From Mobula birostris (lineage: Eukaryota), in the NCBI RefSeq assembly GCF_030028105.1, contig NC_092384.1, forward strand, positions 3,267,665 to 3,331,664: a stretch of 64,000 nucleotides of DNA, in the 5' to 3' direction. Made by a program: the position numbers and the translations under genes. Every line of letters begins with the position of its first letter. Positions within the stretch are counted from its first letter, which is position 1. The notes beneath the pieces were generated by a model. That model was given only the letters and a program-made list of their open reading frames with translations, made no database searches and was not told the DNA's origin. This document shows, piece after piece, positions 1 through 64,000 of this stretch.

Positions 1-511
1 AGTTTGGTCGCCTCACTACAGGAAGGATGTGGAAGCATTGGAAAAGGTACAGAAGACATTTACTAGGATGTTGCCTGGTTTAGAGAGCATGCATTATGAT
101 CAGAGATTAAGGGAGCTAAGGCTTTACTCTCTGGACGGAAGGAAAATGAAAGGAGACATGGTAGAGGTATACAAGATATTCAGAGGAATGGACAGAGTGG
201 ATAGCCAGCGGTTCTTCCCCAGGGCACCACTGCTCAGTGCAAGAGGATATAGCTTTAAGGTAAGGGGTGGGAAATTCAAGGGGGGGGGGTATTAGAGGAA
301 GGTTTTTTTTACTCAGAGAGTGGTTGGTTTTATGGAATGCACTGTCTGTGTCAGTGGTGGAGGCAGATACACTAGTGAAGTTTAAGAGACTACTGGACAG
401 GTATATGGAGGAATTTAAGCTGGGATTTATATGGGAGGCAAGGCTTAAGGGTCGGCACAACATTGTAGGCCGAAGGGCCTGTACTGTGCTGTACTGTTCT
501 ATGTTCTATGT
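1..511 (+). mobile_element. CR1-type LINE 3' end (ORF2 C-terminus, 3'UTR, ttctatg tail)
   Basis: ORF 29..295 (EALEKVQKTFTRMLPGLESMHYDQRLREL...) is CR1 RT C-terminus-like; the same family recurs at 37470-37973. Confidence 0.9.
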
Positions 512-1354
512 CCATCGTCACTGGTTTCAACTTCTGTAAAACTCTTCTGAACAGCACTGCGAAAGTTCCTTCACTAGAAGGACTTCCACCACACAAGGTT
601 TAGCAACAAAATCTGTGGGCCTTGGTAATTCCCAGAAATTATCATTGGGTTATGAATATAATACTCATTCAGGCTTATCACTGATACATGTGAAATATGT
701 TATTTTGCAGCAGCATTGCAGTGCAAGCCATATGAACTTTGCAAAAGTTTACAAAAATAAGTAAAATGGAGCAATAGTCCAACACAAGACAATGTTCATG
801 AATTCATGGACCATTCAGAAATTTGATGGCAGATGGGAGATGGTATTCTTACAACTCTGAATGCGGGTTCTTTAGCTCTAGCACTTCCTCACTGATAGTG
901 GTAAAGTGAAAGGGGCTTGTCTCTGATGGTGAGATTCGTAATGATTGATGCTCCGTTCTTGAGACATTGCCTGTGGAAGAAATCTTCGATGGCCGCGAGA
1001 GGTTTGTAGGGCAAAGATGTGCCCGTGTTTGATACTCACTGATATTCAGTATAAACATTAGGTTTATAAACATTAGGTTTCAGACCTCATTCATGTATTT
1101 ATTCCAACTTGGACAACCTGACTAAAATATATGAAGTATTTGTTAAAATTAAACTGTGTGCAGATGAAAGAGGAGAAAATCCACTTCTGGAAACATATTT
1201 GGCTCGTCTCTGCAGATGCCTTTCATGACAGTTCCTTTATTTTAGCTACGTGTTACTGCGTCACCAACAGTATTACGTGAATCGCAAGATTAAATGGGAA
1301 TTCGCTGATTATGGTATGATTTTAATTCAGTACGCAACTCAACAGAAAATGAAG

Positions 1355-4300
1355 TGTAACGCCCTGGTTAAGAATATGTTTTATTATGTTTCTACTGCTA
1401 TGCAGTGAGGTATTTTTGTATTTTGCAAACGCCATGTATTCTGTTAGTTAAATTTCATAGACTAGTGTTTTGGCCTTGGTTGAGATAAGGAGCCATTTGC
1501 TCAGCTCATGAATGTTCTGTTAGCCAATCGGGTGTTTGATAATGTGCTGTAACATTCTGTCCAGTGGGATGACGTGGAACATTCGAGAGAGTTGGGCGGA
1601 ATCAGGTTTCTGTTAACAGGGGTTGGAAGACGAAGGTGGTTCAGAGTGGAGCAACGGTAGATGCTCGCAGAATCCCACCCGAAAGAGAGACCCCGATGTA
1701 TGAAGGGCTTCGTGCGGATGAATGTTTCCAAGTAGGGAGTGCCCATAGTCCTGAGTAAGCCAGTTCTTTCTAAGTGGTCTTCGAAGGAAGTTCGAACTGT
1801 GGGTGGTGTCTTTCATGCAGAGCGTGTATTCAGCGAGTGACTAATCCAAGCGAAGCAACCGACTAGTTCAGAAATGAGCTCCAACATTTATGTGCACGTT
1901 TAGACTGGTTTAAATGTACTGGGCCCTTTTCCTTTTTCCCTTATTTATTGTTTGGTAAAGCTGAAGTATGTGTATGTATACTTTCAGTTTTAATCTTATA
2001 CTGGTGTAGTGTCCGCTATTTTCTGGCCAATGAAAACTTTGTATGGAACAGCACTTACTCAGCATTTACTACAATTTCAGTTCTCTCAGTTGAATATTCC
2101 AACTTGCCTGTTTGGTTGATCTCGAATCATATTGACTTTTGACATGATTGTTGAAGGTGGCTTTCGCACCATTACCTATGCATTGCTGAGCCATGTTGTT
2201 GTTAGCCAGTGTTAGCTATCGAGCCAAGTTTGTTATGAGCCACGCTGAGAGAGGTATATTTTCATCCAGAGTTAAAATGCTCTATGAAAGCTGTATAAAG
2301 TTTTATTAAGCAGCTTATGTCTCTGCTTAAGGCAGTGATTCGTGGAAAGTGAGGGATATTATTATGGATGCTGCAGAGATTAAGGCCGTGTGTGATACAA
2401 CTACTAGTGACGTAACTGAAGGGGTCGGGGTACCTGGAGAGTCGCAGCTATGGCCAGTTCATATCTCTGGTTTTGGAGAAAACGTAACTGAGGGTGAAGA
2501 TTTTAAAGAAAAGTTGTTCTCTTTTCTGTGGAATTAGGAGAAGACTTTGATGTGAAAGAGTAAAAGATCTGTTGATTTAAGTTCTGAGCTGGTATAGGCT
2601 ACCGCATGATTGGTTGATAAATGCCAAAGTGTACTTGTGGAATGTCCAAAATATCACAGGCTGAGAGTGTTCTCTGGACTCAAAACCACATCCACTGGGA
2701 AAGACAAATATGAGGCTCTGTATGAGCAGACATCGCTGTCGCTGAATTAATGGCAGTGGTCAGATAACAAGAAAGAAACAGAGACTGGTGAATAATTTAA
2801 AGGGTCCAGCGGCTGATATATGAAATTCCTAAAGGCAGAAAATCCGTAAGCCATGCCAGCTAACTGCATGTAAACTCTGGAAAATGCTTTTGGACTGCTG
2901 AAAGTTCAGCTAATCTTATGATGAAGTTTAGGTATACATTCAAGGAGGAAGGAGATAAACTTTCTGCCTAGTTTATCAGGTTGAAGGAACTGCTGGACTG
3001 CTTGTGTCAAAAAAAGGAGCCAGGAGAAAAATGGGGAGAACTTTTTGAAGACCTTATCCATTCACCCGATGCTCAGAGCTGCTTTTGAGAAGGTATAAGT
3101 TCCTCCTAAGCAGGATGTTGAGCATAAATAAGGAAGTGTGTGGTATTCCTAGTTTACACCTGCCATGCTACGCCCTGGAGGAGTCGCTGGAGTGACAGAG
3201 GACAGCCATTTTCGAGAGAGGTCTCTCCAGTTTGCACCAGCAGAGGCTGAAGATATTTGGCAGTACCTGTTTAAACTGAAGGAAGCTTCAGGGGCTAGAA
3301 GGGAGGGAGTCTGAGTCGCCGGGAGCTACGAGTGAAAGACAGGCGGAGGCATCCGCAAGTAAACAGGAATAGTCGCAAGGAGAGCCTAAGGCTGTGGAAG
3401 CTGAAGATGGGATAAGGAAATCTCAAAGGGTCAGAAATCTCCCAGATAGGCTGGCCTGTGATGCACCGGGAGAACCGACTGTTGTGGTTACCCTCTAGGG
3501 AGATATGTTACTTCCATTTACAAATGGGTTGAAGGCTCTGAAGTCACGAAATTTATTTGAATACTGTGTTATTTATAATGAATTGATAAGTTTTGAAGGG
3601 TAACGAAGTCATGAGGACATGACTATTTTTTTGGCGGGGGAAGAATGTAATGCCTGGTTAAGAAGATGTTTTATTGTATTCCTACTGCTATGCTGTGAGG
3701 TATTTTCGCTTTAGTAGTTTTTCTGCAGACGCCATGTGTTTGGTTAGTTAAGCTTCAGCCACTAGTGTTTTGGCTTTGGTCAGGTAAGAAGCATTTGTTT
3801 TGCCGAGGAATATTGTGTAAGCCAAATGAGTTTGTCTGATAATGTGCGGTAGCATTCTCTTCAGTGGGGTGCCATGGGACATTCAGGAGGGCTGGATAAA
3901 TCAGATTTCTGAAGGACAGGAGGCTGGTTTTGGGTCTTTAGTTGGCAGGAGTTAGAAGTGGAACGTAGTTCGGAATGTAGCACAAGGAAGCTGCTCGCAG
4001 AATCCCGCCATTGTAAGAAGTGTTTTGTGCAGATGAATGGTTCCAAGAAGGTAGTGCCAATACTCCTGCGTTAGCCAGTCGGTGCAAAATGGTCTTGGTG
4101 GGAAGTTCGAACTCTGTCTGGTGTCTTTCACACACAATGTGTCACCAGCGAGTGGTTAATGAAAGCGAAGCACCCGACTACTTCCGAAATGAGCTCCAAA
4201 ATGTATGTACACATTTAGACTGGGTTAACTGTAAAGGCCCTTTTCTGTTTTTGCCTTACCAACTGTTTGTAAATATCTGTAAATATACTTCCACTTTAAT

Positions 4301-4568
4301 TTTCTGCTACTGTAATGTCTGTTACTTCCTGGCAAACGATACCTTTGCAGGGGACAGCATTTACACAGTATTCAACACAATTTTCATTCAGTCTTTTGAA
4401 TATTCTATCTTTGCTGCTCGGTTGAACCTGAATCATACCGACCCTAAACGTGTGTTGCTTAGTGAAGGTGGACTTCTCACCGTTACAATGCACAGCTGAG
4501 CCACGTGGGTGTTAGCCAGAGCTAGCTAATGAGCCAGGGTTGCTAGGAGCCACAGTGAGAGGGGTACA
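1355..4568 (+). mobile_element. Internally deleted (non-autonomous) Gypsy/Ty3 LTR retrotransposon
   Basis: Two related ~0.9 kb direct repeats (1355-2258, 3646-4568) start TGTAA and end GGTAYA; 4-bp TSD GAAG at 1351-1354 and 4569-4572; polypurine tract ggcgggggaagaa at 3633-3645; PNMA-like gag remnants inside. Confidence 0.9.
2349..3130 (+). pseudogene. Degenerate gag (PNMA-like) of the Gypsy element
   Basis: MDAAEIKAVC... start, plus fragments resembling LENAFG...KFR.TF.EEGDKLSA*FIRL; multiple stops and frameshifts. Confidence 0.6.
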
Positions 4569-4679
4569 GAAGTTATTCAGGTCACCACAAAGGGATAATA
4601 TGTAGAAGCTGTGTGACAATGAGCATTAACAAACAGACACTGATGATCACTGCCTATGAAAGTATCTACATGAAAAAAA

Positions 4680-4935
4680 TTATTTGATTTGATTTATTTA
4701 TGGAGGTACCGCTTGGAATACGCCCTTCTAGCACTTCGAGCCGCACCGCCCAGCCACCCCTCAGCCTAATCACCGGAAAATTTACAATCACTAATTATCC
4801 TACGTCTTTGTAATGTTGGGTGAAACTGCAGCACCTGGATGGAACCCACGCCGTTATGGGGGAAATGTACAGACTCGTTACAATCACCGCCAGGAATTGA
4901 ACTGCTGTGCTAACCAGTATGGTACCGTGCCGCCC
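4680..4935 (-). mobile_element. tRNA-derived SINE, HE1-like
   Basis: Reverse complement reads gggcggcacggtacc...ctggttagcacagcagttcaattcctggcg...gagtctgtacatttccccc...gcgtgggttccatccaggtgctgcagtttc, typical of elasmobranch HE1-like SINEs (recognised from memory). Confidence 0.6.
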
Positions 4936-5159
4936 CATCTCACATTCAATACTCAATGTCGCCATTACGGGGGCTTATCACACACCAGAAGCTTAAATCG
5001 TTCAGATGTACGAATATTGCAGCTACGAGAAGTAACAAGTACTCAGGCTGTGAGTGTACTGCAGGGTTCCACTCCAACAACTGTGAATTATAGTCAGGTA
5101 CACAACACATCTTCTCCGCTTACCTTAAGTAACAGCAATTCAGCAATGCAGCAAAGACA

Positions 5160-5690
5160 ACCTTTTAATTCCACTTTCTTTTCCCATTCCCATATATCAG
5201 ACCATGGCCCCCTCTACTGCCACGATGAGGCCACACTCAGTTAAAGTAACAACACTTTATTTCCAGCTGGTTAACCTTGAATCTGATGGTATGAACATCG
5301 ATTTCTCAAACTTTGTAATGCTCCCCCCTCCCCACCAAATCTCCATTACGATTTCCCATTCCTAATTCCAATATTCCCTGACCCTGCTTACTTGGACATT
5401 ACCTCGTTCTGGTGCTCTTCCACTCCACTTTCTTTCTTGGACTTTTGCTACGCCATATCAGGTTCCACTTTCTCTAGCCCTTTATCTTTTATGCCTGACT
5501 TCCCAGCTGTTAACTTCCCTTTTCCCCCTGCCCTGTTTCACTTATCACCTTGTATTTCTTCCTCCCCTCCCCCAACTTCTTATTCTGACTTCTCATCTTC
5601 TTTTCTTCAGTCCATGTAAAGGGTCTTGGCCAGAAACGTTGACTGTATACTCATTTCCATAGATGCTGCCTGGCCAGCAATTTGTGTCTG
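5160..5690 (+). mobile_element. Penelope-like element 3' fragment (end of GIY-YIG ORF plus 3' terminus)
   Basis: FNST..SHSH.SDHGPLYCHDEATL...DGMNIDFSNF, followed by aagggtcttggccagaaacgttgac...atagatgctgcctggcc. Confidence 0.7.
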
Positions 5691-5764
5691 TTGTCTGCTA
5701 CAAGATGCATCATTCTTCTAGCAAAATATCTATTCTCTTTCCCATTGGTAATTTAGTTGTTCAC

Positions 5765-5995
5765 ACCATATAAGACCATGGGATATAAGAGCAGAATTAA
5801 GCCATTTGGTCCATCGAGTGTGCTCCGCCATTTCATCATGGCTAATCCGATTTTCCTCTGAGCCTTAATCTGTTGCCTTCTCGTATCCCATCATGCCCTG
5901 ACAAATCAAGAATCTATCACCTTCTTCCTTGAATGTACATAAAGGGTTGGCCCCCACAGCTGCCTGCGGCTAAATTCCTACTCATTCACCACACT
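5765..5995 (-). mobile_element. CR1 3' end fragment
   Basis: ataagaccatgggatataagagcagaattaagccatttgg... is the reverse complement of a CR1 3'UTR/tail. Confidence 0.7.
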
Positions 5996-6339
5996 CTGTC
6001 TAAAGAAAGTTTGCAGAGACTATTAAAGAAATAATGTTAACATATTATAACATGCATAGAGATTATTAACCAAAGACTATGGAATGCGCCTCACAACATC
6101 AACCATATTGTAAAGGACGGACGGACGACATACAGGGACACCTACCACATGGTGTTCCGTCTCCATGTTACGCCATATGCTAGCTTAGAGTTGAGCTCCT
6201 TCTTAGCTGGGTAGAATTGCTTAAATGATTCATGTAGCAGCACTACGGTGAGACATTCAATGGACTTACGTGCATTTCTAAGAAAAAAATAAATAGTCCT
6301 ATCAGCTTGTCCTTAATGGGCAGTAGGGATAGCAGTAAA

Positions 6340-8800
6340 TTAAACAGTTTACTGAATGGGTGACATCGAGGATTGAAGAAGGTAGGGTGAAAAACAGGTG
6401 GTAAACATAGCTTTAGCAAAGCCTTTGACAGAAGGTTAGATCATTTGGAGTCCAGGGTGTGGTAGAAAATTGGGTGCAGAAGTGTCTGGTGGTATGACTG
6501 AATGACTGGCAGATGCTGTCATAAGGCGGTGGCTGGGAACAGACCCAAGTGCAAAACACAGACACTGAAGTACTAAGGACAGGACTAGGATACAGGGTGA
6601 GGGCAAGGACATGACAGGAAAACTGGGAACCTGGCACAGGACTGGACAAGAGAGCTAGGAGCACGGGTTTGGACTCTGAGCCAGAGACTGGACAGGGACC
6701 CAGTACCTTTGTGTTGCCTCTGGCTCGGTCTCCAGAGCTAGGCAAGGACGAGACTTGGCTGGCAGACAGGACGAGGCTGGAGTCTTAGAGACTTGAGGCG
6801 AGTCTTGGCAGGAGGCAGAAGAGTTGAGGCGAGGCTTGGTAGGAAGCAGGAGACTGGAGTGTTCAGGCTTGAGGCTAGAGACTTGAGGCGAGGCTTGGCA
6901 GGAGGCAGAATGCTGGAGTCTTCAGGCTTCAGACTAGGCAGGAGGCTGGAGTCTTCAGGCTTGAGGTTGGAGCCCAGAGGTGAGGCTTCGCAGGAGGCAG
7001 GAGGCTAGAGGCTTGGCTGGAGGCCGCAGGATAGAGGCTCCTCCTGGGCAGGACGTGGTACTCTTGGGCAGGGCGCAGTACTCCTGGGCAGGGCGCCGAT
7101 CACCACCCGACAGAGGAAAGGGACAGGAAGGGACTGAACCAACCGCAGGTAACGGCAAGACGGCCTGGCTTACCACACGGAGGCAGGGGTTTGGAAGGGA
7201 CAGAACCAACCGTAGGTAACGACAATACGGCCTGGCTTACCCAACAGAGGCAACAGACAGGAAGGGACAGAACCAACCAAAGGTAACAACAATACGGCCT
7301 GGCTTACCCATCGGAGGCAAGGGGCAGGGAGGGACAGAACCAACCGTAGGTAACGGCAAAACGGCCTGGCTTACCCGAAGGAAGAAAGGGACAGGAAGGG
7401 ACATAGCCAACCACAGGTGACGGCAAGACGACCTTGCTTAACTGGACGGAGGCAAGGGACAAGAATTGTGCTAGGTACAGGGTGGCTCCAGGACAAGACT
7501 GCAGGCGAGACAAGGCAAGGCTTCAGGCAATGCAAGGCGAGACGAGAACTTCAGGTGAGGCGAGAGTTACCGGCAAGACAAGGCAGGGATTCAGGTGAGG
7601 AAACAGAAGGCAGAGGAAGGGATACAAGCAGTAAGGACAAGAACAATCCAGCAGCCACTCCCTGGTCTCTGGAGGTATTTATGCAGCCAGTCCCAAAAAG
7701 CATCAGCTGCCTCAATTAGCGCTCAACAAGAACAGAAACATGGTAGATAGGAAAACCTGGAGCAAGGGTCGAATGACCTGACTGTGAACCGGAATATGGA
7801 CTTCACGGACCGGACCATGACAGATGCAGGCTGTTTTTCAGATTGGAGGCCAACGACTAGTTGTGCGCCACGGGGAGTTGAGCTGTGTCCATATTTGTTC
7901 GTCATCAACCTTTACAATTTGGTTGAGAATGATGTTAACATCGTTAGTAATTTTGCGGATGACATCAAAATTGATTGCGTAGTGTACAACGAAGAACCAT
8001 ATTGAAGAATACAGCAGCATCTCGAACAAATAGGACTGTAGGCCAAACAAAATCTCAGATGGATCTAAACTCAGAGAGGTTCAAATTAAAAGTTTAACGC
8101 GGGCAGGACGCATGCAGTCATTGCAAGACTCCGGGGAGTGTTAAGAAGCAGAGAGGTATGAGAGTATAACGACATAGCACCTTGAAAATGGAGATACAGC
8201 TTAACAATGTGGCCAAAGAGCCGTTTGTCATGCTTATTTTCATCAGTCAAGACATTGAGTAAAAGAGCTGGGATGTTACGTTGCAACTATAATGGATGTT
8301 GGTAAAACTACGCTTGGAGAATTGCGTGCACTTATTGTCATCAAGTTATTGGAAGGACATCTTTAAGCTTAAGGGGATCCAGAAAAGATGCCCAAGAACG
8401 TTACCAAGGCTGGAGGGCTTAACGTATCAGGAAAGACTGGATAGTTTGAGATTTCCTTTCCAATGGTGCGTGCGGATCTGAGAAGACACAATATAGAGAT
8501 ATGTAAAATCACTAGGGTGATGATAGGTGAATGATCAATCTCTTTCTCAGGTTAGTGAAGTTTAAACTTAGAGCAAATTAGAGGAAGGCATAAAAAAGGT
8601 GACGTGTTGCATGATTTTCAATCAAATAGTGGCAACTATATGCAACGAAATACCAGAGGAAATGATAGAGCAATCGGAACATTTCTCTGGAATTTAGACA
8701 GCTTCGGGGTTTGGAAACGTTTAAAATAGTATGGGTAAATATATGAGAATTGTATTATCTCTGATTGGCCATTTGGAAGGCGTAGACGTTTGGGCCGAAG
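6340..8800 (+). mobile_element. Old degenerate CR1-like LINE RT fragment, split by a solo LTR
   Basis: GCFSDWRPTTS...VSNFADDIKI... resumes exactly after the LTR TSD; its 3' part is paralogous to 32075-32560. Confidence 0.7.
6517..7822 (-). mobile_element. Solo LTR (Gypsy-like) with internal GA-rich tandem repeats
   Basis: TGTCAT...ATGACA inverted ends; 5-bp TSD GATGC (6512-6516, 7823-7827); TATA-like gcataaata on the minus strand. Confidence 0.85.
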
Positions 8801-11800
8801 GAATTGTTCCTCTGTGTAACGCAGCCATTTTATGACTTTATTAGACACACCTTTGGTTCAAAGCACTGAAAACTAAATGAAACATCTATATTTTTTGCCG
8901 CATGTCTATGCTTCCACACCTGATTAACAACTGCATTTCCGGAAAGGATTTGGGCATGCTAAGCTGAATTGTACCATGCATGTAAGTAATGCAGAGATCT
9001 TACCCAGCTCCCTCTGACGAGCCTGCTTTTTTCCACAGAGCAAATTCAGTGTTTTATGTATATCTTTATGCTCATCACAATGTCGCATTTCTTGGTGAAC
9101 AGAACGATCATACTTCAAATACAGCAACACAGTTCACCTATAAAATTTACATTGTAATTCGCTGCATAAGAATTATAATTACCAACCACTTACAGTATTT
9201 CCATTACGTATTAATTTACCCAATGCTCCATGATAAAAAAAGGCGACAATCTACTTTTCACTCGTAAACGGCTATTCAGGAATAAGAGATAAGCAACACA
9301 TTTCATAGTAGCAGTAATCACATCAGAGTTAAGGGAAATGTCTGTCATTCGGGCATGGCTGGGAACGGACCCAACTGCAAGACACAGGCATTGAAGTACT
9401 AGGGACAGGACTAGGATACAGGGCGAAGGCAAAGACATGGACATGAAAACCAGGAACCTGGAACAGGACTGATCAGGAGAGCCTGGCGCCCGGGCTTGGA
9501 CTCCGTGCCAGAGACTGGACAAGGACCCAGTACCTGGGTCTTGCCTATGGCTCGGACCCCAGAATTAGGCAAGGACGAGGCTTGGCAGGCAGGCAGGACG
9601 AGGCTGGAGTCTTTAGGCTAGAAGCTAAAGGCTAGAGACTTGACTTGGCTTGGCAAGTGGCTAGAGGCTAGAAGCTGGAGTCTACAGGCTCGAGGCTAGG
9701 CCAGAGACGTGCGGGGCTTGGCAGGAGGCTGGAGACTTGAGACTAGAGGCGAGGCTGGAGGCTGAAGACTTGAGACTAGAGGCGAGGCTAGTGGCTGGAA
9801 ACTTGAGAGTAGAGGCGAGGCTGGAGGCTGGAGACTTGAGAGTAGAGGCGAGGCTGGAGGCTGGAGACTTGAGGCGAGGCGAGGCTGCAGGTTGGAGAAT
9901 TGAGGTGAGGCGAGGCTGGAGGCAGGGCGCGGATCACCTGGGCAGGGCGCGGTACTCCTGGGCATGTCGCGGATCACCACCCGACAGAGGCATGGGACAG
10001 GAAGGGACAGAACCAACCCCAGGTTACGGTAAGACGGCCTGGCTTACCTGGGTGGAGGCAAGGGACAGGAAAGGAGTTAGAAGCAGGGTGGCTTCAGGAT
10101 CAGACAGCAAGATGAGGCAAGGCTACTGGCAAAGCAAGGCAAGACGAGAACTTCAGGAGAGGCGAGAGTTACTGGCAAGACAAGGCAGGGCTTCAGGCGA
10201 GGAAACAGAAGGCAGAGAAAGAAGAAGAAGGAGTAAGAACAAGAACAATCCAGCAACCACGCCCTGGTCTCTGGTGGTATTGATGCAGCCAGTCCCAACG
10301 AGCATCAGCTGCCTCAATTAGCTCAAAAAGTACAGAAACAGGGTAGATAGGAAAACCTGGAGCAAGGGTCGTGGGACCGGACCGTGAACCGGAATATGGA
10401 CTTCACGGACCGGACTATGACAATGTCAGATATTCGCTGTTGCCGCTAGAAATTAAGTAACCAATTTGCAGATACAATTCATTCAATCTTATCTCTGCTT
10501 GTCCTCACTTTTTCTCCTTTAACCTGATCGTATTTCTATTCCAGGCACCTACAAGCATACCGATTACATTTCACACATTCAAATCCAGGTAAGGAATTTG
10601 CGAAGTTACTTTCATCTATACATTTGTGTTGTACAAGTGTATTAATGTCACAGGAAACGGGTACGCGATAAGTAGTAAACTAAATTGAGGGTTAAAATCT
10701 TCGAAAACATTTCATTCAGACAAACGGGAATTGCTTCGAAGCGGCGGGAGTGCCTCGCAGTTAACGTAACTGTATGTGGAATGAGTCAGCAAAAATAGAA
10801 TGGTGCGATATATCATCGGTGTTGAAGACATCCCGAATCAAATTATATTAGACATATTACTAATGCAGTTTGTGAGTCTCTGCAAGGAGAAGGGCGCTAC
10901 TATCCGGGAAGGAATGTGGTGTTCCGTCCTTCACTGACCAGATCGAGTACGTGTCAAATTTATTAATAAAATAAATCTTTATGACATCGAAAGGTTTTAT
11001 GACTGTAAACACCTGCTTTTATTGCTAAATGTCTAACTCTAAGAGTTTAAAAACGAACTCTTACAGTTTATTACCACTGTATAAAATGAGTTCTTCGAAA
11101 CTAATTTATAGAACTGACAGGTCTCTTACACTTTTTTTCAATTTTCTATATTTAAATTTACCAGGTGACTCAGAGCATCTAGCATCTGGATTTCAGTGCT
11201 CAAACTGAGAGCTTCACAATGTGAGCATGAATATTTTAACGCTCAGATATGGAATCAGTTATCGAAGGAGCTAATTGTGACAGATAACCTTTCTTAAACA
11301 ACATTTTCTCCAGCCTGAAGGAGGTATGTTTCTTATCTTTGATCCTTCACCTGACTCCTCTCTTATTCTTAATTCAGGCTCGTCCTCTTTGCGGGAGATG
11401 TATTCATGTCCTTCTTTATATTCTTCGACTTACGTTTATCTTGTCGTGTTTCATCATATTCTTTCAACCTGCTTTGGCTTTACACCATATCATTAGTCTC
11501 CTCTACTCAATTTCTCTCAGTTGCTCTTTCGATGAACACCAGATATGTGCGTATATTTTCCATTGCAATTCAGATATAAGTTCAGGAAAAAAAATGATAG
11601 GCTCCCTTTATTTCTTCCTGCACAGACCAACACTCGCTTGCACATTATTCTTTACGTTTACCATATTGAGCAGAATTATACACTGGGAAAGCGGGAAACT
11701 GTAAACCTCCCTGTTTCATGCTGTCTAACGCTAATTTGTGTTTAATTATGTACGACAGAGAACAGATCACAGTTACACAAAGCTGAGGTTGCCATACTGA

Positions 11801-12530
11801 TTTTCTTTCACAGTTTATCCGTATTATATATTTGCTTTTATTCTTAATCATGTTCGTCTATAATATGTTCCTACATCACAATGTTTGACGTGTTGCAACA
11901 TGGCAAGAAATCACAATGTATATTGATTTTATTAGAACAGACTCAGGCAAGTACGTTGTTTTGCAGAATTACAGAATGGAAATATGAAGGGAACTTGAGA
12001 TACTGCAAGTCTGCCCCATCAGCGAGCTGTTCGTTCGCCAAGGAGCTGAAGGAGCTGGATTTCGTGCAGACCGCATTGCTGCTTGCTATAGGAAGGCACT
12101 GGGGTCACTGTGTGAAGGCAACGCGCACTCTAACTACGAGTAATTGTGTTGAATGCTTCTCCTCCGATCATAAGACCCTGTTTGACAATAATAATATAAA
12201 ATGCTGCGAAGTCCGCTTCCCTGTTTATTGGATTGACAGAAGCCGGAAGAGTTGAATGGCCTCGGTTATAGCGAGGACAAGGCCTCAAACCACGGCTTGT
12301 CTATTGCAGCAGTCCAGGACACAGATGGCGGAAGCGGTGTAGCGCAGCCTCCATGCTGGGTCGGGGGCTGCTCCTCCCGTTTATGCTCCCCTGCAGTTGA
12401 ATGACAAGGTCGGTTGTGTGCGTACATGCTTGTGCGTGTACGTTTGTCTGTTGAGAAATGCTTGTTCTTGCCGACAGCACACATGCATGATCAGTTTACA
12501 GGGCATGTTACTCAGAGACTTAGGCTATGT
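8319..12530. repeat. Segmental duplication block X, copy 1 (paralogous to ~32075-34820)
   Basis: Colinear match, e.g. 14 differences in ~285 nt over the 12.0 kb / 34.1 kb segment. Confidence 0.9.
9343..10422 (-). mobile_element. Solo LTR, same family as 6517-7822
   Basis: TGTCAT...ATGACA ends; TSD ATGTC (9338-9342, 10423-10427); empty paralogous site at ~33100. Confidence 0.9.
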
Positions 12531-13981
12531 TGATTTAAAATGAATGAGAGTACTGTAAATAAATGATACTTTGAATTGGATTTTGTATTAAAAGATTATG
12601 ATTATTTCTTTCATATGATGTGATGATTGACGCCAGACATGTTGTTGTCTAAGGAAGAGCGTTAGGCGTAATAAGCTGTAGCTTCAGCGTACACCCTTTC
12701 GGTCTGTTTTAAAGAATATCTGTTTGTCGTTGTTGTTTTGTCTTATGCAATCATTGTTATGCAATCATCGTTTTTGTTATGTTTGTACTGACCGAAATAA
12801 ATTTCATTCATTCATTCATGTATTTTTTCGAATATTGGGAGATTCTCCTGGAGTCTGTGCTTGTCAATCATGACGTGCTTATCAAATATTAAATCACAGT
12901 TTATTTAGAAATATACCCACGTGTCTATTCCAATGAGAATACACCAGATGCTTAACAGATTTGCAAACCGATTCAACCATTTTCTTTCAATAATTGATAA
13001 ATATCCCAAACTTCCCCCGATTTTGATTACAAATTACAGGTTCTGCTAATTCATTTGTAAAAGTATAACAGAAACACACGGAAATATGGAAACCGCGGGA
13101 AACCCGCCATTCCCTGTGTAAAACTGTACAAAAGATTCAAACTCCATAATACTTTCCCGCTTAGGTAAGAACTCCTCAATGATGTCCATTATAGAAATGT
13201 GGCCCACTTCTTTACCGAATTTCGTGACGCTGTGCGCCATGAGGAACCTGTTTCAACCGTGGGATGGCTCGGTTATTCAGACAAAGCAGTCCCTGTATTG
13301 ACGTTAGTTCTTATGTTAATTCAGGGCAGCAGATTTCAACGCGCTCTGATCCAATGCATTTAGAAGCTCGTTTGCTGTCTCGCGAGTCTGCGTAGGCGAA
13401 GATATTAAATTAGTCTACATTTAAAGTCTTCCTTCTGAAGAATAGCAGCGTGGTTTAAACACGACAGCAAGGAAAAAAAAACACAGTGAAATATCGACGC
13501 TGTTGGTTATACAGCTTAGTAAATGAGATAGCTATCATTGTCCATTACTTGACCTGTTAACGAAAACAGGCAATGCTGGTATGGAGAGATCAGGCAGGGT
13601 CTCTGGAATGAATGTTTTGGGATTAGATCAGACCCGTGTGTAACGGTTCCGTTGCTTATACTGTACGATTAAAGGTAAAATACAGTACAGGTACACTATA
13701 ACTGCTAACACCCTCAACTGTGCAGATTTACAGAGGGACCTTAAGGTCAAAGTTCATAGCTTCTTGATAGTGGCTGCACAAGTTGATAGGGTGGCATAGA
13801 AGAGAGAGAATGAACAATGCTGCGTTGATTTCTCTGGAACAGTGGAGTCAGAAACCTAATAGATGTTTATAAGTTTCTGAGAGTGGACAAGCAGCATCGA
13901 TTTTCTAGAGTTGCAACGTCCAAAACTAAAGGGTACGCAATTCAGGTAAGAAAGGTTAAGTTGAAAAACGATACGAGAAGC

Positions 13982-14143
13982 AGCACACACAAAATGCTGG
14001 TGGAACACAGCAGGCCAGGCAGCATATATAGGAAGAAGTACAGTCGACGTATTGGGCCGAGACCCTTCGTCCTGACGTCGAATGTACTTCTAACTATAGA
14101 TGCTGCCTGGCCTGCTCTGTTCCATCAGCATTCTGTGTGTGCT
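13982..14143. repeat. Fold-back (inverted repeat) made of Penelope-like termini
   Basis: ~68-bp arms (agcacacacaaaatgctgg...cagtcgacg and cgtcgaatg...gtgtgtgct) around a ~25-nt loop, inserted in a LINE remnant. Confidence 0.8.
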
Positions 14144-17100
14144 ACTTGAATTTCCAGCAACTGCAGATTTCCTCGTGTATTGAGAATGAAGTTCGTTTTC
14201 ACACAGATTACTGGGTGATTGGAATGCACTGCCGGAGGTGTTGATATTGATAGATACTTGAAGCTCTAAGATAAGCAAGTAAATATGCTGAGAACAGAGG
14301 AATAAGGACATTGCGTAGACAGAAAGGATCTCTTTAGTTAGATCTCTAACTACTCGTATTGTTAGTTTTGCACAATATTAGTGACGAAATAGCTTGTTCT
14401 CTGTTTTACTGTTCTATATTCCGTGTTTTATGATCTATTTTCTATGGAACCAAGTGACATAATCCAGAGAGATGATTCGGAATCAGAATGGAACGGGTTT
14501 CTGGAAAGACGGTGATTTTGTACAGACGCGAAATCACTGGAGCTGTAGAACAATCCGCCTGAAGAGACATTATGAAAACCAGGTGACCTAGCAATAAATG
14601 AAACAGTTTTGCCGAAGAAGTGCAACAGCCAACGAGCGATGGTTTCTATTGTACAATATATGATATAAGCTGCGGTCGGACACTTATGTAGAGGATAAAC
14701 AGGAAGGCTGATGTGATGAATTAAATGACATTGTTTGGTTTGGTTGAATTGAGTCCTATGTTCTGGGACAGTCTCCCAAGCTATTCCCAGTTGTGCCACA
14801 TCTTCGAAAGTCTTTCTCGCAGGAATGAGGATTCCGGAGCTTGTGTTGACGTTGGGGGTTTATGGGATGGTGTTGCAAGCCCCACGTCTACTCTTCCTCC
14901 TTTCACAGCCGGGTTTGGTACCGTCCATGGCCGAGCCATTCCTACGGAACCTCTGCACAATTGAACACCAACAAAATAACGTCTTGGGTGCACACTCAAA
15001 AGAGTATGGGCCGGGAACAGTAACGGGACAATAACGATACACGTTCTCATCATAAAAAAAAAGGTGGAGACGGACAGCACTCAAATGGGTGATCGATTGG
15101 AATATTGAGAATAATCTGCTCGACTATCCCCAACACACGTTAAGAAAAGGGTAAGCGTTTTCGGGAGAACGTGAGAGAATGTTACCGAAATGTTGGAAGT
15201 CACATTTGTTGATTGTCTGGATTAATTGTTATTCTTTGACCGGGGAAGGACTCGGCGTGATTTGACCAAGTGATTAGAAATCACGACTGAGCTATAGAAA
15301 ATGAATACGGACAGGTTAACTGCTCTCATGAGTGTTAAACCGAAGAACTACAATGACGTTGATCGGCAGAGGAACCGAAAAGATTCTAGTAAATAAACCG
15401 AAAGGAGTAGTGGAAACGGAATATTTTGAGGAAAGGACAAAGGGCAAAGTAACGGGACAGTCTAGATCGCTTTTCCACACAGGCTGCATGAATTCAATGG
15501 TCCGAATGCCCGCCCTCTTCGATTTCTGTCGTGTTTTGGTGAAATATCGATTAGAGTTGTTGAAATATATTTCCATTAAACAGGCCGAATAGTCTGGAAC
15601 GATGGAACGGAGTGCTGGACATGCTAATCGAGTCTCACTACAGTATTATTATATCACTGCTCTTTTGCATACAGAACTCTTTTATTCCTGCTGTTTAACT
15701 CCAGAGTCAATATGCAAATAGGGAAAGTTCGAATGTCCTGAAATTCGAAAGGTCGACCCAGAATAAACAGAAATAATCATCAAAGCGGACAATTTGGATT
15801 AATGTTGCGTGGTGCACAAACCATTGGAGACTTTGCTGTGCTTTGACTCCCACAAATTATAGCGTATTATTTTTATTTAATTATCTTCAAAATTGATCTA
15901 AGCAATAAAAAAAACACTGAACTATTACCTTTATTTAAAAAAAGCAATATTCCAAAAATCAGAAATACGAATCTAAACCAAACACATCGGGAAAACAGCA
16001 AGGTTCTGTCTCCATCGAGAATAAAGGATAAACTAAGGAAGTGAATGCCAAAATTACTGCCAATCGTAATAGCACTAAAATGTTCTCTTCTGAAAGCGGA
16101 GGGAATCAACCTTAATTACGAAAGAAGTTTTACAATTATAGAATTGCAACGTTTTCAAATGCAATTGCAATGTCTAAAGATATTGTGACAGACGCTTGGG
16201 TAGATAAAGTGGATTAGGTGCAGAGAGCTGTGAGACTAATGATGATAAATTGATTTTGATTAGTTAGACAGCACGGCCCAGTGTCTTGAAAGGACGCTGT
16301 ATGAGTCCATTATTTCTTTTTCTGCATTTAACTCTAATCAGCATCTTGTTCATAGCCTGAAGTTATTTGCATGTTTGAATCATGACCAGAGCAGATGAAC
16401 GCTCAGTGAGCAGAATTAAAGGAAACAAGAAACAGCAAACATATATACCTGGATTAAAATCTGCCGAGGTGCCAAGCTGAATAATTAGGAAATAAGTGTA
16501 AAGTACACCTCATTGGTTCGGTAATAACATGCACTGGAACGGCAGCATACTACCTCATATGGATTTGGAGAAATTTAATTTCGTGGAAAGATAAAAAAAG
16601 GATTGTAATCTTTCCTAACAGACGTTTAATACGATTGAATTGTTTTCCAGAACAAAGGAACTGGTCCAGAAAGAAGTTCAATGCATAAACGGAGTTCCAA
16701 ATGTTTCTGACAAGTACCACGTGGGAGATTGTTCATTGTTCCGTGGAGCAAAGATAATCAAATTACTACTGTGCTTACAAGCCACTGAACATTCCAATTG
16801 TTTCTGTGTTGGAGTTGCTGAGATTAATGAAGTTTCTCTAAAGAAGACAAGATAAACATAAGCTTCAAGTGCATAGAAATTCCAATTGGGAGCAATGTTC
16901 ATCTATTTTATAAATGAGATAGAATTTCACACGGGGAACAACGATCGAGGTTGGTAGACCAAAAATATAGGTAATTCTGCTTTGCAGCATAGTAGAAGAA
17001 ATGGAACAGTCTGGGAAAATGTGCGCATACGCGGCGGATAGAATGAATCCGTATGAATGTAGGGGAGATTGTACATAAAAACGATATCACCGGAAACCTG

Positions 17101-17194
17101 GAAAACCTGCTCTGACAGCTGTGCCTTCGACAAGGCATCAAGCATTGTTTGGACTAAACTGAAATGATGGCCGGTTTAATTGGCATATTGAAAC

Positions 17195-17310
17195 CTTGCA
17201 AATGCCAAGGAGCACGGAGTGAAGAAGTCTGATAGAGCAGCAGGATTAAACCATTCGGTTGCATCACCAATCAATACCACTTTTATATTCTGAACGATTT
17301 CCGACAGTTT
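17195..17310 (-). pseudogene. Candidate degenerate TM exon of gene A (frame-disrupted)
   Basis: Good acceptor tttatttttgtcag and weak donor AAG|gtttca; hydrophobic pieces VVLIG / GLILLL / SVLLGICK lie in different frames; two stops in the phase-1 frame. Confidence 0.3.
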
Positions 17311-18037
17311 CTGACAAAAATAAACATGACTCGAATATCCTCTGTCACTCGCCTGTCGGAGAGGCAGGGAATTCTGAAGGTTAATCGGAATGCCGATGAA
17401 GGAATTTCTGCTGAAAGGCAGTTGTCACCTTTCAGAACGCGACCGCTGGCTTCTGACATGTCAACCAGGGGAAGCTCCATGTCTATATTTGCTCAATAAT
17501 ACACTGTATATATTATATATCTTTCATTGAGGTACATAGACGTACAGGCGCAGTGTGAGTACGCTATATATCTTTCTCCACCCCAACATTATCAGATAAA
17601 GTAACAGATATTTCAATTGCCATCTCGCTGGACGAGAGTTCAGAGGAGCTCCCTTATCAATGCTGCAGATGGTGGACGAGTAATTAAACGTGTAAGTTGA
17701 TTTTAACGGACAACGGAGCCAGAAAGGGTTTGGAAACAAATTATGCAGGATTCAAAATTGTAGTGAAAATGTAAAGAGAGAATGACTGGGAATAAATCGC
17801 GTAAAACACGGTGCTTCGGCCGCCAGAGAGGCAGCAGCTGCCAAAGTAGCGCTCAAAGGCCAAATTTATACAATTTTGTCAAATGTTTTGGAGAAACAGG
17901 AAGTGCCTGTGATGTATAGCGGAATCATCAGAGCTAGGTCTTTCAAATGTAATCAAATGACCTTTCCTACAAAGTGATATCCCGAAATCCCGCACCGACA
18001 CACCTATTTCTCTGATAACTGAGATTGGCGGATTTAC

Positions 18038-18340
18038 CATTGTCGATGTTGATGACAGTGTAAGTGGCTAGAGCAGAAACCTGGAGAGTGAGGTGAGATA
18101 CCAGACAGGTGTAGACTGTCCCGGTTGGCACAACCTGAGTCGCTGACAATCTGCTGGAAGCTTCATATAGCCCATCCGAAGTGGAGTTGGTAACAGTCGA
18201 ACCGGTTGTAATTTTGGTGCCATCTTTATACCAAGTGAGGCTGATACCCATTGGGTAAAAGGGGAATTTAGTGCACATAAGAGCCAATGATACCAATTTC
18301 TCTGGATCTCCAGAGTAAAATTTCAATGGAGCTGGAGGAA
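18038..18340 (-). CDS. Ig C1-set domain exon (C1b), gene A
   Basis: ttcttag|TT CCT CCA...AAT G|gtaaat; 303 nt, phase 1-1, open; [27 protein letters not shown]...YTCLVSH. Confidence 0.9.
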
Positions 18341-18751
18341 CTAAGAAATGGGGGAATATACGAATGTCTGGTTGTTTACGGTTAGCTACATATTTTAGGC
18401 CATATCAGCGTTCGATTTTATTAACATAAAAGCCAGAAGTTTAAAGATTACAACTGCAGGAATTTAAGTTGGATTGGAGAAATATAGTGCTGGATAACTA
18501 ACGGAGAAAATCGTGATCATATGGGATCCGACGCGGCTGTACTCAAAGGGCTCCAGAATTAAACGTTGAAATGAATAATTATGTACAAATATATTAGCCA
18601 AATTTTAATTAATGTCGTTGAATACTCTTGTTTTATATAGTCAACACGGGCAGCTACAATTAATACTGCTATTCTATTTAAGAAGCATTAAACAAAAGGC
18701 AGTTTCGCAGTCGCAAGTTCGCATCAACTGATTCGTTTTTAAAGCTCCTAC

Positions 18752-18835
18752 CTACACAACAAAAGTCGACCCTGTTCCGTTTCCAGCCAGTGTGCCCTGA
18801 TGGGCGATGGTTCAATAATAGACTCCCGCATCTTG
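18752..18835 (-). pseudogene. 3' remnant of a second VJ-type V exon
   Basis: QDAGVYY*TIAHQGTLAGNGTGSTFVV*; the second Cys codon is TGA (18812-18814); 5' part absent, joined at caag. Confidence 0.9.
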
Positions 18836-19294
18836 GCAATTAAAGACCATCAATTTCCTCCAGACATTAAACACCACCAGATTTTGCTTTCTTTCTCGTC
18901 TTGTGGCGCCTTTAGCATCTGTCTGTTCTCAACCTAACACGGATGGAAAGCACGGGGTTCCGGCTGGATTCCAGCTTGGGATCATCGCCTCGAGGTCCGG
19001 AGCTGATGCCACCATATCACCAGCCGGCAACACCAGTGTGTCTTAGATTTAATATATTATACAAATCGGAGAAATCATGAGAATAATTTTCTTTAGACAC
19101 GAAACGCATTGCATTTCATGCTGGAGAAAACAGCTTCCGTACAAATTGTAAAGAGCTTATTTTGTACGTAGTTAATAAGAACCTATGAGCGGTCACAGGG
19201 AAGTCCAGCGAAAACGATTAAATGCGGAGATCATTTAAATCTGGTTTATAGTTACCCGACTTTTTTTTATGATAGTTGAAATCCATAGTCTCAC

Positions 19295-19597
19295 CTGTGC
19301 TGTAGTTGATGATGATGTAAGTGGCTAGAGCAGGATCCCGGAGGGTGACGTGAGGTACCAGACAAGTGTAGACTGTCCCGGTTGGCACAACCTCTGTCAC
19401 TGACAATCTGCTGGAAGCTTCATATAGCCCATCCGAAGTGGAGTTGGTAACCGTCGAACCGGTTGCAATTTTAGTGTCATCTTTATACCAGGTGAAACTG
19501 ATATTGGTTGGGTAAAAGGGCGATGTAGTGCACAGTAGAGCCAAGGCTTCCGATTTCTCTGGATCTCCGGAGTAAATTTTCAATTGAGCTGGAGGAA
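19295..19597 (-). CDS. Ig C1-set domain exon (C1a), gene A
   Basis: ttcttag|TT CCT CCA GCT CAA...ACA G|gtgaga; 303 nt, phase 1-1, open; [14 protein letters not shown]...YTCLVPH. Confidence 0.92.
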
Positions 19598-20024
19598 CTA
19601 AGAAATATTGGAATAGATGGATGAATGGTTGTTTACGGTTAGCTGTATATTCTCGGCAATATCAGCGTTCGATTCTATTAACATAAAAGCCAAATATTTA
19701 AGATTACAACGGCAGGAATTTAAATTGCAATGGGGGAAAATAGTTCTCGATATCTAACCGAGCAAATCGTCGATCATATGGGATCAGTGGCGCCTGTATT
19801 TTAATTTTCCGCAACTCAAAGAGCTCCAGAATTTAATGTTGAAATGAATATTTATGTACAAATACATTAGCCAGATTTTGATTAGTATCGTTGAATACTC
19901 CTGTTTTATATAGTCAACGCGTGTCGCTACGATTAATACTGTTATTCTATTTAAAAGAAATTGTACAAAAGACAATTTCTCAGTCGCAATTTCGCATCAA
20001 CTGAATCGCTTCTAATGCACCTAC

Positions 20025-20345
20025 CCAACACAACTAAAGTCGACCCGGTTCCGGTGCCAATCAATGTGCCCTGATGGGCGATTGTACAATAATAGACTCC
20101 CGCATCTTGTGGACGCACGTTCACTATCTGCAGAAAGCCGCTGAATTTAGTATTGAAGCCGTTCGATGCTCTGGCGTCTTGTTTTGGGTTGATGTAATTA
20201 TTTTTACCCTTTTTCCACCAATATATTTCAACGCGGGAATCCTCTGGCAAAGAGGAAGGGGAACAATCAAAAGAGACATTTTCACCTTTGCTGATTTTGG
20301 CGATTTTAGGGAGTTGTGTAACTTTGGCAGAAGATTTAACTGACC
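20025..20345 (-). CDS. Germline-joined VJ-type Ig V domain exon, gene A
   Basis: tttaatttag|GG TCA...TTG G|gtaggt; 321 nt, open; SVKSSAKVTQLPKIAKISKGENVSFDC...IYWWKK...LQIVNVRPQDAGVYYC...GTGTGSTLVVL, with canonical Cys-Trp-Cys and a J-like GxG motif. Confidence 0.93.
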
Positions 20346-20481
20346 CTAAATTAAAGGAATATCATTTCCGAATCAGTAAGAATCATTACAAAGAGTGTAT
20401 ACAACTGTAAAGACGAACAAGGGCAAACATAAAGCGATATTCAATAACTGTTCCATTCTGAAGAATGGGAAAGCTATTTAC

Positions 20482-20536
20482 CCGTAAAATATATCATCCA
20501 AAGAAGCAGACAGTAAGGTCCCACGCTGGCCAACAT
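20482..20536 (-). CDS. Signal-peptide (leader) exon, gene A
   Basis: ATG...MLASVGPYCLLLWMIYFT G|gtaaat; 55 nt, phase 1, in frame with the V exon after a 136-nt intron. Confidence 0.85.
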
Positions 20537-20604
20537 TCTGGTACAAGTGATCACAGGGATGGCGCAGTCGCGAACTGTTTCTCTGGGTTGAGCTGCCACA
20601 GGGT

Positions 20605-20675
20605 GTGCTGCGTCAATCTTTCCGCGAAAGTAGTGCGGCTTCTGACCAATATGTGGTGAGATTTACTTTCGTTTG
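20605..20675 (-). promoter_or_regulatory. Putative proximal promoter of gene A (IRF-E-like, RUNX, CCAAT, CRE-like motifs)
   Basis: actttcgttt 20665-20674, tgtggt 20652-20657, ccaat 20646-20650, tgcgtca 20609-20615, all within ~70-140 nt of the ATG; motif match only. Confidence 0.4.
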
Positions 20676-20870
20676 TGCTTATGCGAACCGCAGCGCCATC
20701 GTCTTCGAAACCGATTATGTTTTTAGATTGTATTGTTAATAACCTACGGTGTGCAATTTCATTGGATGAACTAAATCCCTGCGGCCCGAAATCTCACTGC
20801 ACTATCTCCTCACTCATTCCCACGTGTCCACTCTCGTTGTCACACCACTTCCCAGCCCCATCACGAACTC

Positions 20871-23669
20871 CATAGAAACCATAGAAACCATAGAAACTGC
20901 AGCACAGAAACAGGCCTTTTGGCCCTTCTTGTCTGTGCCGAACCATTTTCTGCCTAGTCCCACTGACCTGCACATGGACCATATCCCTCCACACACGTCC
21001 TATCCATGTATCTGTCCAATTTATTCTTAAATGTTAAAAAAGAACCCGCATTTATCACCTCGTCTGGCAGCTCATTCCATACTCTCACCACTCTCTGTGT
21101 GAAGAAGCCCCCTCTAATGTTCCTTTTAAACTTCTCCCCCCCCCACCCTTAACCCATGTCTGCTGCTTTATTTTCTCCCCTTGCCTCAGTGGAAAAAGCC
21201 TGCTTGCATTCACTCTACCTATACCCATCATAATTTTATATACCTCTATCAAATCTCCCCTCATTCTTCTACGCTCCAGGGAATAAAGTCCTAACCTATT
21301 CAACCTTTCTCTGTAACTGAGTTCCTCAAATCACGGCAACATCCTTGTAAACCTACTCTGCACTCTTTCAACCTTATTTATGTCCTTCCTGTAAATTGGT
21401 GACCAAAACTGAACACGATACTCCAGATTCGGCCTCACCAATGCCTTAAACAACATCATCGTAACATTCCAGCTCTTATATTCAATACTTTGATTAATAA
21501 AGGCCAATGTACCAAAAGCTCTCTTTACGACCCTATCTGACTGTGACGCCACTTTTACGGAATTTTGTATCTGTATTCCCAGATCCCTCTGTTGTACTGC
21601 TCTCCTCAGTGCCTTATCATTAACCCTGTATGTTCTACGTTGGTTTGTCCTTCCAACATGCAATACCTCACACTTGTCAGTATTAAACTAATCTGCCATT
21701 TTTTAGCCCATTTTTCCAGCTGGTCGAAGTCCTTCTGTAGGCTCTGAAAACCTTCCTCACTGTCTACTACACCTCCAATCTTTGTATCATCAGCAAACTT
21801 GCTGATCCAATTTACCACATTATCATCCAGATCATTGATATAGATGACAAATAACACTGGACCAAGCACTGATCCCTGTGGCACACCACTAGTCACAGGC
21901 CTCCACTCAGAGAAGCAATTCTCCACCACCACTCTCTGGTTTCTTCCATCAAGCCAATGTCTAATCCAATTTACCACCTCTCCATGTATACCTAGCGACT
22001 GACCGCCTATGCGGGACTTTGTCAAAGGCCTTACTGAAGTCCATGTAGACAATATCCACTGCCTTCCCTTCATCCACTTTTCTGGTAACCTCCTCGAAAA
22101 ACTCCAATAGATTGGTCAAACATGACATACTACGCACAAGGCCATGTTGACTCTCCCTAATAAGTCCCAGTCTATCCAAATGATTGTAGTTTCTGTCTCT
22201 CAGTACTCCCTCCAATAACTTACCTACTACCGACGTTAAAGTTCCTGGCCTATAATTTCTCGGATTACTTTTCGATCCTTGTTTAAACAACGGAACAACA
22301 TGAGCCACTCTCCAATCTTTCGGCACCTCACCTGCAGACAGCGACATTTTAAATATATCAGCCAGGGCCCCTGCAATTTCAGCACTAGTCTCCTTCAAGG
22401 TCCGAGGGAACAACCTGTCAGGTCCCGGGGATTTATCCACTTTAATTTTCCTCAAGACAGCAAGGACCTCCTCATTTTCGATCTGTACAGTTTCCATGAT
22501 CTCACTGCTTGTTTCCCTTAATTCCATGGACTTCATGACTGCTTCCTTAGTAAACACAGACGTAAAAAAAACTATTTAAGATCTCCCCCATTTCCTTTGT
22601 TTCTGCACATAGCCGACCACTCTGATCTTCAAGAGGACCAATTTTATCCCTTACAATCCTTTTGCTCTTAATATACCTGTAAAAGCTCTTTGGATTATCC
22701 TTCACTTTGACTGCCAAGGCAACCTCATGTCTTCTTTTAGCCCTCCTGATTTCTTTCTTAAGTATTTTCTTGCACTTCTTATACTCCTCAAGCACCTTAT
22801 TTACTCCCTGCTTCCTATACACGTCATACAACTCCCTCTTCTTCTTTATCAGAGTTGCAATATCCTTTGAGAACCAAGGTTCCTTATTCCTATTCACCTT
22901 GCCTTTAATCCTGACAGGAACATACAAACTCTGCACTCTCAAAATTTCTGCTTTGAAGCTTCCCACCTACCGATAACATCCATGCCAGAGAACAACCTGT
23001 CCCAATCCACGCTTTTTAGATCCTTTCTCATTTCTTCAAATTTGACCTTCTTCCAGTTAAGAACCTCAACCCTAGGACCAGATCCATCCTTGTCCATGAT
23101 CAAGTTGAAACTACTGGTGTTATGATCACTGGAACCAAAGTGCTCCCCTACACAGACTTCTGTCACTTGTCCAAACTCGTTTCCTAACAGGAGATCCAAT
23201 ATTGCATCCCCTCTAGTTGGTTCCTCTATATATTGATTTAGAAAACTTTCCTGAACACATTTTACAAACTCTAAACCATGTAGACCCCTAACAGTATGGG
23301 AGACCAAATCAATATATGGAAAATTAAAATCCCCTACCACCACAACTTTATGTTTCCTGCAGTTGCCTGCTATCTCTCTGAAAATTTGCACTTTCAATTC
23401 TCTTTGACTATTGAGTGGTCTGTAATACAATCCCACTAATGTGGCCATACCGTTCCTCAGCTCCACCCACAAGGACTCAGTAGACAAGCCTTCTAATTTG
23501 TTCTGCCTGAGCACTACTGTAATATTTTCCCTAACAAGCAATGCCACTCCCCCACCTTTCATTCCTCTGCCTCCAACACATCTGAAACATCGGAACCCTG
23601 GAATATTAAGCTACCAGTCCTGCCCCTCCTGTAGCCAAGTTTCACTAATTGCTACAACGTCGTAATTCT
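20871..23669 (-). mobile_element. 5'-truncated CR1 LINE (endonuclease + RT, frameshifted)
   Basis: (catagaaac)3 tail at 20871-20897; overlapping ORFs 22939..23562 (EN: GDFNFP) to 21085..21303 (RT: KSPGPD, YMDFSKAFD, FADDTK); absent from the paralogous site ~57025. Confidence 0.95.
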
Positions 23670-25516
23670 TTTAACATCTACTAAACCTACCCTTCTCCAC
23701 TCACTATTTCCTCGCGAACCTTCCACCCTTGCCACCCTTGCATCCAACAACAAAACAAACTATGGCGAAGGCACCAAAACTCTAATAGCTTTTGACAACT
23801 TCTATGCGCTTTGTACATAATCCTCCTGATTTTTCCGATAAAATGGCAAAATTTCTCGGAGGTAAAATAAGTTGTTGATTTCACAGTGTCCTCGGTTTGT
23901 GCTAAGCCTCTTTGTCGGAGGATTGCGTTATTTCATGTGAAAATTCTGCCAATGATGCGAAACCATTTTAGATGTTACTGTTGAGAGACATTAAGCTAGA
24001 GTACGGCAGAGAAACAGCAGAATCATCACCATCTTCCTTAAATGAGTGAGTTACGCGCAATTCACCAAGAGTTTGTCTGGAAACTGATTTGAGTTTAACA
24101 GGGAACAGGTAGAAATCATTTTACGACCAGTGTTATGTTTATTTTGTGTAATTTCTCCTAAACCACTAACCTTTTAATGATAATCAGAGACTATGATTAA
24201 TTATTCCTCCTTTTTTTCTGCTTTTCTGCTTTCCTCAACGCTGAAAATCTTCCCGCATTCCGCACACCTTATCAAATTACTTGGTAATATTCAGTGATAC
24301 AAACCGATCGGCTTTGATGAGGCAGGGTGGAACAGAGAACTTGATTTGTTGTCTGGATGGTTGTACTTTCGCATGCTTTGGGGTGATTTAATAATAATTT
24401 GGAACACACATATTGCAGGTTTTGTTTTAAACGGAGGCAGTGTTCAATTTAAGAGAGAAACACACACACACATACACACACACACACAAACACGTTTGCT
24501 AAATTCCGCAAATGGAGGATGTCAGATGCTCAGTCAGAGGTTAATGTAGTAAAGGGTCGAGGACGTAAGTGGAAGGAAATTCCATCCTGTACCGATTGAA
24601 GAACTTAAACGTCAGAGTAAGTCTCACCGAATCCTATTCCATGGCGTTCTGTCTCCTGAGTCTGTTGGTCTCGGCATGTTGGTGAAGTGGGACACAACTT
24701 TCAGTGCTTGAACGGTTGATCAATTTCTTCTGCAGAAATAATATTTGTTTCAGTTCGCATGGAATACTGGGAAACATCTATCGCATGGAAACATAGCTAA
24801 TTATATTGGTGATTGGCTCAATGGTTGAACGCAGAGCGTGACGGTTGAAGGTGGTCTCGGACCGGTGGCTTATGACTAGAGGCGTTACCAGAAGGGTCGG
24901 TGCAGCATCTTTTGCTGTTCATTGTTTATATAAACTATTTGCATGTGAACGCATGAGGAGTGGCGATAAGGTTTCAAATCATATTAAAATAGCTGGTATC
25001 GTAAAGTACGAAGAAGGTAATGGACAACTGTAGGAAAATTTCAGTCAGTTAGGTCAGTGGGCCCAATATTAGCAAATGCTTTTAGTTTCCGTATGGTTAA
25101 TCTGCATGTTGCTTGCATGAACTGCGATTTCGTCAACATCCAGGACTTTTTCTCTTTGCACTTTCTCTTCTTCATTTCCCGATCTTGGGGTGGGGGAATT
25201 TTGAACAAAAAATAAATATTAACATTTCAATTCCACGCCTATGTGTTGTTTTCTAACTGACTGCTTCTGAGTGCTTCGGTAAAAATAAACACAATTCATT
25301 ACCAGAAGTTGAAATTTAGTGTCCTCGTCTGAGTCAAAACGGGTTTTTATCTGGCTATGGCGAAAATCTGAATTTCATTCATTCTGCAATAAACTACATT
25401 AAACTGAATGCAATAGTCTGGAATTATTTCGGACTTATATTAAGGCATCAGAAAACACACGGGTCAATAACTTTTGTTTGATTGGCTTTGAATGAAGCAG
25501 TAAGAAACCATAATTT

Positions 25517-26480
25517 TAGAAACATAGAAACATAGAAAACAGGTGCAGGAGTAGGCCATTCGGCCCCTCGAGTCTGCATCTCCATTCAGTATTATCTTGG
25601 CTGATCATCCAACTCAGAACCCTGTACCAGCATTCTCTCGATACCTCCTGACCCATTTAGCCACAAGGGCCATATCTAACTCCTTCTTAAATATAGCCAA
25701 CAAACTGGTCTCAACTGTTTCCTGTGGCAGAGAATTCCACAGATTCACCACTCTCTGTGTGAAGAAGTTTTTCCTCATCTCGGTGCTAAAAGGGTTCCCC
25801 CTTATCCTTAATCTGTGACCGTTCGTTCTGGACTTCCCCATCATCGGGAACAATCTACCTGCATCTAGCCTGTCCAATAACTTTCGAATTTTATACGTTT
25901 CAAACAGATCCCGCCCCCCAATCTTCTAAATTCCAGCGAGAATAAGCCTAGTCGATCCAGTCTTTCCTCATATGAAAGTCCTGCTATCCCAGGAATCAAT
26001 CTGGTGAACCTCCTTTGTACTCCCTGTATGGCAAGACTGTCTTTCCTCAGATTAGGGGACCAAAACTGCACACAATACTCCACGTGTGGTCTCACCAAGG
26101 CCTTGTACAACTGTAGTAGTATCTCCCTGCTCCTGTACTCGAATCCTCTTGCTGTGAATGACAGTATAACATTCGCCTTTTACACTGCCTGCTGTACCTG
26201 CATATCCACTTTCAATGACTGGTGTATAATGACAGCCAAGGTTTCGTTGCACCTCCTCTTTTCCTAATCGGCCACCATTCAGATAATAATTTGTTTTCCT
26301 GTTTTTTGCCACCAAAGTGGATAACCTCACATTTATCCACATTAAATTACATCTGCCATGAAATTGCCCACTCACATAACCTATCCAAGTCACCCTGCAT
26401 CCTCTAAGCATCCTCCTCACAGCTAACACTGCTGCCCAGCTTCGTGTCATCCGCAAACTTGGAGATGCTGCATTTAATTC
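25517..26480 (-). mobile_element. CR1 3' fragment (shared with 58706-59610)
   Basis: tagaaacatagaaacatagaaaa tail; ORFs 25614..26507 are RT C-terminal; same insertion point in the paralogue. Confidence 0.9.
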
Positions 26481-27795
26481 CCTGCCTGTAAGTATGATTG
26501 GGAACATCCAGCCTTAACTTCACAATGTTTGCTGAAGGGCAGTTTCCTACAGCTCAGTTGCTGGAGAGCTCACAGTCAAAAACGGTTTTACAACCATCAG
26601 TTCCAAACCTGGCTCAATTAACTTATGTGTTTATCACTTATTATGTTTATCTCATAACCGATGCTCGACTGCGGCAGGATTCAACATTGAGTATACAGCA
26701 TGCGTCAGAGAAAAAATGATACTTCTCAGACAGTTAATTGCCATATCACAATGCTCAATCACGATATATTCCTATGATTGAGCATTTAATAGAAGAAAAG
26801 ACATTCGCAAGTGTACCACAACTGAGTGGTTACCAGAACATTCGCCAAAATCCTAGGTAATTCATCTAGTTCCGTGATCATGGTATAGCGATTTCTCCGT
26901 CGATTTTAATAACTTTACATATATCCACTGTAAATTTCTTTGTGAAAGTAATCGAGCTGACTCATGCAGGGAGGTATCTATCTCCTGTAGGTTTCACGTT
27001 CTTAGATATATCGGAATTTGCCATTGTGAATCAGAAGAGAGAGGGTATATCTAAAATCAGTGCCCAGTACGCTCCCCAGCTGTTGCCAGAAATCCAGATT
27101 GATGTTCAAGGGATACCAGTGAAGCAATGTTAGTGTTAGGTGTACCTCTGACCGAAAGAAAGAGTTGAGGTGGATTATTGAAACATGCCAGCTGTGAGGC
27201 CAGCGTAACCTTGCACGATATTTATCAAGCTTGAGCGCGTGTATTCACAAAACGTATAAGCAGTTTTTCGTTCGAACCTACGTTGGAGACCCGTAGTCCA
27301 AAAATAAAGCGTCGAATGAATTGTTGTTCCCAAGGACTTCATACGGCTGCATCCACTGACATACGTAGGCCTGATCTGGAATAAATTTGTGGAGTACTCG
27401 ATCTGTGTGTGTAAGAGCGGGAGAGAGAGGGAGAAGTGGCGGTGGGGTTTGGCAGAGAGATAGCGAGAGAAGGTATTAACGTTTCAAATGTGCAGGAAGT
27501 ATGCTGACGCTGAAACGTTAATAATAAAATGAAAAAAAAACTTAGCATGCAAACGCATTCAAGAGCCATGGTAATTTCTGTTAACATCCATCATTCTCGT
27601 TTAGAGGGCATTCTACCACATCGCATATGTGTCTGTGAGTGTGAGAGAGAAACTGAATTAAATATATCGTGCAGACAGAACAAAATATACTGCCTGAGAA
27701 GTCTATTCTTGAGGTTACTGTTCTTATTCCCCACAAATTAAGAACAATGTTAAATGCTTGGCCAAATGTAAACCAGGGAAAATTACTCAATTCTA

Positions 27796-27797
<2 letters not shown>

Positions 27798-27826
<29 letters not shown>

Positions 27827-27840
27827 GTGGGGGGGGGGGG
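27798..27840. repeat. (GT)n microsatellite followed by a G-run
   Basis: Direct reading. Confidence 0.95.
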
Positions 27841-28149
27841 TTGTCGGTGGTGGGTGTAGGGATGAGGATCCAGGGGTTTTGCTACATCTTGCACTAGGAA
27901 TTGAGGTATGAAAAGGGAGGAAGTCTTGAAGAGAGAATTTTGGGAGTTCGGTAGAGCGCTGAAAAGGAGTACCTCCAGGGTAGTAATCTCTGGATTGCTG
28001 CCTGTACCACGCTCCAGTAAGTGTAAGAAATGGCAGATTAATTCGTGGCTGGGGAGCTGGTGCCAAGGGCAGGATTAAAGATTATTGGATGCTCGGGATG
28101 TCTTTTGGGGTAGGTTTGACCTGTATATACCTCGCGGGCAGGTTTGTAA

Positions 28150-30600
28150 GAAATGTTGGATAGGGTATAATCTGATGCGGCAGTGGGGATGGGAAACAGT
28201 GATAGAGCAGTTACAGCAAGGCGGGGTGTAGTGAGGTTGTCAGGAGGGACAGGGATATGTGAGGGTAAAGTTGCAGGAGGTAAAATAAGTTGCAGTGCAA
28301 CAGGGGGACAAAATACAAAAAGCTGATGGATCCAGAACTGATGCTGTTGTACTTGAATACACACAGTATACACAATAAAATAGATAATCATGTCGGACAG
28401 TTACAGATTGGGGTGTATGTCGTTGTTGGATCGCTGAGTCATGACTGAGAGAGGATTATAGATGGAAGCTTAGCATCCAAAGAACACATTGTATCAAAAG
28501 GACAGGAAGGTAGGCAAAGGATTTAGCTTAATTCCGTTGGTAAAAAAAAATAAAACAAATTCTTTGAAAGAGGTGACATAAGGTTGGCAGATGTAGAATT
28601 ATTGCGGTTAGAGTTAAGGAACTGCGAGGATAAAATGATACAAATTGGTGCTATATACAGGACTTCGAACAGTAGCAATGAAGTGGCGTCTAAATTATAC
28701 CGGGGGCGGGGGAGAATAGAAAAATGCACCTCGAAAGGATAAGTCACCGGGTATAGAAATATACAGGTAGATTGGGAAAATTGGGTAGATCGGGCTGCCA
28801 AGAGAGAGAAATTGTGAAATGCCCTTGAGAGGGCGTGTTAGAGCAGTTTACAGTGGAGTCCCCTGACGGATTACCTATGCTGGATTAGGTGTTGAGTATT
28901 AAACTGGGTATGATTCGGGAACTTGAGGTAAAGGCACCCTCTATAGGCAGCAATTTTAATATGATTAAAATCCATCCATCAATTTGAGAGGGAGAAGTTA
29001 GAGTCAGTATTACAGCACAGTAAAGGGACCTGGAGAGCAATGATAGAGGAGTTGGTCGAAGTTGACTGGAAGGAGACACGAGCAGGATGACACAGACAGG
29101 AATGGTTGAGTTTCTGGGAGTAATTCGGGCGGCGCGGGTATATTCTAAGGAAGAAGTTATGTTCTAAAGGGAGGGTGACATAACCGTCCCTGAAAAGGGA
29201 AGCCAGTTCCAGCATGACAGCTGAAGAGAGGAAGTATAATACAACACATAAGTAGGAAGTTGGAGGATCGGAACCTGTTAAAAAACCAACAGAAGGCAAC
29301 GGAAAAGTCATAAGGAGCAGAAAGATTAAATATTGAGGTATTCTAGCTAATAACGTCAAATAAGATGCCATAAATCTTTTTTTCCAGCATTATAAACAGT
29401 AAAGGAGAGGGGAGAATAGAGATCAGACAGCTGAATAAATGACGCTGGACGGGTAGTAATGGGGAGAAGGACATGAGGAAGAACTGAGTAAGTATTTTGC
29501 ACCAATACTCACTCTGCAGGACACTAGCATCATTGCGGATATTTGAGAGTATTTGGGGGTACGTGGCGGAACATAATTAAGAAAAGATCCAGAGGCAGCA
29601 TGGTTTCGATAATGGAAAATCTTGCTTGCAAAATCTGTTGGAATTCTTGCGGGAATAAGAAGCAGGATGGACTAAGAAGAATCAGTGGATATTGTGTACT
29701 TGGATTTCCAAAAAGCCTTCATCAAGGTATCCTGTATGAGGTTGCTTAGCAAGTTAAGTAGCTTTACTATTGCACCATAGGTACTAGCATGGATAGAGCA
29801 TTGGCTAATTGTTTGTTTTCGATTGGCTGCTGGTGACTACTGGTGTTCCGCAGGTTTCTGTAGCTGCTGTTTATTTTTACGTTTGATGTCAATGATTTGG
29901 ATGCCGGAGTTCATGGCTTTCTGGCCAATTTTGTGGTTGATACGAGGATAGGTCGAGGGGCTGGAAGTGTTGCGGAAGTAGAGAAGGTGCAGAAGGACTT
30001 AGATAGATCAGGAGAATAAGCAAAGAGGTGGCAGATGCAATACAGTGTCGGGAAGAGTGCGGTCATACACATTGACAGAAGGAACAAAAGCGTAGACATT
30101 TTTCTAGATCAGAAGAAAATTCAAAACTCTTAACTGCAAAGGGACTTGAACGTGTCCGAGCAGGATTTGCTAAAGATTAAATTGCAGTTTGAGTAGTTCG
30201 TATTAGCATTCATTTCAAGAGCACTACGATACAAAAACAAGTATTTAATGCCGAGTCGAGATAAGGAATTGGTGAGGCCTCACGCGAAAGCATGTGAGTA
30301 GTTTTGGGCGCTCTATCTGAGAAAGGATGAGCTGCCATTGACTAGAGTCAGCGGGCACAACCTTAGAATAAAGGGTCATTCGTTTGAAAGGGAGATGAAG
30401 AAAAAATTGCTCAGATAGTTAGTGGTAAATCTGTGAATTCCGCTGCCACATGTGGCTTGGAGGCCAGTTGTCCGAGCATATTTAAAGCCGGGGTTGATAA
30501 ATTCTTGATCAAGCAGGGCGTGAACGGATACAGGAAAAAAGACAGAGGAATGGGATTGAGAGCAAAATGGATCAGCCATGCTAAAAGGTCGAAGACACGA
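28150..30600 (+). mobile_element. Old, highly degenerate CR1 LINE (EN/RT remnants)
   Basis: Remnants such as ttgtacttgaat..., ttggatttccaaaaagcc, ggccaattttgtggttgatacgaggataggt; many stops. Confidence 0.7.
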
Positions 30601-30759
30601 TGGGCCTGATACTTTCGATATGAGGGGAAATACAGAAAGCACGAGGACGCAAGGAGTATGCAGGCGATTTTACTGACTTTTATTGATAACGCTATCTGTA
30701 CATTTTGTGAACTCCTGTCATGTGGGATTAGCTAAGTGAGTGAGTGAGGCCTCCGTTGG

Positions 30760-31200
30760 TCTTGGTTGAGTAATGATGTTGTTGCCCATGTAGCAAGCTC
30801 CAACCCCTCTCCACGAAACTCAAACGAACGGCAGAGACCGATACAGTTTGGCACCAGCAGCGTCGCAGGAGTTGTGACGCAACGTTGAACGCAACGCATT
30901 ACTGCTTTAAGGAATCCAGTTCCCGATATTTCCCTCGGGGTTTACTCCGGACAATTTCCCCATAATTGAATAAAGCCCCAAGGCAGCAGATTGTTGAGAT
31001 CAGAGATTTCCTTCTCCTGCATGAGCTGTCAAACACGGCTGACGAGCGAGCCCCATTTGCCCGAAGGGACTGGTTTTACGCGTCAGTTGCCAACCTATGC
31101 CCCTTCTCCTGTCCGTAGAACCGGTTCCACATGGCACAATAGCTAAACCACACGTAAAGGCCAGGAGTTGGACTGGGTCGTCAGAGGCTAACTGACTAAC
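30760..31200. mobile_element. Interspersed SINE-like repeat (family not assigned)
   Basis: ggcagagaccgatacagtttggcaccagcagcgtcgcaggagttg...tttccctcggggtttactcc is recognised from memory as a common ray repeat. Confidence 0.45.
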
Positions 31201-31463
31201 AATGGAATAACCCTTTGAACTAGCACAACTCCCCTTCTTGACAGAAATAGAAAAGCCAGGTATGTACTACTTGTTCGTAGACCTGCATTAAAATTATAGT
31301 CACTGAAATTGCACGATTTCGTCCAATTTACTCATTACACCTAACTTATACTCCTTACAGAAACACAGAAACATAAAAAGAATCTTCCACGATATAACTG
31401 TTTTTTTCTCTTTGTTCTAATGGCCTCTCACTTTCTTTTAATAAAGAAGAACTTCCAACAATT

Positions 31464-32070
31464 TCATCCATCGCCGCCGCCGACGTTAGTTTGTTCACAC
31501 AATGAATTTACAGGCTTAACGAAACGAAACACCATCACCACGATGATGGTCTTCCATTTGGAAGGCGGAAGACCCGTGATGAAATCCATGTAGATGTGTT
31601 TCCACGGTCTGTCCGGAACAGGTTGAGTGTGAAAGGCGTCCCTGAGATTGGGTGTGGGTCTTCTTATTCCGTGCACATATACTTCGGGAATTCTCCAGAC
31701 ATTCCAGGCTACCAGTCTTTCCTCTTAATGAACTAGAGGACACTGGCGACCCGCTGATGAGCGGACATTGAGTAATCATAAACCTGACAGGGCGTGGAAT
31801 GAACAGACGACCCAGCGGACCATTTTTGCAAATAACCCCTTGCACCTGGACCTTGCATAACAGAAATTCGATTTGCCAACGAATAGGATCTATTACCTTA
31901 GCTTCGGGCAAAGTGATAGGCTGCTCCTCTTCTTCGGGTTCGCTGCACTGACGTGTCAAGGCAACTGGTTCTTAACTCTATGACTCCGGTCGAAAGCTCT
32001 AAACAATTTGGACCAGTCAACGAATTGAGACTATCAGGTGTGACTGGAATTGGGTCTTTTTGTCTCCTGA
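31464..32070 (-). mobile_element. Gypsy (Tf2/Sushi-like) pol remnant, RNaseH-integrase junction
   Basis: ORFs 31516..31959 (IDPIRWQIE...GPLGRLFIP) and 31464..31676 (PVPDRPWKHIYMDFITGLPPS). Confidence 0.8.
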
Positions 32071-32074
32071 ATAT

Positions 32075-34820
32075 AAGAAGTGCGTGCAATTATTGTCACC
32101 AAGTTATTGGAAGGACATCTTTAAACTTATGGGGATCCAGCAAAGTTGCCCAAGAACGTCACCAAGACTGGAGGGCTTAACGTATCAGGAAAGACTGGGT
32201 AGTTTGCGGTTTCCTTTCCAATGGTACGTGCGAGACTGAGAAGACACCATATAGATATATGTAAAATCACAAAGGAGAAGATAGGTGAATGATTAATCTC
32301 TTTCTCAGGGTAGTGAATTCTAAAATTAGAGAAAATTAGAGGGAGGCATAATAAAGGTTACGTGTTGCATGATTTTCAAACAATTGGTGGTAAATATATG
32401 CAACGAAACACCAGACGAAATGATAGAGCCAGACCAATTGGAACATTTCTCTGGAATTTAGACAGCTTCACTGCGAAGAAAAGTTTAAAATAGTATGGGT
32501 CAAGATATGAGAAATGTATTATTTCTGATTGGCCATTTGGAATGCGTGGAAGATTGGGCCGAAGGAATTATTTCTGTGATGTGTAACGCAGCCATTTTAT
32601 GACTTTATTAGGCACACATTTTGTTCAAAGCACTGAAAACTGAATGTAACATCTATTTTGTTGCCTCCTGTCTATGCTTCCATACCTGATAATCAACTGC
32701 ATTTCCTGAAAGGTTTTGGGCATGCTAAGTTGAGTTGTGACATGCATATAAGTAATGCAGAGATCTTACCCAGCTCCCTCTGAGAGCCTGTTTTCTTCAC
32801 TGAGCAAATTCAGTGGTTTATATATATCTCTATGCTCATCACAACGTCGAATTTCTTGGTGAACAGAACTATAATACTTCAAATACACCAACACAGTTCA
32901 CCTATAAAATCTACATTGTAATTCGCTGCGTAATAATTATAATTACCAACCACTTGCGGTATTTCCATTACGTATTAATTTACCCAATGCGCGATGATGA
33001 AGAAAGGCAAAAATCTGCTTCTTACTCGTAAACGGCTATTCTCGAATAAAAGATGAGCAACACATTTCATAGTAGCAGTAACCACATCAGAGTTAAGGGA
33101 AAGGTCAGATATTCGCTGTTTCCGCTAGTAATTAAGTAACCAATTTGCAGATACAATTCATTCAATCTTATCTCTGCTTGGCTTCACTTTTTCTCATTTA
33201 ACCTGATCGTATTTCTATTCTAGGCACCTAAGAGCATACCAATTACATTTTACACATCCAAAGCCGGGAAAGGAAGTTGCGAAGTTACTTTCATCGATAC
33301 CTTTGGTCGTACAAGTGTATTAACGTCACAGGAAACAATTACGTAATAAGTAGTAAACTGAAGTGAGGGTGAAAATCTTCGAAAACATTTTATTCAGACG
33401 AACGGGAATTCCTTCGCAGTTGCGGGAGTGCCTGCCAGTTAATGTAACTGCATGTGGAATGAGTCAACAAAAAATAGAATGATGCGATATATCATCAGTG
33501 TTCAAGCCATCCCGAATCAAATTATATTAGACATATTACTAAAGCAGATTGTGAGTCTGTGCAAGGAGAGGGGCGCTATTATCCAGGAAGGAATGTGGTG
33601 TTCCGCTCTTCACTGAACAGATGGAGCACGTGTCAAATTTATTAATAAAATAAATCTTTATGATATTGAAAGAGTTTATGACTATAAAGAGCTGCTTTTA
33701 TAGCTAAGTATCTAACTGTAAGAGTTTATTAATATTACTGTGTTAATAAACTCTTGCAGTTTATTGACACTGTATAAGCTGAATTCTTCGAAACTAATTT
33801 ATAGATTTGACAGTTCTCTCTCATTTGTTCAATGTTCTATATTTAAATTTACCAGGTGACTCAGAGTATCTAGCATCTGGATTTCAGTGCTCAAACTGAG
33901 AGCTTCACGATGTGAGTATGAATGTTTTAAAGCTCAGGTATGGAGTCAGTTATCAGATTGTCGGTATTATTTATTTGTTTTTATTTTTAATCGTATTTTC
34001 TATAATATGTTCCTCCATGCCAATGCTTGAGGGGTTGCAACATGGCAAGAATTCACATAATATATATTGATTTTATTACAGCAGACTCAGGCAAGTACAT
34101 TATTTTGCAGAATTACAGAATGTAAATATGAAGGGAACTTCAGATACTGCAAGTCTGCCCCATCAGCGAGCTGTTCGTTCGCCAAGGAGCTGAAGGAGCT
34201 GGATTCCGTGCAGGCCGCGTTGTTGCTTGCTATAGGAAGGCACTGGAGTCACTGTGTGACGGCAACGCGCACTCTAACTACGAGTAATTGTGTTGAATGC
34301 TTCTCCTCCGATCGTAAGACCCTGTTTGACAATAATAATATAAAATGCTGCAAAGTCCGCTTCCCTGTTTGTTGGATTGACAGCAACCGGGAGAGTTGAG
34401 TGGCCTCGGTTATAGAGAGGACAAGACCTCAAACCATGGGCTTGCCTGTTGCAGCAGTCTTGGAGAGGAGACGGCGGAGGCGGTGTAGCGCAGCCTCCAT
34501 GCTGAGTCGGGGGCCTGCAGTATTCGATCAGTAGAATGACAATAGACAATAGACAATCGGTGAAGGAGTAGACCATTCAGCCCTTCGAGCCAGCGCCATC
34601 ATTGATGGTGATCATGGCTGATCATCCGCAATCAGTACCCTTTTCCTGCCTTCTCCCCATATGTCTTCACTTCGCTACCTTTAAGAGCTCTATCTAAGAC
34701 AAGCTCAGTTGTGTACGTACTTGCTTGTGCGTGTACGTTTGTCTTTGAGAAATGCATGTTCTTGCCGACAGCACACATGCATCATCAGCTTACAGGGCAT
34801 GTCACTCAGGGACTTGGGCT
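32075..34820. repeat. Segmental duplication block X, copy 2
   Basis: Colinear with 8319-12530; lacks the solo LTR and ~11255-11815; carries its own short CR1 tail insertion. Confidence 0.9.
34537..34697 (-). mobile_element. Short CR1 3' tail insertion
   Basis: (tagacaa)n tail; gacaa on both sides; absent at the paralogous site ~12400. Confidence 0.75.
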
Positions 34821-35270
34821 ATATTATATTTTTAGTGTGAGCACTTATGTGTGTTATATGTGCCCTGTGCTGTGTTTTACTGTTGATATTGTGTCTTGGC
34901 TCCGGAGTAATGCAGTTTCGTTTGGCTGTATTGGTGGGTATTTACGTATGGTTGAATGATAATTAAGCTTGAACTGGAAAAGACTAATATCCATTTTAGG
35001 CTTTACCTATTGCGTGGGTATATTGCAAATGCAAAAATAGAGCAGGATAAATAAACTGTTGAAAAAATAAACAGTCTAAAACTTTCTTTTTGCGAAGAAG
35101 AAGTATTTCAGAATTTATATTGTAAACATTTCTCTGACACTATTCTAATGCAATGTGGGAAAGAGTGCGTGGTGTGGTGTTTGTGGGATTGGTGGTTTGT
35201 TTTTTGGTTGTTCACTTTCTCCTTTGGGAGCTGCGATGAGGTGTGCTAGCATTTAACACAAACACCTAAA

Positions 35271-35284
35271 CACACAGACACACA

Positions 35285-35339
<55 letters not shown>
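35271..35339. repeat. (CA)n microsatellite
   Basis: Direct reading. Confidence 0.95.
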
Positions 35340-35342
<3 letters not shown>

Positions 35343-36339
35343 TTTTGTAAATTAATGACTTCTTTCTTGCCTGTAGCACACCCGGAGCTTTTTACTCATG
35401 AGAATATTCTTACGAGTCTCCAACCTTGTGATGTAGCAGAGGACATTTAGTCGCTGAATGTTTTTAACGATTTGATGGACAGGTTTTTAGACACAGTGGC
35501 ATCAGAGGATGCAGTGACTCCACAGGAGAATTGATGTTGTGTGTCTCATATGGCCGAGGGACTGAATGACGTCCTATTTCTGTACATTTTCCTTCTCCTT
35601 CTCACAGTAGAGCCATTCTTGCATCAGCTGTCTCAGAATCCTGATGAATAGTTATTTGAAATACTATCACCTTACACAATCTGCAGCATAATATTAACGA
35701 TTTATGCGCACCACGTGTACGCCGATTACCCTAGTTATTATTAGTACCTGAAATAGATTTTTCTTCGGAAATAAGTCTGAAAGTACATCTAATATAAAAC
35801 AAAACAAAAAAAAAATCCAGGTTTTTTTTTCCTCTGGCTAGGGCGAATGTTAAAATATCTGGCTACTGATAATAGTGATCACTGTTTGTAGGGTTTTACT
35901 GCCTGACAACATGTCCAGGTACAGCAAGATTTATTATTTCCTAAATGATTTCTAAATATATGCAATGTTTTTGAACGACAACTAGTTGCATAACGAACTC
36001 TATAAATGCACTTTATTTTGGTTCTTTCTTGTCTGAATAATTTATTTAGATTTTGTTTTACAGTTCAGCAAAATCTAAGCACAGGTTTTAATGTAACAAG
36101 GCCAATTTATACAGCATGAAGATAAAAACACTGCATCTGCTTGTTCTTACAGAATGCAAAATAGAAGGCTACAGACCACGTGGTGGGAGATGGAAAAAGT
36201 ATGGAGAGGTCGGCATAGATGAGTTGGGCCGAATAGCTTGTTTCTGCACTGCACGATTCTAAGTTTCAGTGTAGACAGGGAATGCCGTCTGGAAGCATGC
36301 GTCATAGAGTCATATCATAAACAAGAGAAATTTTGCAGA

Positions 36340-37973
36340 GGCTAGAAATCGAAGCAACACACACGAAATTGTTCTGAAGCATGTTGATACTAAGGGAGAG
36401 GAGGTGTTGGAGTTGTTAAAATACATTAGGATGGATAAGTCCCAGGGGCCTGACGGAATATTCCCCAAGCTGCTCCGCGAGGCGAGAGAAGAGATTACTG
36501 AGCCTCTGGCTAGGATCTTTATGTCCTCGTTGTCCACAGGAATGTTACCGGAGGATTGGAGGGAGCCGAATGTTGTCCACTTGTTCAAAAAAGGTAGTAG
36601 CGATTGTCCGGGTAATTATAGACCAGTAAACCTTACGTCTATGGTGGGAAAGCTTTTGGAAAAGATTCTGAGAGATAGGATCTATGGGCATTTAGAGAAA
36701 CATGGTCTGATCAGGAATAGCCTGCATGGCTTTGTGAAGAGCGGATCGTTTCTAACAAGCCTGATTGAGTTCTTTGAGGAGGTGACCAGGCATTTAGATG
36801 AGAGTAGTGCAGTGGATGTGATTCATATGGATTTTAGTAAGGCATTTGACAAGGTTCCATACAGTTGGCTTATTCAGAAAGTCGGAAGGTATTGGATCCA
36901 GGGAAGTTTGGCAAGATGGATTCAGAATTCGCTTGCCTGCAGAAGGCAGAAGGTCATGGTGGAGTGAGTACATTCGGATTGGAGGGTTGTGACTAGTGGT
37001 GTCCCACAACGATCTTTTCTAGGACCTCTACTTTTCGTGATTTTATTTTACAACCTGGATGTGGGGGTAGACGGGTTGGTTAGCAAGTTTGCAGACGACG
37101 CAAAGTTAGTGGTGCTGTAGATAGTGTAGAGGATTTTCGGAGGTTGCTGAGAGACATTGATAGGATGCAGAAGTGGGCTGAGAAGTGGCAGATGGAGTTT
37201 AACCCGGAGAAGTGTGAGGTGGTACACTTTGGGAGTACAATCTTAAAGGCTGAATACAAAGTAAATAGCGGGATACCTCGTTGTGTGGAGGAACAGAGGA
37301 ATCTGGGGGTACAAGTCCACAGATCTCTGCAAATTGCCTCACAGTAGACAGGGTAGTTAAGAAAGTTTATGGGGTTTTAGCTTTCATAAATCGAAGGACA
37401 GAGTGATACAGTCGCGAGGTAAAGATGCAGCTCTATAAAACTCTGGTCAGGCCACAGTTGGAGTACTGTGTCCAGTTCGGGTCGCCTCACTATAGGAAGA
37501 ATGTGGAAGCATTGAAAAGGGTACAGAGGAGATTTACCAGGATGCTGCCTGGTTTAGAGAGTATGCATTATGATCAGAGATTAAGGGAGCTAGGGCTTTA
37601 CTCTTTGGAGAGAAGGAGGATGAGAGGAGACATGATAGAAGTGTACAAGATATTAATAGGAATGCATAGAGTGGATAGCCAGCGACTCTTCCCCAGGGCA
37701 CCACTGCTCAATACACGAAGACATGGCTTTAAGATAAGGGGTGGGAAGTTCAAGGGGCATATTAGAAGAAGGTTTTTTTTACTCAGAGAGTGGTTGGTGC
37801 GTGGAATGCACTGCCTGAGTCAGTGGCAGATACACTACTGAAATTTAAGAGACTGCTAGACAAGTATATACAGGAATTTAAGATGGGAGGCGGTAATATG
37901 GGAGGCACGGTTTAAGGGTCGGCACATCATTGTGGGCTGAAGGGCCTGTACTGTGCTGTACTATTCTATGTTC
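36340..37973 (+). mobile_element. 5'-truncated CR1 LINE (RT half)
   Basis: ORFs 36404..36967 (DKSQGPDG...HMDFSKAFDKVP), 37144..37347 and 37425..37841; ctattctatgttct tail. Confidence 0.95.
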
Positions 37974-37975
37974 TT

Positions 37976-38705
37976 TGAAATGCTGCAGGAACTCAGCAGG
38001 CCAGGCAACATCTATGGATAAGAGTACAGGACTGAGAAAATAAATAGATGAGGGTCAGTGTAAGAAGATGGGGGAGGGCAGAAAGGAATACAAGGTCAGA
38101 GGTGAAACCGGGGGTGGACAGGGAAGTGCGAAAGAGAGAGCTGGGAAATTGATTGGTGAAATAGATACAGGCCAGGAGAGGAGGTGATCTGGTAGGAGAG
38201 GACAGAAGGCCATGGAATAAAGACAAGGGGGAGGAGCACCAGAGGAAGTGCTGTGCAGGTAAACAGCTAAGGTAAGAGAGAGGAATGTGTACGGGGATTG
38301 GTGAAGGGCAGAGGTATTGACGGAAGTTCATGAAATCGATGTTTATGTCGTTAGTTTGGAGGATTTCCTGCGGAATATAAGGTGCTGTTCATCCTATCTG
38401 AATGTGGACGCATTGCGACAGGAGAAAATGGCATGGACTGACATGTTCCCCTTCTCCAGCTCTGTATCTCTTTCACCAATCAATTTCCAAGCTCTTTACT
38501 TCACGCCCACACCCCTCCCCCGGTGTCATCTATCACCTTGTGTTTCTTCCTCCCCTCCCTTACCTTCCTACTCTGACATTTTTTTTCTTCTCTGAATATT
38601 TTATCCCCAGTCCTGATGAAGAGTCTTGTCCCGAAAGGTCGACTGTTTACTCTTGTCCATAGATGATGTCTGGCCTGAAGAGTTCTCCAGTATTTTGTGT
38701 GTGCT
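37976..38705. mobile_element. Inverted pair of Penelope-like 3' fragments
   Basis: Minus-strand copy (LQTNDINIDFMNF) then plus-strand copy ending cctgatgaagagtcttgtcccgaaaggtcgac...ttttgtgtgtg. Confidence 0.7.
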
Positions 38706-38889
38706 GTTCCTAGAGGCACATAGTAGTGCAACTCAGAACAGGCCCTTTGAGCCGTCGTGCAACTCTCACTTTCAGGGTTTCATCTCTATCAATTCGATTT
38801 ACCAGCTCTTGTGTCGAGCACTTCTTTGTCTTTGTGATTCACGTGTTTGTATCCATGATTTTTAGGTAACACGAGTACCTGCCGGCGGT

Positions 38890-39760
38890 AATTTATCAGA
38901 CCAAAAGACACACGAGCCGAATTAGGCCATTTGCCCCATCAAGTAACCTTCGCCGTTCAATCATGGCTGATCCTTCTTTTTCCTCCTCAGCCTTTTTTCC
39001 CCGTAACTTTTGATGCTGTGTCCTAACAATAATCTATCAAGCTTTGCGTTGTTACACCCAACGGCCTGGCATCCACAGCTGTCTGCCGTAACAAATTTTA
39101 CAAATTCATCATCGTCTGGCCTAAGGCATTTTTGCGCACCACTAGAGTTTTAAGTAGACGCCCCTCTATTCTTTTGTCCAAGACTCCCCCACAATGGGAA
39201 ACATCCTTTCCATATCTACTTTGTTTAGGCCATTCAACATTCGAAAGGTTTCAATGAGATCTCCCTTCATCCTTCTAAATTCCAGCGAGTACAGACCCAA
39301 ATCCATCACACCTTCCTCGTATGATAATCCTTTCACTCCCTGAACAATCCTCTGAGCCCTCCGCAATGCTTCCTTCGACTAGAAGCCCAGAACTGTTCAT
39401 TATACTGAAGGTGAGGCCTTATCAGTGCCGTATAAAGCTTCAGCATCACATCCCTGCTCTTGTATTGTAGACCATTTGAAATGAATGTTAACATTGCATT
39501 TGCCTCCTCAGCACCGACTCAATCTGCAAGTTAATATTTAGGGTGTTCTGTACAACGACTCCCAAGTCTCGTTACATCTCAGATTTTTGAATTTTCTCCT
39601 CGTTTATAAAATAGTCTGTACATTTATTTCTTCTAAGAAACTGGCTGACCATGCAATTTCCAACACTGAATTTCATTTGCCACTTTCTTGCACATTCTCC
39701 TAATCTGTCTGTCCTTCTGCAGCCTACCTGTTTCCTCAACACTACCTGCCCCTTTTAGTT
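38890..39760 (-). mobile_element. CR1 3' fragment (paralogue at 42440-43055 + 46448-46710)
   Basis: ORF 39166..39366 is RT C-terminal. Confidence 0.85.
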
Positions 39761-40647
39761 TCTAACCAGGTTCTAAATATCCTCAGTATGAGTAACCTCC
39801 GTTTCCGATCCATCCAAACGTCTCACATTTCACCTGTGCTCATGCGTTTGCGATCCGATGACGAATTAACTGTTTGCAGTTCCAGAACATAGTATATGCA
39901 TATTGGAAGACCATAAGCTATCAACCGGATGGATACCGGACTCTACTGGAGGATCGTAACTTTGGCAAAGTACTGCAACCGATTTCATCCGCTAGATATA
40001 AGGCCACGAACGGGTTCAGTACTTTGGGAACTTCGACCTGAAATAAGGGCTTCAATTTGGTAAATTGATACATATCCCTGTACCGCTTAGGTGTACTGCT
40101 TGTTTCTTCTTGTCAAGCAACGGACATTGCAGTTAAAATTCAATCAGGTAAAACAAATTCCAGGTTTGGCACGTTTAGTACTTGGGATTCCGTTACGAAT
40201 AAATAACGTCGACACTTTCCATTTTTCTCGGCGGTGAATCGACTGCGTCGTCCCTATGATAAACCATTTCTGATTTCTTGGTCTCTGCCACGGCGATAGC
40301 GGCATAGCTCCAGTTCCTATGAGGCGGCCTCTGCTTGGTCTGAAAAATCCACATTAGCCGGCATATATCATTGCTTTCATTTTTTAGTCACATTGAGTTT
40401 CATGTTAAATATAGTCCCGAGAACTGCGCAAAATCACCACTGTCTCAAAAGACTACCAACTTACAGTGCTTGTTTCATTACCTGCAAGTATAAATAGTTG
40501 AACTTTTGTGGCGGCTTATCTCTATTTTATCTCTACCTATTCTGCCACATAGATGAATTATACTGTATCCTGTACTAAAAAGATCAACGGTTTGCACAGC
40601 GGACGAAATGCAGAATTAGGGTCATAGTCAACTCATCCACCACCTTA

Positions 40648-40815
40648 CTAAATAGCAGAGCAGTTGGATAGAACGAAATGCTTATACTTGCTCCAAATTC
40701 CCACGTTAATACGTACCTGCGCGTAGACAGTCCTCTCTTGATTCAAGGACCCTGGAACTTTCCGGGATTTGGTAAGATCTAGTGCAGCGTACGGCATCAT
40801 CGCCTCGCTTGTAGA
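40648..40815 (-). CDS. Cytoplasmic terminal exon, distal copy (ITIM-like MPYAAL + ITSM TVYAQV), gene B
   Basis: tttcaatctatgcag|TCT ACA AGC...ATT TAG; open; STSEAMMPYAALDLTKSRKVPGSLNQERTVYAQVRINVGIWSKYKHFVLSNCSAI*. Confidence 0.75.
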   Translation of the reverse strand, partial: STSEAMMPYAALDLTKSRKVPGSLNQERTVYAQVRINVGIWSKYKHFVLSNCSAI

Positions 40816-41687
40816 CTGCATAGATTGAAACACATTTTAAAAGTGCATGAGCCAGAAACGATCAATACACACAAACATACAATGCCGATTATGAATCTCT
40901 ACAGCCTTCATCAACGCACCTGCACGGACAGTAAAAAAGAAAATAACATACATCGCGTCGACAAAGCTCCTCAGTATGATCTTTGATATCCGGTAAATTA
41001 CCTTAATTTCAATACTTGCTTGATGTTCGACTTTACATTCACAAAACGACAACTTCTCGCCAAGAATTAAAAGTAAGTAATAAGTAAGTTCAGCTACAGA
41101 CCATGTTAGTGCTTGCAACGACATACGGTAATTTCAGTTTTTGATTACTAGCTTCACTTAGTCATAAATGAAAAGCCTATTTCCGGCTACATTTTGTAGT
41201 TAAGTCCGTGCCACAAACAGAACTAGCCTGTCACTTTCTTTTGAGGATACAGTACAGAATAGGGAACTGCTATTCCAGCAGTAGTCTGAAGGTACGACCA
41301 GACCGCCCCAGGCAAGGACGGCAGGTATGATCAATATTCATGTCATTGCTCTGGAGTTAAAAGCATCCAATAATAAATCATCTGTTTTGTTGTTAGCAAG
41401 CAAGGTTGTTAGAAAGTGAGTTAAAAATATCAGCCTAGCAAAGTAGGATATAATCTGTTATCAATGTTAACAGACAAAATATATTAGAAACATGAAACAT
41501 TAAAGAAAAAACCTGCAGTGCAATACAGGCCTTTCGGCCCACAAAGCTGTGCCGATCATGTCCCTACCTTAGAACTACCTAGGCTTTACCCACAACCCTC
41601 TATTTTTCTAAGCTGCATGTAGCCATCTAGTAGTCTCTTAAAAGACCCTATCGTTTCCGCCTCCTCCACCGCCACCGGCTGCCCATG

Positions 41688-42250
41688 AAGGGGATTGTGA
41701 AATAAAGAGCTGGGAAGTTTATTGGTGAAAGAAATACAGGCCAGCAGAGGGGGTATTCTGACAGGAGAGGACAGAAGGCCATGGAATAAAGACAAGGGGG
41801 AGGAGCGCCAGAGGAATTGCTGTGCAGGTAAAGATATAAGGTAAGATAGCTGAATGGGTATGGGGATTGGTAAAGGGCAGAGGTATTGACGAAAGTTCGA
41901 GAAATTGATATTTATGTCGTCAGTTTGGAGGCTTCCCAGACGAAAAATAAGGTGTTGTTCCTCCTATCTGAATGTGGCCTCATTGCGACAGGAGAGGAAG
42001 GCATGGACTGACTTTTCCCCTTCTCCAGCTCTGTGTCTCTTTCACCAATCAATATCCAAGCTCTTTACTTCTCCCCCAACTCCTCTCCCCCGCTGTCATT
42101 TATCACCTTGCGTTTCTTCCTCCCCTCCCCTACCTTCTTACTCTAACTTTTTTTTTTCTCTGAATCTCTTTTCCTCAGTCCTGATGAAGAGACTTGGCCC
42201 CAATCATCGTCTGTTTACTCTTTTTCCATAGCATTTTGTGTGTGTTGGTC
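41688..42250. mobile_element. Inverted Penelope-like fragments (duplicate of ~38120-38705)
   Basis: Colinear with 38120-38705; marks the tandem-duplication junction. Confidence 0.7.
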
Positions 42251-43056
42251 CTAGAGTCATATAGTAGTGCAACTCAGAAACAGGCCCTTTGAGCCCGCGT
42301 GCCACTCTCACTTTCAGGGTTTCATTTCTATCGATTCGATTTACCAGGTCTTGTGTCGAACACTTCTTTGTCTTTGCGATTCACGTGTTTGTATTCATGT
42401 TTTTTTTTTTTTTTGCGTAACGCGTGTACTTTATCAGACCATGAGACCATAAGACACAGGAGCCGAATTAGGTCATTTGCCCCATGAAGTAACCTTCGCT
42501 ATTCAGTCATGGCTGATCCTACTTTTTCCTCCTCAGCCATTTCCCCGTAACCTTTGATGTTGTGTCCAAACAATAACCTATCAAGCTTTGCGTTAGTACA
42601 CCCAAAGACCTGGCCTCCACCGCTGTCTGCGGTAACAGATTCTACAAATTCATCATCGTCCGGCCTAAGGCATTTTTCCGCATCTCTGGAGTTCTAAGTG
42701 GCCGCCCCTGTATTCTCTTCTCCAAGACTCCCCCCCACCCCCATGGGAAACATCCTTTCCACGTCTACTCTGTCTAGGCCTTTCAATATTCGAAAGGTTT
42801 CAATGAGATCCCCCTTCATTCTTCTAAATTTCAGCGAGTACAGACCCAGAGCCATCCAACCTTCCTCGTATGATAATCCTTTCACTCCCTAATCATCCGT
42901 GTGAACCTCCTCTGATCCCTATCCAATGCTTCCTTAGGCTAGGAGCCCAGAACTGTTCATTATACTGAAGGTGAGGGTTTATCTGTGCCTTATAAAGCCT
43001 CAGCATCACATTCCTTCTCTTGTATTCTAGACCTCTTGAAATGAATATTAACATTC

Positions 43057-46000
43057 ATGTCTCAGATCGAGTCCAGAGTTTTCTGAGGGGAGAGGGCGAG
43101 CAGCCGGAAGTCTAGGTACATGCTGGTACCAATGACATAGACAGAAAAAGAGAGGAGGTCCTGAAGAAAGATTACTGGGAGCAGGAAGAAAATTGAAAAG
43201 CCGGACCTCCAGAGTAATAATGTCAGGATTGCTGCCTGAGCTGCGCGCTAATGATGGTACGAATAGCAGAATTAAGCAGATGAATGTATGGCTAAGTAAC
43301 TGGTGCAGGGGGAAAGGCTTAAAATTCTTGAATCATTGGGATCTATTTTGGGGAAGGTATGACGTATTCAAAAAAAGATAGATTACACCTAAATCCAAGA
43401 GGTATTAATATCCTGGCAGGATTGTTTAAAATAGCTGTTAGGGAGGGTTTAAACTGAGTTGGCAAGGGGAAGGAAACCAAGGTGTTAGGGTCGAGGAAAA
43501 GGATAATAGAAATAAGTCAAAAATACTGTGCATCAAAGATTGCAAGAAGGACAGGCCGGTGAATATACAGGATAATTTGCTGAAAAATAGAAATATAGCA
43601 AAATCGACAACCGATACTGATCTAAATGTACTGTACTTAAATGCATGCAGCATTAGAAATAAAGAGGATGACCTTACATGCACAGCTGCAGGTTAAAAGA
43701 TATGACAATATGGCCATCACTGAGTCATGGCTAAATGATGAATGTGATTGGGAGCTGGATATCCAAGGATACACAGTGTATAGTAAAGATAGGAAGGTAG
43801 GTAAAGCGGGTGGCGTGGCTCTGATAGTAAGTAACGATATCAAATCAATAGAAAGAAGGGGCATAGGATCAGAAGAGTTAGAACCCTTATGGGTAGAATT
43901 AAGAAATGGCAAGGGTAAAAAAAACACTAATAGCAGTTATATACAGGGCTCCGAACAGCAGCCGGGATGTGGACTACAAGTTGCAGCTGGAAATAGAAAA
44001 AGCGTGTAGAAGGAAAATGTCAAGATAATTATGGGGGATTTTAATATGAAAGTGGATTGGGAAAGTCGGGAACGTAATGAATCTCAGGAGAGGGAGTTTG
44101 TAGAATGCCTACAGGATGGCTTTTTGGAGCAACTTGTCCAGAAGCCCACCAGGGGACCGGCTGTTTTGGATTGGGTGCCGTGTAACGAACCTGAGGCGAT
44201 TCGGGAGCTGGAGGTAAAGGAACCCCTTGGAAGTAGTGATCATAATATGCTTGAGTTCAGTTTCAAACTTGAAAAGGAGAAGCTGGTATCAGGTGTATCG
44301 ATATTTCAGTGGAACAGGGGAAATTACAGTGGTAGGAGAGAGGAACTGGCCCAAGTTAATTGGAAAAGTGAACTAAATGGAGGGACGGCAGAGCAGAATT
44401 GGATGAAATTCCTACAAGAAATAAGGAAAATGCAGGAAAAATATATTCCAAGAAAAAAGAAAATCATGAATGGAAAAATGGCACAAATGTGGCTAACGAG
44501 AGAGGTTAAGGCAAAAATAAAAGCAAAAGAAACGGCGTACAAGGAAGCAAAAATTAGTGGGGAAAATGAGGACTGGAAGACCTTTAAAAACTTACAGAAA
44601 GAAACTAAGAAAGTCATTAGGAAAGAAAAGTTGAATTATGAAAGGAAGTTGGCGATTAACATAAAAAAGGATACTAAGAGTTTTTTTTTAATATATGAAG
44701 AGTAAAAGAGTGACAAGGGTAGATACGGGACCGATTGAAAATGATGTTGGAGAAATTATAATGGATAACAAAGAGATGGCGGAGGAACTGAATGAATATT
44801 TTTAATCAGTCTTCACAGTGAAAGGCATGAGAAATATACCTGATAGCCAGAGGTATCAGGCAATAGAATTAAGTACGGTCAAGATTACTAGAGAGAAAGT
44901 GCTTGGGAAGCTAAGTGGACTAAGAATAGATAAGTCTCCCGGTCCGGATAAGGTGCACCCAAGGGTTCTGAAGGAGGTGGTTTTGGAGATTGCAGAAGCA
45001 TTGAAAATGATCTTCCATGAATCAATAGACTCTGGCATGGTTCCGGACGACTGGACGGTCGCAAATGTAGTTCCGTTATTTAAGAAAAGAAGGAGGCAGC
45101 AAAACGAAAATTACAGACCTATTAGTCTGACGTCGGTAGTTGGAAAGATATTGGAGTCAATCCTCAAGGACGAAGTTATGAAATACCTCGAGGTGCATGA
45201 AAAGATAGGCCGAAGCCAGCATGGTTTCATGAAGGGAAGATCCTGTCTCACCAACCCGTTGGAATTTTTTGAGGTAATCTCGAATAAGATTGACAAGGGC
45301 GAGGCTGTTGATGTTGTGTATTTGGATTTTCAGAAGGCCTACGATAAGGTGCCGCATATGAGGCTGGCTAATAAGATGAGAGCCCATGGAATTATAGGAA
45401 AGATATTGAAATGGATGGAGCATTGACTGATAGGCAGAAAGCAAAGGTTGGGAATAAAGGGATCCTATTCTGATTGTTTGCCAGTTACTAGTGGTGTTCC
45501 GCAGGGGTCGGTGTTGGGCCGCTTCTTTTTACGATGTATATCAATGATTTGGATTATGGATTAAATGGTTTTATGGCTAAGTTTGTGGATGACACCAAGA
45601 TAGGTGGAGGAGCAGGAAGTGTTGAAGAAACGGAAAGATTGCAGGGAGACTTAGTCAGTTTAGGAGAGTGGGCAAAGAAATGGCAGATGAGATACAACGT
45701 TGACAAATGTACGGTTGTACATTTCGGAAGAAGAACTAATCGGACAGATTACTATTTAGATGGGGAGGAAATTCAAAAAACGGAAGTGCAAAGGGACTTG
45801 GGGGAAGCGAATGCTATGTTGGCATTCATTTCAAGAGGAATAGTGTATAAGAGTAAGGAGATGTTGATGAGGCTCTATGGGGCATTGGTGAGACCTCATT
45901 TGGAATAGTGTGCTGTTCGTGACCCCCGTCTTAGAAAGGATGTACTGATGTTGGAGAGAGTTCAGAGAAGATTTTCGAGGATGAATTCTGGAATGCAGGT

Positions 46001-46447
46001 GCTAACATATGAGGAGCGTTTGTCGCTTTGGATTGTATTCATTAGAGTATAGAAGAATGAGAGGGGATCTCATAGAAACATTTCGAATGTTGAAAGGGTT
46101 TGACAGAATCGATGTGGAAAGGTTGTTTCCCTTGGTGGGTGTGTCCAGGACAAGAGGCCATAGTCGTAGAATTAAAGGGTACCCAGTGAAAACAGAGATG
46201 AGGAGATTTTTTTTTTAACCAGAGGGTTGTTGATTTGTGGAATTCGTTTCCACATACAGCTGTGTGGCCCGATCATTGAGGGTGTTTAAGGAGGAGGTTG
46301 ACAGGTATCTAATTAGTCAGGGTATCAAAGGATATGGGGAAAAAGCCGGAAATTGGAACTAGATGGGTGAATAATTTAGCTCATGGGGGAGCTGCGGAGC
46401 AGACTCGATGGGCCGAATGGCTAAATTCTGCTCCTTTGTCTTGTCTT
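43057..46447 (+). mobile_element. Long CR1 LINE (ORF1 SGNH-esterase end, EN, RT, tail) nested in an older CR1
   Basis: ORFs 43193..43381 (SGLLP...NVWL..WC...FLNHWDLFWGR), 44031..44705, 44818..45426, 45534..45908; ttgtcttgtcttg tail; the host CR1 is uninterrupted at ~39490. Confidence 0.93.
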
Positions 46448-47598
46448 GTGATTGTATTTGCCTCCTCAACACCGACTGAACATGCAAGTTAATATTTAGG
46501 GTGTTCTGCACAAGGACTCCCAAGTCCCTTCACATCTCAGATTTGTGGTTTTGCTCCCCGATTATAATATAGTCTGTACATTTATTTCTTCTGCCAAAGT
46601 TCATGACAATACAATTTCCAACACTGAATTTCATTTGCCACTTTCGTGCCCATTCTCCTAATCTGTCTGTCCTTCTGCAGCCTAACTGTTTCCTCAACAC
46701 TACCTGCCCCTTTTAGTTTCTAACCTGTTTCTAAATATACTCAGTATGAATAACCTCCGTTTCCGATACATCCAAACGTCTCACATTTCACTTGTGCTCA
46801 CGAATTGTGATCCGATGACGAATTAACTGTTTACAGATACAAAACATCGTATATGCATATTGAAAGACCATAAGCTATCAACCTGATGGATAGCGGAATC
46901 TACTGGAGGATCGTAACTTTGGCAAAGTACTGCAACCGATTTCATCCACTGGATATAAGGCCACGGACAGGGTCAGCCGTTTGGGAACGTCGGCTTGAAA
47001 TAAGGGCTTCAGTTTGGTAAATTGACACATATCACGGTACCACTTAGGTGTACTTCTTGTTTCTTGTTGTCAAACAAGCGACATTGCAGTTAAAATTCAA
47101 TCAGGTAAAACAAATTCCAGGTTTCGCACGTTTAGTATTTGCGATTCCGTTCCGAATAAATAACGTCGACACTTTGCATATTTCTGGGCTGTGAATTGAC
47201 AGTGTCGTTCTCCCTATGATAAACTATTTCTGATTTCTTGGTCTCTGCCACGGCGATAGGGGCGTAGGTCAAGTTCCTATCAGGCGGCCTCTGCGTGGTC
47301 TGAAAAATCCACATTAGTTGGGAAAAATCATTACTTTCATTTTTTAGTCATACTGAGTTTCATATTAAATATAGTCCCGAGAACTTCCCAAAATCACCAC
47401 TATCTCAAAAGACTACCAACTAACAGTGCTTGTTTCATTACCTGCAAGTATAAATAGTTGAACTTTTCTGGCCGCTTATCTCTATTTTCGCTCTACCTTA
47501 TCTGTCACGAAAATGAAATATACTGTATACTTTAAGAAAAAAAATTCAACGGTTTGCACAGCAGAGGAAAAGCAGAATTAGGGTGAACCATCACTTTA

Positions 47599-47766
47599 CT
47601 AAATAGCAGAGCAGCTGGATGGACGGAAATGCTTATACTTGCTCCAAATTCCCACGTTAATACATACCTGCGCGTAGACCGTCCTCTCTTGATTCACTGA
47701 CAATGGAACTTCCCGGGGTTTGGTAAGATCTAGTGCAGCGTAAGGCACTATCACCTCGCTTGTAGA
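47599..47766 (-). CDS. Cytoplasmic terminal exon, proximal copy (ITIM VPYAAL + ITSM TVYAQV), gene B
   Basis: tttcaatctatgcag|TCT...TAG; phase 0 matches the upstream 38-nt exon; STSEVIVPYAALDLTKPREVPLSVNQERTVYAQVCINVGIWSKYKHFRPSSCSAI*. Confidence 0.85.
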   Translation of the reverse strand, partial: STSEVIVPYAALDLTKPREVPLSVNQERTVYAQVCINVGIWSKYKHFRPSSCSAI

Positions 47767-48973
47767 CTGCATAGATTGAAACAGAGAAATATACACATTT
47801 TAAAAGTGCAGGTGCTAGAAACGATCAGTAAGCACAAACATACAATGCCAATTATGAATCTGTACGGCATTCATCAACGCATCTGCACGGTCTGTACATC
47901 GCGTCGACAAAGCCCCTCAGTATGACATTTGATATGCCGTACATTACCTTAATTTCCATACGTCTTGGTATTGGACTTTACAGTCGCAAAATGACAACTT
48001 CTCGCAAAGAATTAAATGTAAGTAATAAGTAAATTCAGCTACAGACCATGTTAGTGCTTGCAACCACATACGGTAATTTCAGTTTCCGATTACTAGCTTC
48101 ACTTAGTCATAAATGAAAAGCCGGTTTCGGCTACATGCTGTAGTTAAGTCCGTGCAACAAACAGAACTAGCCTGCCACTTTCTTTTGAGGATACAGTACA
48201 GAATAGGGAACTGCTATTCCAGCAGTAGTCTGAAGGTACGACCAGTCCGCCCAGGCAAGGACGGCAAGTATGATCGATATTCATGACATTGCTCTGGAGT
48301 TAAAAGCATCTAATAAAGATCATCTATTTTGTTGTTAACAAACAAGGTTGTTAAAAAGTGAGTTTAAAATATCATCCTAACAAAGTAGGATGTAGTCTCC
48401 TATTAAAGTTAACAGACAGATTATATTAGAAACATCAAACATAAAAAAAAAACTACAGTACAATGCAGACCCTTCGGCCCACGACGCTGTGCCGATCATG
48501 TCCCTACCTTAGAACTACCTAGGCTTTACCCATGGCCTTCTATTTTTCTAAGCTGCATGTAGCCATCTAGAAGTCTGTCAAAAGACCCTATTGTTTCCGC
48601 CTCCACCACCGCCACCGGCAGCCCATTCCACGCACTCTCACTCTCTGCGTAAAAAACTTACCCCTGACATCTCCTCATATTGGATGCTAAATACTTTTTT
48701 TGCTGTCTAGAAGACAAACGCAGAGATTTCTAGTTTCATTGTTACGCGGTTGATAATGCTAAAATTGTCTACAAATTAAGCTGATGGTAATTAGAGGAAG
48801 AAGCGAGTGTCAACTGTCCTGCGGGCGTGGATATCCAATCCGCATCTTGATGATAATATTGTAAACTAATAACAAAATACCCACGACAAAGAACCTGTAG
48901 GTACACATATATATATATATAGTGTATTAGTTATTATGTTTTACATACAATTCAATCGGGTTTGGATACATAC

Positions 48974-49011
48974 CAGGCATTGATCGGATCTGTCTTCCTC
49001 CTTTTCCGTGC
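48974..49011 (-). CDS. Short cytoplasmic exon, gene B
   Basis: ttatttaatttccag|GC ACG GAA...TGC CTG|gtatgt; 38 nt, phase 1-0, bridging the TM and ITIM exons in frame (GTEKEEDRSDQCL). Confidence 0.75.
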
Positions 49012-49687
49012 CTGGAAATTAAATAAGTTAAGAATTAGCATATTGTCATCAAAGACAGAGGCTTCTTCTCGAGTTACTGGACATTACTAAACATTGCAAA
49101 GGAATTACCTCTTTTCCAGTGTTTTTTTTTAATATTAGAATGACTGTTCTGATGTCGACGAATCTTAATGTTGGTTTTTGCCTTTGGGGCTTACAATGCC
49201 GGCATGGAAAGAGAATTCGTCTGCAAAGTTTCTGCGAGCGCCAGTGTCTCCCCGAATGCCGGAGTTCAGCATTAATGAATTCTCAGTCACCAAAAATGCG
49301 CTGTGCATACTAAGTAAATGAGAGAATTCCTTATATATTAAATTGGAGGATAATTTCTTACGTTGAGTTACAACTTCCAGTTCTTTTAGACGATCATTTG
49401 TTTTTGACCAATTCAAGCTAAATTCATCAGGACTTAGTGATCATTAACGCAAAACCTTAGTTAATGATAGAAGGTGAACATGCTGAGGTCTCAAAGCCAA
49501 TTATCTCTTAGGTAATGACGGAAAGAGTGAAATACGCTTACGAAGAAAGTATCTTTCTGGATTTTCAAAAAAGGTGAAACGCTACCTAAAGAGTAAATCA
49601 GTTGGTGACAGTTTGGAGTCTTTAGCAGAATGATCATCAGAACTTGGGAAAGAATGCCGAAGGAAACGTAACTGCACAAAGTGAGCA

Positions 49688-49853
49688 GTGACGGTCAGTA
49701 CAACTGGGACCAACATAACTACTCATAGTGCCAAGTGATGGTCAGTACAACTGGGACCAACATAACTACTCACAGTGCCAAGTGACGGTCAGTAGAATTG
49801 GGACCAAATAATTACTCATAGTGCCGAGTGAGGGTCAGTACAACTGGGACCAA
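49688..49853. repeat. ~47-bp minisatellite, ~3.5 copies
   Basis: Unit gtgacggtcagtacaactgggaccaacataactactcatagtgccaa. Confidence 0.9.
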
Positions 49854-50424
49854 TGATGTTAGTAGTTAGACTCGGAAGCAAACAGAGAGCTCTAAATTTG
49901 TATGTGACACAAATTTGAGAGAGATCCTCAGTACTGAGAACATTACAGCGGGTTATCAGAATCTTGATAAACTGATTAAACATGCGCGATGGTGGATTTC
50001 AACCGAAGGGACCAGAAGATCGTTCATTACTTGGAACGTGCGAATCCTATGGTCGAAGAGTGTAGGGGTCTCGGTGCATAAACGCACGACAATTTTACAC
50101 TACGTCTCTGGTGGGCAAGACCGTAAAACTCAGGTTTAGAGAGCCAAGGCTGAAAAGAGGGACATTATGCGAAACATGACTGCATCTCACTCAGAGTGAC
50201 CAGTATAACGGCCTGTGTAGAAAAATAGGGCTCAAACACGTTTTTTTTTTGTTTTTGTTTTTGTTTTTGAAACTATTTGCAGTAATCGTAAAAGAAATGT
50301 AAGGACATCCATTACAGATTGAGTCTCCTTTCTCATAACAAGGACGAGGGATGGCATAATAAGTGTCTTAAAATTTTACGAAATTATTAGGGAATTCGAT
50401 ATAGGAAGATTAAACATAACACCA

Positions 50425-53400
50425 TAGGGCCAGAAGATAAAGCAGCAGAAATAGCCTATTCAGCCCATCGAGTCTGCTCTGCCATTCAATTTTGGGCTGC
50501 TCCAGTTCTTTCAGTCATCCCCATTTCCCTCCCTACTCCCCATACCCTTTGATGCCTAGCTAATCAAGAACATATCTATCTCTGCATAAATGCACCCAAA
50601 GTATTGGCCTCCACAGCCGCTCGTGGCATCAAATTCCACAGATTTTTCATCCTCTGACTGAAGTAATTTCTCCGCATCCCTGTTGTTAGTGGACGTCCTT
50701 CAATCCTGAAGTCGCACCCTCTTGTACTGGGCTCCGCTACCATGGGAAATAACTTCGTCATATCTAAGCTGTTTAGGACTTTTAACATTCGGAATGTTCT
50801 AAGAGGTCCCCGCACCCCACCCCCCCCGCACTCAACCTATCTCCTGAACGCCAGGAAATACAGCCTAAAATGCGATGCATTCCTCATACTGTAAACCTTT
50901 CATCCTGGAATCATTCTCGTAAATCTTCTCTGAACCCTCTACAATGTCTGTGTATAATATCTAAAATAAGGAGCCTAAAACTGCACACAATACTCTAAGT
51001 GTGGTTTCACGAACGCCTTAGAGCCTCAACATCTGATCCCTACTCTAATGTTCTATGCCTCCAGAAATGAATGCCAACATTGCATTTGCCTTCCTACCAC
51101 CGACTCAACCTGGAGGTTAAACATTAGGGTATCCTGCACATGGACTCCCAAGTCCCTTTGCATCCCTGCATTTTGAATTCTCTCTCCATCTAAATAGTAG
51201 TCTGGCCGTTTGTTTATTACAACAAAAAGCATGACCATACACTTTCCAACTAGTATTTCATTTGCCACTTCTTTGCTATTCCCCTAAGCAATCTAACACT
51301 CTCTGCACGCTCTCTGTTTCCTCAACACTACCCGTTCCTCCACCTATCTTTGTATCGTCGGCAAAATTAGCTACAAAGCCATTAATCACCCAGTCCAAGT
51401 CATTGGCATGCATCATTAAAAGCAACCGTCCCAACACGGACCTCTGTGGAACTTCACAGGTAACCGGCAGCCAGCCAGAATAGAATTCGTTTATTCCCAC
51501 TCTGTTTTCTTCCGCCAGCCAGTTCTCTACACATGGGATCTTATCCTGCTAAGCAGCCTCATGTGCGGCACCTTCTCAAAGGCCTACTGAAAATCCAAGT
51601 AGCCCACATCTATTTCATCTCATTTGTCTACTCGGTTTGTAATTTACTCAAAATTTGCAGTAGGTTAGTCAGTCAGAATTTTCCTTTAAAAACCCATGCT
51701 CCCTTTGGCCTATCTTGTCATGTGCCTCCAGGTACTCCGTAATATCATCCCTAACTATCGATTCCCAACAACTTCCCAACCACTAATGCCAGGCTAACCG
51801 CTCTATAGTTTCCTTTCTGCTGCTTCCCACCCGTCTCAAATAGCGGATTAACATTTGCAATTTTCCAGTCATCCGGTACAATGTCAGAACATATTGATTC
51901 TTGAAAGATCATTGTTAATGCCTCCACAATCTCTGCAACTACTTACTTCAGAACCAGAGGGTGCATTCCATCAGGTTCGGGAAATTTATCCACCCTCAGA
52001 CCATTAAGCCTCCTGAGCACCTTCTCAGTCGTAATTTTCACTGCACAAGCTTCACTATCCTGACACTCTTGAATGTCCGATATACTGCAGATGTCTTCCA
52101 CTCTGAAGACTGAAGCAAAATACGCATTCAATTCCTCTGCTATCTCTATGTCTCTCATTACAATATCTCCAGCGATATTTTCTATTGGTCCTATATCTAA
52201 ACTCAACACTCCTTTACCCTTTATATACATAAAGAAAGCTTTTAGTATCTTCTTTGATATTAGTCGCCAGGTTTGTTTCATAATCCATCTTTTCCTTCCT
52301 GATGACCTTCTTAGTTTCCTTCAGCAAGATTTTAAAAGCTTCCCAATCCTCTGTTTTGCCGTTAGCTTTGGTTTCCTTGTACGCTCTCTCTTTTGCTTTT
52401 ACTTTGGCTCTGACTTCATTTGTCAGCCACGGTAGTTTATTTCTTGCATTCCAAAATTTCTTTTTATTTGGAATATATCTGCTTCGCATTTCCCACATTT
52501 TTTTTTCGCAGGAACTCCAGCCATTGCTGCTCTGCGATCCTTCCTGCTAGTCTCCCTTTCCAGTCAACTTCGGCCAGTTCCCCTCTCTTGCCATTGTAAC
52601 TTCCTTTAATCCGCTGAAATACCGACACATTGGAATTTAGTTTCTCCTTCTCAAATTTCAAAGTGAACTCTATCATATTGTGATCACTGTTCCCTGAGGG
52701 TTCCTTAACATTGAGCTCCCTTATCACCTCCAGATCAATGCACAACACCCAATCCAGAACAGCCAATCCCCTAGTGGGCTCAACAACAAGCTGTTCTAAA
52801 AAGCTATTCCTTAGAAATTCTGCGAATTCTGTCTCTTCAGGTCCAGTCCTGGCCTAGTTTTCCCAACCCACTTTCATCTGAAAATCCCTAACGATTATCA
52901 TGACTTTGCCTTTCCGTCACGCCTTTTCCATCTCCTGTCGTAATTTGTAATCCACATCTCGGCTTCCGCTTGGAGACCTGCATACAACTGTCATTAGGGT
53001 CCTTTTACCCTGGTCTTTTATTAACTCAAGACAGAGTCTCTACACCTTCTGACCCAATGTCATCCTTTTATAATATTATTATTTCTTAATCACAGCACAC
53101 CCTCTGCATACTAACCTATCTTTCCCATACACCAAATATCCTTGGACGTACAGCTCCCAATGGCAGCCATCCTTTAGCCAAGTTTCAGAGATGGCCACAA
53201 CGTCATACTTGCCAATCTGTATCTGAATTTTAAGATCGTCCACTTTATTCCTTATGCTGCGTGCATACAAACAGAACATTTTCAGCCTGGTATTTGTTGC
53301 TTTCTGTTTTAACTGCACTGTGCCTCTACTATCCTGTAACTCATCCCACTGGCTGTGATTATGCCTCATCTCCTGCCTGTCCTTTGTCTCTTCTCTGTTG

Positions 53401-54010
53401 CACGCTATCATTGCTTTACTTATGTTTTCCCCTTCCTCAGCCCCATCACTCTAGTTCTCATCCCCCTGCCAAATTCGTGTAAATTCTCACGAACACCTCT
53501 ATTAAATCTGCCTGCAAGGATAATGGACCCCTTTGGGTTTAGGTGTAACCCGTTCCTTTTTATATAGTTCGAACCTCCCCCAGAAGAGATCCCAATGATT
53601 CAGAGTTCCGATGCCCTGCTCCATACACCAGTCTCTCAGCCTCGCATTAATGTGCCTGAAAATGCTATTCTTGCGCTGGTTAGCACCTGGCACAGACAGC
53701 AATCCTGAGAATACTACCCTGGGGGTCCTGCTTTTCAGCTTCCGGCAAAACTCCCTATAATCTGTCTTCAGGACCTCCACGCTTTTTCTACCTATGTCAT
53801 TGGTACCAATGTGTAACAAGACCTCTGACTGTTCACCTTTTCCCTTCAGAATACTCGACACCCGATCCGAGACATCTCGTACCCTGTGACCTGGGACGCA
53901 ACACACCATGCAGGTATCTTTATCAGGCTGACTTAACAACCTGTCTGTCCCCTTACTATGGAATCCTCTATGACTACCCGATTCCTCATCCTCTTCTCTC
54001 CTGGGCAGAA
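50425..54010 (-). mobile_element. Near-full-length degenerate CR1 LINE (ORF1 esterase, EN, RT)
   Basis: ORFs 53502..53939 (VLLHIGTNDIG...), 53079..53411 (YDVVAISETWL), 51943..52766, 51053..51500, 50576..50815. Confidence 0.92.
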
Positions 54011-54012
54011 GG

Positions 54013-54290
54013 AGAAGATGGCGGCGCGACGCAGCTCGCAGCGGCCACTCCGGTGGTGATATTTGTTATCTGTCAAGTAGGGTGCCGTTCACAAGCCTGA
54101 TTTGATGGAGACAGACGTGAGAGCACGGAGGAACATCTGGTGAAACATCTGAAATGTCTGCTTCGCTGCCGCTGCTTCAGAGCCCAGCTCTGCATCCTAT
54201 CCATGTCAGTTTGAAACATCCGGCAAACTTCAACAGAAGCTCCGAAGACCTTACCCCTGCGGGAGGAATGATCTTCGCCCAGAAGTCGTA
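54013..54290 (+). mobile_element. GC-rich interspersed repeat / LINE 5' fragment
   Basis: aagatggcggcgcgacgcagctcgcagcggccactccgg... is recognised from memory as a common ray repeat start. Confidence 0.4.
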
Positions 54291-54846
54291 TGAAGTCGTG
54301 TGGTGAAAACAAAAGCACAAGGGCGACCAACCTTCTATCAGCCCAGGATAGAGAGAGTGGGTACAAACAGAAGGATAACGTACGAGTATTTCAAAATCCC
54401 TGGTCCCCATTAAGCTTTGTGCACACAAGTTAGCTGGGATATCAGTGCTTCCCAAAAAATGCAGAGAGAGTCTGTGGGCCGGATGAATGGGATAAGTTTT
54501 GTTGGATGAGAGTGGCATTGCGAGAAGCCGAACATGAACGGATTAATGGACATGGTCGAGCTGCTGTCGACAGTCAATGCCACGGTAGGTGTGGAGGGAT
54601 TAAGAAGACAGAGAAGAAGAAAACCCAAAAGAAATTTGAAAAAGAACTGTGCCAACATCGTATTGAGATTATGGAGTCACGGTGATTTACGTTAGAGGAG
54701 CATAAATCATGGCCCGCGCTGGCGTGCCGATATGTACGATGTAATCAGTTGTAACCTACTGGAATGATGAAGGAATAGATAAAACTTCCCTCTCACTCTT
54801 TCTTTACCCACCTTCCCCTGCACGTTCAGCTAATTCAGATTCTTAC

Positions 54847-54957
54847 CTTTATTTTTCCTTGCTATACATCGCTTCGCAATGAGAAGAACCAGCAATATAG
54901 ACACCAAACCGCTCAATGCACATACGAAGGTCATGACGTTATTGATAGTCCTAGCTC
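54847..54957 (-). CDS. Transmembrane exon, gene B
   Basis: tttcaattttccag|GA GCT AGG...AAT AAA G|gtaaga; 111 nt, phase 1-1; ARTINNVMTFVCALSGLVSILLVLLIAKRCIARKNK (uncharged TM, basic stop-transfer). Confidence 0.9.
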
Positions 54958-56467
54958 CTGGAAAATTGAAATATATTAGATACAAATGAAAACTCTTGGC
55001 CGTTCAGACTAATAAATCCCCTTGTCTTTGAAACTGATAAAACATCTGAAATTCAGCCACTGTTTTAATTTCCTGTAAAGTAAAAACGTAGTAGACAGAT
55101 AGACATTGGATTTCGTAAATTCAATCCGGAAACAAAAAAAAAATGCATATATATATATATAAATCGGTATTTCTAATTGATTAATGATGTTTAAAAAACG
55201 TTTGTCAAAACATACATTGCTTTCAGGTGTCACTTTATGAAACTGCTGCTTTCAGCGAGCTATAAGGCTTTTCATCCTCTGGGGAAGTTTGTATTTAAAT
55301 TCGCATAGTTTTGTGCCTTGTTGAATGGAACTTTCAATATCTTTGCACTCTTCCGGTATGCACAATGCCATACCAGATACAGGGAATGAAGAGTTGTGTT
55401 TCGGCTTGGGATGGACACTGCCCTGTGTATACTTTCAATACCCCGCTCTGATTCACTTGACAATCAAAGCGAACGGTAAAGCGACACTTGTTAGCAGACT
55501 ACTGGGAACAACATTTCACTGGAAATGAGCTACTCTTCGCCATTGTGACGGGGAAGCGGAAACAATGGTGGCATTGTTGCAGCGAAGTTCATTTAATTAA
55601 AAGCAGAACAGGAGGAAAGGAGACTGGAGGTAAACTGGACAAATGAATTGAGTCACGGGAATTGCAATTTGATCCACACAATTTATCAGATGAAAACGTA
55701 TAAAGAAGTACATATAACGTACATATAAAGTATCTGGAGAACATCCTTTCATGATAATCAGAAACATGTTGGATATTTTGGCTTCATAGAGGGAGAGGAT
55801 ACAAATAGAAAGATAACGTATCCAGTATTTCAAAATCACTGGCTGCCATTAAGCTCTGTGCACGCAAATTAGTCGGGTTATCAGTACTTTGAACCCCACA
55901 CCCCCACAAAAAAAAATGCAGAGAAAGAGTTTGGGAGCGGATAGATGGGATGTTTTGCCTGAATACGACAAGGTTAAACCTGATAGATTATTGGAGGAAA
56001 TTTACTTGGCAATTAAAGGCGATTTGTTTTCTGTGGACAATAAACAGCACCAGATTTGCTCCTTTTCGCGTCTTGTGGCGCCTTTAGCATCTGTCTGTTG
56101 TCAACCTAACACGGATGGAAAGCACGGGGTTCAGGCTGGATTCCAGCCTGGGATCATCGCCTCGAGGTTCGAAGCTGATGGCACCACATCACCGGCCGGC
56201 AACACCAGTTTGTTATAGATTTAATAAATTATACAAATCGGAGAAATCATGAGAATAATTTTCTCAGGACACGACACTCATTGCATTTCATGCCAGAGAA
56301 GGCAAATTCCATGCAAATTATAAAAAAAAAACTTATTTTGTATGCATTTAATAAGAACCTATTAGCGGTCACATGGAAATCTAGTGAAAACGATACGATG
56401 CGGACATCGTTTAAAACTGGTTTATAGTTACCCGACTTTTTATGATAGTTGAGATCCATAGTCTCAC

Positions 56468-56770
56468 CTGTGCTGTAGTTGATGACGATGTAAGTGGCTA
56501 GAGCAGAAACCCGGAGGCTGACGTGAGATACCAGACAAGTGTAGACTGTCCCGGTTGGCACAACCTGTGTCACTGACAATCTGCTGGAAGCTTCATATAG
56601 CCCATCCGAAGTGGAGGTGATAACAGTCGAACTGGTTGTAATGTTGGTGCCATCTTTATACCAGGTGAAACTGAAATCCATTGGGTAATAGGGAGATGTA
56701 GTGCACAGAACAGCCAAGGCTTCCGATTTCTCTGGATCTCCGGAGTAAATTTTCAATGGAGCTGGAGGAA
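56468..56770 (-). CDS. Ig C1-set domain exon (C1c), gene B
   Basis: ttcttag|TT CCT...ACA G|gtgaga; 303 nt, open; 23 nt differences from C1a; flanks paralogous to C1a. Confidence 0.9.
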
Positions 56771-57820
56771 CTAAGAAATAGTGGAATAGATGGATGAATG
56801 GTTGTTTACGGTTAGCTGTATATTCTCGGCAATATCAGCGTTCGATGCTATTAACATCTTCGAAACCGATTATGTATTTAGATTTTAATGTTAATATCCT
56901 ACGATGTGCAATTTCATTGGCTGAACTAACTCCCTGCTGCCCGCAATCTCACTGCACTATCTCCCCACTCATTCCCACGTGTCCACTCACGTTGTCACAC
57001 CACTTCGCACACCCACCACGCACTCCTTTAACATCTACTTAATCTACCCTTCCCCGACTCACTGCTCCACGGCTGTTTCCTCGCGAACCTTCCACCCTTG
57101 CCACCCTTGCATCCGACAATAAAACGAACTATGGCGAAGACACCAAAACCCTAACAGCTTTTGGCAACTTGTATGCGCCTTTTACATAATCCTCCTGATT
57201 TTTCCGATAGGACGGCAAAATTTCCCTGAGGCAAAATGAAGTTGTTGATTTCATACTATCCTCGGTTTGTGCTAAGCCTCTTTGTAGGAGGATTGCGTTA
57301 TTTCATGTGAAATTACTTCCAAAGTCGGGAAACCATTTCAGATGATACGGTTGAGAGACATTAAGCTAGAGTACGGCAGAGAAACAGCAGAATCATCGCC
57401 ATCTTCCTTAAGTGAGTCAGTTTCGCGCAATTCACCAAACCTTTGTCTGGAGACTGATATGAGTTTAACTGGGAACAGGTAGAAATCATTTTACGACCAG
57501 TGGTTTGTTTATTTTGTGTAATTTCCCATAAACCACTAATCATTTAATGATAATCAAAGACTATGATTAATTCTTCCTCCTTTTTTTCTGCTTTCCTCAA
57601 CGCTGAAAATCACCCTGCATTCCGCACACCTTATCAAATTACTTGGTAATATACAGTGACACAATCTGATCGGCTTTGATGAGGCAGGGTGGGACAGAGA
57701 ACTTGATTTGTTGTCTGGATGGCTGTAATTTCGGATGCTTTGGGATGATTTAATAATAACTTGGAACACACATATTGCAGGTTTTGTTTTAAACGGAGGC
57801 AGTATTCAATTTAAGAGAGA

Positions 57821-57851
57821 AACACACACACACGCACGCGCGCGCGCGCGC
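57821..57851. repeat. Mixed (CA)n(CG)n alternating purine-pyrimidine tract
   Basis: acacacacacacgcacgcgcgcgcgcgcgca. Confidence 0.9.
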
Positions 57852-58705
57852 ATATATTGGCTAAATTGGGACACAACTTTCAGTGCTTGAACGGTTGATC
57901 AATTTCTTCTGAAGAAATAATATTTCAGTTCGCATGGGATACAGGGAAACATCTATCGCATGGAGACAGCTAATTATATTGGTGATTGGCTCGATGATTG
58001 GACGCAGAGCGTGACGGCTGAAGGTGGTCTCGGACCGGAGGCTTATGACTAGAGGCTTTACCACAAGGGTCGGTGCAACATCTTTTGCTGTTCATTGTTT
58101 ATATAAATGATTTGCATGTGAACGCATGAGGAGTGGCGATAAGGTTTCAAATCATATTAAAATAGGTGGTATCGTAAACTACGAAGAAGGCAATGAACAA
58201 CTGTAGGAAAATTTCGGTTAGTTAGGTCAGTGGGCCCAATATTAGCAAATGCTTTCAGGTTCCTTCTGGTTAGCCTCCATCTTGATTGCATGACAGCGAT
58301 TTCACCAACGTCCAGGATTTTTTTTTTCTCTTCGCATTCTCCCTTCTTCATTTTTCCAGTCTTGGGGTGGGGGGAATTTTGAACAGAAATTAAATATTAC
58401 CATTTCAATTCCACGCATATGTATTGTTTTCTAACTGAGAATTTCTGAGTGATTTGGTAAAAATAAATATAATTCATCGCCGAAAGTTGGAATTCACTGT
58501 CCTCATCTGAGGTAAAACGGGGTTTTATCCGGATATGGCGAAAAAAACTTAATTTGATTCATTTTGCAATAAACTACATTGGCCTGAATGCAATGGTTTG
58601 GAATTATTTCGACCGTACATTAAGGCACCATTTAACACACGGGTCAATAACTTTTGTTTGATTGGCTTTGACGTCAAGCAGTAAGAAGCCAGAATTTTAT
58701 AAATA

Positions 58706-59610
58706 TAGAAACATAGAAAATAGGTGCAGGAGTAGGCCATTCGGCCCTTGAGCCTGCACCGCCATTCAGTATGATCATGGCTGATCATCCACCTGCATTC
58801 TCTCCATACCCCCAGTTCCCTTTAGCCACAAGGGCCATATCTAAACCCTCTTAAATACAACCAAGGAACTCGCCTCAACTGTTTCCTGTGGCAGAAAATT
58901 CCTCAGATTCACCACTCTCTGTGTGAAGAAGTTTTTTTTCTCATCTCGGTACTAAAAGGTTCCCCCTTTATCCTTAATCTGTGACCCCTCGTTCTGGATT
59001 TACCCAGCATCGGGAACAATCTTCCTGCATCTAGCCTGTCCAATCCCGTTAGGATTTTATACGTTTCAATAAATTCCGCCCTCCATCTTCTAAATACCAA
59101 CGAGTATAAGCCTAGTCGATCCAGTATTTCATCATATGAATGTCCTGTCTTCCCAGGAATCAATCTGGTGACCTTCTTTGTACTCCCTCTATGGCAAAAA
59201 TGTCTTTCCTCAGATTAGGGGACCAAAACTGCACACAATACTCCAGGTGTGGTCTCACCAAGGCCTTGTACAACTGCAGTAGTATCTCCCTGCTCCTGTA
59301 CTCGAACCCTCTTGCTATGAATGCCAGCATATCATACGCCGTTTTCACCGCCTGCTGTACCTGAATGCCCTCTTTCAGTGACTGATGTATAATATCACCC
59401 AGGTCTCGTTGCACCTCCCCTTTTCCTAATCGACCACCATTCAGATAATAATCTGTTTTCCATTTTTGCCACGAAAGTGGATAACCTCATAAATATCCAC
59501 ATTAAATTGCATCTGCCATGAACTTGCGCAATCACCTAAACTATCCAAATCACCCGGCATCCTCTCAGCATCCTCCGCACAGCTAACACTGCCACACAGC
59601 TTCGTGTCAA
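58706..59610 (-). mobile_element. CR1 3' fragment (shared with 25517-26480)
   Basis: tagaaacatagaaaa tail; ORFs 58909..59414. Confidence 0.9.
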
Positions 59611-62136
59611 ACATTTTGTGTTGAAACAAAACTGCAAAGATCATAATTGTAGTTTGATTCATTCCATTCAACTTTAGATTAACAAATTGACGTTCTCAAG
59701 GCTTTTACAGAAAAAAAAATGTAAAATAAATGATATAATGTGACGTCCTCATCACACTTTATTGTTTCAAAAGGTGTCGAAGTGTGTAATTACGAGAAAA
59801 AATAAACGTTTCCATCCATAGCTATGTCATAAATGTCCGATTTTTAATGGATGTTCTTTACAGTATGAATGATTGGCCTGTTGTAGCACTGCAGATAAGG
59901 TACGTTGGATCCTGTTCTTTTAGTTTTGGAAAGACGGCGGGGGCTTTTGGGACGTCAGTGTTGAGAAAAGAGACCCAGGAATGCCGGGGTTATGCAAGAG
60001 GATCGGACAGTCCAAGTGGAACGAGAAGGAAGACGGTGACGTTACCGTGCCAGGGTGCTGGTAGAATATTGACCCGTTATATGCCGTTGAAGGCCGAGTA
60101 CCAGTCCTGATGTTGCACTGATATGATCTGCCAGTAAAATACCATGGGTCCGATCTTTTACAACACGGGTATCTGTTTGGTGCCTATATTACTAGGTCGA
60201 ACACATATAGCATGAAACTGCGTGACTTGCGCTTTTTACTTTCTTAAGGACGATGGTGAGGGGAAGGAAGGCGCAGCACCGGCCTGTAAGTATGATTGGG
60301 AACATCCAGCCTTAACTTCACAATGTTTGCTGAAGGGCAGTTTCCTACAGCTCATTTGTTGGAGAGCTGACACTCAAAACCAGTTTTACAACCATCAGTT
60401 CCAAACCGGCTGAATCAATTGATGTGTTTTTCACTTATTACGTTTATCTGATAACCGATGCTCGACTGCGGCAGGATTCAACATCGACTATACAGCAAGG
60501 CGTCAAAGAAAAATTATATTTCTCAGACAGTTAATTTCCATATCACAATGCTTAATCACGATATATTCCTATGATTGAGCATTTAATAGAAGCAAATGTA
60601 TTCGCAATTGTACCACAATTGAGTGATTACCACAGCATTCGCCAAAATCCTAGGCAATTTATCTGGTTCCGTGATCGTGGTGAAGCGAATTCTCCGTCGA
60701 TTTGAATAGCTTTAGATATATGTTTACTGCTAGATTCGTTGGGAAATTAATCGGGCTGACTCGTGCAGGGAGGGACCTATCTCCTGTAGGTTTCACGTTC
60801 TCAGATATATCGGCATTTGCCGTTGTGAATCAGAAGAAGGAGGGTTGGTCTGAAATCAGCATCCAGTACGCTCCCCAGCTGTTGCCAGAAACCCAGATTG
60901 ATGTTCAAGGGATAAAGAATGAAGCGATGTTAGTGTTAGGTACACCTCTAACGGAAAGAGTAGAGTGGGGGCGGATAATTGAAACATGCCAGCTGTAAAT
61001 CCATCATAACCTTTCACGATATTTATCAAGCTTGAGCGCGTGTGTTCACAAAACGTATAAGCAGTTTTCGTTCGAACCTACGTTGGAGACCCGTAGTCCA
61101 ACAATAAAGCGACAAATGAATTGTTGTTCCCAAGGACTTCATACGGCTGCACCCACTGGCATACGTACGCCTGATCTGGAATAAATTTGGGGAGTACTCT
61201 ATGTGTGTGTGTAAGAGCGGGAGAGAGAGGGAGAAGTGGCGGTGGGGTTTGGCAGAGAGATAGCGAGAGAAGGTGTTAACGTTTCAAATGTGCAGAAAGT
61301 ATGCTGACGCTGAAACGTTAATAATAAAATAAAAAAAAAGAATCCGCATACAAATACATTCAAGAGCCATGGTAATTCCTACTAACACCCATCACTCTCG
61401 TTTAGAGGGCATTCTACCACATCGCATGTATGTCTGTGAGTGGGAGAGAGAACCTGAATTAAATATTTCGTGCATAGAGAACAAAATATAATGCCTGAGA
61501 AGTCTATTCTTGTAGTTACTCTTCTTATTCCCCACAAATTAAGAACAATGTTAAAGGCTTGGCCAGATAGAAAGCAGGAACAATTACTACATTCTAAAGT
61601 GTGGGGGGTGCGAGTGAGGTGGTGGGTGTGGGGATGAGGAGCCAGGGGTTTTGCTATTTGTCGGCACTAGGGATTAAGGTATGAAAAAGGAGGAATTCTT
61701 GAATAGAGAATTTAGGGAGTTAGGTAGAACGCTGAAAAGGAGTAGCTCCAGGGTGGTAATTGCTGCCTGTAAAACGCTCCAGTAAGGGTGAGAAATGGCA
61801 CATAAATTCATGGCTGGGGAACTGATGCCAGGGGCTGGATTAAAAATTATTGTATGTTCGGGATGTATTCTGGGGTAGGGTTGACCTGTATATACATCGC
61901 GGGCAGGATTGTGAGAAATGTTGCAGAGGGTATAAACAAATGTGCCAGTGGGGATGGGAAACAGTGATAGAGCAGTTACAGCAAGGCAGGGTGCAGTGAG
62001 ATTGCCAGAAAGGATAGGGATATGTGAGGGTAATGTTGCAGGCCGTGGGCTAAGTTGCAGTGTAACAGGGGGACAACATTTAAAAAGCTGACGTATCCAG
62101 AACTGAAGCTGTTATACTTGAATACACACAGACACT

Positions 62137-64000
62137 AGACAATAGACAACAGGCAATAGGTGCAGGAGTAGGCCATTCGGCCTTTCGAGCCAGCACCACC
62201 ATTCACTGTGATCATGGCTGATCATCCACAATCAGTATCCAGTTCCTCCCTTATCCCCATAACCTTTGATTCCACTATCTTTAAGAGCTCTATCCATCTC
62301 TTTCTTGAAAGCATCCAGAGACTTGTCCTCCACAGCCTTCTGGGGCAGAGCATTCCATATATCCACCACTCTCTGGGTGAAAAAGTTTTTCCTCAACTCC
62401 GTTCTAAATGGCCTACCCCTTATTCTTAAACTGTGGCCGCTGGTTCTGGACTCACCCATCAGTGGGAACATAATTCCTGCCTCCAGCGTGTCCAATACAT
62501 TAATAATCTTATATGTTTCAATAAGATCCCTTCTCAGTCTTCTAAATTCCAGAGTATACAAGCCCAGTCGCTCCCATCTTTCCACATATGACAGTCCCGC
62601 CATCCCAGGAATTAACTTTGTGAACCTACGCTGCACTCCCTCAATAGCAAGAATGCCCTTCCTCCAATTTGGAGACCAAAACTGCACACAGTACTCCAGG
62701 TATGGTCTCACTAGGGCCCTGTAGAGCTGCAGAAGGATCTCTTTGCTCTTATACTCAATGCCCCTTGTTATGAAGGCCAACATGCCATTAGCTTTCTTCA
62801 CAGCCCGCTGTACTTGCATGCTTGTTTTCAGTGACTGATGTACAAGAACACCTAAATATGGTTGTGCTTCCCCTTTTCCTAACTTGACTCCATTTAGATA
62901 ATAATCTGCCTTCCTGCTCTTACCACCAAAGTGGATAACCTCACATTTATCCACATTAAACTGCATCTGCCATGCATCTGCCCACTTACCCAGCCTATCC
63001 AAGTCACCCTGCTTTCTTTAACATCCTCCTCACATTTCACACTGCCACCCAGCTTTGTGTTATCGGAAAAATTGCTAATGTTACTTTTAATTCCCTCATC
63101 TAAATCATTAATATATATTGTAAACAGCCGCGGTCCCAACACTGAACCCTGCGGTACCCCACTGGTCACCACCTGCCATTCTGAAAGGGACCCATTAATC
63201 GCTACTCTTTGTTTCCTGTCAGCCAGCCAATTTTCAATCCATGTCAGTACTCTGCCCCCAAAACCATGTGCCCAAATTTTGCCCACTAATCTTCTAAGTG
63301 GGAATTGATCAAAGGCTTTCTGAAAGGTCAGGTACACTACATCCACTGGCTCTCCCTTGCCCATTTTCATAGATACATCCAGAAAACATTCCAGAAGATT
63401 AGTCAAGCACGACTCCCCCTTCGTAAATCGATACTGACTCGGTAGGATCCTGTTACTGCTATCCAGATGTGTCGTAATTTCATCTTTTATAATTGACTCC
63501 AGCATCTTTCCCACCATCGACGTCAGGGTATCCGGTCTATAATTCCCTGTTTTCTCTCTTCTTCTCTTCTTGAAGAGCGGGACAACATTAGCCACTCTCC
63601 AATCCACAGGAACGGATCCTGTACCTATAGAACATTGGAAAATAATTACTAATGCGTCCACGATTTCTAAAGCCACCTCCTTATGTACCCTGGAATGCAG
63701 ACCATCAGGTCCCGGGGACTTATCAGCTTCAGATCAAACAGTCTATCCAACACCATTTCCTGCCTAATAAAAATTTCCGTCAGTTCATCCATTACCTTAG
63801 GTCCTTTGGCCACTATTATATCTGGGAGATTGTTTGTGTCTTCCCTAGTGAAGGCAGATCCAAAGTACTTGTCTCAACTCGTCTGCCATTTCCTTGATCC
63901 CCGTAATAAATTCACCCGTTTCTGACTTCAAGAACCCAATTTTGATCTTAATTATTTTTTTTTCCTTATCACATACCTAAAGAAGCTTTTAATATGCTCC
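62137..64000 (-). mobile_element. CR1 LINE (RT half; continues beyond the window)
   Basis: (tagacaa)n tail; ORFs 62232..63002 and 62894..63676 (VTSGVPQGSVLGP, FSDNTK). Confidence 0.95.

Follow-up and report, generated by a model that had tools for sequence, protein, structure and literature searches.

The window analyzed here (the whole stretch of 64,000 nucleotides of Mobula birostris DNA) most probably covers part of a batoid's tandem array of SIRP-like VJ-C1 immune receptor genes that do not rearrange; in it, two genes, dubbed here A and B, have been remodeled; we put the probability of this reading at about 0.8. Taken as a whole, the evidence is best explained, with the same likelihood, by a SIRP-like paired-receptor family of which gene A is a fused member and gene B a decapitated one. 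The copies in the window are damaged or remodeled, no intact inhibitory gene is present in it, and no genes other than this cluster were found there. Predictions of the family were already in the databases under SIRP-alpha-like names, which bears out the caveat of the initial annotation that such genes might have been annotated as SIRP-like. All features described below are on the minus strand.

The family is large, multigene, and chondrichthyan, and its members carry the NCBI names “SIRP-alpha-like” (PTPNS1-like), “Ig lambda-like,” and “tapasin-related-like.” The proteins closest to the window genes come from Mobula and Hemitrygon (relatives from these rays are 82–89% identical; those from sharks are 53–65% identical), and every exon was placed by tblastn with Hemitrygon and Mobula relatives. 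Two kinds of members are discernible, inhibitory ones with the layout L-V(J)-C1-TM-tail and short-tailed ones with an arginine in the TM segment, the latter represented in Hemitrygon, Hypanus, Scyliorhinus, Heterodontus, Heptranchias, Carcharodon, and Chiloscyllium; the family is probably one of paired receptors, comparable to SIRP-alpha and SIRP-beta. Most members are V-C1 proteins, and the skate protein P0024 contains two near-identical C1 domains. A literature search produced no publication describing a chondrichthyan SIRP-like family.

The plan deduced in the initial annotation, leader-V(J)-C1-TM-inhibitory tail, is present in intact relatives, such as P0011 of Mobula hypostoma and P0006 of Heterodontus, but not in the window, where gene A is short-tailed with an arginine-containing TM and gene B lacks the leader and the V exon. 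Among the family members, P0011 (named “tapasin-related protein-like”) represents a gene with the whole L-V-C1-TM-tail set, the short-tailed form with the TM arginine is exemplified by P0001 (“Ig lambda-1 light chain-like,” from Hemitrygon akajei), and P0002 (Mobula birostris, “uncharacterized”) begins inside a C1 exon, as gene B does. These proteins are 77–83% identical to the window genes (80% between P0011 and the L-V-C1a part of gene A; 83% between P0002 and gene B from C1 to the stop codon) and are paralogues or orthologues, none of them identical; unlike all three, gene A has two C1 exons, produced by fusion, and gene B has demonstrably lost its leader and V exon by deletion.

C1-set domains are rare outside Ig, TCR, and MHC. 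The three C1 exons of the window, C1a and C1b of gene A and C1c of gene B, scored 46.8, 42.0, and 47.0 bits, respectively, against Pfam PF07654, all above the gathering cut-off of 21 bits. They also carry the hallmarks of this set, namely, (F/Y)(F/Y/H)P where the BC loop begins, precisely 13 residues separating the Cys of strand B from the Trp of strand C, and xVxH after the F-strand Cys (PMC2785349): the first motif reads FYP, FYP, and YYP, the Cys–Trp spacing is 13 residues, and the third motif is CLVPH or CLVSH (for C1a, FYP, 13 residues, and CLVPH). The V domain and the J-like GxG(T/S)xLxV G strand (GTGSTLVV) are encoded in one exon (20345–20025, from YYC to GTGSTLVVL); neither this exon nor the intron after it contains a CACAGTG-type RSS heptamer, and the entire 64-kb window is devoid of heptamer-spacer-nonamer arrangements. 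The germline VJ domain stands, and so does the assignment to a non-rearranging receptor family of cartilaginous fish that combines a single-exon VJ with C1-set domains.

Gene A opens with the coding part of the leader (20482–20536; ATG at 20536; 18 codons and 1 base; donor gtaaat, phase 1), which agrees with the P0011 leader at 17 of 19 residues. The V exon with the fused J (20025–20345; phase 1-1; Pfam V-set/ig E-values from 1e-10 to 9e-9) encodes a domain 77% identical to the V domain of P0001. C1a (19295–19597; Pfam C1-set E 3.8e-12) and C1b (18038–18340; E 1.2e-10), the latter contributed by the downstream fusion partner, are each 303 nt long, with phase 1-1 and AG/GT sites, and their products share 75% of the amino acids. 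Two further parts of the gene had been overlooked: a TM exon with two arginines (15929–16009, LLFSRCVWFRFVFLIF...; phase 1-1), identified by tblastn, splice sites, and hydropathy and 73% identical to P0001 over 26 aa in tblastn, and the terminal coding region (approximately 14860–14958). When the canonical cag acceptor is used (first base 14952), the terminal exon yields the tail K-E-V-P-stop, whereas the terminal ORF conserved in Hemitrygon (RFRRNGSAMDG...TIP) is accessible in gene A only via a weak alternative donor, not the strong one. Neither KEVP nor the alternative stretch, which runs for about 34 aa past the TM and is free of tyrosines, has a tyrosine motif. The predicted canonical splice product is L-V-C1a-C1b-TM(Arg)-KEVP, 357 aa; judging from the sequence, it combines the basic TM residue with the motif-free short tail that characterize the SIRP-beta type, in place of the inhibitory tail inferred in the initial annotation.

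The layout V-C1-C1 of gene A exists only because of a fusion. Three-way alignment and self-BLAST recognized what is left of a second V exon, roughly its final 80 nt (18752–18831); in this remnant, the YYC cysteine codon is altered (TGT>TGA), 1 nt is deleted, and an acceptor is missing. The fusion junction, at 18832/18831, coincides with a CAAG microhomology. Deletion at this microhomology connected the intron that follows C1a in one gene with the interior of the V exon, about halfway along, in the next gene.

Gene B starts with C1c (56468–56770; 303 nt; phase 1-1; AG/GT sites; Pfam C1-set E 3.4e-12), which is 85% identical to the C1 domain of P0011. C1a and C1c had been taken as direct paralogues with shared flanking introns, and self-BLAST agrees (89.4% identity over 857 bp). 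Next comes the TM exon (54847–54957; VMTFVCALSGLVSILLVLLIA, then KRCIARKNK; phase 1-1), the TM segment of which contains no charged residue, as originally described. It is followed by a cytoplasmic mini-exon of 38 nt (48974–49011; TEKEEDRSDQCL), overlooked previously and located by tblastn with P0002, which shifts the phase from 1 to 0; by a cassette exon of 99 nt (47668–47766; phase 0-0) with the first ITIM, VPYAAL, ending in ...TVYAQ; and by the last coding exon (47132–47299) with the second ITIM, LTYAPI, as well as IVYHRE and VIYSER, and the TAA stop at 47134–47132. The leader-V-C1 and C1-TM-tail exon sets described at the outset do exist but belong to two separately rearranged genes.

The 5′ flank of gene B (56857–57026) is homologous to positions 20702–20871 of gene A, as shown by self-BLAST and junction alignment, and at about 56857 directly adjoins the intron upstream of C1c, with no equivalent of gene A positions 19685–20701, which comprise 166 bp ahead of the ATG, the leader, intron 1, the V exon, and part of intron 2. 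A deletion of about 1 kb took the proximal promoter, leader, and V exon of gene B. Its C1c, TM, and three tail exons retain open frames and splice sites; nevertheless, gene B alone would be unable to make a secreted or membrane-inserted receptor and is most likely a recent pseudogene. Its last two tail exons are tandemly duplicated (39493–41686 versus 46451–48626, 87.7% in self-BLAST): the duplicate, Y1 (40178–40815), recovered by self-BLAST and tblastn, consists of an intact cassette (40815–40717) and a last exon (about 40339–40178) in which LTY is changed to WSY and the stop occurs six codons early.

Under a harsher reading, genes A and B are both dead relics, left behind by unequal recombination within a cluster that evolves fast, and the window encodes nothing functional. 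The Ka/Ks values among C1a, C1b, and C1c (0.8–1.4) are compatible with this view, and the exons (86–92% identity) are hardly more conserved than the introns (84–89%); furthermore, gene B lacks the leader, V exon, and proximal promoter, gene A lacks the acceptor required for the terminal-exon frame conserved in Hemitrygon, and database protein searches gave no annotated match flagged as the window's own for either gene. However, in spite of 8–14% nucleotide divergence, the reading frame is open and the splice sites are canonical in all eleven coding exons, raised Ka/Ks is frequent in live immune receptor families, and P0024 shows that V-C1-C1 forms occur among annotated models. We consider it unlikely, albeit a serious contender, that both genes are dead.

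The tail of gene B required a different reading from the one initially given. Of the phase-compatible minus-strand exons proposed, the leader, V, three C1, and uncharged TM exons were recovered, but “cyt1” (VPYSVL, about 48179–48229) and the ITSM were not. The putative “cyt1” exon has phase 0-0, which does not fit the phase-1 TM donor, and VPYSVL is absent from all of the 190-odd family and related proteins searched; its conservation between the Y1 and Y2 copies is no higher than that of some intron stretches. The actual tail exons, at 49011–48974, 47766–47668, and 47299–47132, take its place. As for the ITSM, the final V of TVYAQV is encoded by the GTA of the intron, and once spliced the sequence continues from TVYAQ to T. 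The claimed ITIM+ITSM tail is wrong for gene B, which has two ITIMs, and the ITSM is a read-through artefact; a receptor of the PD-1 or SLAM type, with TxYxx(V/I) in the mature tail, is not what spliced gene B, with TVYAQT, encodes. Canonical ITSM-type motifs, TEYAQI or TEYAAI, are found in shark paralogues.

The relationship to SIRP emerges from profile and pairwise comparisons. The family profile matched bird and bat SIRP-alpha (P0130 and P0147) with E of about 1e-27 in one stretch running from C1 through TM to the tail, and hhalign gave a probability of 98%. In BLASTP, shark P0004 matched bird SIRP-alpha with E 2e-11, the four tyrosine motifs being aligned in order (APYAAL/TVYAQ/LTYASI/TEYAQL in the shark and LTYADL/SEYACI/LTYADL/SEYASV in the bird); the V domain of gene A is 30–40% identical to the SIRP V domain (d1). 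All four motifs, which in the SIRP-alpha type form two ITIM-type pairs, are present in shark members; in gene B, the two ITIMs VPYAAL and LTYAPI are kept, the second motif reads TVYAQT, and the fourth is gone. The link to SIRP rests on the shark orthologues and the family profile because the ray-type tail of gene B is not itself significantly similar to SIRP-alpha in pairwise comparison (E 0.3). What these comparisons show is homology, as distinct from orthology, of the family to tetrapod SIRPs across C1, TM, and tail. The suggestion of a possibly uncharacterized family fails with respect to the tail by the refuting condition that the initial annotation itself had set, because this type of tail is already known from a described family: in its shark version, it is collinear with the four-tyrosine SIRP-alpha tail.

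The similarities extend to the overall architecture, in which one or more C1-set domains come after an N-terminal V-set domain whose G strand is J-like; inhibitory members share the collinear tyrosine motifs with SIRP-alpha, short-tailed members share a basic TM residue with SIRP-beta, and the predicted 4-residue tail of gene A resembles SIRP-gamma. There are differences as well: the typical family member has one C1 domain where SIRPs have two, the per-domain amino acid identity is about 27–40%, the basic residue is an Arg near the outer face rather than the Lys of SIRP-beta, and the ray lineage lacks the fourth tyrosine motif of SIRP-alpha and has T at +3 of the second motif.

A B7-type ligand, that is, a V-C protein akin to NCR3LG1/B7H6 or PD-L1, rather than a SIRP-kind receptor, might be considered given that a sister clade on the same chromosome (P0017–P0021) is automatically named NCR3LG1-like or PD-L1-like and that the predicted ectodomain superposes best on PD-L1, with a TM-score of 0.70. 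Foldseek, however, assigns equal E-values to PD-L1 and to Ig light chains, so this TM-score mirrors nothing more than the model's extended inter-domain angle; moreover, the J-like GxG(T/S)xLxV motif and all C1-set hallmarks are present, and the ITIM tails together with the Arg-TM paired forms indicate a receptor, which makes a B7 ligand very improbable.

Descent from the UrIg/UrIg2 lineage, as a relic of non-rearranging shark antigen receptors and not a SIRP relative, is extremely improbable. The top solved-structure match of the C1 exons by sequence is indeed UrIg2 (9dmx_A; E from 1e-19 to 5e-16), but this score adds up three weak per-domain matches, each of 18–22 bits. What the two groups, both from cartilaginous fish, have in common is a single-exon VJ that does not rearrange and precedes C1-set domains (Flajnik et al., PMC12227049); UrIg, which the liver makes as a secreted dimer, has 3 C domains, and UrIg2 has 9–11 C domains, with no mention of an ITIM for it (PMC12227049). 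Neither has the SIRP-like ITIM tail of the family, and the window genes, with only one or two C1 exons, a SIRP-like TM, and a tail collinear with that of SIRP-alpha, do not belong among proteins with a VJ and at least three C1 domains that are secreted or long-stalked. NCR3 (NKp30), a single VJ with no C domain, is ruled out by the C1-set exons that follow the V exon.

In the SIRP-like paired-receptor family, engagement of the V domain of inhibitory members would lead to tyrosine phosphorylation of VPYAAL and LTYAPI and recruitment of SHP-1/SHP-2-type phosphatases, and Arg-TM members, such as gene A, may pair with an Asp-bearing ITAM adaptor of the DAP12, FcR-gamma, or CD3-zeta class, or else act as decoys. 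The window itself adds only two rearranged copies to the family but presents a clear case of how such clusters evolve, through deletions at microhomologies, duplication of exon cassettes, and insertion of LINEs, and its analysis corrects misleading database names of family members. The presence in sharks, rays, and chimaeras of a large, unpublished family of SIRP-like VJ-C1 receptors, some ITIM-tailed and others with an Arg-TM, would mean that the paired receptor of the SIRP type goes back to the origin of jawed vertebrates, which would be of use to those who study UrIg-type relics. Tentatively, and at somewhat less than even odds, the family could be an undescribed chondrichthyan branch of SIRP, a one-C1 VJ-C1 system of inhibitory/activating pairs at the base of jawed vertebrates, with the fusion in the window having independently rebuilt a tetrapod-like V-C1-C1 form on an activating-type TM. 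According to one proposal, SIRP is related to the antigen-receptor precursor (PMC2785349), and, should this view of the family be correct, it would be a living model of the V-C1 myeloid receptor type proposed as that precursor.

The ectodomain half of the initial observation, a leader-V-C1 exon series starting at position 20536, is confirmed, well past chance, by exon phases and splice sites, Pfam domains, C1-set hallmarks, and a VJ unit contained in one exon without an RSS heptamer. The minus-strand gene A includes a leader (ATG at 20536, coding sequence to 20482), a V exon (20345-20025; Pfam ig/V-set, E-values 1e-10 to 9e-9) and two 303-nt C1-set exons, C1a (19597-19295; Pfam C1-set, E-value 4e-12) and C1b (18340-18038; 1e-10); gene B, also on the minus strand, contains the 303-nt exon C1c (56770-56468; 3e-12) and a transmembrane (TM) exon (54957-54847). 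The V, C1a, C1b, C1c and gene B TM exons are all phase 1-1 with canonical AG/GT sites, the C1-set scores are far over the Pfam gathering score, and the window contains no N runs. All three C1 domains display every C1-set hallmark described by Hatherley et al. (PMC2785349), namely, (F/Y)YP, 13 residues from the B-strand Cys to the C-strand Trp (exactly 13 in each), and xVxH after the F-strand Cys. The region from YYC to the J-like strand GTGSTLVVL lies within the single V exon, and no RSS heptamer was found in this exon or in the following intron, in agreement with the germline VJ configuration originally proposed. With Ka/Ks values of 0.8-1.4 among the C1 exons, neither gene A nor gene B can be classed as live or as a pseudogene by this measure.

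Searches with the C1c open reading frame and then with the Hemitrygon akajei protein P0001 identified relatives in H. akajei and Mobula birostris (82-89% identity), M. hypostoma (72%), Heterodontus, Heptranchias, Chiloscyllium and Scyliorhinus (53-65%), Leucoraja (59%) and Callorhinchus (44%). These proteins carry automatic NCBI names including “tapasin-related protein-like,” “immunoglobulin lambda-1 light chain-like” and [quoted passage not shown] the last a synonym of SIRP-alpha-like, and some are labeled MHC class II or FcRn; the earlier caveat that a SIRP-like annotation might already exist was thus well placed. In the C1-domain tree, which leaves out the second SIRP C1 domain (d3) after it failed the domain filter, C1a, C1b and C1c form a batoid clade with P0001 and P0011 (M. 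hypostoma), nested in a group of 19 rows from sharks and rays that has good support; the first C1 domain (d2) of tetrapod SIRP falls outside the chondrichthyan radiation, and the deeper forks are without resolution. A second VJ-C1-TM family (P0017-P0021; Hemitrygon, Mobula, Hypanus), 33-37% identical to the SIRP-like family, forms a sister clade with automatic names NCR3LG1-like or PD-L1-like; some of its members have a TM Arg, and in M. birostris and Hemitrygon it shares chromosome-sized contigs with the SIRP-like genes.

The relationship with SIRP extends into the cytoplasmic tail. A profile of nine family members, searched against 1.84 billion representatives, retrieved 99 clusters at E ≤ 1e-30 and matched bird (P0130) and bat (P0147) SIRP-alpha with E ~1e-27, in each case over one stretch that starts in the C1 domain, crosses the TM and reaches almost to the C terminus; comparison of the family with SIRP-alpha by hhalign gave a probability of 98%. 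A BLASTP alignment of the shark protein P0004 with bird SIRP-alpha (E-value 2e-11) placed all four tyrosine motifs in register and in order (APYAAL/LTYADL, TVYAQ/SEYACI, LTYASI/LTYADL and TEYAQL/SEYASV, shark/bird). For the window itself, the V domain shows 30-40% identity to the SIRP V domain (d1), and C1c shows 27-30% to d2 and d3; the gene B tail, too diverged, produced no significant pairwise match to SIRP-alpha (E 0.3). The fourth tyrosine motif was lost in the ray lineage, and gene B has DTVNSQPR at this site. At the fourth tyrosine position, the paralogs P0009, P0015, P0029, P0030 and P0061 from sharks and other cartilaginous fish carry a canonical ITSM (TEYAQI, TEYAAI or TEYAEI).

Other identities fare poorly. 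When the P0011 ectodomain, modeled with AlphaFold (pLDDT 83), was compared by Foldseek, Ig light chains and PD-L1 all scored ~1e-14, so the structure search cannot discriminate between these. UrIg2 is the top sequence match among solved structures (PDB), but its architecture is unlike that of the window genes, and its score adds up three weak domain matches of 18-22 bits, with no specific relationship. PRARPs are not known to have a C1 domain.

Self-comparison of the window revealed a segmental duplication, with 18832-19684 matching 56005-56857 at 89% identity, which bears out the suggested paralogy of C1a and C1c with common flanking introns. The 5′ flanks of the two genes match as well (20702-20871 with 56857-57026, and 23667-28387 with 57024-62149). 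The gene A intron after C1a tracks its gene B counterpart until ...TTGCCAAG and then continues from a point midway through a V exon; the switch point (18832/18831) carries CAAG microhomology. The V remnant is 80 nt long, lacks an acceptor, has lost 1 nt and shows TGA in place of the cysteine of YYC; it is followed by the intron of the next gene and then by its C1b. Two exons downstream of C1b, overlooked in the initial annotation, were located on the minus strand by tblastn with P0001: a phase 1-1 TM exon with two Arg residues (16009-15929; DRTLLFSRCVWFRFVFLIFGILLFLNK) and a terminal coding region (~14958-14860). Canonical splicing yields a predicted 357-aa L-V-C1a-C1b-TM-KEVP product, and the Hemitrygon-conserved frame of the terminal region is accessible only via a weak alternative donor; neither tail version contains a tyrosine motif. 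Gene A may encode a three-domain SIRP-beta/gamma-like receptor. Separately from the gene A fusion, the C1 exon has been duplicated elsewhere in the family: P0024 (Amblyraja radiata, 493 aa) is V-C1-C1, with two near-identical C1 domains followed by an ITIM tail.

Gene B is headless through deletion. Its 5′ flank directly adjoins the intron upstream of C1c at the aligned junction, and it has no counterpart of 19685-20701, a segment that carries the leader, intron 1 and the V exon together with 166 bp 5′ of the ATG and part of intron 2; the 57-64 kb region of the window contains neither a leader nor a V exon. The C1-TM-cyt1-cyt2 series previously proposed from 56770 holds for the C1c and TM exons but not for cyt1, the actual tail exons being placed elsewhere on the minus strand by tblastn with related proteins: a 38-nt cytoplasmic mini-exon (49011-48974; phase 1 to 0), a 99-nt phase 0-0 cassette (47766-47668; VPYAAL, ending in TVYAQ) and the last coding exon (47299-47132; LTYAPI, IVYHRE, VIYSER, stop). 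The putative cyt1 (VPYSVL, ~48229-48179) does not fit in phase after the TM exon, its motif occurs in none of the 190-odd fetched proteins, and between the two local tail duplicates it is no more conserved than some intron stretches, so this exon is rejected. The valine of the supposed ITSM, TVYAQV, comes from the intron GTA, that is, from intron read-through; the spliced tail has TVYAQT at the second tyrosine motif, and gene B therefore encodes two ITIMs without a canonical ITSM, rather than the ITIM+ITSM tail suggested earlier. The last two tail exons are duplicated in tandem (39493-41686 matches 46451-48626, 88%), with a LINE between the copies; in the downstream copy, the cassette is intact and the last exon lacks the LTY ITIM and stops six codons early. 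Use of both cassettes is plausible because the annotated model of P0011 (397 aa) has two 33-residue ITIM cassettes in tandem, in agreement with the duplicated 99-nt exon. Gene B itself is most likely a pseudogene of recent origin, with exons that have yet to decay.

Four LINE-type elements with endonuclease and reverse-transcriptase ORFs are present (21085-23562, minus; 43057-46442, plus; 50434-53875, minus; 62235-63873, minus): compared with gene B, the gene A 5′ flank carries one of them as an insertion (20871-23667), another lies between the tail duplicates and a third occupies the gene B TM-to-tail intron, which also contains a 47-bp repeat (3.6 copies, 49687-49853). G-rich minisatellites (33-, 59-, 67-, 92- and 134-bp periods) lie downstream of gene A (6774-7465 and 9720-9923). 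An 88-91% identical segment occurs both downstream of gene A (8318-12368) and between the two genes (32076-34514), so the cluster repeat unit exceeds the two genes in both size and complexity.

Literature searches on SIRP in sharks and cartilaginous fish found no paper describing a chondrichthyan SIRP-like family, and SIRP goes unmentioned in the UrIg2 paper (PMC12227049). Public annotation already predicts the family, and what the window contributes is members that have been rearranged rather than a molecule of a new kind. The fetched proteins fall into long-tailed forms with ITIM and ITSM motifs and short-tailed forms with a TM Arg (for example, P0001, P0016, P0051, P0058, P0086, P0070, P0088 and P0094, from Hemitrygon, Heterodontus, Hypanus, Scyliorhinus, Heptranchias and Chiloscyllium); the gene A TM exon belongs with the latter. 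This split follows the same pattern as the SIRP-alpha/SIRP-beta pairing known from mammals (PMC12975943). Beyond domain composition, rearrangements and homology, which are demonstrated here, inhibitory members would be expected to recruit SHP-1/2 through phosphorylated ITIMs, and the Arg-TM members may partner with an acidic-TM ITAM adaptor or serve as decoys.

Follow-up and report, generated by a model that had tools for sequence, protein, structure and literature searches.

The 64,000-nt stretch of the Mobula birostris genome analyzed here (the window) carries on its minus strand, from ~20.5 to 14.9 kb, a gene of the V(J)-C1 receptor family, gene A, that is a hybrid of two paralogs, G1 and G2, probably produced by one deletion between head-to-tail neighbors. 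Judged by the comparisons described below, the inhibitory-type G1 contributed the front of the gene, and G2, a paralog of a different, tail-less type, its back. The rearrangement scar, an intron that switches into the middle of a second V exon, is real and well preserved.

Exons and Conceptual Product of Gene A

The family comprises V(J)-C1 receptors of sharks, rays, and chimaeras, which appear among RefSeq predictions under mixed names (SIRP-alpha-like, Ig lambda-1 light chain-like, tapasin-related-like). Gene A belongs to it by its split leader, germline-joined V(J) exon, and phase-1 C1-set exon directly after V, and its nearest protein matches are from rays. The window contains one complete V exon, one V fragment, and three C1 exons of this type, C1a and C1b in gene A and C1c in a paralog at 56 kb (gene B). 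The parts of gene A are listed below in the order of transcription.

20482..20536, minus strand: leader exon with ATG, 18 codons plus 1 nt, donor G/gtaaat (boundaries checked)
20025..20345, minus strand: intact germline-joined V(J) exon, 321 nt, phase 1-1 (Pfam V-set, 8.5e-9)
19295..19597, minus strand: C1a exon, 303 nt, phase 1-1, donor CAG/gtgaga (Pfam C1-set, 3.9e-12)
18836..19294, minus strand: truncated post-C1a intron, equivalent to the first 459 nt of the ITIM-type post-C1 intron (85.7% identity to 56009-56467)
18832..18835, minus strand: junction, with the 4-nt microhomology CAAG common to the intron and the V exon (three-way alignment, BLAST overlap)
18752..18835, minus strand: 3'-end remnant of a second V exon, 27 codons, QDAGVYY* (85% to the V exon by tblastn; alignment to 20025-20109)
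18341..18751, minus strand: V-C1 intron of the second gene, G2, now the 3' part of the C1a-C1b intron (colinear with 19598-20024)
18038..18340, minus strand: C1b exon, 303 nt, phase 1-1, donor G/gtaaat (Pfam C1-set, 1.1e-10)
16010..18037, minus strand: post-C1b intron, ~2 kb, unrelated to the post-C1a and post-C1c introns and colinear with contigs of organisms C and D
15929..16009, minus strand: transmembrane exon TM', 81 nt, phase 1-1, encoding DRTLLFSRCVWFRFVFLIFGILLFLNK with an Arg in the membrane span (tblastn to residues 213-249 of the stingray protein P0003; splice check)
14863..14958, minus strand: last exon (tblastn with P0003), canonical start at 14952, stop at 14942-14944 after E-V-P

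All these exons are open and in phase 1, and the conceptual L-V-C1a-C1b-TM' product has 357 aa. The leader has 17 of 19 residues in common with that of the Mobula hypostoma protein P0151, and the V exon ends in YYC...GTGTGSTLVV, with the J-like motif G-x-G-T-G-S present. Pfam C1-set PF07654 is matched by C1a, C1b, and C1c at 1e-10 to 4e-12. The C1b exon retains the canonical Cys and Trp and the C-x-V-x-H motif, and its acceptor, tttcttag/TTCC, is identical to that of C1a. Since the C1a donor and the C1b acceptor are both good and both in phase 1, a transcript would read L-V-C1a-C1b-TM'. On paper, the predicted product has one C1 domain above the family norm, provided that C1a is spliced to C1b.

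The Arg-bearing span of TM' has the sequence LLFSRCVWFRFVFLIFGILLFL. Behind TM' follow just N-K-E-V-P and a stop, that is, a tail of ~5 aa without Tyr motifs. The acceptor of the last exon at 14953/14952, used after the phase-1 end of TM', gives E-V-P-stop. Another frame of the same exon is 69% identical to the tail of the stingray protein (RFRRNGSAMDGTKPGCERRKS...) and is unreachable by canonical splicing, which only shortens an already signal-less tail. Within this putative last exon, positions 14895-14935 hold a core of ~36-41 nt that recurs in a great number of contigs, in each of the four runs, and is flanked there by unrelated sequence (its summed depth is 229 to 1066, vs 12.6 in the small run X8); it is the core of a high-copy interspersed repeat.

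The Junction and the Half-V Scar

The junction was delimited by self-BLAST of the window, in which two strong matches abut with an overlap of exactly 4 nt. One aligns 18048-18835 with 19305-20109 (84.0% over 806 columns) and spans a C1 exon, the V-C1 intron, and the 3' part of the V exon; the other aligns 18832-19684 with 56005-56857 (89.4% over 857) and spans the post-C1 intron, the C1 exon, and 86 nt of the upstream intron. Both have an E-value of 0 and thus are not due to chance. On the minus strand, the post-C1a intron 19294-18836 corresponds over its 459 nt to the post-C1c intron 56009-56467 of gene B, at 85.7% identity; the gene B intron extends ~1 kb further, to the transmembrane exon.

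A three-way alignment of the same strand places the switch to the nucleotide. The junction copy tracks the 56-kb intron to ...TTTAATTGCCAAG and then follows the V exon from CAAGATGCGGGAG. Past this point the 56-kb paralog reads on TAAATT, and the intact V exon has CCACAAG before the same point, so that the letters common to both, as deduced from present-day paralogs in place of the lost parental sequences, are the 4 nt CAAG. Microhomology of 4 nt is typical of end joining or template switching.

The V remnant is the last 84 nt of a V exon, with the acceptor and the 5' part gone. Its codon for the canonical Cys is changed from TGT to TGA, and 1 nt is deleted immediately ahead of the former donor. 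Use of the junction AG as an acceptor would cause the remnant to be read as D-A-G-V-Y-Y-stop. Behind the remnant, 18341-18751 matches 19598-20024 at 80-88% in each 60-nt block, except for one 16-nt gap.

A preliminary description of this DNA had claimed that the post-C1a intron matches the post-C1c intron and then switches at CAAG into the middle of a V exon. It had envisaged a dot-plot of the junction region against 54.5-57 kb as the relevant comparison. The self-BLAST, with its two matches abutting at CAAG, and the three-way alignment bear out this claim. Two further statements, that the half-V in the intron is inactivated and that L-V-C1a-C1b is in frame, also hold, the former by the missing acceptor, the TGA at the Cys codon, and the 1-nt deletion, the latter by the open exons, the 1-1 phases, the equal length of both C1 exons (303 nt), and the conceptual 357-aa coding sequence.

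Gene Types on the Two Sides of the Junction

The exons behind C1b (TM' and the last one) match by tblastn the Hemitrygon akajei protein XP_072926686 (P0003), a V-C1-TM protein with a short tail, which is the only one among 184 fetched proteins to contain the TM' motif. They are unlike the ITIM-type transmembrane segment and tail of gene B or of the M. hypostoma protein. In organism D, one contig of 3,538 nt aligns colinearly with 15313-18625, from TM' across the intron and C1b into the V-C1b intron; in organism C, a series of contigs that together span most of 15470-18822 keeps this order as well. Being colinear in organisms C and D, the arrangement TM'-intron-C1b-V-C1b-intron represents an established gene type rather than a local accident. 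The sequence comparisons thus far support the view that an inhibitory-type gene supplied the part before the junction and a different, tail-less paralog the part behind it. One aspect goes beyond the preliminary description: by its predicted exons, the fusion also replaces an inhibitory 3' end with a tail-less, Arg-bearing transmembrane end.

Identity to the M. hypostoma and H. akajei proteins is ~77-79% for V, 78-83% for C1a and C1c, and 68% for C1b. At the nucleotide level, C1a and C1c are 93.4% identical over 380 nt (97.7% in the 86 intron nt), compared to 86.8% for C1a and C1b and 88.4% for C1b and C1c. Neutral divergence is 10-13% between the flanks of genes A and B and ~16% between the G1 and G2 introns, values so close that the order of events is weakly resolved by them. 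The dN/dS ratios among the three C1 exons, 0.8-1.4, would fit decay as well as the fast evolution of immune genes.

Gene B and the Duplicated Flanks

The comparator of the preliminary description, gene B, lies in a unit that is paralogous to gene A and its surroundings. The relevant segments are the following.

56468..56770, minus strand: C1c exon of gene B, ITIM type (Pfam C1-set)
56005..56467, minus strand: part of the post-C1c intron homologous to 18832-19294; the intron runs on below 56005 to the transmembrane exon 54845-54946
20702..28387, minus strand: upstream region of gene A, duplicate of 56857-62149 (87-91%)
8318..12531, minus strand: flank downstream of gene A, duplicated at 32076-34825 (88-91%) and ending sharply at 12531/34825

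The duplication of genes A and B reaches 7.7 kb upstream of gene A. The stretch 12532-18835 of gene A (6.3 kb) has no counterpart in the gene B unit. At its 3' end, gene B has the ITIM-type transmembrane exon 54946-54845 and ITIM/ITSM exons at 47775-47135, with a duplicate at 40824-40178, and here it resembles the M. hypostoma protein. At its 5' end, it lacks 1,017 nt matching gene A 19685-20701 (promoter-proximal DNA, leader, and V), and both flanking matches meet at 56857. Gene B is itself a broken gene, a fact that the preliminary description had missed. A manta RefSeq model from another locus (P0013) likewise begins inside a C1 exon. No trace of a second C1 was found in gene B, which indicates that the extra C1 came into the gene A lineage from outside.

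The tail region of gene B has a history of its own. It is duplicated in tandem (38120-41686 vs 41689-48626, 84-88%), and the proximal copy of the ITSM exon, 40342-40178, contains an in-frame stop (VIYS*RNPK). The introns of the gene also hold inverted copies of ~3.4 kb (43057-46442 vs 53875-50434, 68% identity), with more fragments at 27.9-30.2 kb; this pair is probably an old transposable element.

Origin of Gene A

The course of events that we favor starts with a non-homologous break and join at CAAG that would have linked two paralogs of the V(J)-C1 family. The 5' piece would derive from the inhibitory-type G1 and comprise its promoter, leader, V, and C1a up to an intron position 459 nt past C1; the 3' piece would be G2 from the middle of its V exon on, with the V half, C1b, the Arg-bearing transmembrane exon, and the very short tail. 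A single deletion in a head-to-tail array could have removed the transmembrane and ITIM exons of G1, the spacer, and the promoter, leader, and 5' V half of G2, leaving the acceptor-less half V inside an intron. Splicing of C1a to C1b would then yield a protein with a tail-less anchor of the activating-receptor style, and its Arg-bearing transmembrane segment may pair with a signaling adaptor. Adaptor-coupled activating receptors (LILRA, OSCAR, and Fc-alpha-R type) characteristically have an Arg in the membrane span and lack a tail. The deletion between neighbors, the C1a-C1b splicing, and the pairing with an adaptor are our inferences. At the junction, an exon is cut on one side and an intron stops short of the transmembrane exon on the other, so that both sides are truncated, as a deletion between head-to-tail genes leaves them.

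The same junction could have been produced by replacement of the 3' part of gene A (the rest of the intron, the transmembrane exon, and the ITIM exons) with a 6.3-kb copy of G2 type, 12532-18835, from a donor that need not have been adjacent. Template switching could have brought this about, or an event resembling gene conversion but with non-homologous ends, and gene A would look no different. Paralogous flanks lie on both sides of the foreign 6.3 kb, as a replacement with two breakpoints would also give: they resemble the gene B unit at similar identity (88-91% for 8318-12531, and 87-91% for 18832-28387 vs 56005-62149), and both boundaries of the foreign piece are sharp. Replacement, however, needs two independent non-homologous junctions instead of one, its donor copy is not seen in the window, and a G2 unit in a tandem array is expected to have the same downstream flank, so that a deletion explains the flank homology too. 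We consider replacement unlikely, while giving it some weight, and prefer the deletion because one event suffices for it and because common flanks are to be expected among the units of a tandem array. It appears quite improbable that part of one gene, from mid-V to mid-intron, was duplicated internally in tandem, that the copies diverged, and that the 3' end changed later. A duplicated segment running from mid-V to 459 nt behind C1 would yield the same intron/mid-V junction, and 18048-18835 and 19305-20109 are indeed colinear copies, but the sequence behind C1b should then repeat the post-C1a intron, and it does not, even at low stringency. The post-C1b intron 16010-18037 gave no significant similarity to the post-C1a or post-C1c introns with 7-nt words or nhmmer, whereas the control, post-C1a vs post-C1c, gave 85.7% over 459 nt, and the homology stops already ~10 nt inside the C1b exon. 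Moreover, C1a resembles C1c, in another unit, more closely than it does C1b; the arrangement TM'-intron-C1b is found in other organisms; and a stingray protein of this type contains a single C1.

A chimeric join made by the assembly within a repetitive receptor array is the least credible explanation, with hardly any weight in our assessment. The locus does lie in a tandem array of units that are 84-93% similar, and the runs that contain most of the words across the junction come solely from the sample that probably gave the assembly. Against this, misjoins arise in register between near-identical repeats, and the present one links an intron to an exon out of register, through only 4 nt in common; the remnant bears mutations of its own; four runs of that sample contain 72-90% of the sampled 31-mers of 18500-19250; and contigs of organism B, though none crosses the junction, are at least 99% alike on both sides of it (18305-18518 and 18835-19232). 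The claim of the preliminary description that a deletion had fused two paralogs is therefore upheld in part: two different gene types are joined, an internal duplication is disfavored by the dissimilarity of the post-C1b intron that had been pointed out there, and replacement fits the junction as the deletion does.

The contigs of other organisms were searched for the unfused two-gene state; those of organisms B, C, and D cover both sides of the junction, and none crosses the junction, its equivalent, or an intact G2 V exon. They end in or beside the conserved QDAGVYYC stretch (18822, 18835, 20082, 20109), where the junction lies. An organism B contig that starts exactly at 18835 was considered as a sign of a branch point and rejected as an over-reading of a low-coverage run. 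Contigs of organisms B and D follow the V-C1b intron to 18625 and then fit the intact V region 19926-20109 better than the remnant, with ~27 nt missing; this pattern suggests that the V regions of those copies have been homogenized or that the manta remnant has undergone additional decay. Insertion of a 5' unit into a resident V exon was also rejected, since neither a 5' V half nor a second leader is found beyond 28387 or elsewhere in the window.

Expression

Run searches found no RNA run containing the stretch. Three runs were RNA-like, and in one of them, X2, none of the 16 contigs was at least 99% alike and none fell on C1b or TM'. The X2 contigs are 88-97% alike and fall on V and the 5' part of C1a. 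One of them is spliced from V to C1 (20025 to 19597); it shows 3 mismatches over 108 nt and so stems from a close paralog or an allele. Protein searches with P0003 and P0151 retrieved no product of gene A and no close V-C1 protein of the manta; the manta matches were only the 209-aa C1-TM-tail model P0013 and two distant proteins of V-C1 type. The gain of a C1 domain by gene A, as read from its exons, is plausible but unproven. That the gene is transcribed and C1a spliced to C1b, so that a tail-less, adaptor-coupled V-C1-C1 receptor with an Arg in the membrane span would have arisen from one out-of-register deletion, seems to us doubtful at present.

Relation to Known Receptor Families

Members of the V(J)-C1 family resemble gene A in the leader, germline-joined V(J), C1-set, and transmembrane exons, all in phase 1, but those found have one C1 domain, whereas gene A would have two, combining an ITIM-type front and a short-tail-type back. 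The sole V-C1-C1 relative found was a RefSeq model of the thorny skate, XP_032892405 (P0001), with V-C1-C1-TM-ITIM organization. It was rejected as an independent two-C1 gene, because the model merges two complete tandem genes. At this skate locus (L001), the genes occupy 14968-17415 and 37700-44069, ~22.7 kb apart, and are 93% identical in V and 97% in C1; the model runs from the C1 of the first gene directly into that of the second, leaving out the second leader and an intact V.

C1a finds its best counterpart among solved structures in the C3 domain of shark UrIg2 (9dmx_A, 9e-20); Ig mu and MHC class II beta come next. UrIg/UrIg2 was rejected as the family of gene A, being a different, non-rearranging gene with multiple C domains (PMC12227049). 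The designation SIRP-like in the preliminary description holds for the predicted domain count and fails in other respects. Mammalian SIRP alpha/beta/gamma have the same V-C1-C1 ectodomain count as predicted for gene A, and comprise both inhibitory and adaptor-coupled members. However, neither V nor C1a has SIRP among its best 60 PDB matches, and the transmembrane segment and tail of gene A are unlike those of SIRP: the former has an Arg and not the Lys by which SIRP-beta pairs with DAP12, and the ITIMs typical of the SIRP-alpha tail are lacking. The second C1 of gene A would also have arisen recently and independently.

Partial parallels to the scar and to the domain gain are known from mammals. 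KIR2D genes retain an Ig-domain exon as the unused pseudoexon 3; the manta remnant differs in being the 3' third of an exon that cannot be spliced as an Ig domain. Haptoglobin Hp2 acquired its duplicated domain through a non-homologous break and join within introns; this was an intragenic duplication between alleles and not a fusion of two gene types.

The closest mechanism, by analogy, appears to be that of the deletion-derived hybrids of the human KIR cluster, for instance KIR2DL1/2DS1 and KIR2DL3/2DP1 (Traherne et al. 2010, PMC2816608). There too, a deletion among head-to-tail genes of Ig-like paired receptors joins a promoter-bearing front to a back of the other signaling type, and the reading frame stays open; as for the KIR hybrids, both parental types of gene A are recognizable across one junction. 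The KIR join is homologous and in register and keeps the usual number of exons. The manta junction is not such an in-register homologous crossover (NAHR), linking an intron to mid-exon with 4 nt in common; it adds a C1 exon and leaves the scar of half an exon.

Biological Significance

The hybrid-gene event in the manta is real, and it is ordinary for fast-evolving receptor arrays. Its junction is unusually legible, for it shows directly where the break lies, which 4 nt of microhomology were shared, what is left of the split V exon, and which two gene types were the parents. It is thus an example of how illegitimate recombination in introns shuffles exons, here in the oldest lineage of jawed vertebrates with C1-set receptors. 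If the product is not made, gene A is one more relic in a cluster of fast turnover, where the neighboring gene B has lost its leader and V. If it is made, one event both added a domain and exchanged an inhibitory 3' end for one of activating style, and such a combination of domain gain and signaling swap is a way in which paired-receptor families are thought to diversify. A transcribed and spliced gene A would thus capture in the act the transition from V-C1 to a SIRP-style V-C1-C1 receptor, together with a switch from inhibitory to activating type.

Follow-up and report, generated by a model that had tools for sequence, protein, structure and literature searches.

A Mobula birostris gene with a germline-fused VJ exon belongs to a SIRP-like V-C1 receptor family of cartilaginous fishes

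We analyzed an exon in which V and J sequence are fused (VJ exon, 20345..20025, minus strand) within a 64-kb stretch of Mobula birostris DNA, the whole of which is here called the window. With a probability of roughly 0.88, this exon codes for a V-set domain that is the membrane-distal, ligand-binding part of a cell-surface IgSF receptor that does not rearrange. The gene in which it forms the second exon is an ordinary spliced receptor gene and not a germline-joined Ig gene; it is one of the copies in a multigene V-C1 family that occurs across cartilaginous fishes, with its nearest relatives in a devil ray and a stingray. It is a further copy of a publicly predicted SIRP-like V-C1 receptor family and involves no new principle.

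The VJ exon is 321 nt long and contributes the last leader residues together with a complete V-set domain that has a built-in G strand. Its 106-aa translation is free of stops (SVKSSAKVTQLPK...CSPSS...YWWKKG...DAGVYYCTIAHQGTLIGTGTGSTLVVL; the product is also given as SVKSSAKVTQLPKIAKISKGENVSFDCSPSSLPEDSRVEIYWWKKG...FLQIVNVRPQDAGVYYCTIAHQGTLIGTGTGSTLVVL), keeps the canonical Cys, Trp, and Tyr residues, and has GTGTGSTLVVL as its J-like end. The splice sites conform to consensus (acceptor tttaatttag/GG and donor GTG TTG G/gtaggt, the slash marking the exon border), with phase 1 on both introns. Pfam profiles for ig (E 1.1e-10), V-set (E 8.8e-09, profile positions 8-109 of 109), and I-set all matched above their curated thresholds, and since the V-set profile was matched to its last position, the G strand is included in the match. 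A V domain running from strand A to strand G and ending in GxG[TS]xLxV thus lies in a single exon, as in non-rearranging VJ-type V-set exons. A plus-strand reading of 20025-20345 was rejected, as it has stops in all three frames. The preliminary description had reported a 321-nt exon that runs from strand A through DAGVYYC into a J-like sequence and a phase-1 donor; this was borne out, on the minus strand, which had not been specified.

The same description had noted no CACAGTG in or beside the exon, and we found none between 13488 and 23882 of the window, the nearest exact copies lying at 13482 and 23882. The VJ exon has no copy of the more permissive CACNGTG within 450 nt of its 3′ end. A scan for RSSs, which had been proposed as a check, was run over 18.6-20.8 kb with CAC-anchored heptamers, 12- or 23-nt spacers, and nonamers; it gave nothing beyond the chance level of the rest of the window, and no credible RSS was found anywhere in the 64 kb. 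The window contains V-C1-TM receptor genes and transposons only, with no Ig or TCR cluster that has constant exons and RSS-bearing paralogues.

The exons around the VJ exon, all on the minus strand, form a receptor gene. The leader exon L1 (20536..20482) codes for MLASVGPYCLLLWMIYFT and, with its last base, begins a Gly codon before a phase-1 donor (G/gtaaat); it was located by tblastn with residues 1-19 of P0158, a paralogue from Mobula hypostoma, at 89% identity. The 136-nt leader intron (20481..20346) makes the leader split. Another leader candidate, beginning MEQLLNIALC and followed by a 44-nt intron, was rejected because tblastn with P0158 placed L1 at the position given. Downstream of the VJ exon lies a C1-set exon, C1a (19597..19295; ...YTCLVPH...INYST), which is in phase 1 at both ends and matches the Pfam C1-set profile at E 9.5e-12.

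To these gene models we compared contigs from three runs of the same species, whose RNA nature was guessed; the comparison covered positions 14750-20700. In a 108-nt contig from one probable RNA run (X2), position 20025 is joined to 19597, the intervening 427 nt being skipped with GT..AG borders on the minus strand, at 97% identity (3 mismatches). As three of its 108 bases are off, this contig may stem from an allele or a close paralogue, and it shows V-to-C1 splicing for the VJ gene, an allele, or a very close paralogue. It also fixes the C1a acceptor at 19597, so that a candidate acceptor at 19603 was discarded. A gapless 162-nt contig (92% identical) is colinear with the germline across Cys-CDR3-J. 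A third contig, of 153 nt (91% identical), is unspliced through the leader intron, which indicates that the runs also hold unspliced or genomic material. Exact 31-mers of the VJ exon were found in none of the three probable RNA runs, and none of the public runs listed held the exon as RNA; it was present in four DNA runs of the probable source sample.

A second C1-set exon, C1b (18343..18037), is predicted from the genomic sequence. It has an open frame, intact splice sites (acceptor tttcttag/, donor G/gtaaat), a Pfam C1-set match at E 2.9e-10, and 78% amino acid identity to C1a. In the C1a-C1b intron sits a dead V remnant, placed at 18755..18871 by tblastn and self-blastn, with clear V-exon homology for 18835..18755 only. 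This segment reads QDAGVYY, a stop at the Cys position, and then TIAHQGTLAGNGTGSTFVV, with a GNGTGSTFVV end; a dead paralogue with the same fused end had indeed been described at 18752-18835. By self-blastn, 18048-18835 aligned with 19305-20109 at 84% identity. The homology of the remnant ends at 18835, which corresponds to 20109 of the V exon, and this leaves the remnant without some 236 nt of its 5′ part. The intron downstream of C1a, homologous to 56005-56477 of a second locus described below, abuts the middle of a V exon at 18832-18836, and with such a junction the V-C1-C1 layout looks, from the sequence, as if two V-C1 units had fused or recombined unequally, and not like an old three-domain design.

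Toward the 3′ end, tblastn with residues 213-249 of P0001, a homologue from the stingray Hemitrygon, revealed a probable TM exon (16009..15929) that encodes (D)RTLLFSRCVWFRFVFLIFGILLFLNK, with an inferred acceptor and a G/gtaat donor. The predicted TM segment has Arg residues within or at the edge of the membrane span. A possible short cytoplasmic tail exon (14958..14863), which resembles the tail of P0001, is doubtful; its frame does not match the TM donor's phase, and part of it lies on a high-copy repeat, which leaves the 3′ end of the gene uncertain. The repeat covers about 40 nt of the putative tail exon (14895-14935) and recurs with differing flanks in many unrelated contigs of all three runs. 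The tail held in common with Hemitrygon P0001 may be an exonized repeat or a gene-model artefact. Upstream of the gene, a LINE with RT and endonuclease-like ORFs on the minus strand (20871-23667) is inserted in the VJ-exon locus only. Its near edge (20871) is 335 bp upstream of the ATG (20536), from where it may affect the promoter.

Self-blastn further identified, at 62-32 kb, a paralogous second locus. It comprises a C1 exon (56774..56469), a TM exon (54982..54845), and two tyrosine-motif exons (47772..47668 and 47302..47135), which are duplicated at 40821..40717 and 40342..40178 within 38120-48630. The copy at 40342..40178 has an in-frame stop and a one-residue gap. This locus has no counterpart of 19684-20702, the leader and V part, as a result of a 1,018-bp deletion with its junction at 56857, and is a headless inhibitory-type gene. 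Tyrosine motifs of the forms xYAxL and TVYAQ are found in this neighboring gene and in the paralogue P0158, whereas the VJ gene has the Arg-containing predicted TM and the doubtful tail. Downstream of both loci is a duplicated block (8318-12531 and 32076-34825, 88-91% identity). Together with the pair 18048-28387 and 56005-62149, it shows the window to be, for the most part, a single large duplicated unit broken by transposons. Tandem low-complexity repeats, of RLEA/GDLR type in one frame, occupy 9576-10048 and are similar to 6516-7174.

We next placed the V domain among known proteins with an exhaustive phmmer search of 1.84 billion representatives, which gave 692 matches at E<=0.001. The best single-domain matches were all cartilaginous-fish proteins, and the closest were P0001 of Hemitrygon akajei (E 4.4e-51; 77% identity by tblastn) and P0158 of M. 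hypostoma (78.5%). Skates, sharks, and Callorhinchus gave V identities of 44-53% overall (Amblyraja and Leucoraja, ∼51-52%; Callorhinchus, 44-46%), and further members came from Scyliorhinus, Heterodontus, Mustelus, and Heptranchias. The remainder of the best 150 of the 692 matches consisted of giant multi-Ig proteins that scored by summed domains. Ig-named proteins within these 150 were a Merluccius Ig kappa V and a Pogona Ig lambda-like protein, which reached E values of ∼5e-13 to 4e-12 through three to four summed V repeats; conventional cartilaginous-fish Ig or TCR V domains did not occur among the best 150. Under a profile of the family V domain, members scored 86-162 bits and a viper V 57 bits, and the Ig kappa and lambda V domains at hand scored 16-23 bits. 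No close relative was found among rearranging Ig or TCR V segments. When the V-only alignment was searched for homology to named short V proteins (Ig/TCR V, NKp30), one family member only was returned.

In an ML tree of 70 V domains, in which the only outsiders were the hake Ig kappa, the Pogona Ig lambda-like protein, and the viper V, the window V grouped with P0158 and P0001 in a shark-plus-ray clade. The few Ig outsiders came out as a separate clade, with a branch length of 1.33 substitutions per site and an unreliable point of attachment (an "open" fork). The usual architecture of the family is leader-V-C1-TM-tail, mostly with one C1 domain and often with ITIM/ITSM-like motifs. Its members are named inconsistently in databases. 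The commonest automatic name is of the SIRP type (tyrosine-protein phosphatase non-receptor type substrate 1-like, signal-regulatory protein beta-1-like), and others are immunoglobulin lambda-1 light chain-like, tapasin-related protein-like, NCR3 ligand 1-like (NCR3LG1-like), PD-L1-like, CD276 homolog, and MHC class II beta-like. In the Amblyraja V-C1-C1 protein model P0006, two tandem V-C1 genes that lie 22 kb from each other appear to have been merged, with the second V exon skipped (exons at 15181-15504, 17107-17415, 37910-38233, and 39883-40191 of the genomic sequence L001). Two-C1 members in the databases may in part be such read-through models.

The fused end, in the form [G]NG[TS]G[ST]x[LIV]x[VI], was present in all of the ∼95 member V domains. 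It is also encoded without interruption in the germline of other species. The two tandem V exons of Amblyraja radiata L001 (15181-15504 and 37910-38233) run to ...GNGTGSTLVVL G/gtaagt, and a V exon of Callorhinchus milii (genomic sequence L002, 6316-6640) runs to ...GNGNGSRLIVY G/gtaagt; all have a phase-1 donor, as does the VJ exon, and no CACNGTG lies within 450 nt of them. The fused state is thus conserved in other germlines, in agreement with the earlier proposal that it is a family trait. Its presence in skate and chimaera indicates that the trait predates the elasmobranch-chimaera split, a dating point that is given by established phylogeny. The VJ exon itself has GTGTGS (20046-20063, minus strand) versus GNG[TS] in about three quarters of the ∼95 V domains and in the dead remnant. 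The change of Asn to Thr (GTGT for GNGT) removes the N-glycosylation sequon NGT.

Searches with profiles and models compared the family with named receptors. Within the V-C1 envelope, a V-C1 profile run against PDB sequences scored SIRP-alpha (2wng) at 68.4 bits, an Ig lambda-type chain at 67.4, and UrIg2 (9dmx) at 63.5, which puts the three at about the same distance; domain 3 of SIRP-alpha added 45.9 bits. Under a V-only profile, the V domains of Ig kappa, V-NAR, and TCR-beta reached 44-48 bits, and the SIRP-alpha V was outside the best 60. For C1a alone, the best PDB sequence match was UrIg2 (9dmx, E 9e-20). The AF2 model of the V-C1 part of the paralogue (P0158:20-228) had a pLDDT of 88.5, and the J-like stretch was folded as a strand. 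In Swiss-Prot, the structure closest to this model was that of rat SIRP-alpha (E 2.8e-15, 29% identity), ahead of Skint, PD-L1, and butyrophilins; Foldseek against the PDB was non-discriminating, with antibody light chains, PD-L1, and TCR chains at indistinguishable E values. Taken together, these ranks mean that "SIRP-like" fits the architecture and the best match, and is not demonstrated orthology.

The preliminary description had offered two origins for the exon, a pre-RAG-type VJ domain or an old germline-joined rearrangement. What stands is a germline VJ-type exon without an RSS; the germline-joined Ig/TCR reading does not, since the gene has no close rearranging relative, a TM exon is present, paralogues bear ITIM/ITSM tails, and the family is older than the elasmobranch-chimaera split. 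We reject a recent origin as a germline-joined Ig gene. A very ancient origin of this kind, in which the family would descend from a rearranging Ig/TCR-type gene that was RAG-joined in the germline and later gained TM and ITIM exons and expanded, is to our judgment highly improbable. RAG germline joining has happened repeatedly in shark Ig clusters, and the V-C1 architecture and split leader would be in line with it, as would the parity of the Ig lambda-type chain with SIRP-alpha in the V-C1 profile and the rank of Ig kappa, V-NAR, and TCR-beta V domains above SIRP V in the V-only profile. The small tree likewise attaches its few IgL V domains beside the window-V clade, but on a very long branch, with poor support and from two Ig sources only. 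Germline-joined Ig genes are, moreover, present in cartilaginous fish (PMC12227049). Against this origin, the family profile scores Ig V domains far below family members, conventional Ig or TCR V domains of cartilaginous fish are missing from the best 150 of the 692 phmmer matches, the motif GNGTGSxLxV lacks the Phe/Trp of FGxG, and TM segments with ITIM tails are unlike Ig or TCR. The fused exon is common to rays, skates, sharks, and chimaera, so any joining would predate their split and carry no testable footprint. From these comparisons the very ancient origin appears to have nothing in its support, and we rate it as unsupported. We also consider it rather unlikely that the VJ-C1-TM family is an independent, membrane-bound relic of the pre-RAG precursor, as close to Ig/TCR and UrIg2 as to SIRP and not a SIRP orthologue. 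If it were, the family would be a further candidate for the type of gene that the RAG transposon entered.

Another explanation accepts the VJ exon as intact and leaves its identity unaffected, but takes the gene to be a decaying product of local rearrangement, non-functional or barely expressed. Several observations point that way, namely the lack of exact VJ-exon words in the three probable RNA runs, the dead V remnant within the gene, the out-of-phase tail frame on a high-copy repeat, the LINE 335 bp from the ATG, the loss of leader and V from the sister locus through the 1,018-bp deletion, and the loss of the family GNGT sequon. Yet the frames of leader, V, C1a, and C1b are all open, the canonical Cys, Trp, and Tyr residues and the consensus splice sites are intact, and two other ray species have predicted intact proteins with 77-78% identity; we hold decay to be a minor but real prospect. 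That the ORF and its motifs are a chance resemblance can be dismissed, given the phmmer E value of 4.4e-51 to a stingray protein in a library of 1.84 billion proteins, the Pfam ig, V-set, and I-set matches above curated thresholds, and the leader and C1 exons that flank the VJ exon in correct phase.

For the preferred reading, a non-rearranging cell-surface receptor, function can be proposed by analogy. The V domain would bind a protein ligand, as in SIRP-type paired receptors, and the ITIM/ITSM-tailed copies, such as the neighboring gene in the window, would inhibit. With its different, Arg-containing TM and its short or degenerate tail, the VJ copy, if it works at all, may serve as a partner of the activating or decoy type. 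The exon had been made to seem rarer than is warranted; a built-in J-like G strand is standard in non-rearranging V-set receptors, where fused V-J is the rule, and the family is already in public annotation. It is worth recording as a family that is large, inconsistently named, and undescribed in the literature searched.

Among known systems, SIRP is similar in several respects. A built-in J is a known condition of SIRP, and both have a non-rearranging N-terminal V domain with a J-like G strand, followed by one or more C1-set domains and a TM segment. The family may also have the layout of paired receptors, in that some paralogues carry putative inhibitory tails with tyrosine motifs and others a different TM and a candidate short tail, and SIRP-alpha gave the highest V-C1 envelope score and the best reviewed structural match. 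SIRP-alpha, with its V and subsequent C1-set domains, was proposed in 2009 to be related to the antigen-receptor precursor (PMC2785349). The resemblance has limits, as SIRP is V-C1-C1 whereas the family mostly has one C1 domain, the two C1 exons of the VJ gene looking like a recent local duplication or fusion, and, for the V domain alone, the sequence resembles SIRP V no more closely than Ig/TCR V.

Germline-joined Ig genes carry Ig constant exons and are close copies of rearranging Ig clusters. The VJ gene is like them in having V and J contiguous in the germline and in coming from the same animal group, for which such genes have been named (PMC12227049), but its V domain lacks close relatives among Ig genes and is part of a TM/ITIM receptor family. 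Among genes that do not rearrange, non-split VJ exons (NKp30, PRARP, UrIg, and UrIg2) are an established category and have been discussed as relics of antigen-receptor precursors (PMC12227049; PMC10751288). Such single-exon VJ genes bear on how antibodies and TCRs arose, since the RAG transposon is believed to have split a gene of this kind (PMC12227049). NKp30 (NCR3) has a one-exon V with a GxGNGT-type end and without an RSS (PMC12227049; PMC10751288), a likeness drawn here by description; unlike the VJ gene, it has no C1 domain. UrIg and UrIg2, also from cartilaginous fish, have a single-exon VJ and a split leader, followed by C1-type domains (PMC12227049). They differ in that UrIg has 3 C domains and is secreted and UrIg2 has 9-11 C domains, its V aligning in part only (profile positions 40-199), whereas the VJ gene has one or two C1 domains and belongs to a family with ITIM/ITSM tails.

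Follow-up and report, generated by a model that had tools for sequence, protein, structure and literature searches.

A 5'-truncated gene of Mobula birostris and its predicted place in a VJ-C1 receptor family of cartilaginous fishes with ITIM-bearing tails

The tails of PECAM-1, the CD33-type Siglecs and CEACAM1 are encoded by short exons and include an ITIM and, after it, a motif of TxYxx[V/I] type (TVYSEV in PECAM-1), and the fish NITR and skate MDIR receptor families have both inhibitory and activating members. The ectodomains of all of these are of the C2/I-set or V-only kind, the exception among the systems considered here being chicken PRARP, a non-rearranging VJ-C1 gene pair. In the tail of SIRP-alpha, xTYADL-type and xEYASx-type tyrosines alternate. 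The SIRPs are defined by one V and two C1 domains, by ITIMs with SHP recruitment and by a DAP12-paired SIRP-beta (PMC12975943), and PRARP is named in PMC10751288. The ectodomain of PD-1 is a lone V domain without any C domain, its ITSM in amniotes is of the form TxYxx[V/I], and separate PD-1 homologues have been reported in Chondrichthyes (PMC11599192). UrIg2 has 9-11 C domains, and no ITIM is mentioned in its description (PMC12227049).

We analysed a window of 64,000 nucleotides from Mobula birostris (contig NC_092384.1), in which one gene, here called gene B, had been described in an earlier note as having a PD-1-like tail. Its exons and the features that lie in or beside them are as follows.

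56468..56770, minus strand: C1-set Ig exon, phase 1-1, the earliest exon recognised in this copy, splice sites read
54847..54957, minus strand: transmembrane (TM) exon, phase 1-1, with an uncharged hydrophobic core and then KRCIARKNK
50434..53875, no strand assigned: retroelement (RT/endonuclease ORFs) inside the 5.8-kb intron between the TM exon and cytoplasmic exon 1
48974..49011, minus strand: cytoplasmic exon 1 (cyt1), 38 nt, phase 1-0, acidic linker GTEKEEDRSDQCL
47668..47766, minus strand: cytoplasmic cassette exon (cyt2), 99 nt, phase 0-0, with VPYAAL and TVYAQ and the donor CAG/gtatgt
47748-47731, minus strand: ITIM VPYAAL, in cyt2
47682-47668, minus strand: TVYAQ, at the 3' end of cyt2
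47599..47667, minus strand: intron stretch translated in the earlier note (VCINVG...SAI and a stop), a peptide absent from homologues
47132..47299, minus strand: terminal coding exon, 55 codons and TAA, acceptor tttttcag
47272-47255, minus strand: second canonical ITIM, LTYAPI, in the terminal exon
46581..46586, minus strand: AATAAA, a candidate polyadenylation signal 545 nt past the stop (pattern match only)

The stretch 56770-47132 probably comprises the C1, TM and cytoplasmic exons of a VJ-C1 family copy, with a tail in the order ITIM, TVYAQT, ITIM and with the leader and VJ exons deleted. The C1 exon is recognised as a Pfam C1-set domain (E=1.6e-11) and shares 89-91 % DNA identity with both C1 exons of a second gene in the window, gene A. 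The TM, cyt1 and cyt2 exons described in the earlier note are indeed seen on the minus strand, and canonical splice sites are found throughout the C1, TM and two short cytoplasmic exons. Two predicted proteins reproduce the exon joins, including the one between cyt2 and the terminal exon, namely P0008 from M. birostris and P0184, an M. hypostoma gene model with the full plan of leader, VJ, C1, TM and tail. No annotated protein of gene B itself was found in a search with P0008. The TM exon, which aligns with the TM regions of both proteins, has a hydropathy peak of 2.67 over VMTFVCALSGLVSILLVLLIA with no charged residue in the core, as had been claimed, and a counterpart of cyt1 was found in P0008, P0184 and the Callorhinchus locus L001. 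The retroelement in the long intron has a 68 % match to 46442-43057, in inverted orientation.

The earlier note had taken the cassette to be the last coding exon, ending in ...TVYAQVCINVG...SAI and a stop, and had read in it a PD-1-like pairing of ITIM and ITSM that might recruit SHP-2 or SAP. Though the read-through frame does stay open for 22 codons, to the stop at 47601-47599, the donor CAG/gtatgt is strong and stands at the same position in ray and elephant shark, the terminal exon is present in all homologous proteins, and the ectodomain is of C1 and not PD-1 type; we regard this model as very improbable. The Val of TVYAQV is GTA, the first intron codon after the donor, and it is uninformative because any GTA or GTG donor that is read through gives Val. 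After TVYAQ, P0008 and P0184 both continue with TKQRPP..., matching the window exon 47299-47132, and the boundary in the elephant-shark (Callorhinchus) locus is identical (TVYAQ/gtaaag ... cag/ACC AAA). Given this homologue-supported splicing, in which the +3 Thr is encoded by ACC at 47299-47297, the middle motif of gene B is therefore TVYAQT, and a canonical ITSM (T-x-Y-x-x-V/I) was ruled out, the +3 residue being T (or S). Hence, of the proposed tail the membrane-proximal canonical ITIM VPYAAL stands and the ITSM does not, and the stop at 47601-47599 belongs to an intron, homologues continuing into the terminal exon. The SAP/SLAM proposal falls with the ITSM on which it was based.

With the terminal exon the tail is approximately 55 residues longer than the version first read. 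It consists of an ITIM, TVYAQT, a second ITIM and then more tyrosines, LTYAPI being followed by IVYHRE, VIYSER and a C-terminal Tyr. The tyrosine of VPYAAL lies 22 residues from that of TVYAQT and 36 from that of LTYAPI. The terminal exon is 84 % identical to the C-terminus of P0008 and 78 % identical to that of P0184. This exon and the ITIM in it had been overlooked in the earlier note. VPYAAL and LTYAPI both fit [S/I/V/L]xYxx[I/V/L] and the TM is uncharged, and the gene B exons are thus predicted to encode the tail of an inhibitory-type IgSF receptor, from which SHP recruitment would be expected. The tail is assembled from short exons, namely the acidic linker, the 99-nt phase-0 cassette and the terminal exon. 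If the tail works as those of SIRP-alpha and other ITIM receptors do, both ITIM tyrosines, 36 residues apart, would be phosphorylated by a Src-family kinase, and the phosphorylated ITIMs may then dock the tandem SH2 domains of SHP-1/SHP-2-type phosphatases, damping activation. The gene model is corrected accordingly to one with a longer tail, two ITIMs and no canonical ITSM, and therefore neither SAP/SLAM-type nor PD-1-type signalling can be inferred from the tail.

A gene B-type tail was found in 63 of the 214 proteins fetched, from batoids, sharks and a holocephalan. In the aligned tail segments, the tyrosine is kept in 59 of 62 for the first ITIM, in 53 of 67 for TVYAQ and in 65 of 68 for the second ITIM (LTYAxL-type). 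The earlier note had made its reading depend on conservation of the tyrosines in other rays and sharks, and among rays, sharks and chimaeras this holds for VPYAAL and, for the most part, for TVYAQ. At its -2 position the first ITIM varies, being canonical in only about half of the family, and the +3 position of the middle motif is mostly T, with V or I in a minority only; the tail consensus is YATL...TVYAQT...LTYAAL...TEYAQL. The genomic locus in Callorhinchus has the same exon plan as the gene B tail. The ectodomain comprises a VJ and one C1 domain in P0184 and sometimes two C1 domains (P0001 and gene A). Members of the VJ-C1 family are already predicted in public annotation, under inconsistent automatic NCBI names that are mostly SIRP-alpha-like and also tapasin-related, Ig lambda-like, NCR3LG1-like and CD276.

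A search with the tail only (Callorhinchus P0047 residues 258-368) returned chondrichthyan proteins exclusively, including a V-only 'NCR3-like' protein with the same tail, and no tetrapod SIRP, PD-1, PECAM or Siglec, a blank that is weak evidence because the search requires shared 5-residue words. The profile of the whole family gave 61 chondrichthyan matches followed by a large gap to unrelated IgSF proteins, and tetrapod SIRPs were absent from the matches of this word-filtered search. We found no paper on a chondrichthyan VJ-C1 ITIM family in the literature searched on SIRP, ITIM and sharks. On these comparisons, the non-rearranging VJ-C1 immune-type receptors form a multigene family that extends across the cartilaginous fishes, and gene B is predicted to belong to it.

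The 5' part of gene B was examined by comparing the window with itself, and 56005-56857 matches 18832-19684 while 56857-57026 matches 20702-20871. Relative to gene A, the leader and VJ exons of gene B have been lost by a precise deletion of about 1 kb.

56850..56865, minus strand: junction of the deletion of about 1 kb that removed the leader and VJ exons, reading TTCGAAGA / TGTTAATAG
20536-20482: leader of gene A, in the segment missing from gene B
20345-20025: VJ exon of gene A, in the segment missing from gene B

No V exon was found upstream of gene B within the window by tblastn with P0184. Alone, gene B is unable to make a normal receptor, and since its leader and V exons are deleted it may be a relic. 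The copy is probably either decaying or dependent, with its 3' exons still intact. In comparisons between paralogues in the window, the C1 exons gave dN/dS values of approximately 0.8-1.4 and the cassette one of 0.87, on small site counts, and no purifying selection on the gene B copy is apparent from these values; being near 1, they cannot show that the copy is functional.

Downstream, a 3.6-kb tandem duplication, in which 39493-41686 corresponds to 46451-48626 with 88 % identity, gives a second cassette and a second terminal exon.

40717..40815, minus strand: distal cassette paralogue (MPYAAL, TVYAQ), acceptor and donor intact, in the tandem duplication
40193..40339, minus strand: distal copy of the terminal exon, with WSYAAI where the proximal exon has LTYAPI, shortened by a 3-nt in-frame deletion and by a stop that comes six codons sooner

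No other copy of the TM or cyt1 exon was found in the window, and gene A is therefore without the tail of gene B. Duplicated cassettes are also seen in the M. hypostoma model P0184, which has two.

Two further readings of the copy were weighed. Gene B might still be in use, its C1, TM and tail exons being spliced to the leader and V exon (perhaps also a C1 exon) of a family member next to it, upstream of the window, to give an inhibitory receptor of the V-C1-C1 or V-C1 type, or being expressed as a V-less stub. The four 3' exons have all stayed intact, splice sites included, at approximately 10 % divergence from the paralogues, the family has V-C1-C1 members (Amblyraja P0001, and gene A in the window), the model of P0008 also starts at an internal Met within the C1 exon, and exons past the end of the window (>64000) could supply a leader and V domain. 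However, over the 7 kb that precede the C1 exon of gene B there is only homology to the upstream flank of gene A and retroelements, dN/dS is near 1, and a product started at the internal Met would have neither a signal peptide nor the first Ig cysteine, and we consider continued use unlikely, if by no means negligible. A little less likely still is an isoform in which the cassette is spliced to the distal cassette at 40815-40717 and then to the distal terminal exon at 40339-40193, skipping the proximal terminal exon, so that the tail has two ITIM/TVYAQ cassettes. Both cassettes are 99 nt long, phase 0-0 and intact at acceptor and donor alike, the two cassettes in P0184 are consecutive and precede its terminal exon, and repeated tail modules occur in several family members. 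Yet the acceptor of the proximal terminal exon is good, the exon ends in a stop codon and an AATAAA lies farther downstream, P0008 shows only one cassette, the -2 positions of the distal ITIMs (MPYAAL and WSYAAI) are both non-canonical, and P0184 is a model computed from a different genome. Our preferred reading thus remains a truncated VJ-C1 copy with a single cassette and the proximal terminal exon.

The locus belongs to a large and apparently unstudied family of non-rearranging VJ-C1 receptors of cartilaginous fishes, which is relevant to the origin of inhibitory/activating paired receptors and of antigen-receptor-like V-C1 genes. Gene B itself, being 5'-truncated, is chiefly of value in illustrating how such clusters undergo birth-and-death turnover and how exon cassettes are duplicated in them.

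Compared with the described systems, UrIg and UrIg2 share with this family a non-rearranging VJ with C1-set domains and occurrence in cartilaginous fish, and UrIg2 (9dmx) is the best match among solved structures for both the gene B C1 exon and the family profile. That match is spread over several domains at approximately 20-46 bits each, as expected of generic C1 similarity, and membership of the UrIg/UrIg2 group was rejected on domain number, a single C1 exon preceding the TM here against many C domains there.

With PD-1, gene B shares an uncharged TM and, close to the membrane, an ITIM with a T-x-Y motif 22 residues further on, but it differs in the C1-set exon before the TM, in the TVYAQT middle motif and in the second ITIM and additional tyrosines. 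The PD-1-like order of motifs proposed earlier is not specific to PD-1, because an ITIM followed by TxYxx is common to many inhibitory receptors. Gene B does not belong to the PD-1/CD28 group, since it has a C1 domain and no canonical ITSM; the C1-set exon immediately precedes the TM exon, the two phases being compatible, and the intact relatives are VJ-C1.

With SIRP-alpha/SHPS-1 (PTPNS1) the family has in common a V domain that ends in a J-like GxGTxLxV, one or more C1-set domains, an uncharged TM and a long multi-Tyr ITIM tail, and the alternating tyrosines of the SIRP-alpha tail would presumably parallel those of the family consensus. Like the SIRP paired receptors, it forms multigene clusters with short-tailed relatives that have an Arg-bearing membrane anchor (gene A, exon at approximately 16040-15930, and Hemitrygon P0003). 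It typically has one C1 domain whereas SIRP has two, and gene B is without any V domain. Against solved structures (PDB), the family profile scored 117 bits with UrIg2, 111 with an IgA1 heavy chain, 96.7 with SIRP-alpha, 83.8 with SIRP-gamma and approximately 80 with antibody light chains; with SIRP-alpha below UrIg2 and IgA and little above the light chains, the profile does not establish SIRP orthology. It is a tentative and, in our view, rather doubtful proposal that the VJ-C1 family is a sister or surviving form of SIRP whose four-Tyr tail of ITIM, TVYAQT, ITIM and TEYAQL predates the split from bony vertebrates, with the invariant, non-ITSM TVYAQT as a docking site of its own and the cassette duplicated, in evolution and perhaps through alternative splicing, to tune inhibition. 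The predicted family of gene B resembles SIRP rather than PD-1.

The exons of gene B were read directly from the window sequence and have mutually compatible phases, with an AATAAA located 545 nt past the stop codon. The exons reported in the earlier note, its ITIM (VPYAAL) and the pentapeptide TVYAQ are all present, and the transmembrane (TM) core is, as it had claimed, uncharged (0 charged residues).

56770-56468, minus: C1-set Ig exon, phase 1-1, acceptor cttag, donor ACAG|gtgaga (Pfam C1-set, E=1.6e-11)
54957-54847, minus: TM exon, phase 1-1, acceptor ttttccag, donor AAAG|gtaaga
49011-48974, minus: cyt1 exon, acidic linker, 38 nt, phase 1-0
47766-47668, minus: cyt2 cassette exon, 99 nt, phase 0-0, acceptor atgcag, donor CAG|gtatgt
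47748-47731, minus: VPYAAL, canonical ITIM and first tail motif
47682-47668, minus: TVYAQ, at the 3' end of the cassette
47299-47132, minus: terminal coding exon, good acceptor tttttcag, phase 0, ends TAA
47272-47255, minus: LTYAPI, second canonical ITIM

The spliced translation runs ...INYST-G-ARTINNVMTFVCALSGLVSILLVLLIAKRCIARKNK-GTEKEEDRSDQCL-STSEVIVPYAALDL...NQERTVYAQ. The earlier note had continued this to TVYAQV, taken as a canonical ITSM, and had ended the protein at the stop codon at 47601-47599. The V is encoded by GTA, the first three intron bases at the donor CAG|gtatgt. With the gene B C1 exon as query, HMMER searched 1.8 billion cluster representatives and found close relatives. 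Among them, the predicted Mobula birostris protein XP_072135332 (P0008), which shares 89% identity with the query across the matched C1 part, reads on past TVYAQ into TKQRPPNKNVTYAPI...VIYSERNPKY, a sequence encoded within the window at 47299-47132. The full-length Mobula hypostoma model P0184 likewise continues past TVYAQ into terminal-exon sequence. In L001, the elephant-shark locus that encodes family member P0161, a TM exon (phase 1-1) is followed by a short linker exon (phase 1-0), a cassette (phase 0-0) that ends ...ERTVYAQ|gtaaag and a terminal exon that opens cag|ACC AAA. Because this exon plan is common to the window and L001, the donor is conserved from ray to elephant shark, a holocephalan, and, since a GTA or GTG donor is always read as Val, the apparent ITSM arises from translating through it. 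The homologues and L001 splice on, giving TVYAQT, and neither the ITSM nor the earlier protein end survives.

TVYAQT, the second gene B tail motif, lies 22 residues after VPYAAL and does not match TxYxx[V/I]. LTYAPI lies 36 residues beyond the first ITIM and is followed by IVYHRE, VIYSER and a C-terminal Tyr. A homologous tail is present in 63 of the 214 proteins fetched, from batoids (Amblyraja, Leucoraja, Pristis, Hypanus, Mobula), sharks (Heterodontus, Heptranchias, Scyliorhinus, Mustelus, Stegostoma) and the holocephalan Callorhinchus. In a profile alignment counted per aligned tail segment, not per protein (some of the 63 have repeated tail modules), Tyr is retained in 59/62 segments at the first motif, 53/67 at TVYAQ and 65/68 at LTYAxL, and the family consensus is ...YATLxLT...PKHQEERTVYAQTKQG...NKLTYAALxL...SxEYAQxQ.... 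The +3 residue of the middle motif is T in most, and V or I in a handful only. Hence, the tyrosines are kept in other rays and sharks, the test that the earlier note had set, but the form in which the second motif is conserved does not fit the ITSM. Mobula-type tails, that of gene B among them, lack the distal TEYAQ[L/I] motif seen in sharks and chimaeras. P0168 (Callorhinchus milii, 'NCR3-like isoform X2', 266 aa) is V-only, with no C1 Pfam match, and has the same tyrosine tail (tail alone, E=7e-15), indicating that in chimaeras the tail module is joined to differing ectodomains.

Upstream of the C1 exon, gene B tracks gene A, the related receptor gene in the window, to A:19684 and resumes at A:20702, with a clean deletion junction (TTCGAAGA|TGTTAATAG). 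The segment of gene A that is absent, approximately 1 kb, holds two exons.

20536-20482: gene A leader exon, counterpart of the family leader
20345-20025: gene A VJ exon, counterpart of the family V domain

No other V exon was found upstream of gene B to the window end by tblastn with P0184. The earliest in-frame ATG lies within the C1 exon, at the place where the P0008 model begins too, and its product would have neither signal peptide nor first Ig cysteine. Among the window paralogues, dN/dS was 0.8-1.4 for C1 and 0.87 for the cassette, values that, from small numbers in fast-evolving families, offer no evidence of constraint. The two cassette copies have 7 amino-acid differences, all outside the cores PYAALDLTK and NQERTVYAQ, a suggestive hint noted after the fact. 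Gene B keeps intact 3' exons but is truncated at the 5' end, and is a relic unless it draws on exons past 64000.

The second cassette belongs to a tail duplication (46451-48626 versus 39493-41686, 88% identity) with a retroelement between the two units.

40815-40717: distal cassette, intact splice sites, MPYAAL and TVYAQ
40339-40193: distal terminal exon, WSYAAI, 3-nt in-frame deletion, early stop

P0184 has two cassettes in succession, and repeated tail modules occur in several further members; judging from these homologue tails, cassette stacking is plausible in the family. LINE-like retroelement copies with RT/endonuclease ORFs lie in both orientations (21063-23610, 43057-46442, 50434-53875, 62155-63733), one splitting the tail-exon duplication and another inside the gene B TM-to-cyt1 intron, in which a ~94-bp unit is also repeated 2-3 times in tandem (86% identity, 49665-49853).

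On the minus strand at 14863-16040, 3' of the two C1 exons of gene A, are two exons similar to the terminal part of Hemitrygon P0003. One, TM-like (...RTLLFSRCVWFRFVFLIFGILLF...), carries Arg within or at its membrane anchor, and the other is a short tail exon without Tyr, which suggests that gene A is the activating-type counterpart to the inhibitory tail of gene B. At the junction of the two exons the phase disagrees with the frame of P0003; they could be joined in the other open frame. Between the two C1 exons of gene A, tblastn with P0003 and P0184 picks up a stop-containing fragment of a V exon (18755-18871, minus), which fits an origin of the V-C1-C1 gene by fusion of two ancestral units. 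A GC-rich block at 6500-10400 (GC up to 0.51) is internally repeated (e.g. LEARLEAGDLR-type repeats), stays open over long stretches in several frames of either strand, and is partly duplicated (6516-7174 versus 9342-10048; 7373-7822 versus 9979-10422). Segmental homology of 88-91% between 8318-12531, downstream of gene A, and 32076-34825, downstream of the duplicated gene B tail exons, indicates that the whole window is a large tandem unit repeated, each formerly with a complete receptor gene.

The exon structure, motifs, motif conservation and uncharged TM of gene B are directly established. By analogy with ITIM receptors such as SIRP-alpha, its ITIM tyrosines would undergo Src-family phosphorylation, the tandem SH2 domains of SHP-1/SHP-2 would dock on the ITIMs, and activation would be inhibited. 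The observation in the earlier note is partly confirmed and its interpretation partly supported: gene B belongs to a known kind of inhibitory receptor, of which it is an ordinary, 5'-truncated example. The PD-1-like tail proposed there lacks a canonical ITSM and any specific PD-1 link. PD-1 has a single V domain, whereas gene B has a C1-set exon, ruling out PD-1 membership, and Chondrichthyes are reported to have PD-1 homologues of their own (PMC11599192).

Intact relatives have, in order, a leader, a VJ-type V domain (ending GNGTGSTLVVL), a single C1-set domain, TM and the gene B-type tail (P0184). Their automatic NCBI names vary; 'tyrosine-protein phosphatase non-receptor type substrate 1-like' (SIRP-alpha-like) occurs most often, alongside tapasin-related, Ig lambda-like, NCR3LG1-like and CD276. 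When compared with solved structures, the family profile scored 117 bits with UrIg2, 111 with the IgA1 heavy chain, 96.7 with SIRP-alpha, 83.8 with SIRP-gamma and ~80 with antibody light chains, and hence the ectodomain is a generic antigen-receptor-like V-C1. Tail-only and whole-profile database searches, limited by a word filter, matched essentially chondrichthyan proteins only. UrIg/UrIg2 differ in having many C domains, and ITIMs are unmentioned in the describing paper (PMC12227049). Under the definition of SIRPs in PMC12975943, the family fits in part, by architecture and by signalling design, having V and C1 domains, an ITIM tail and paired short-tailed relatives, and is SIRP-like rather than a demonstrated SIRP orthologue.
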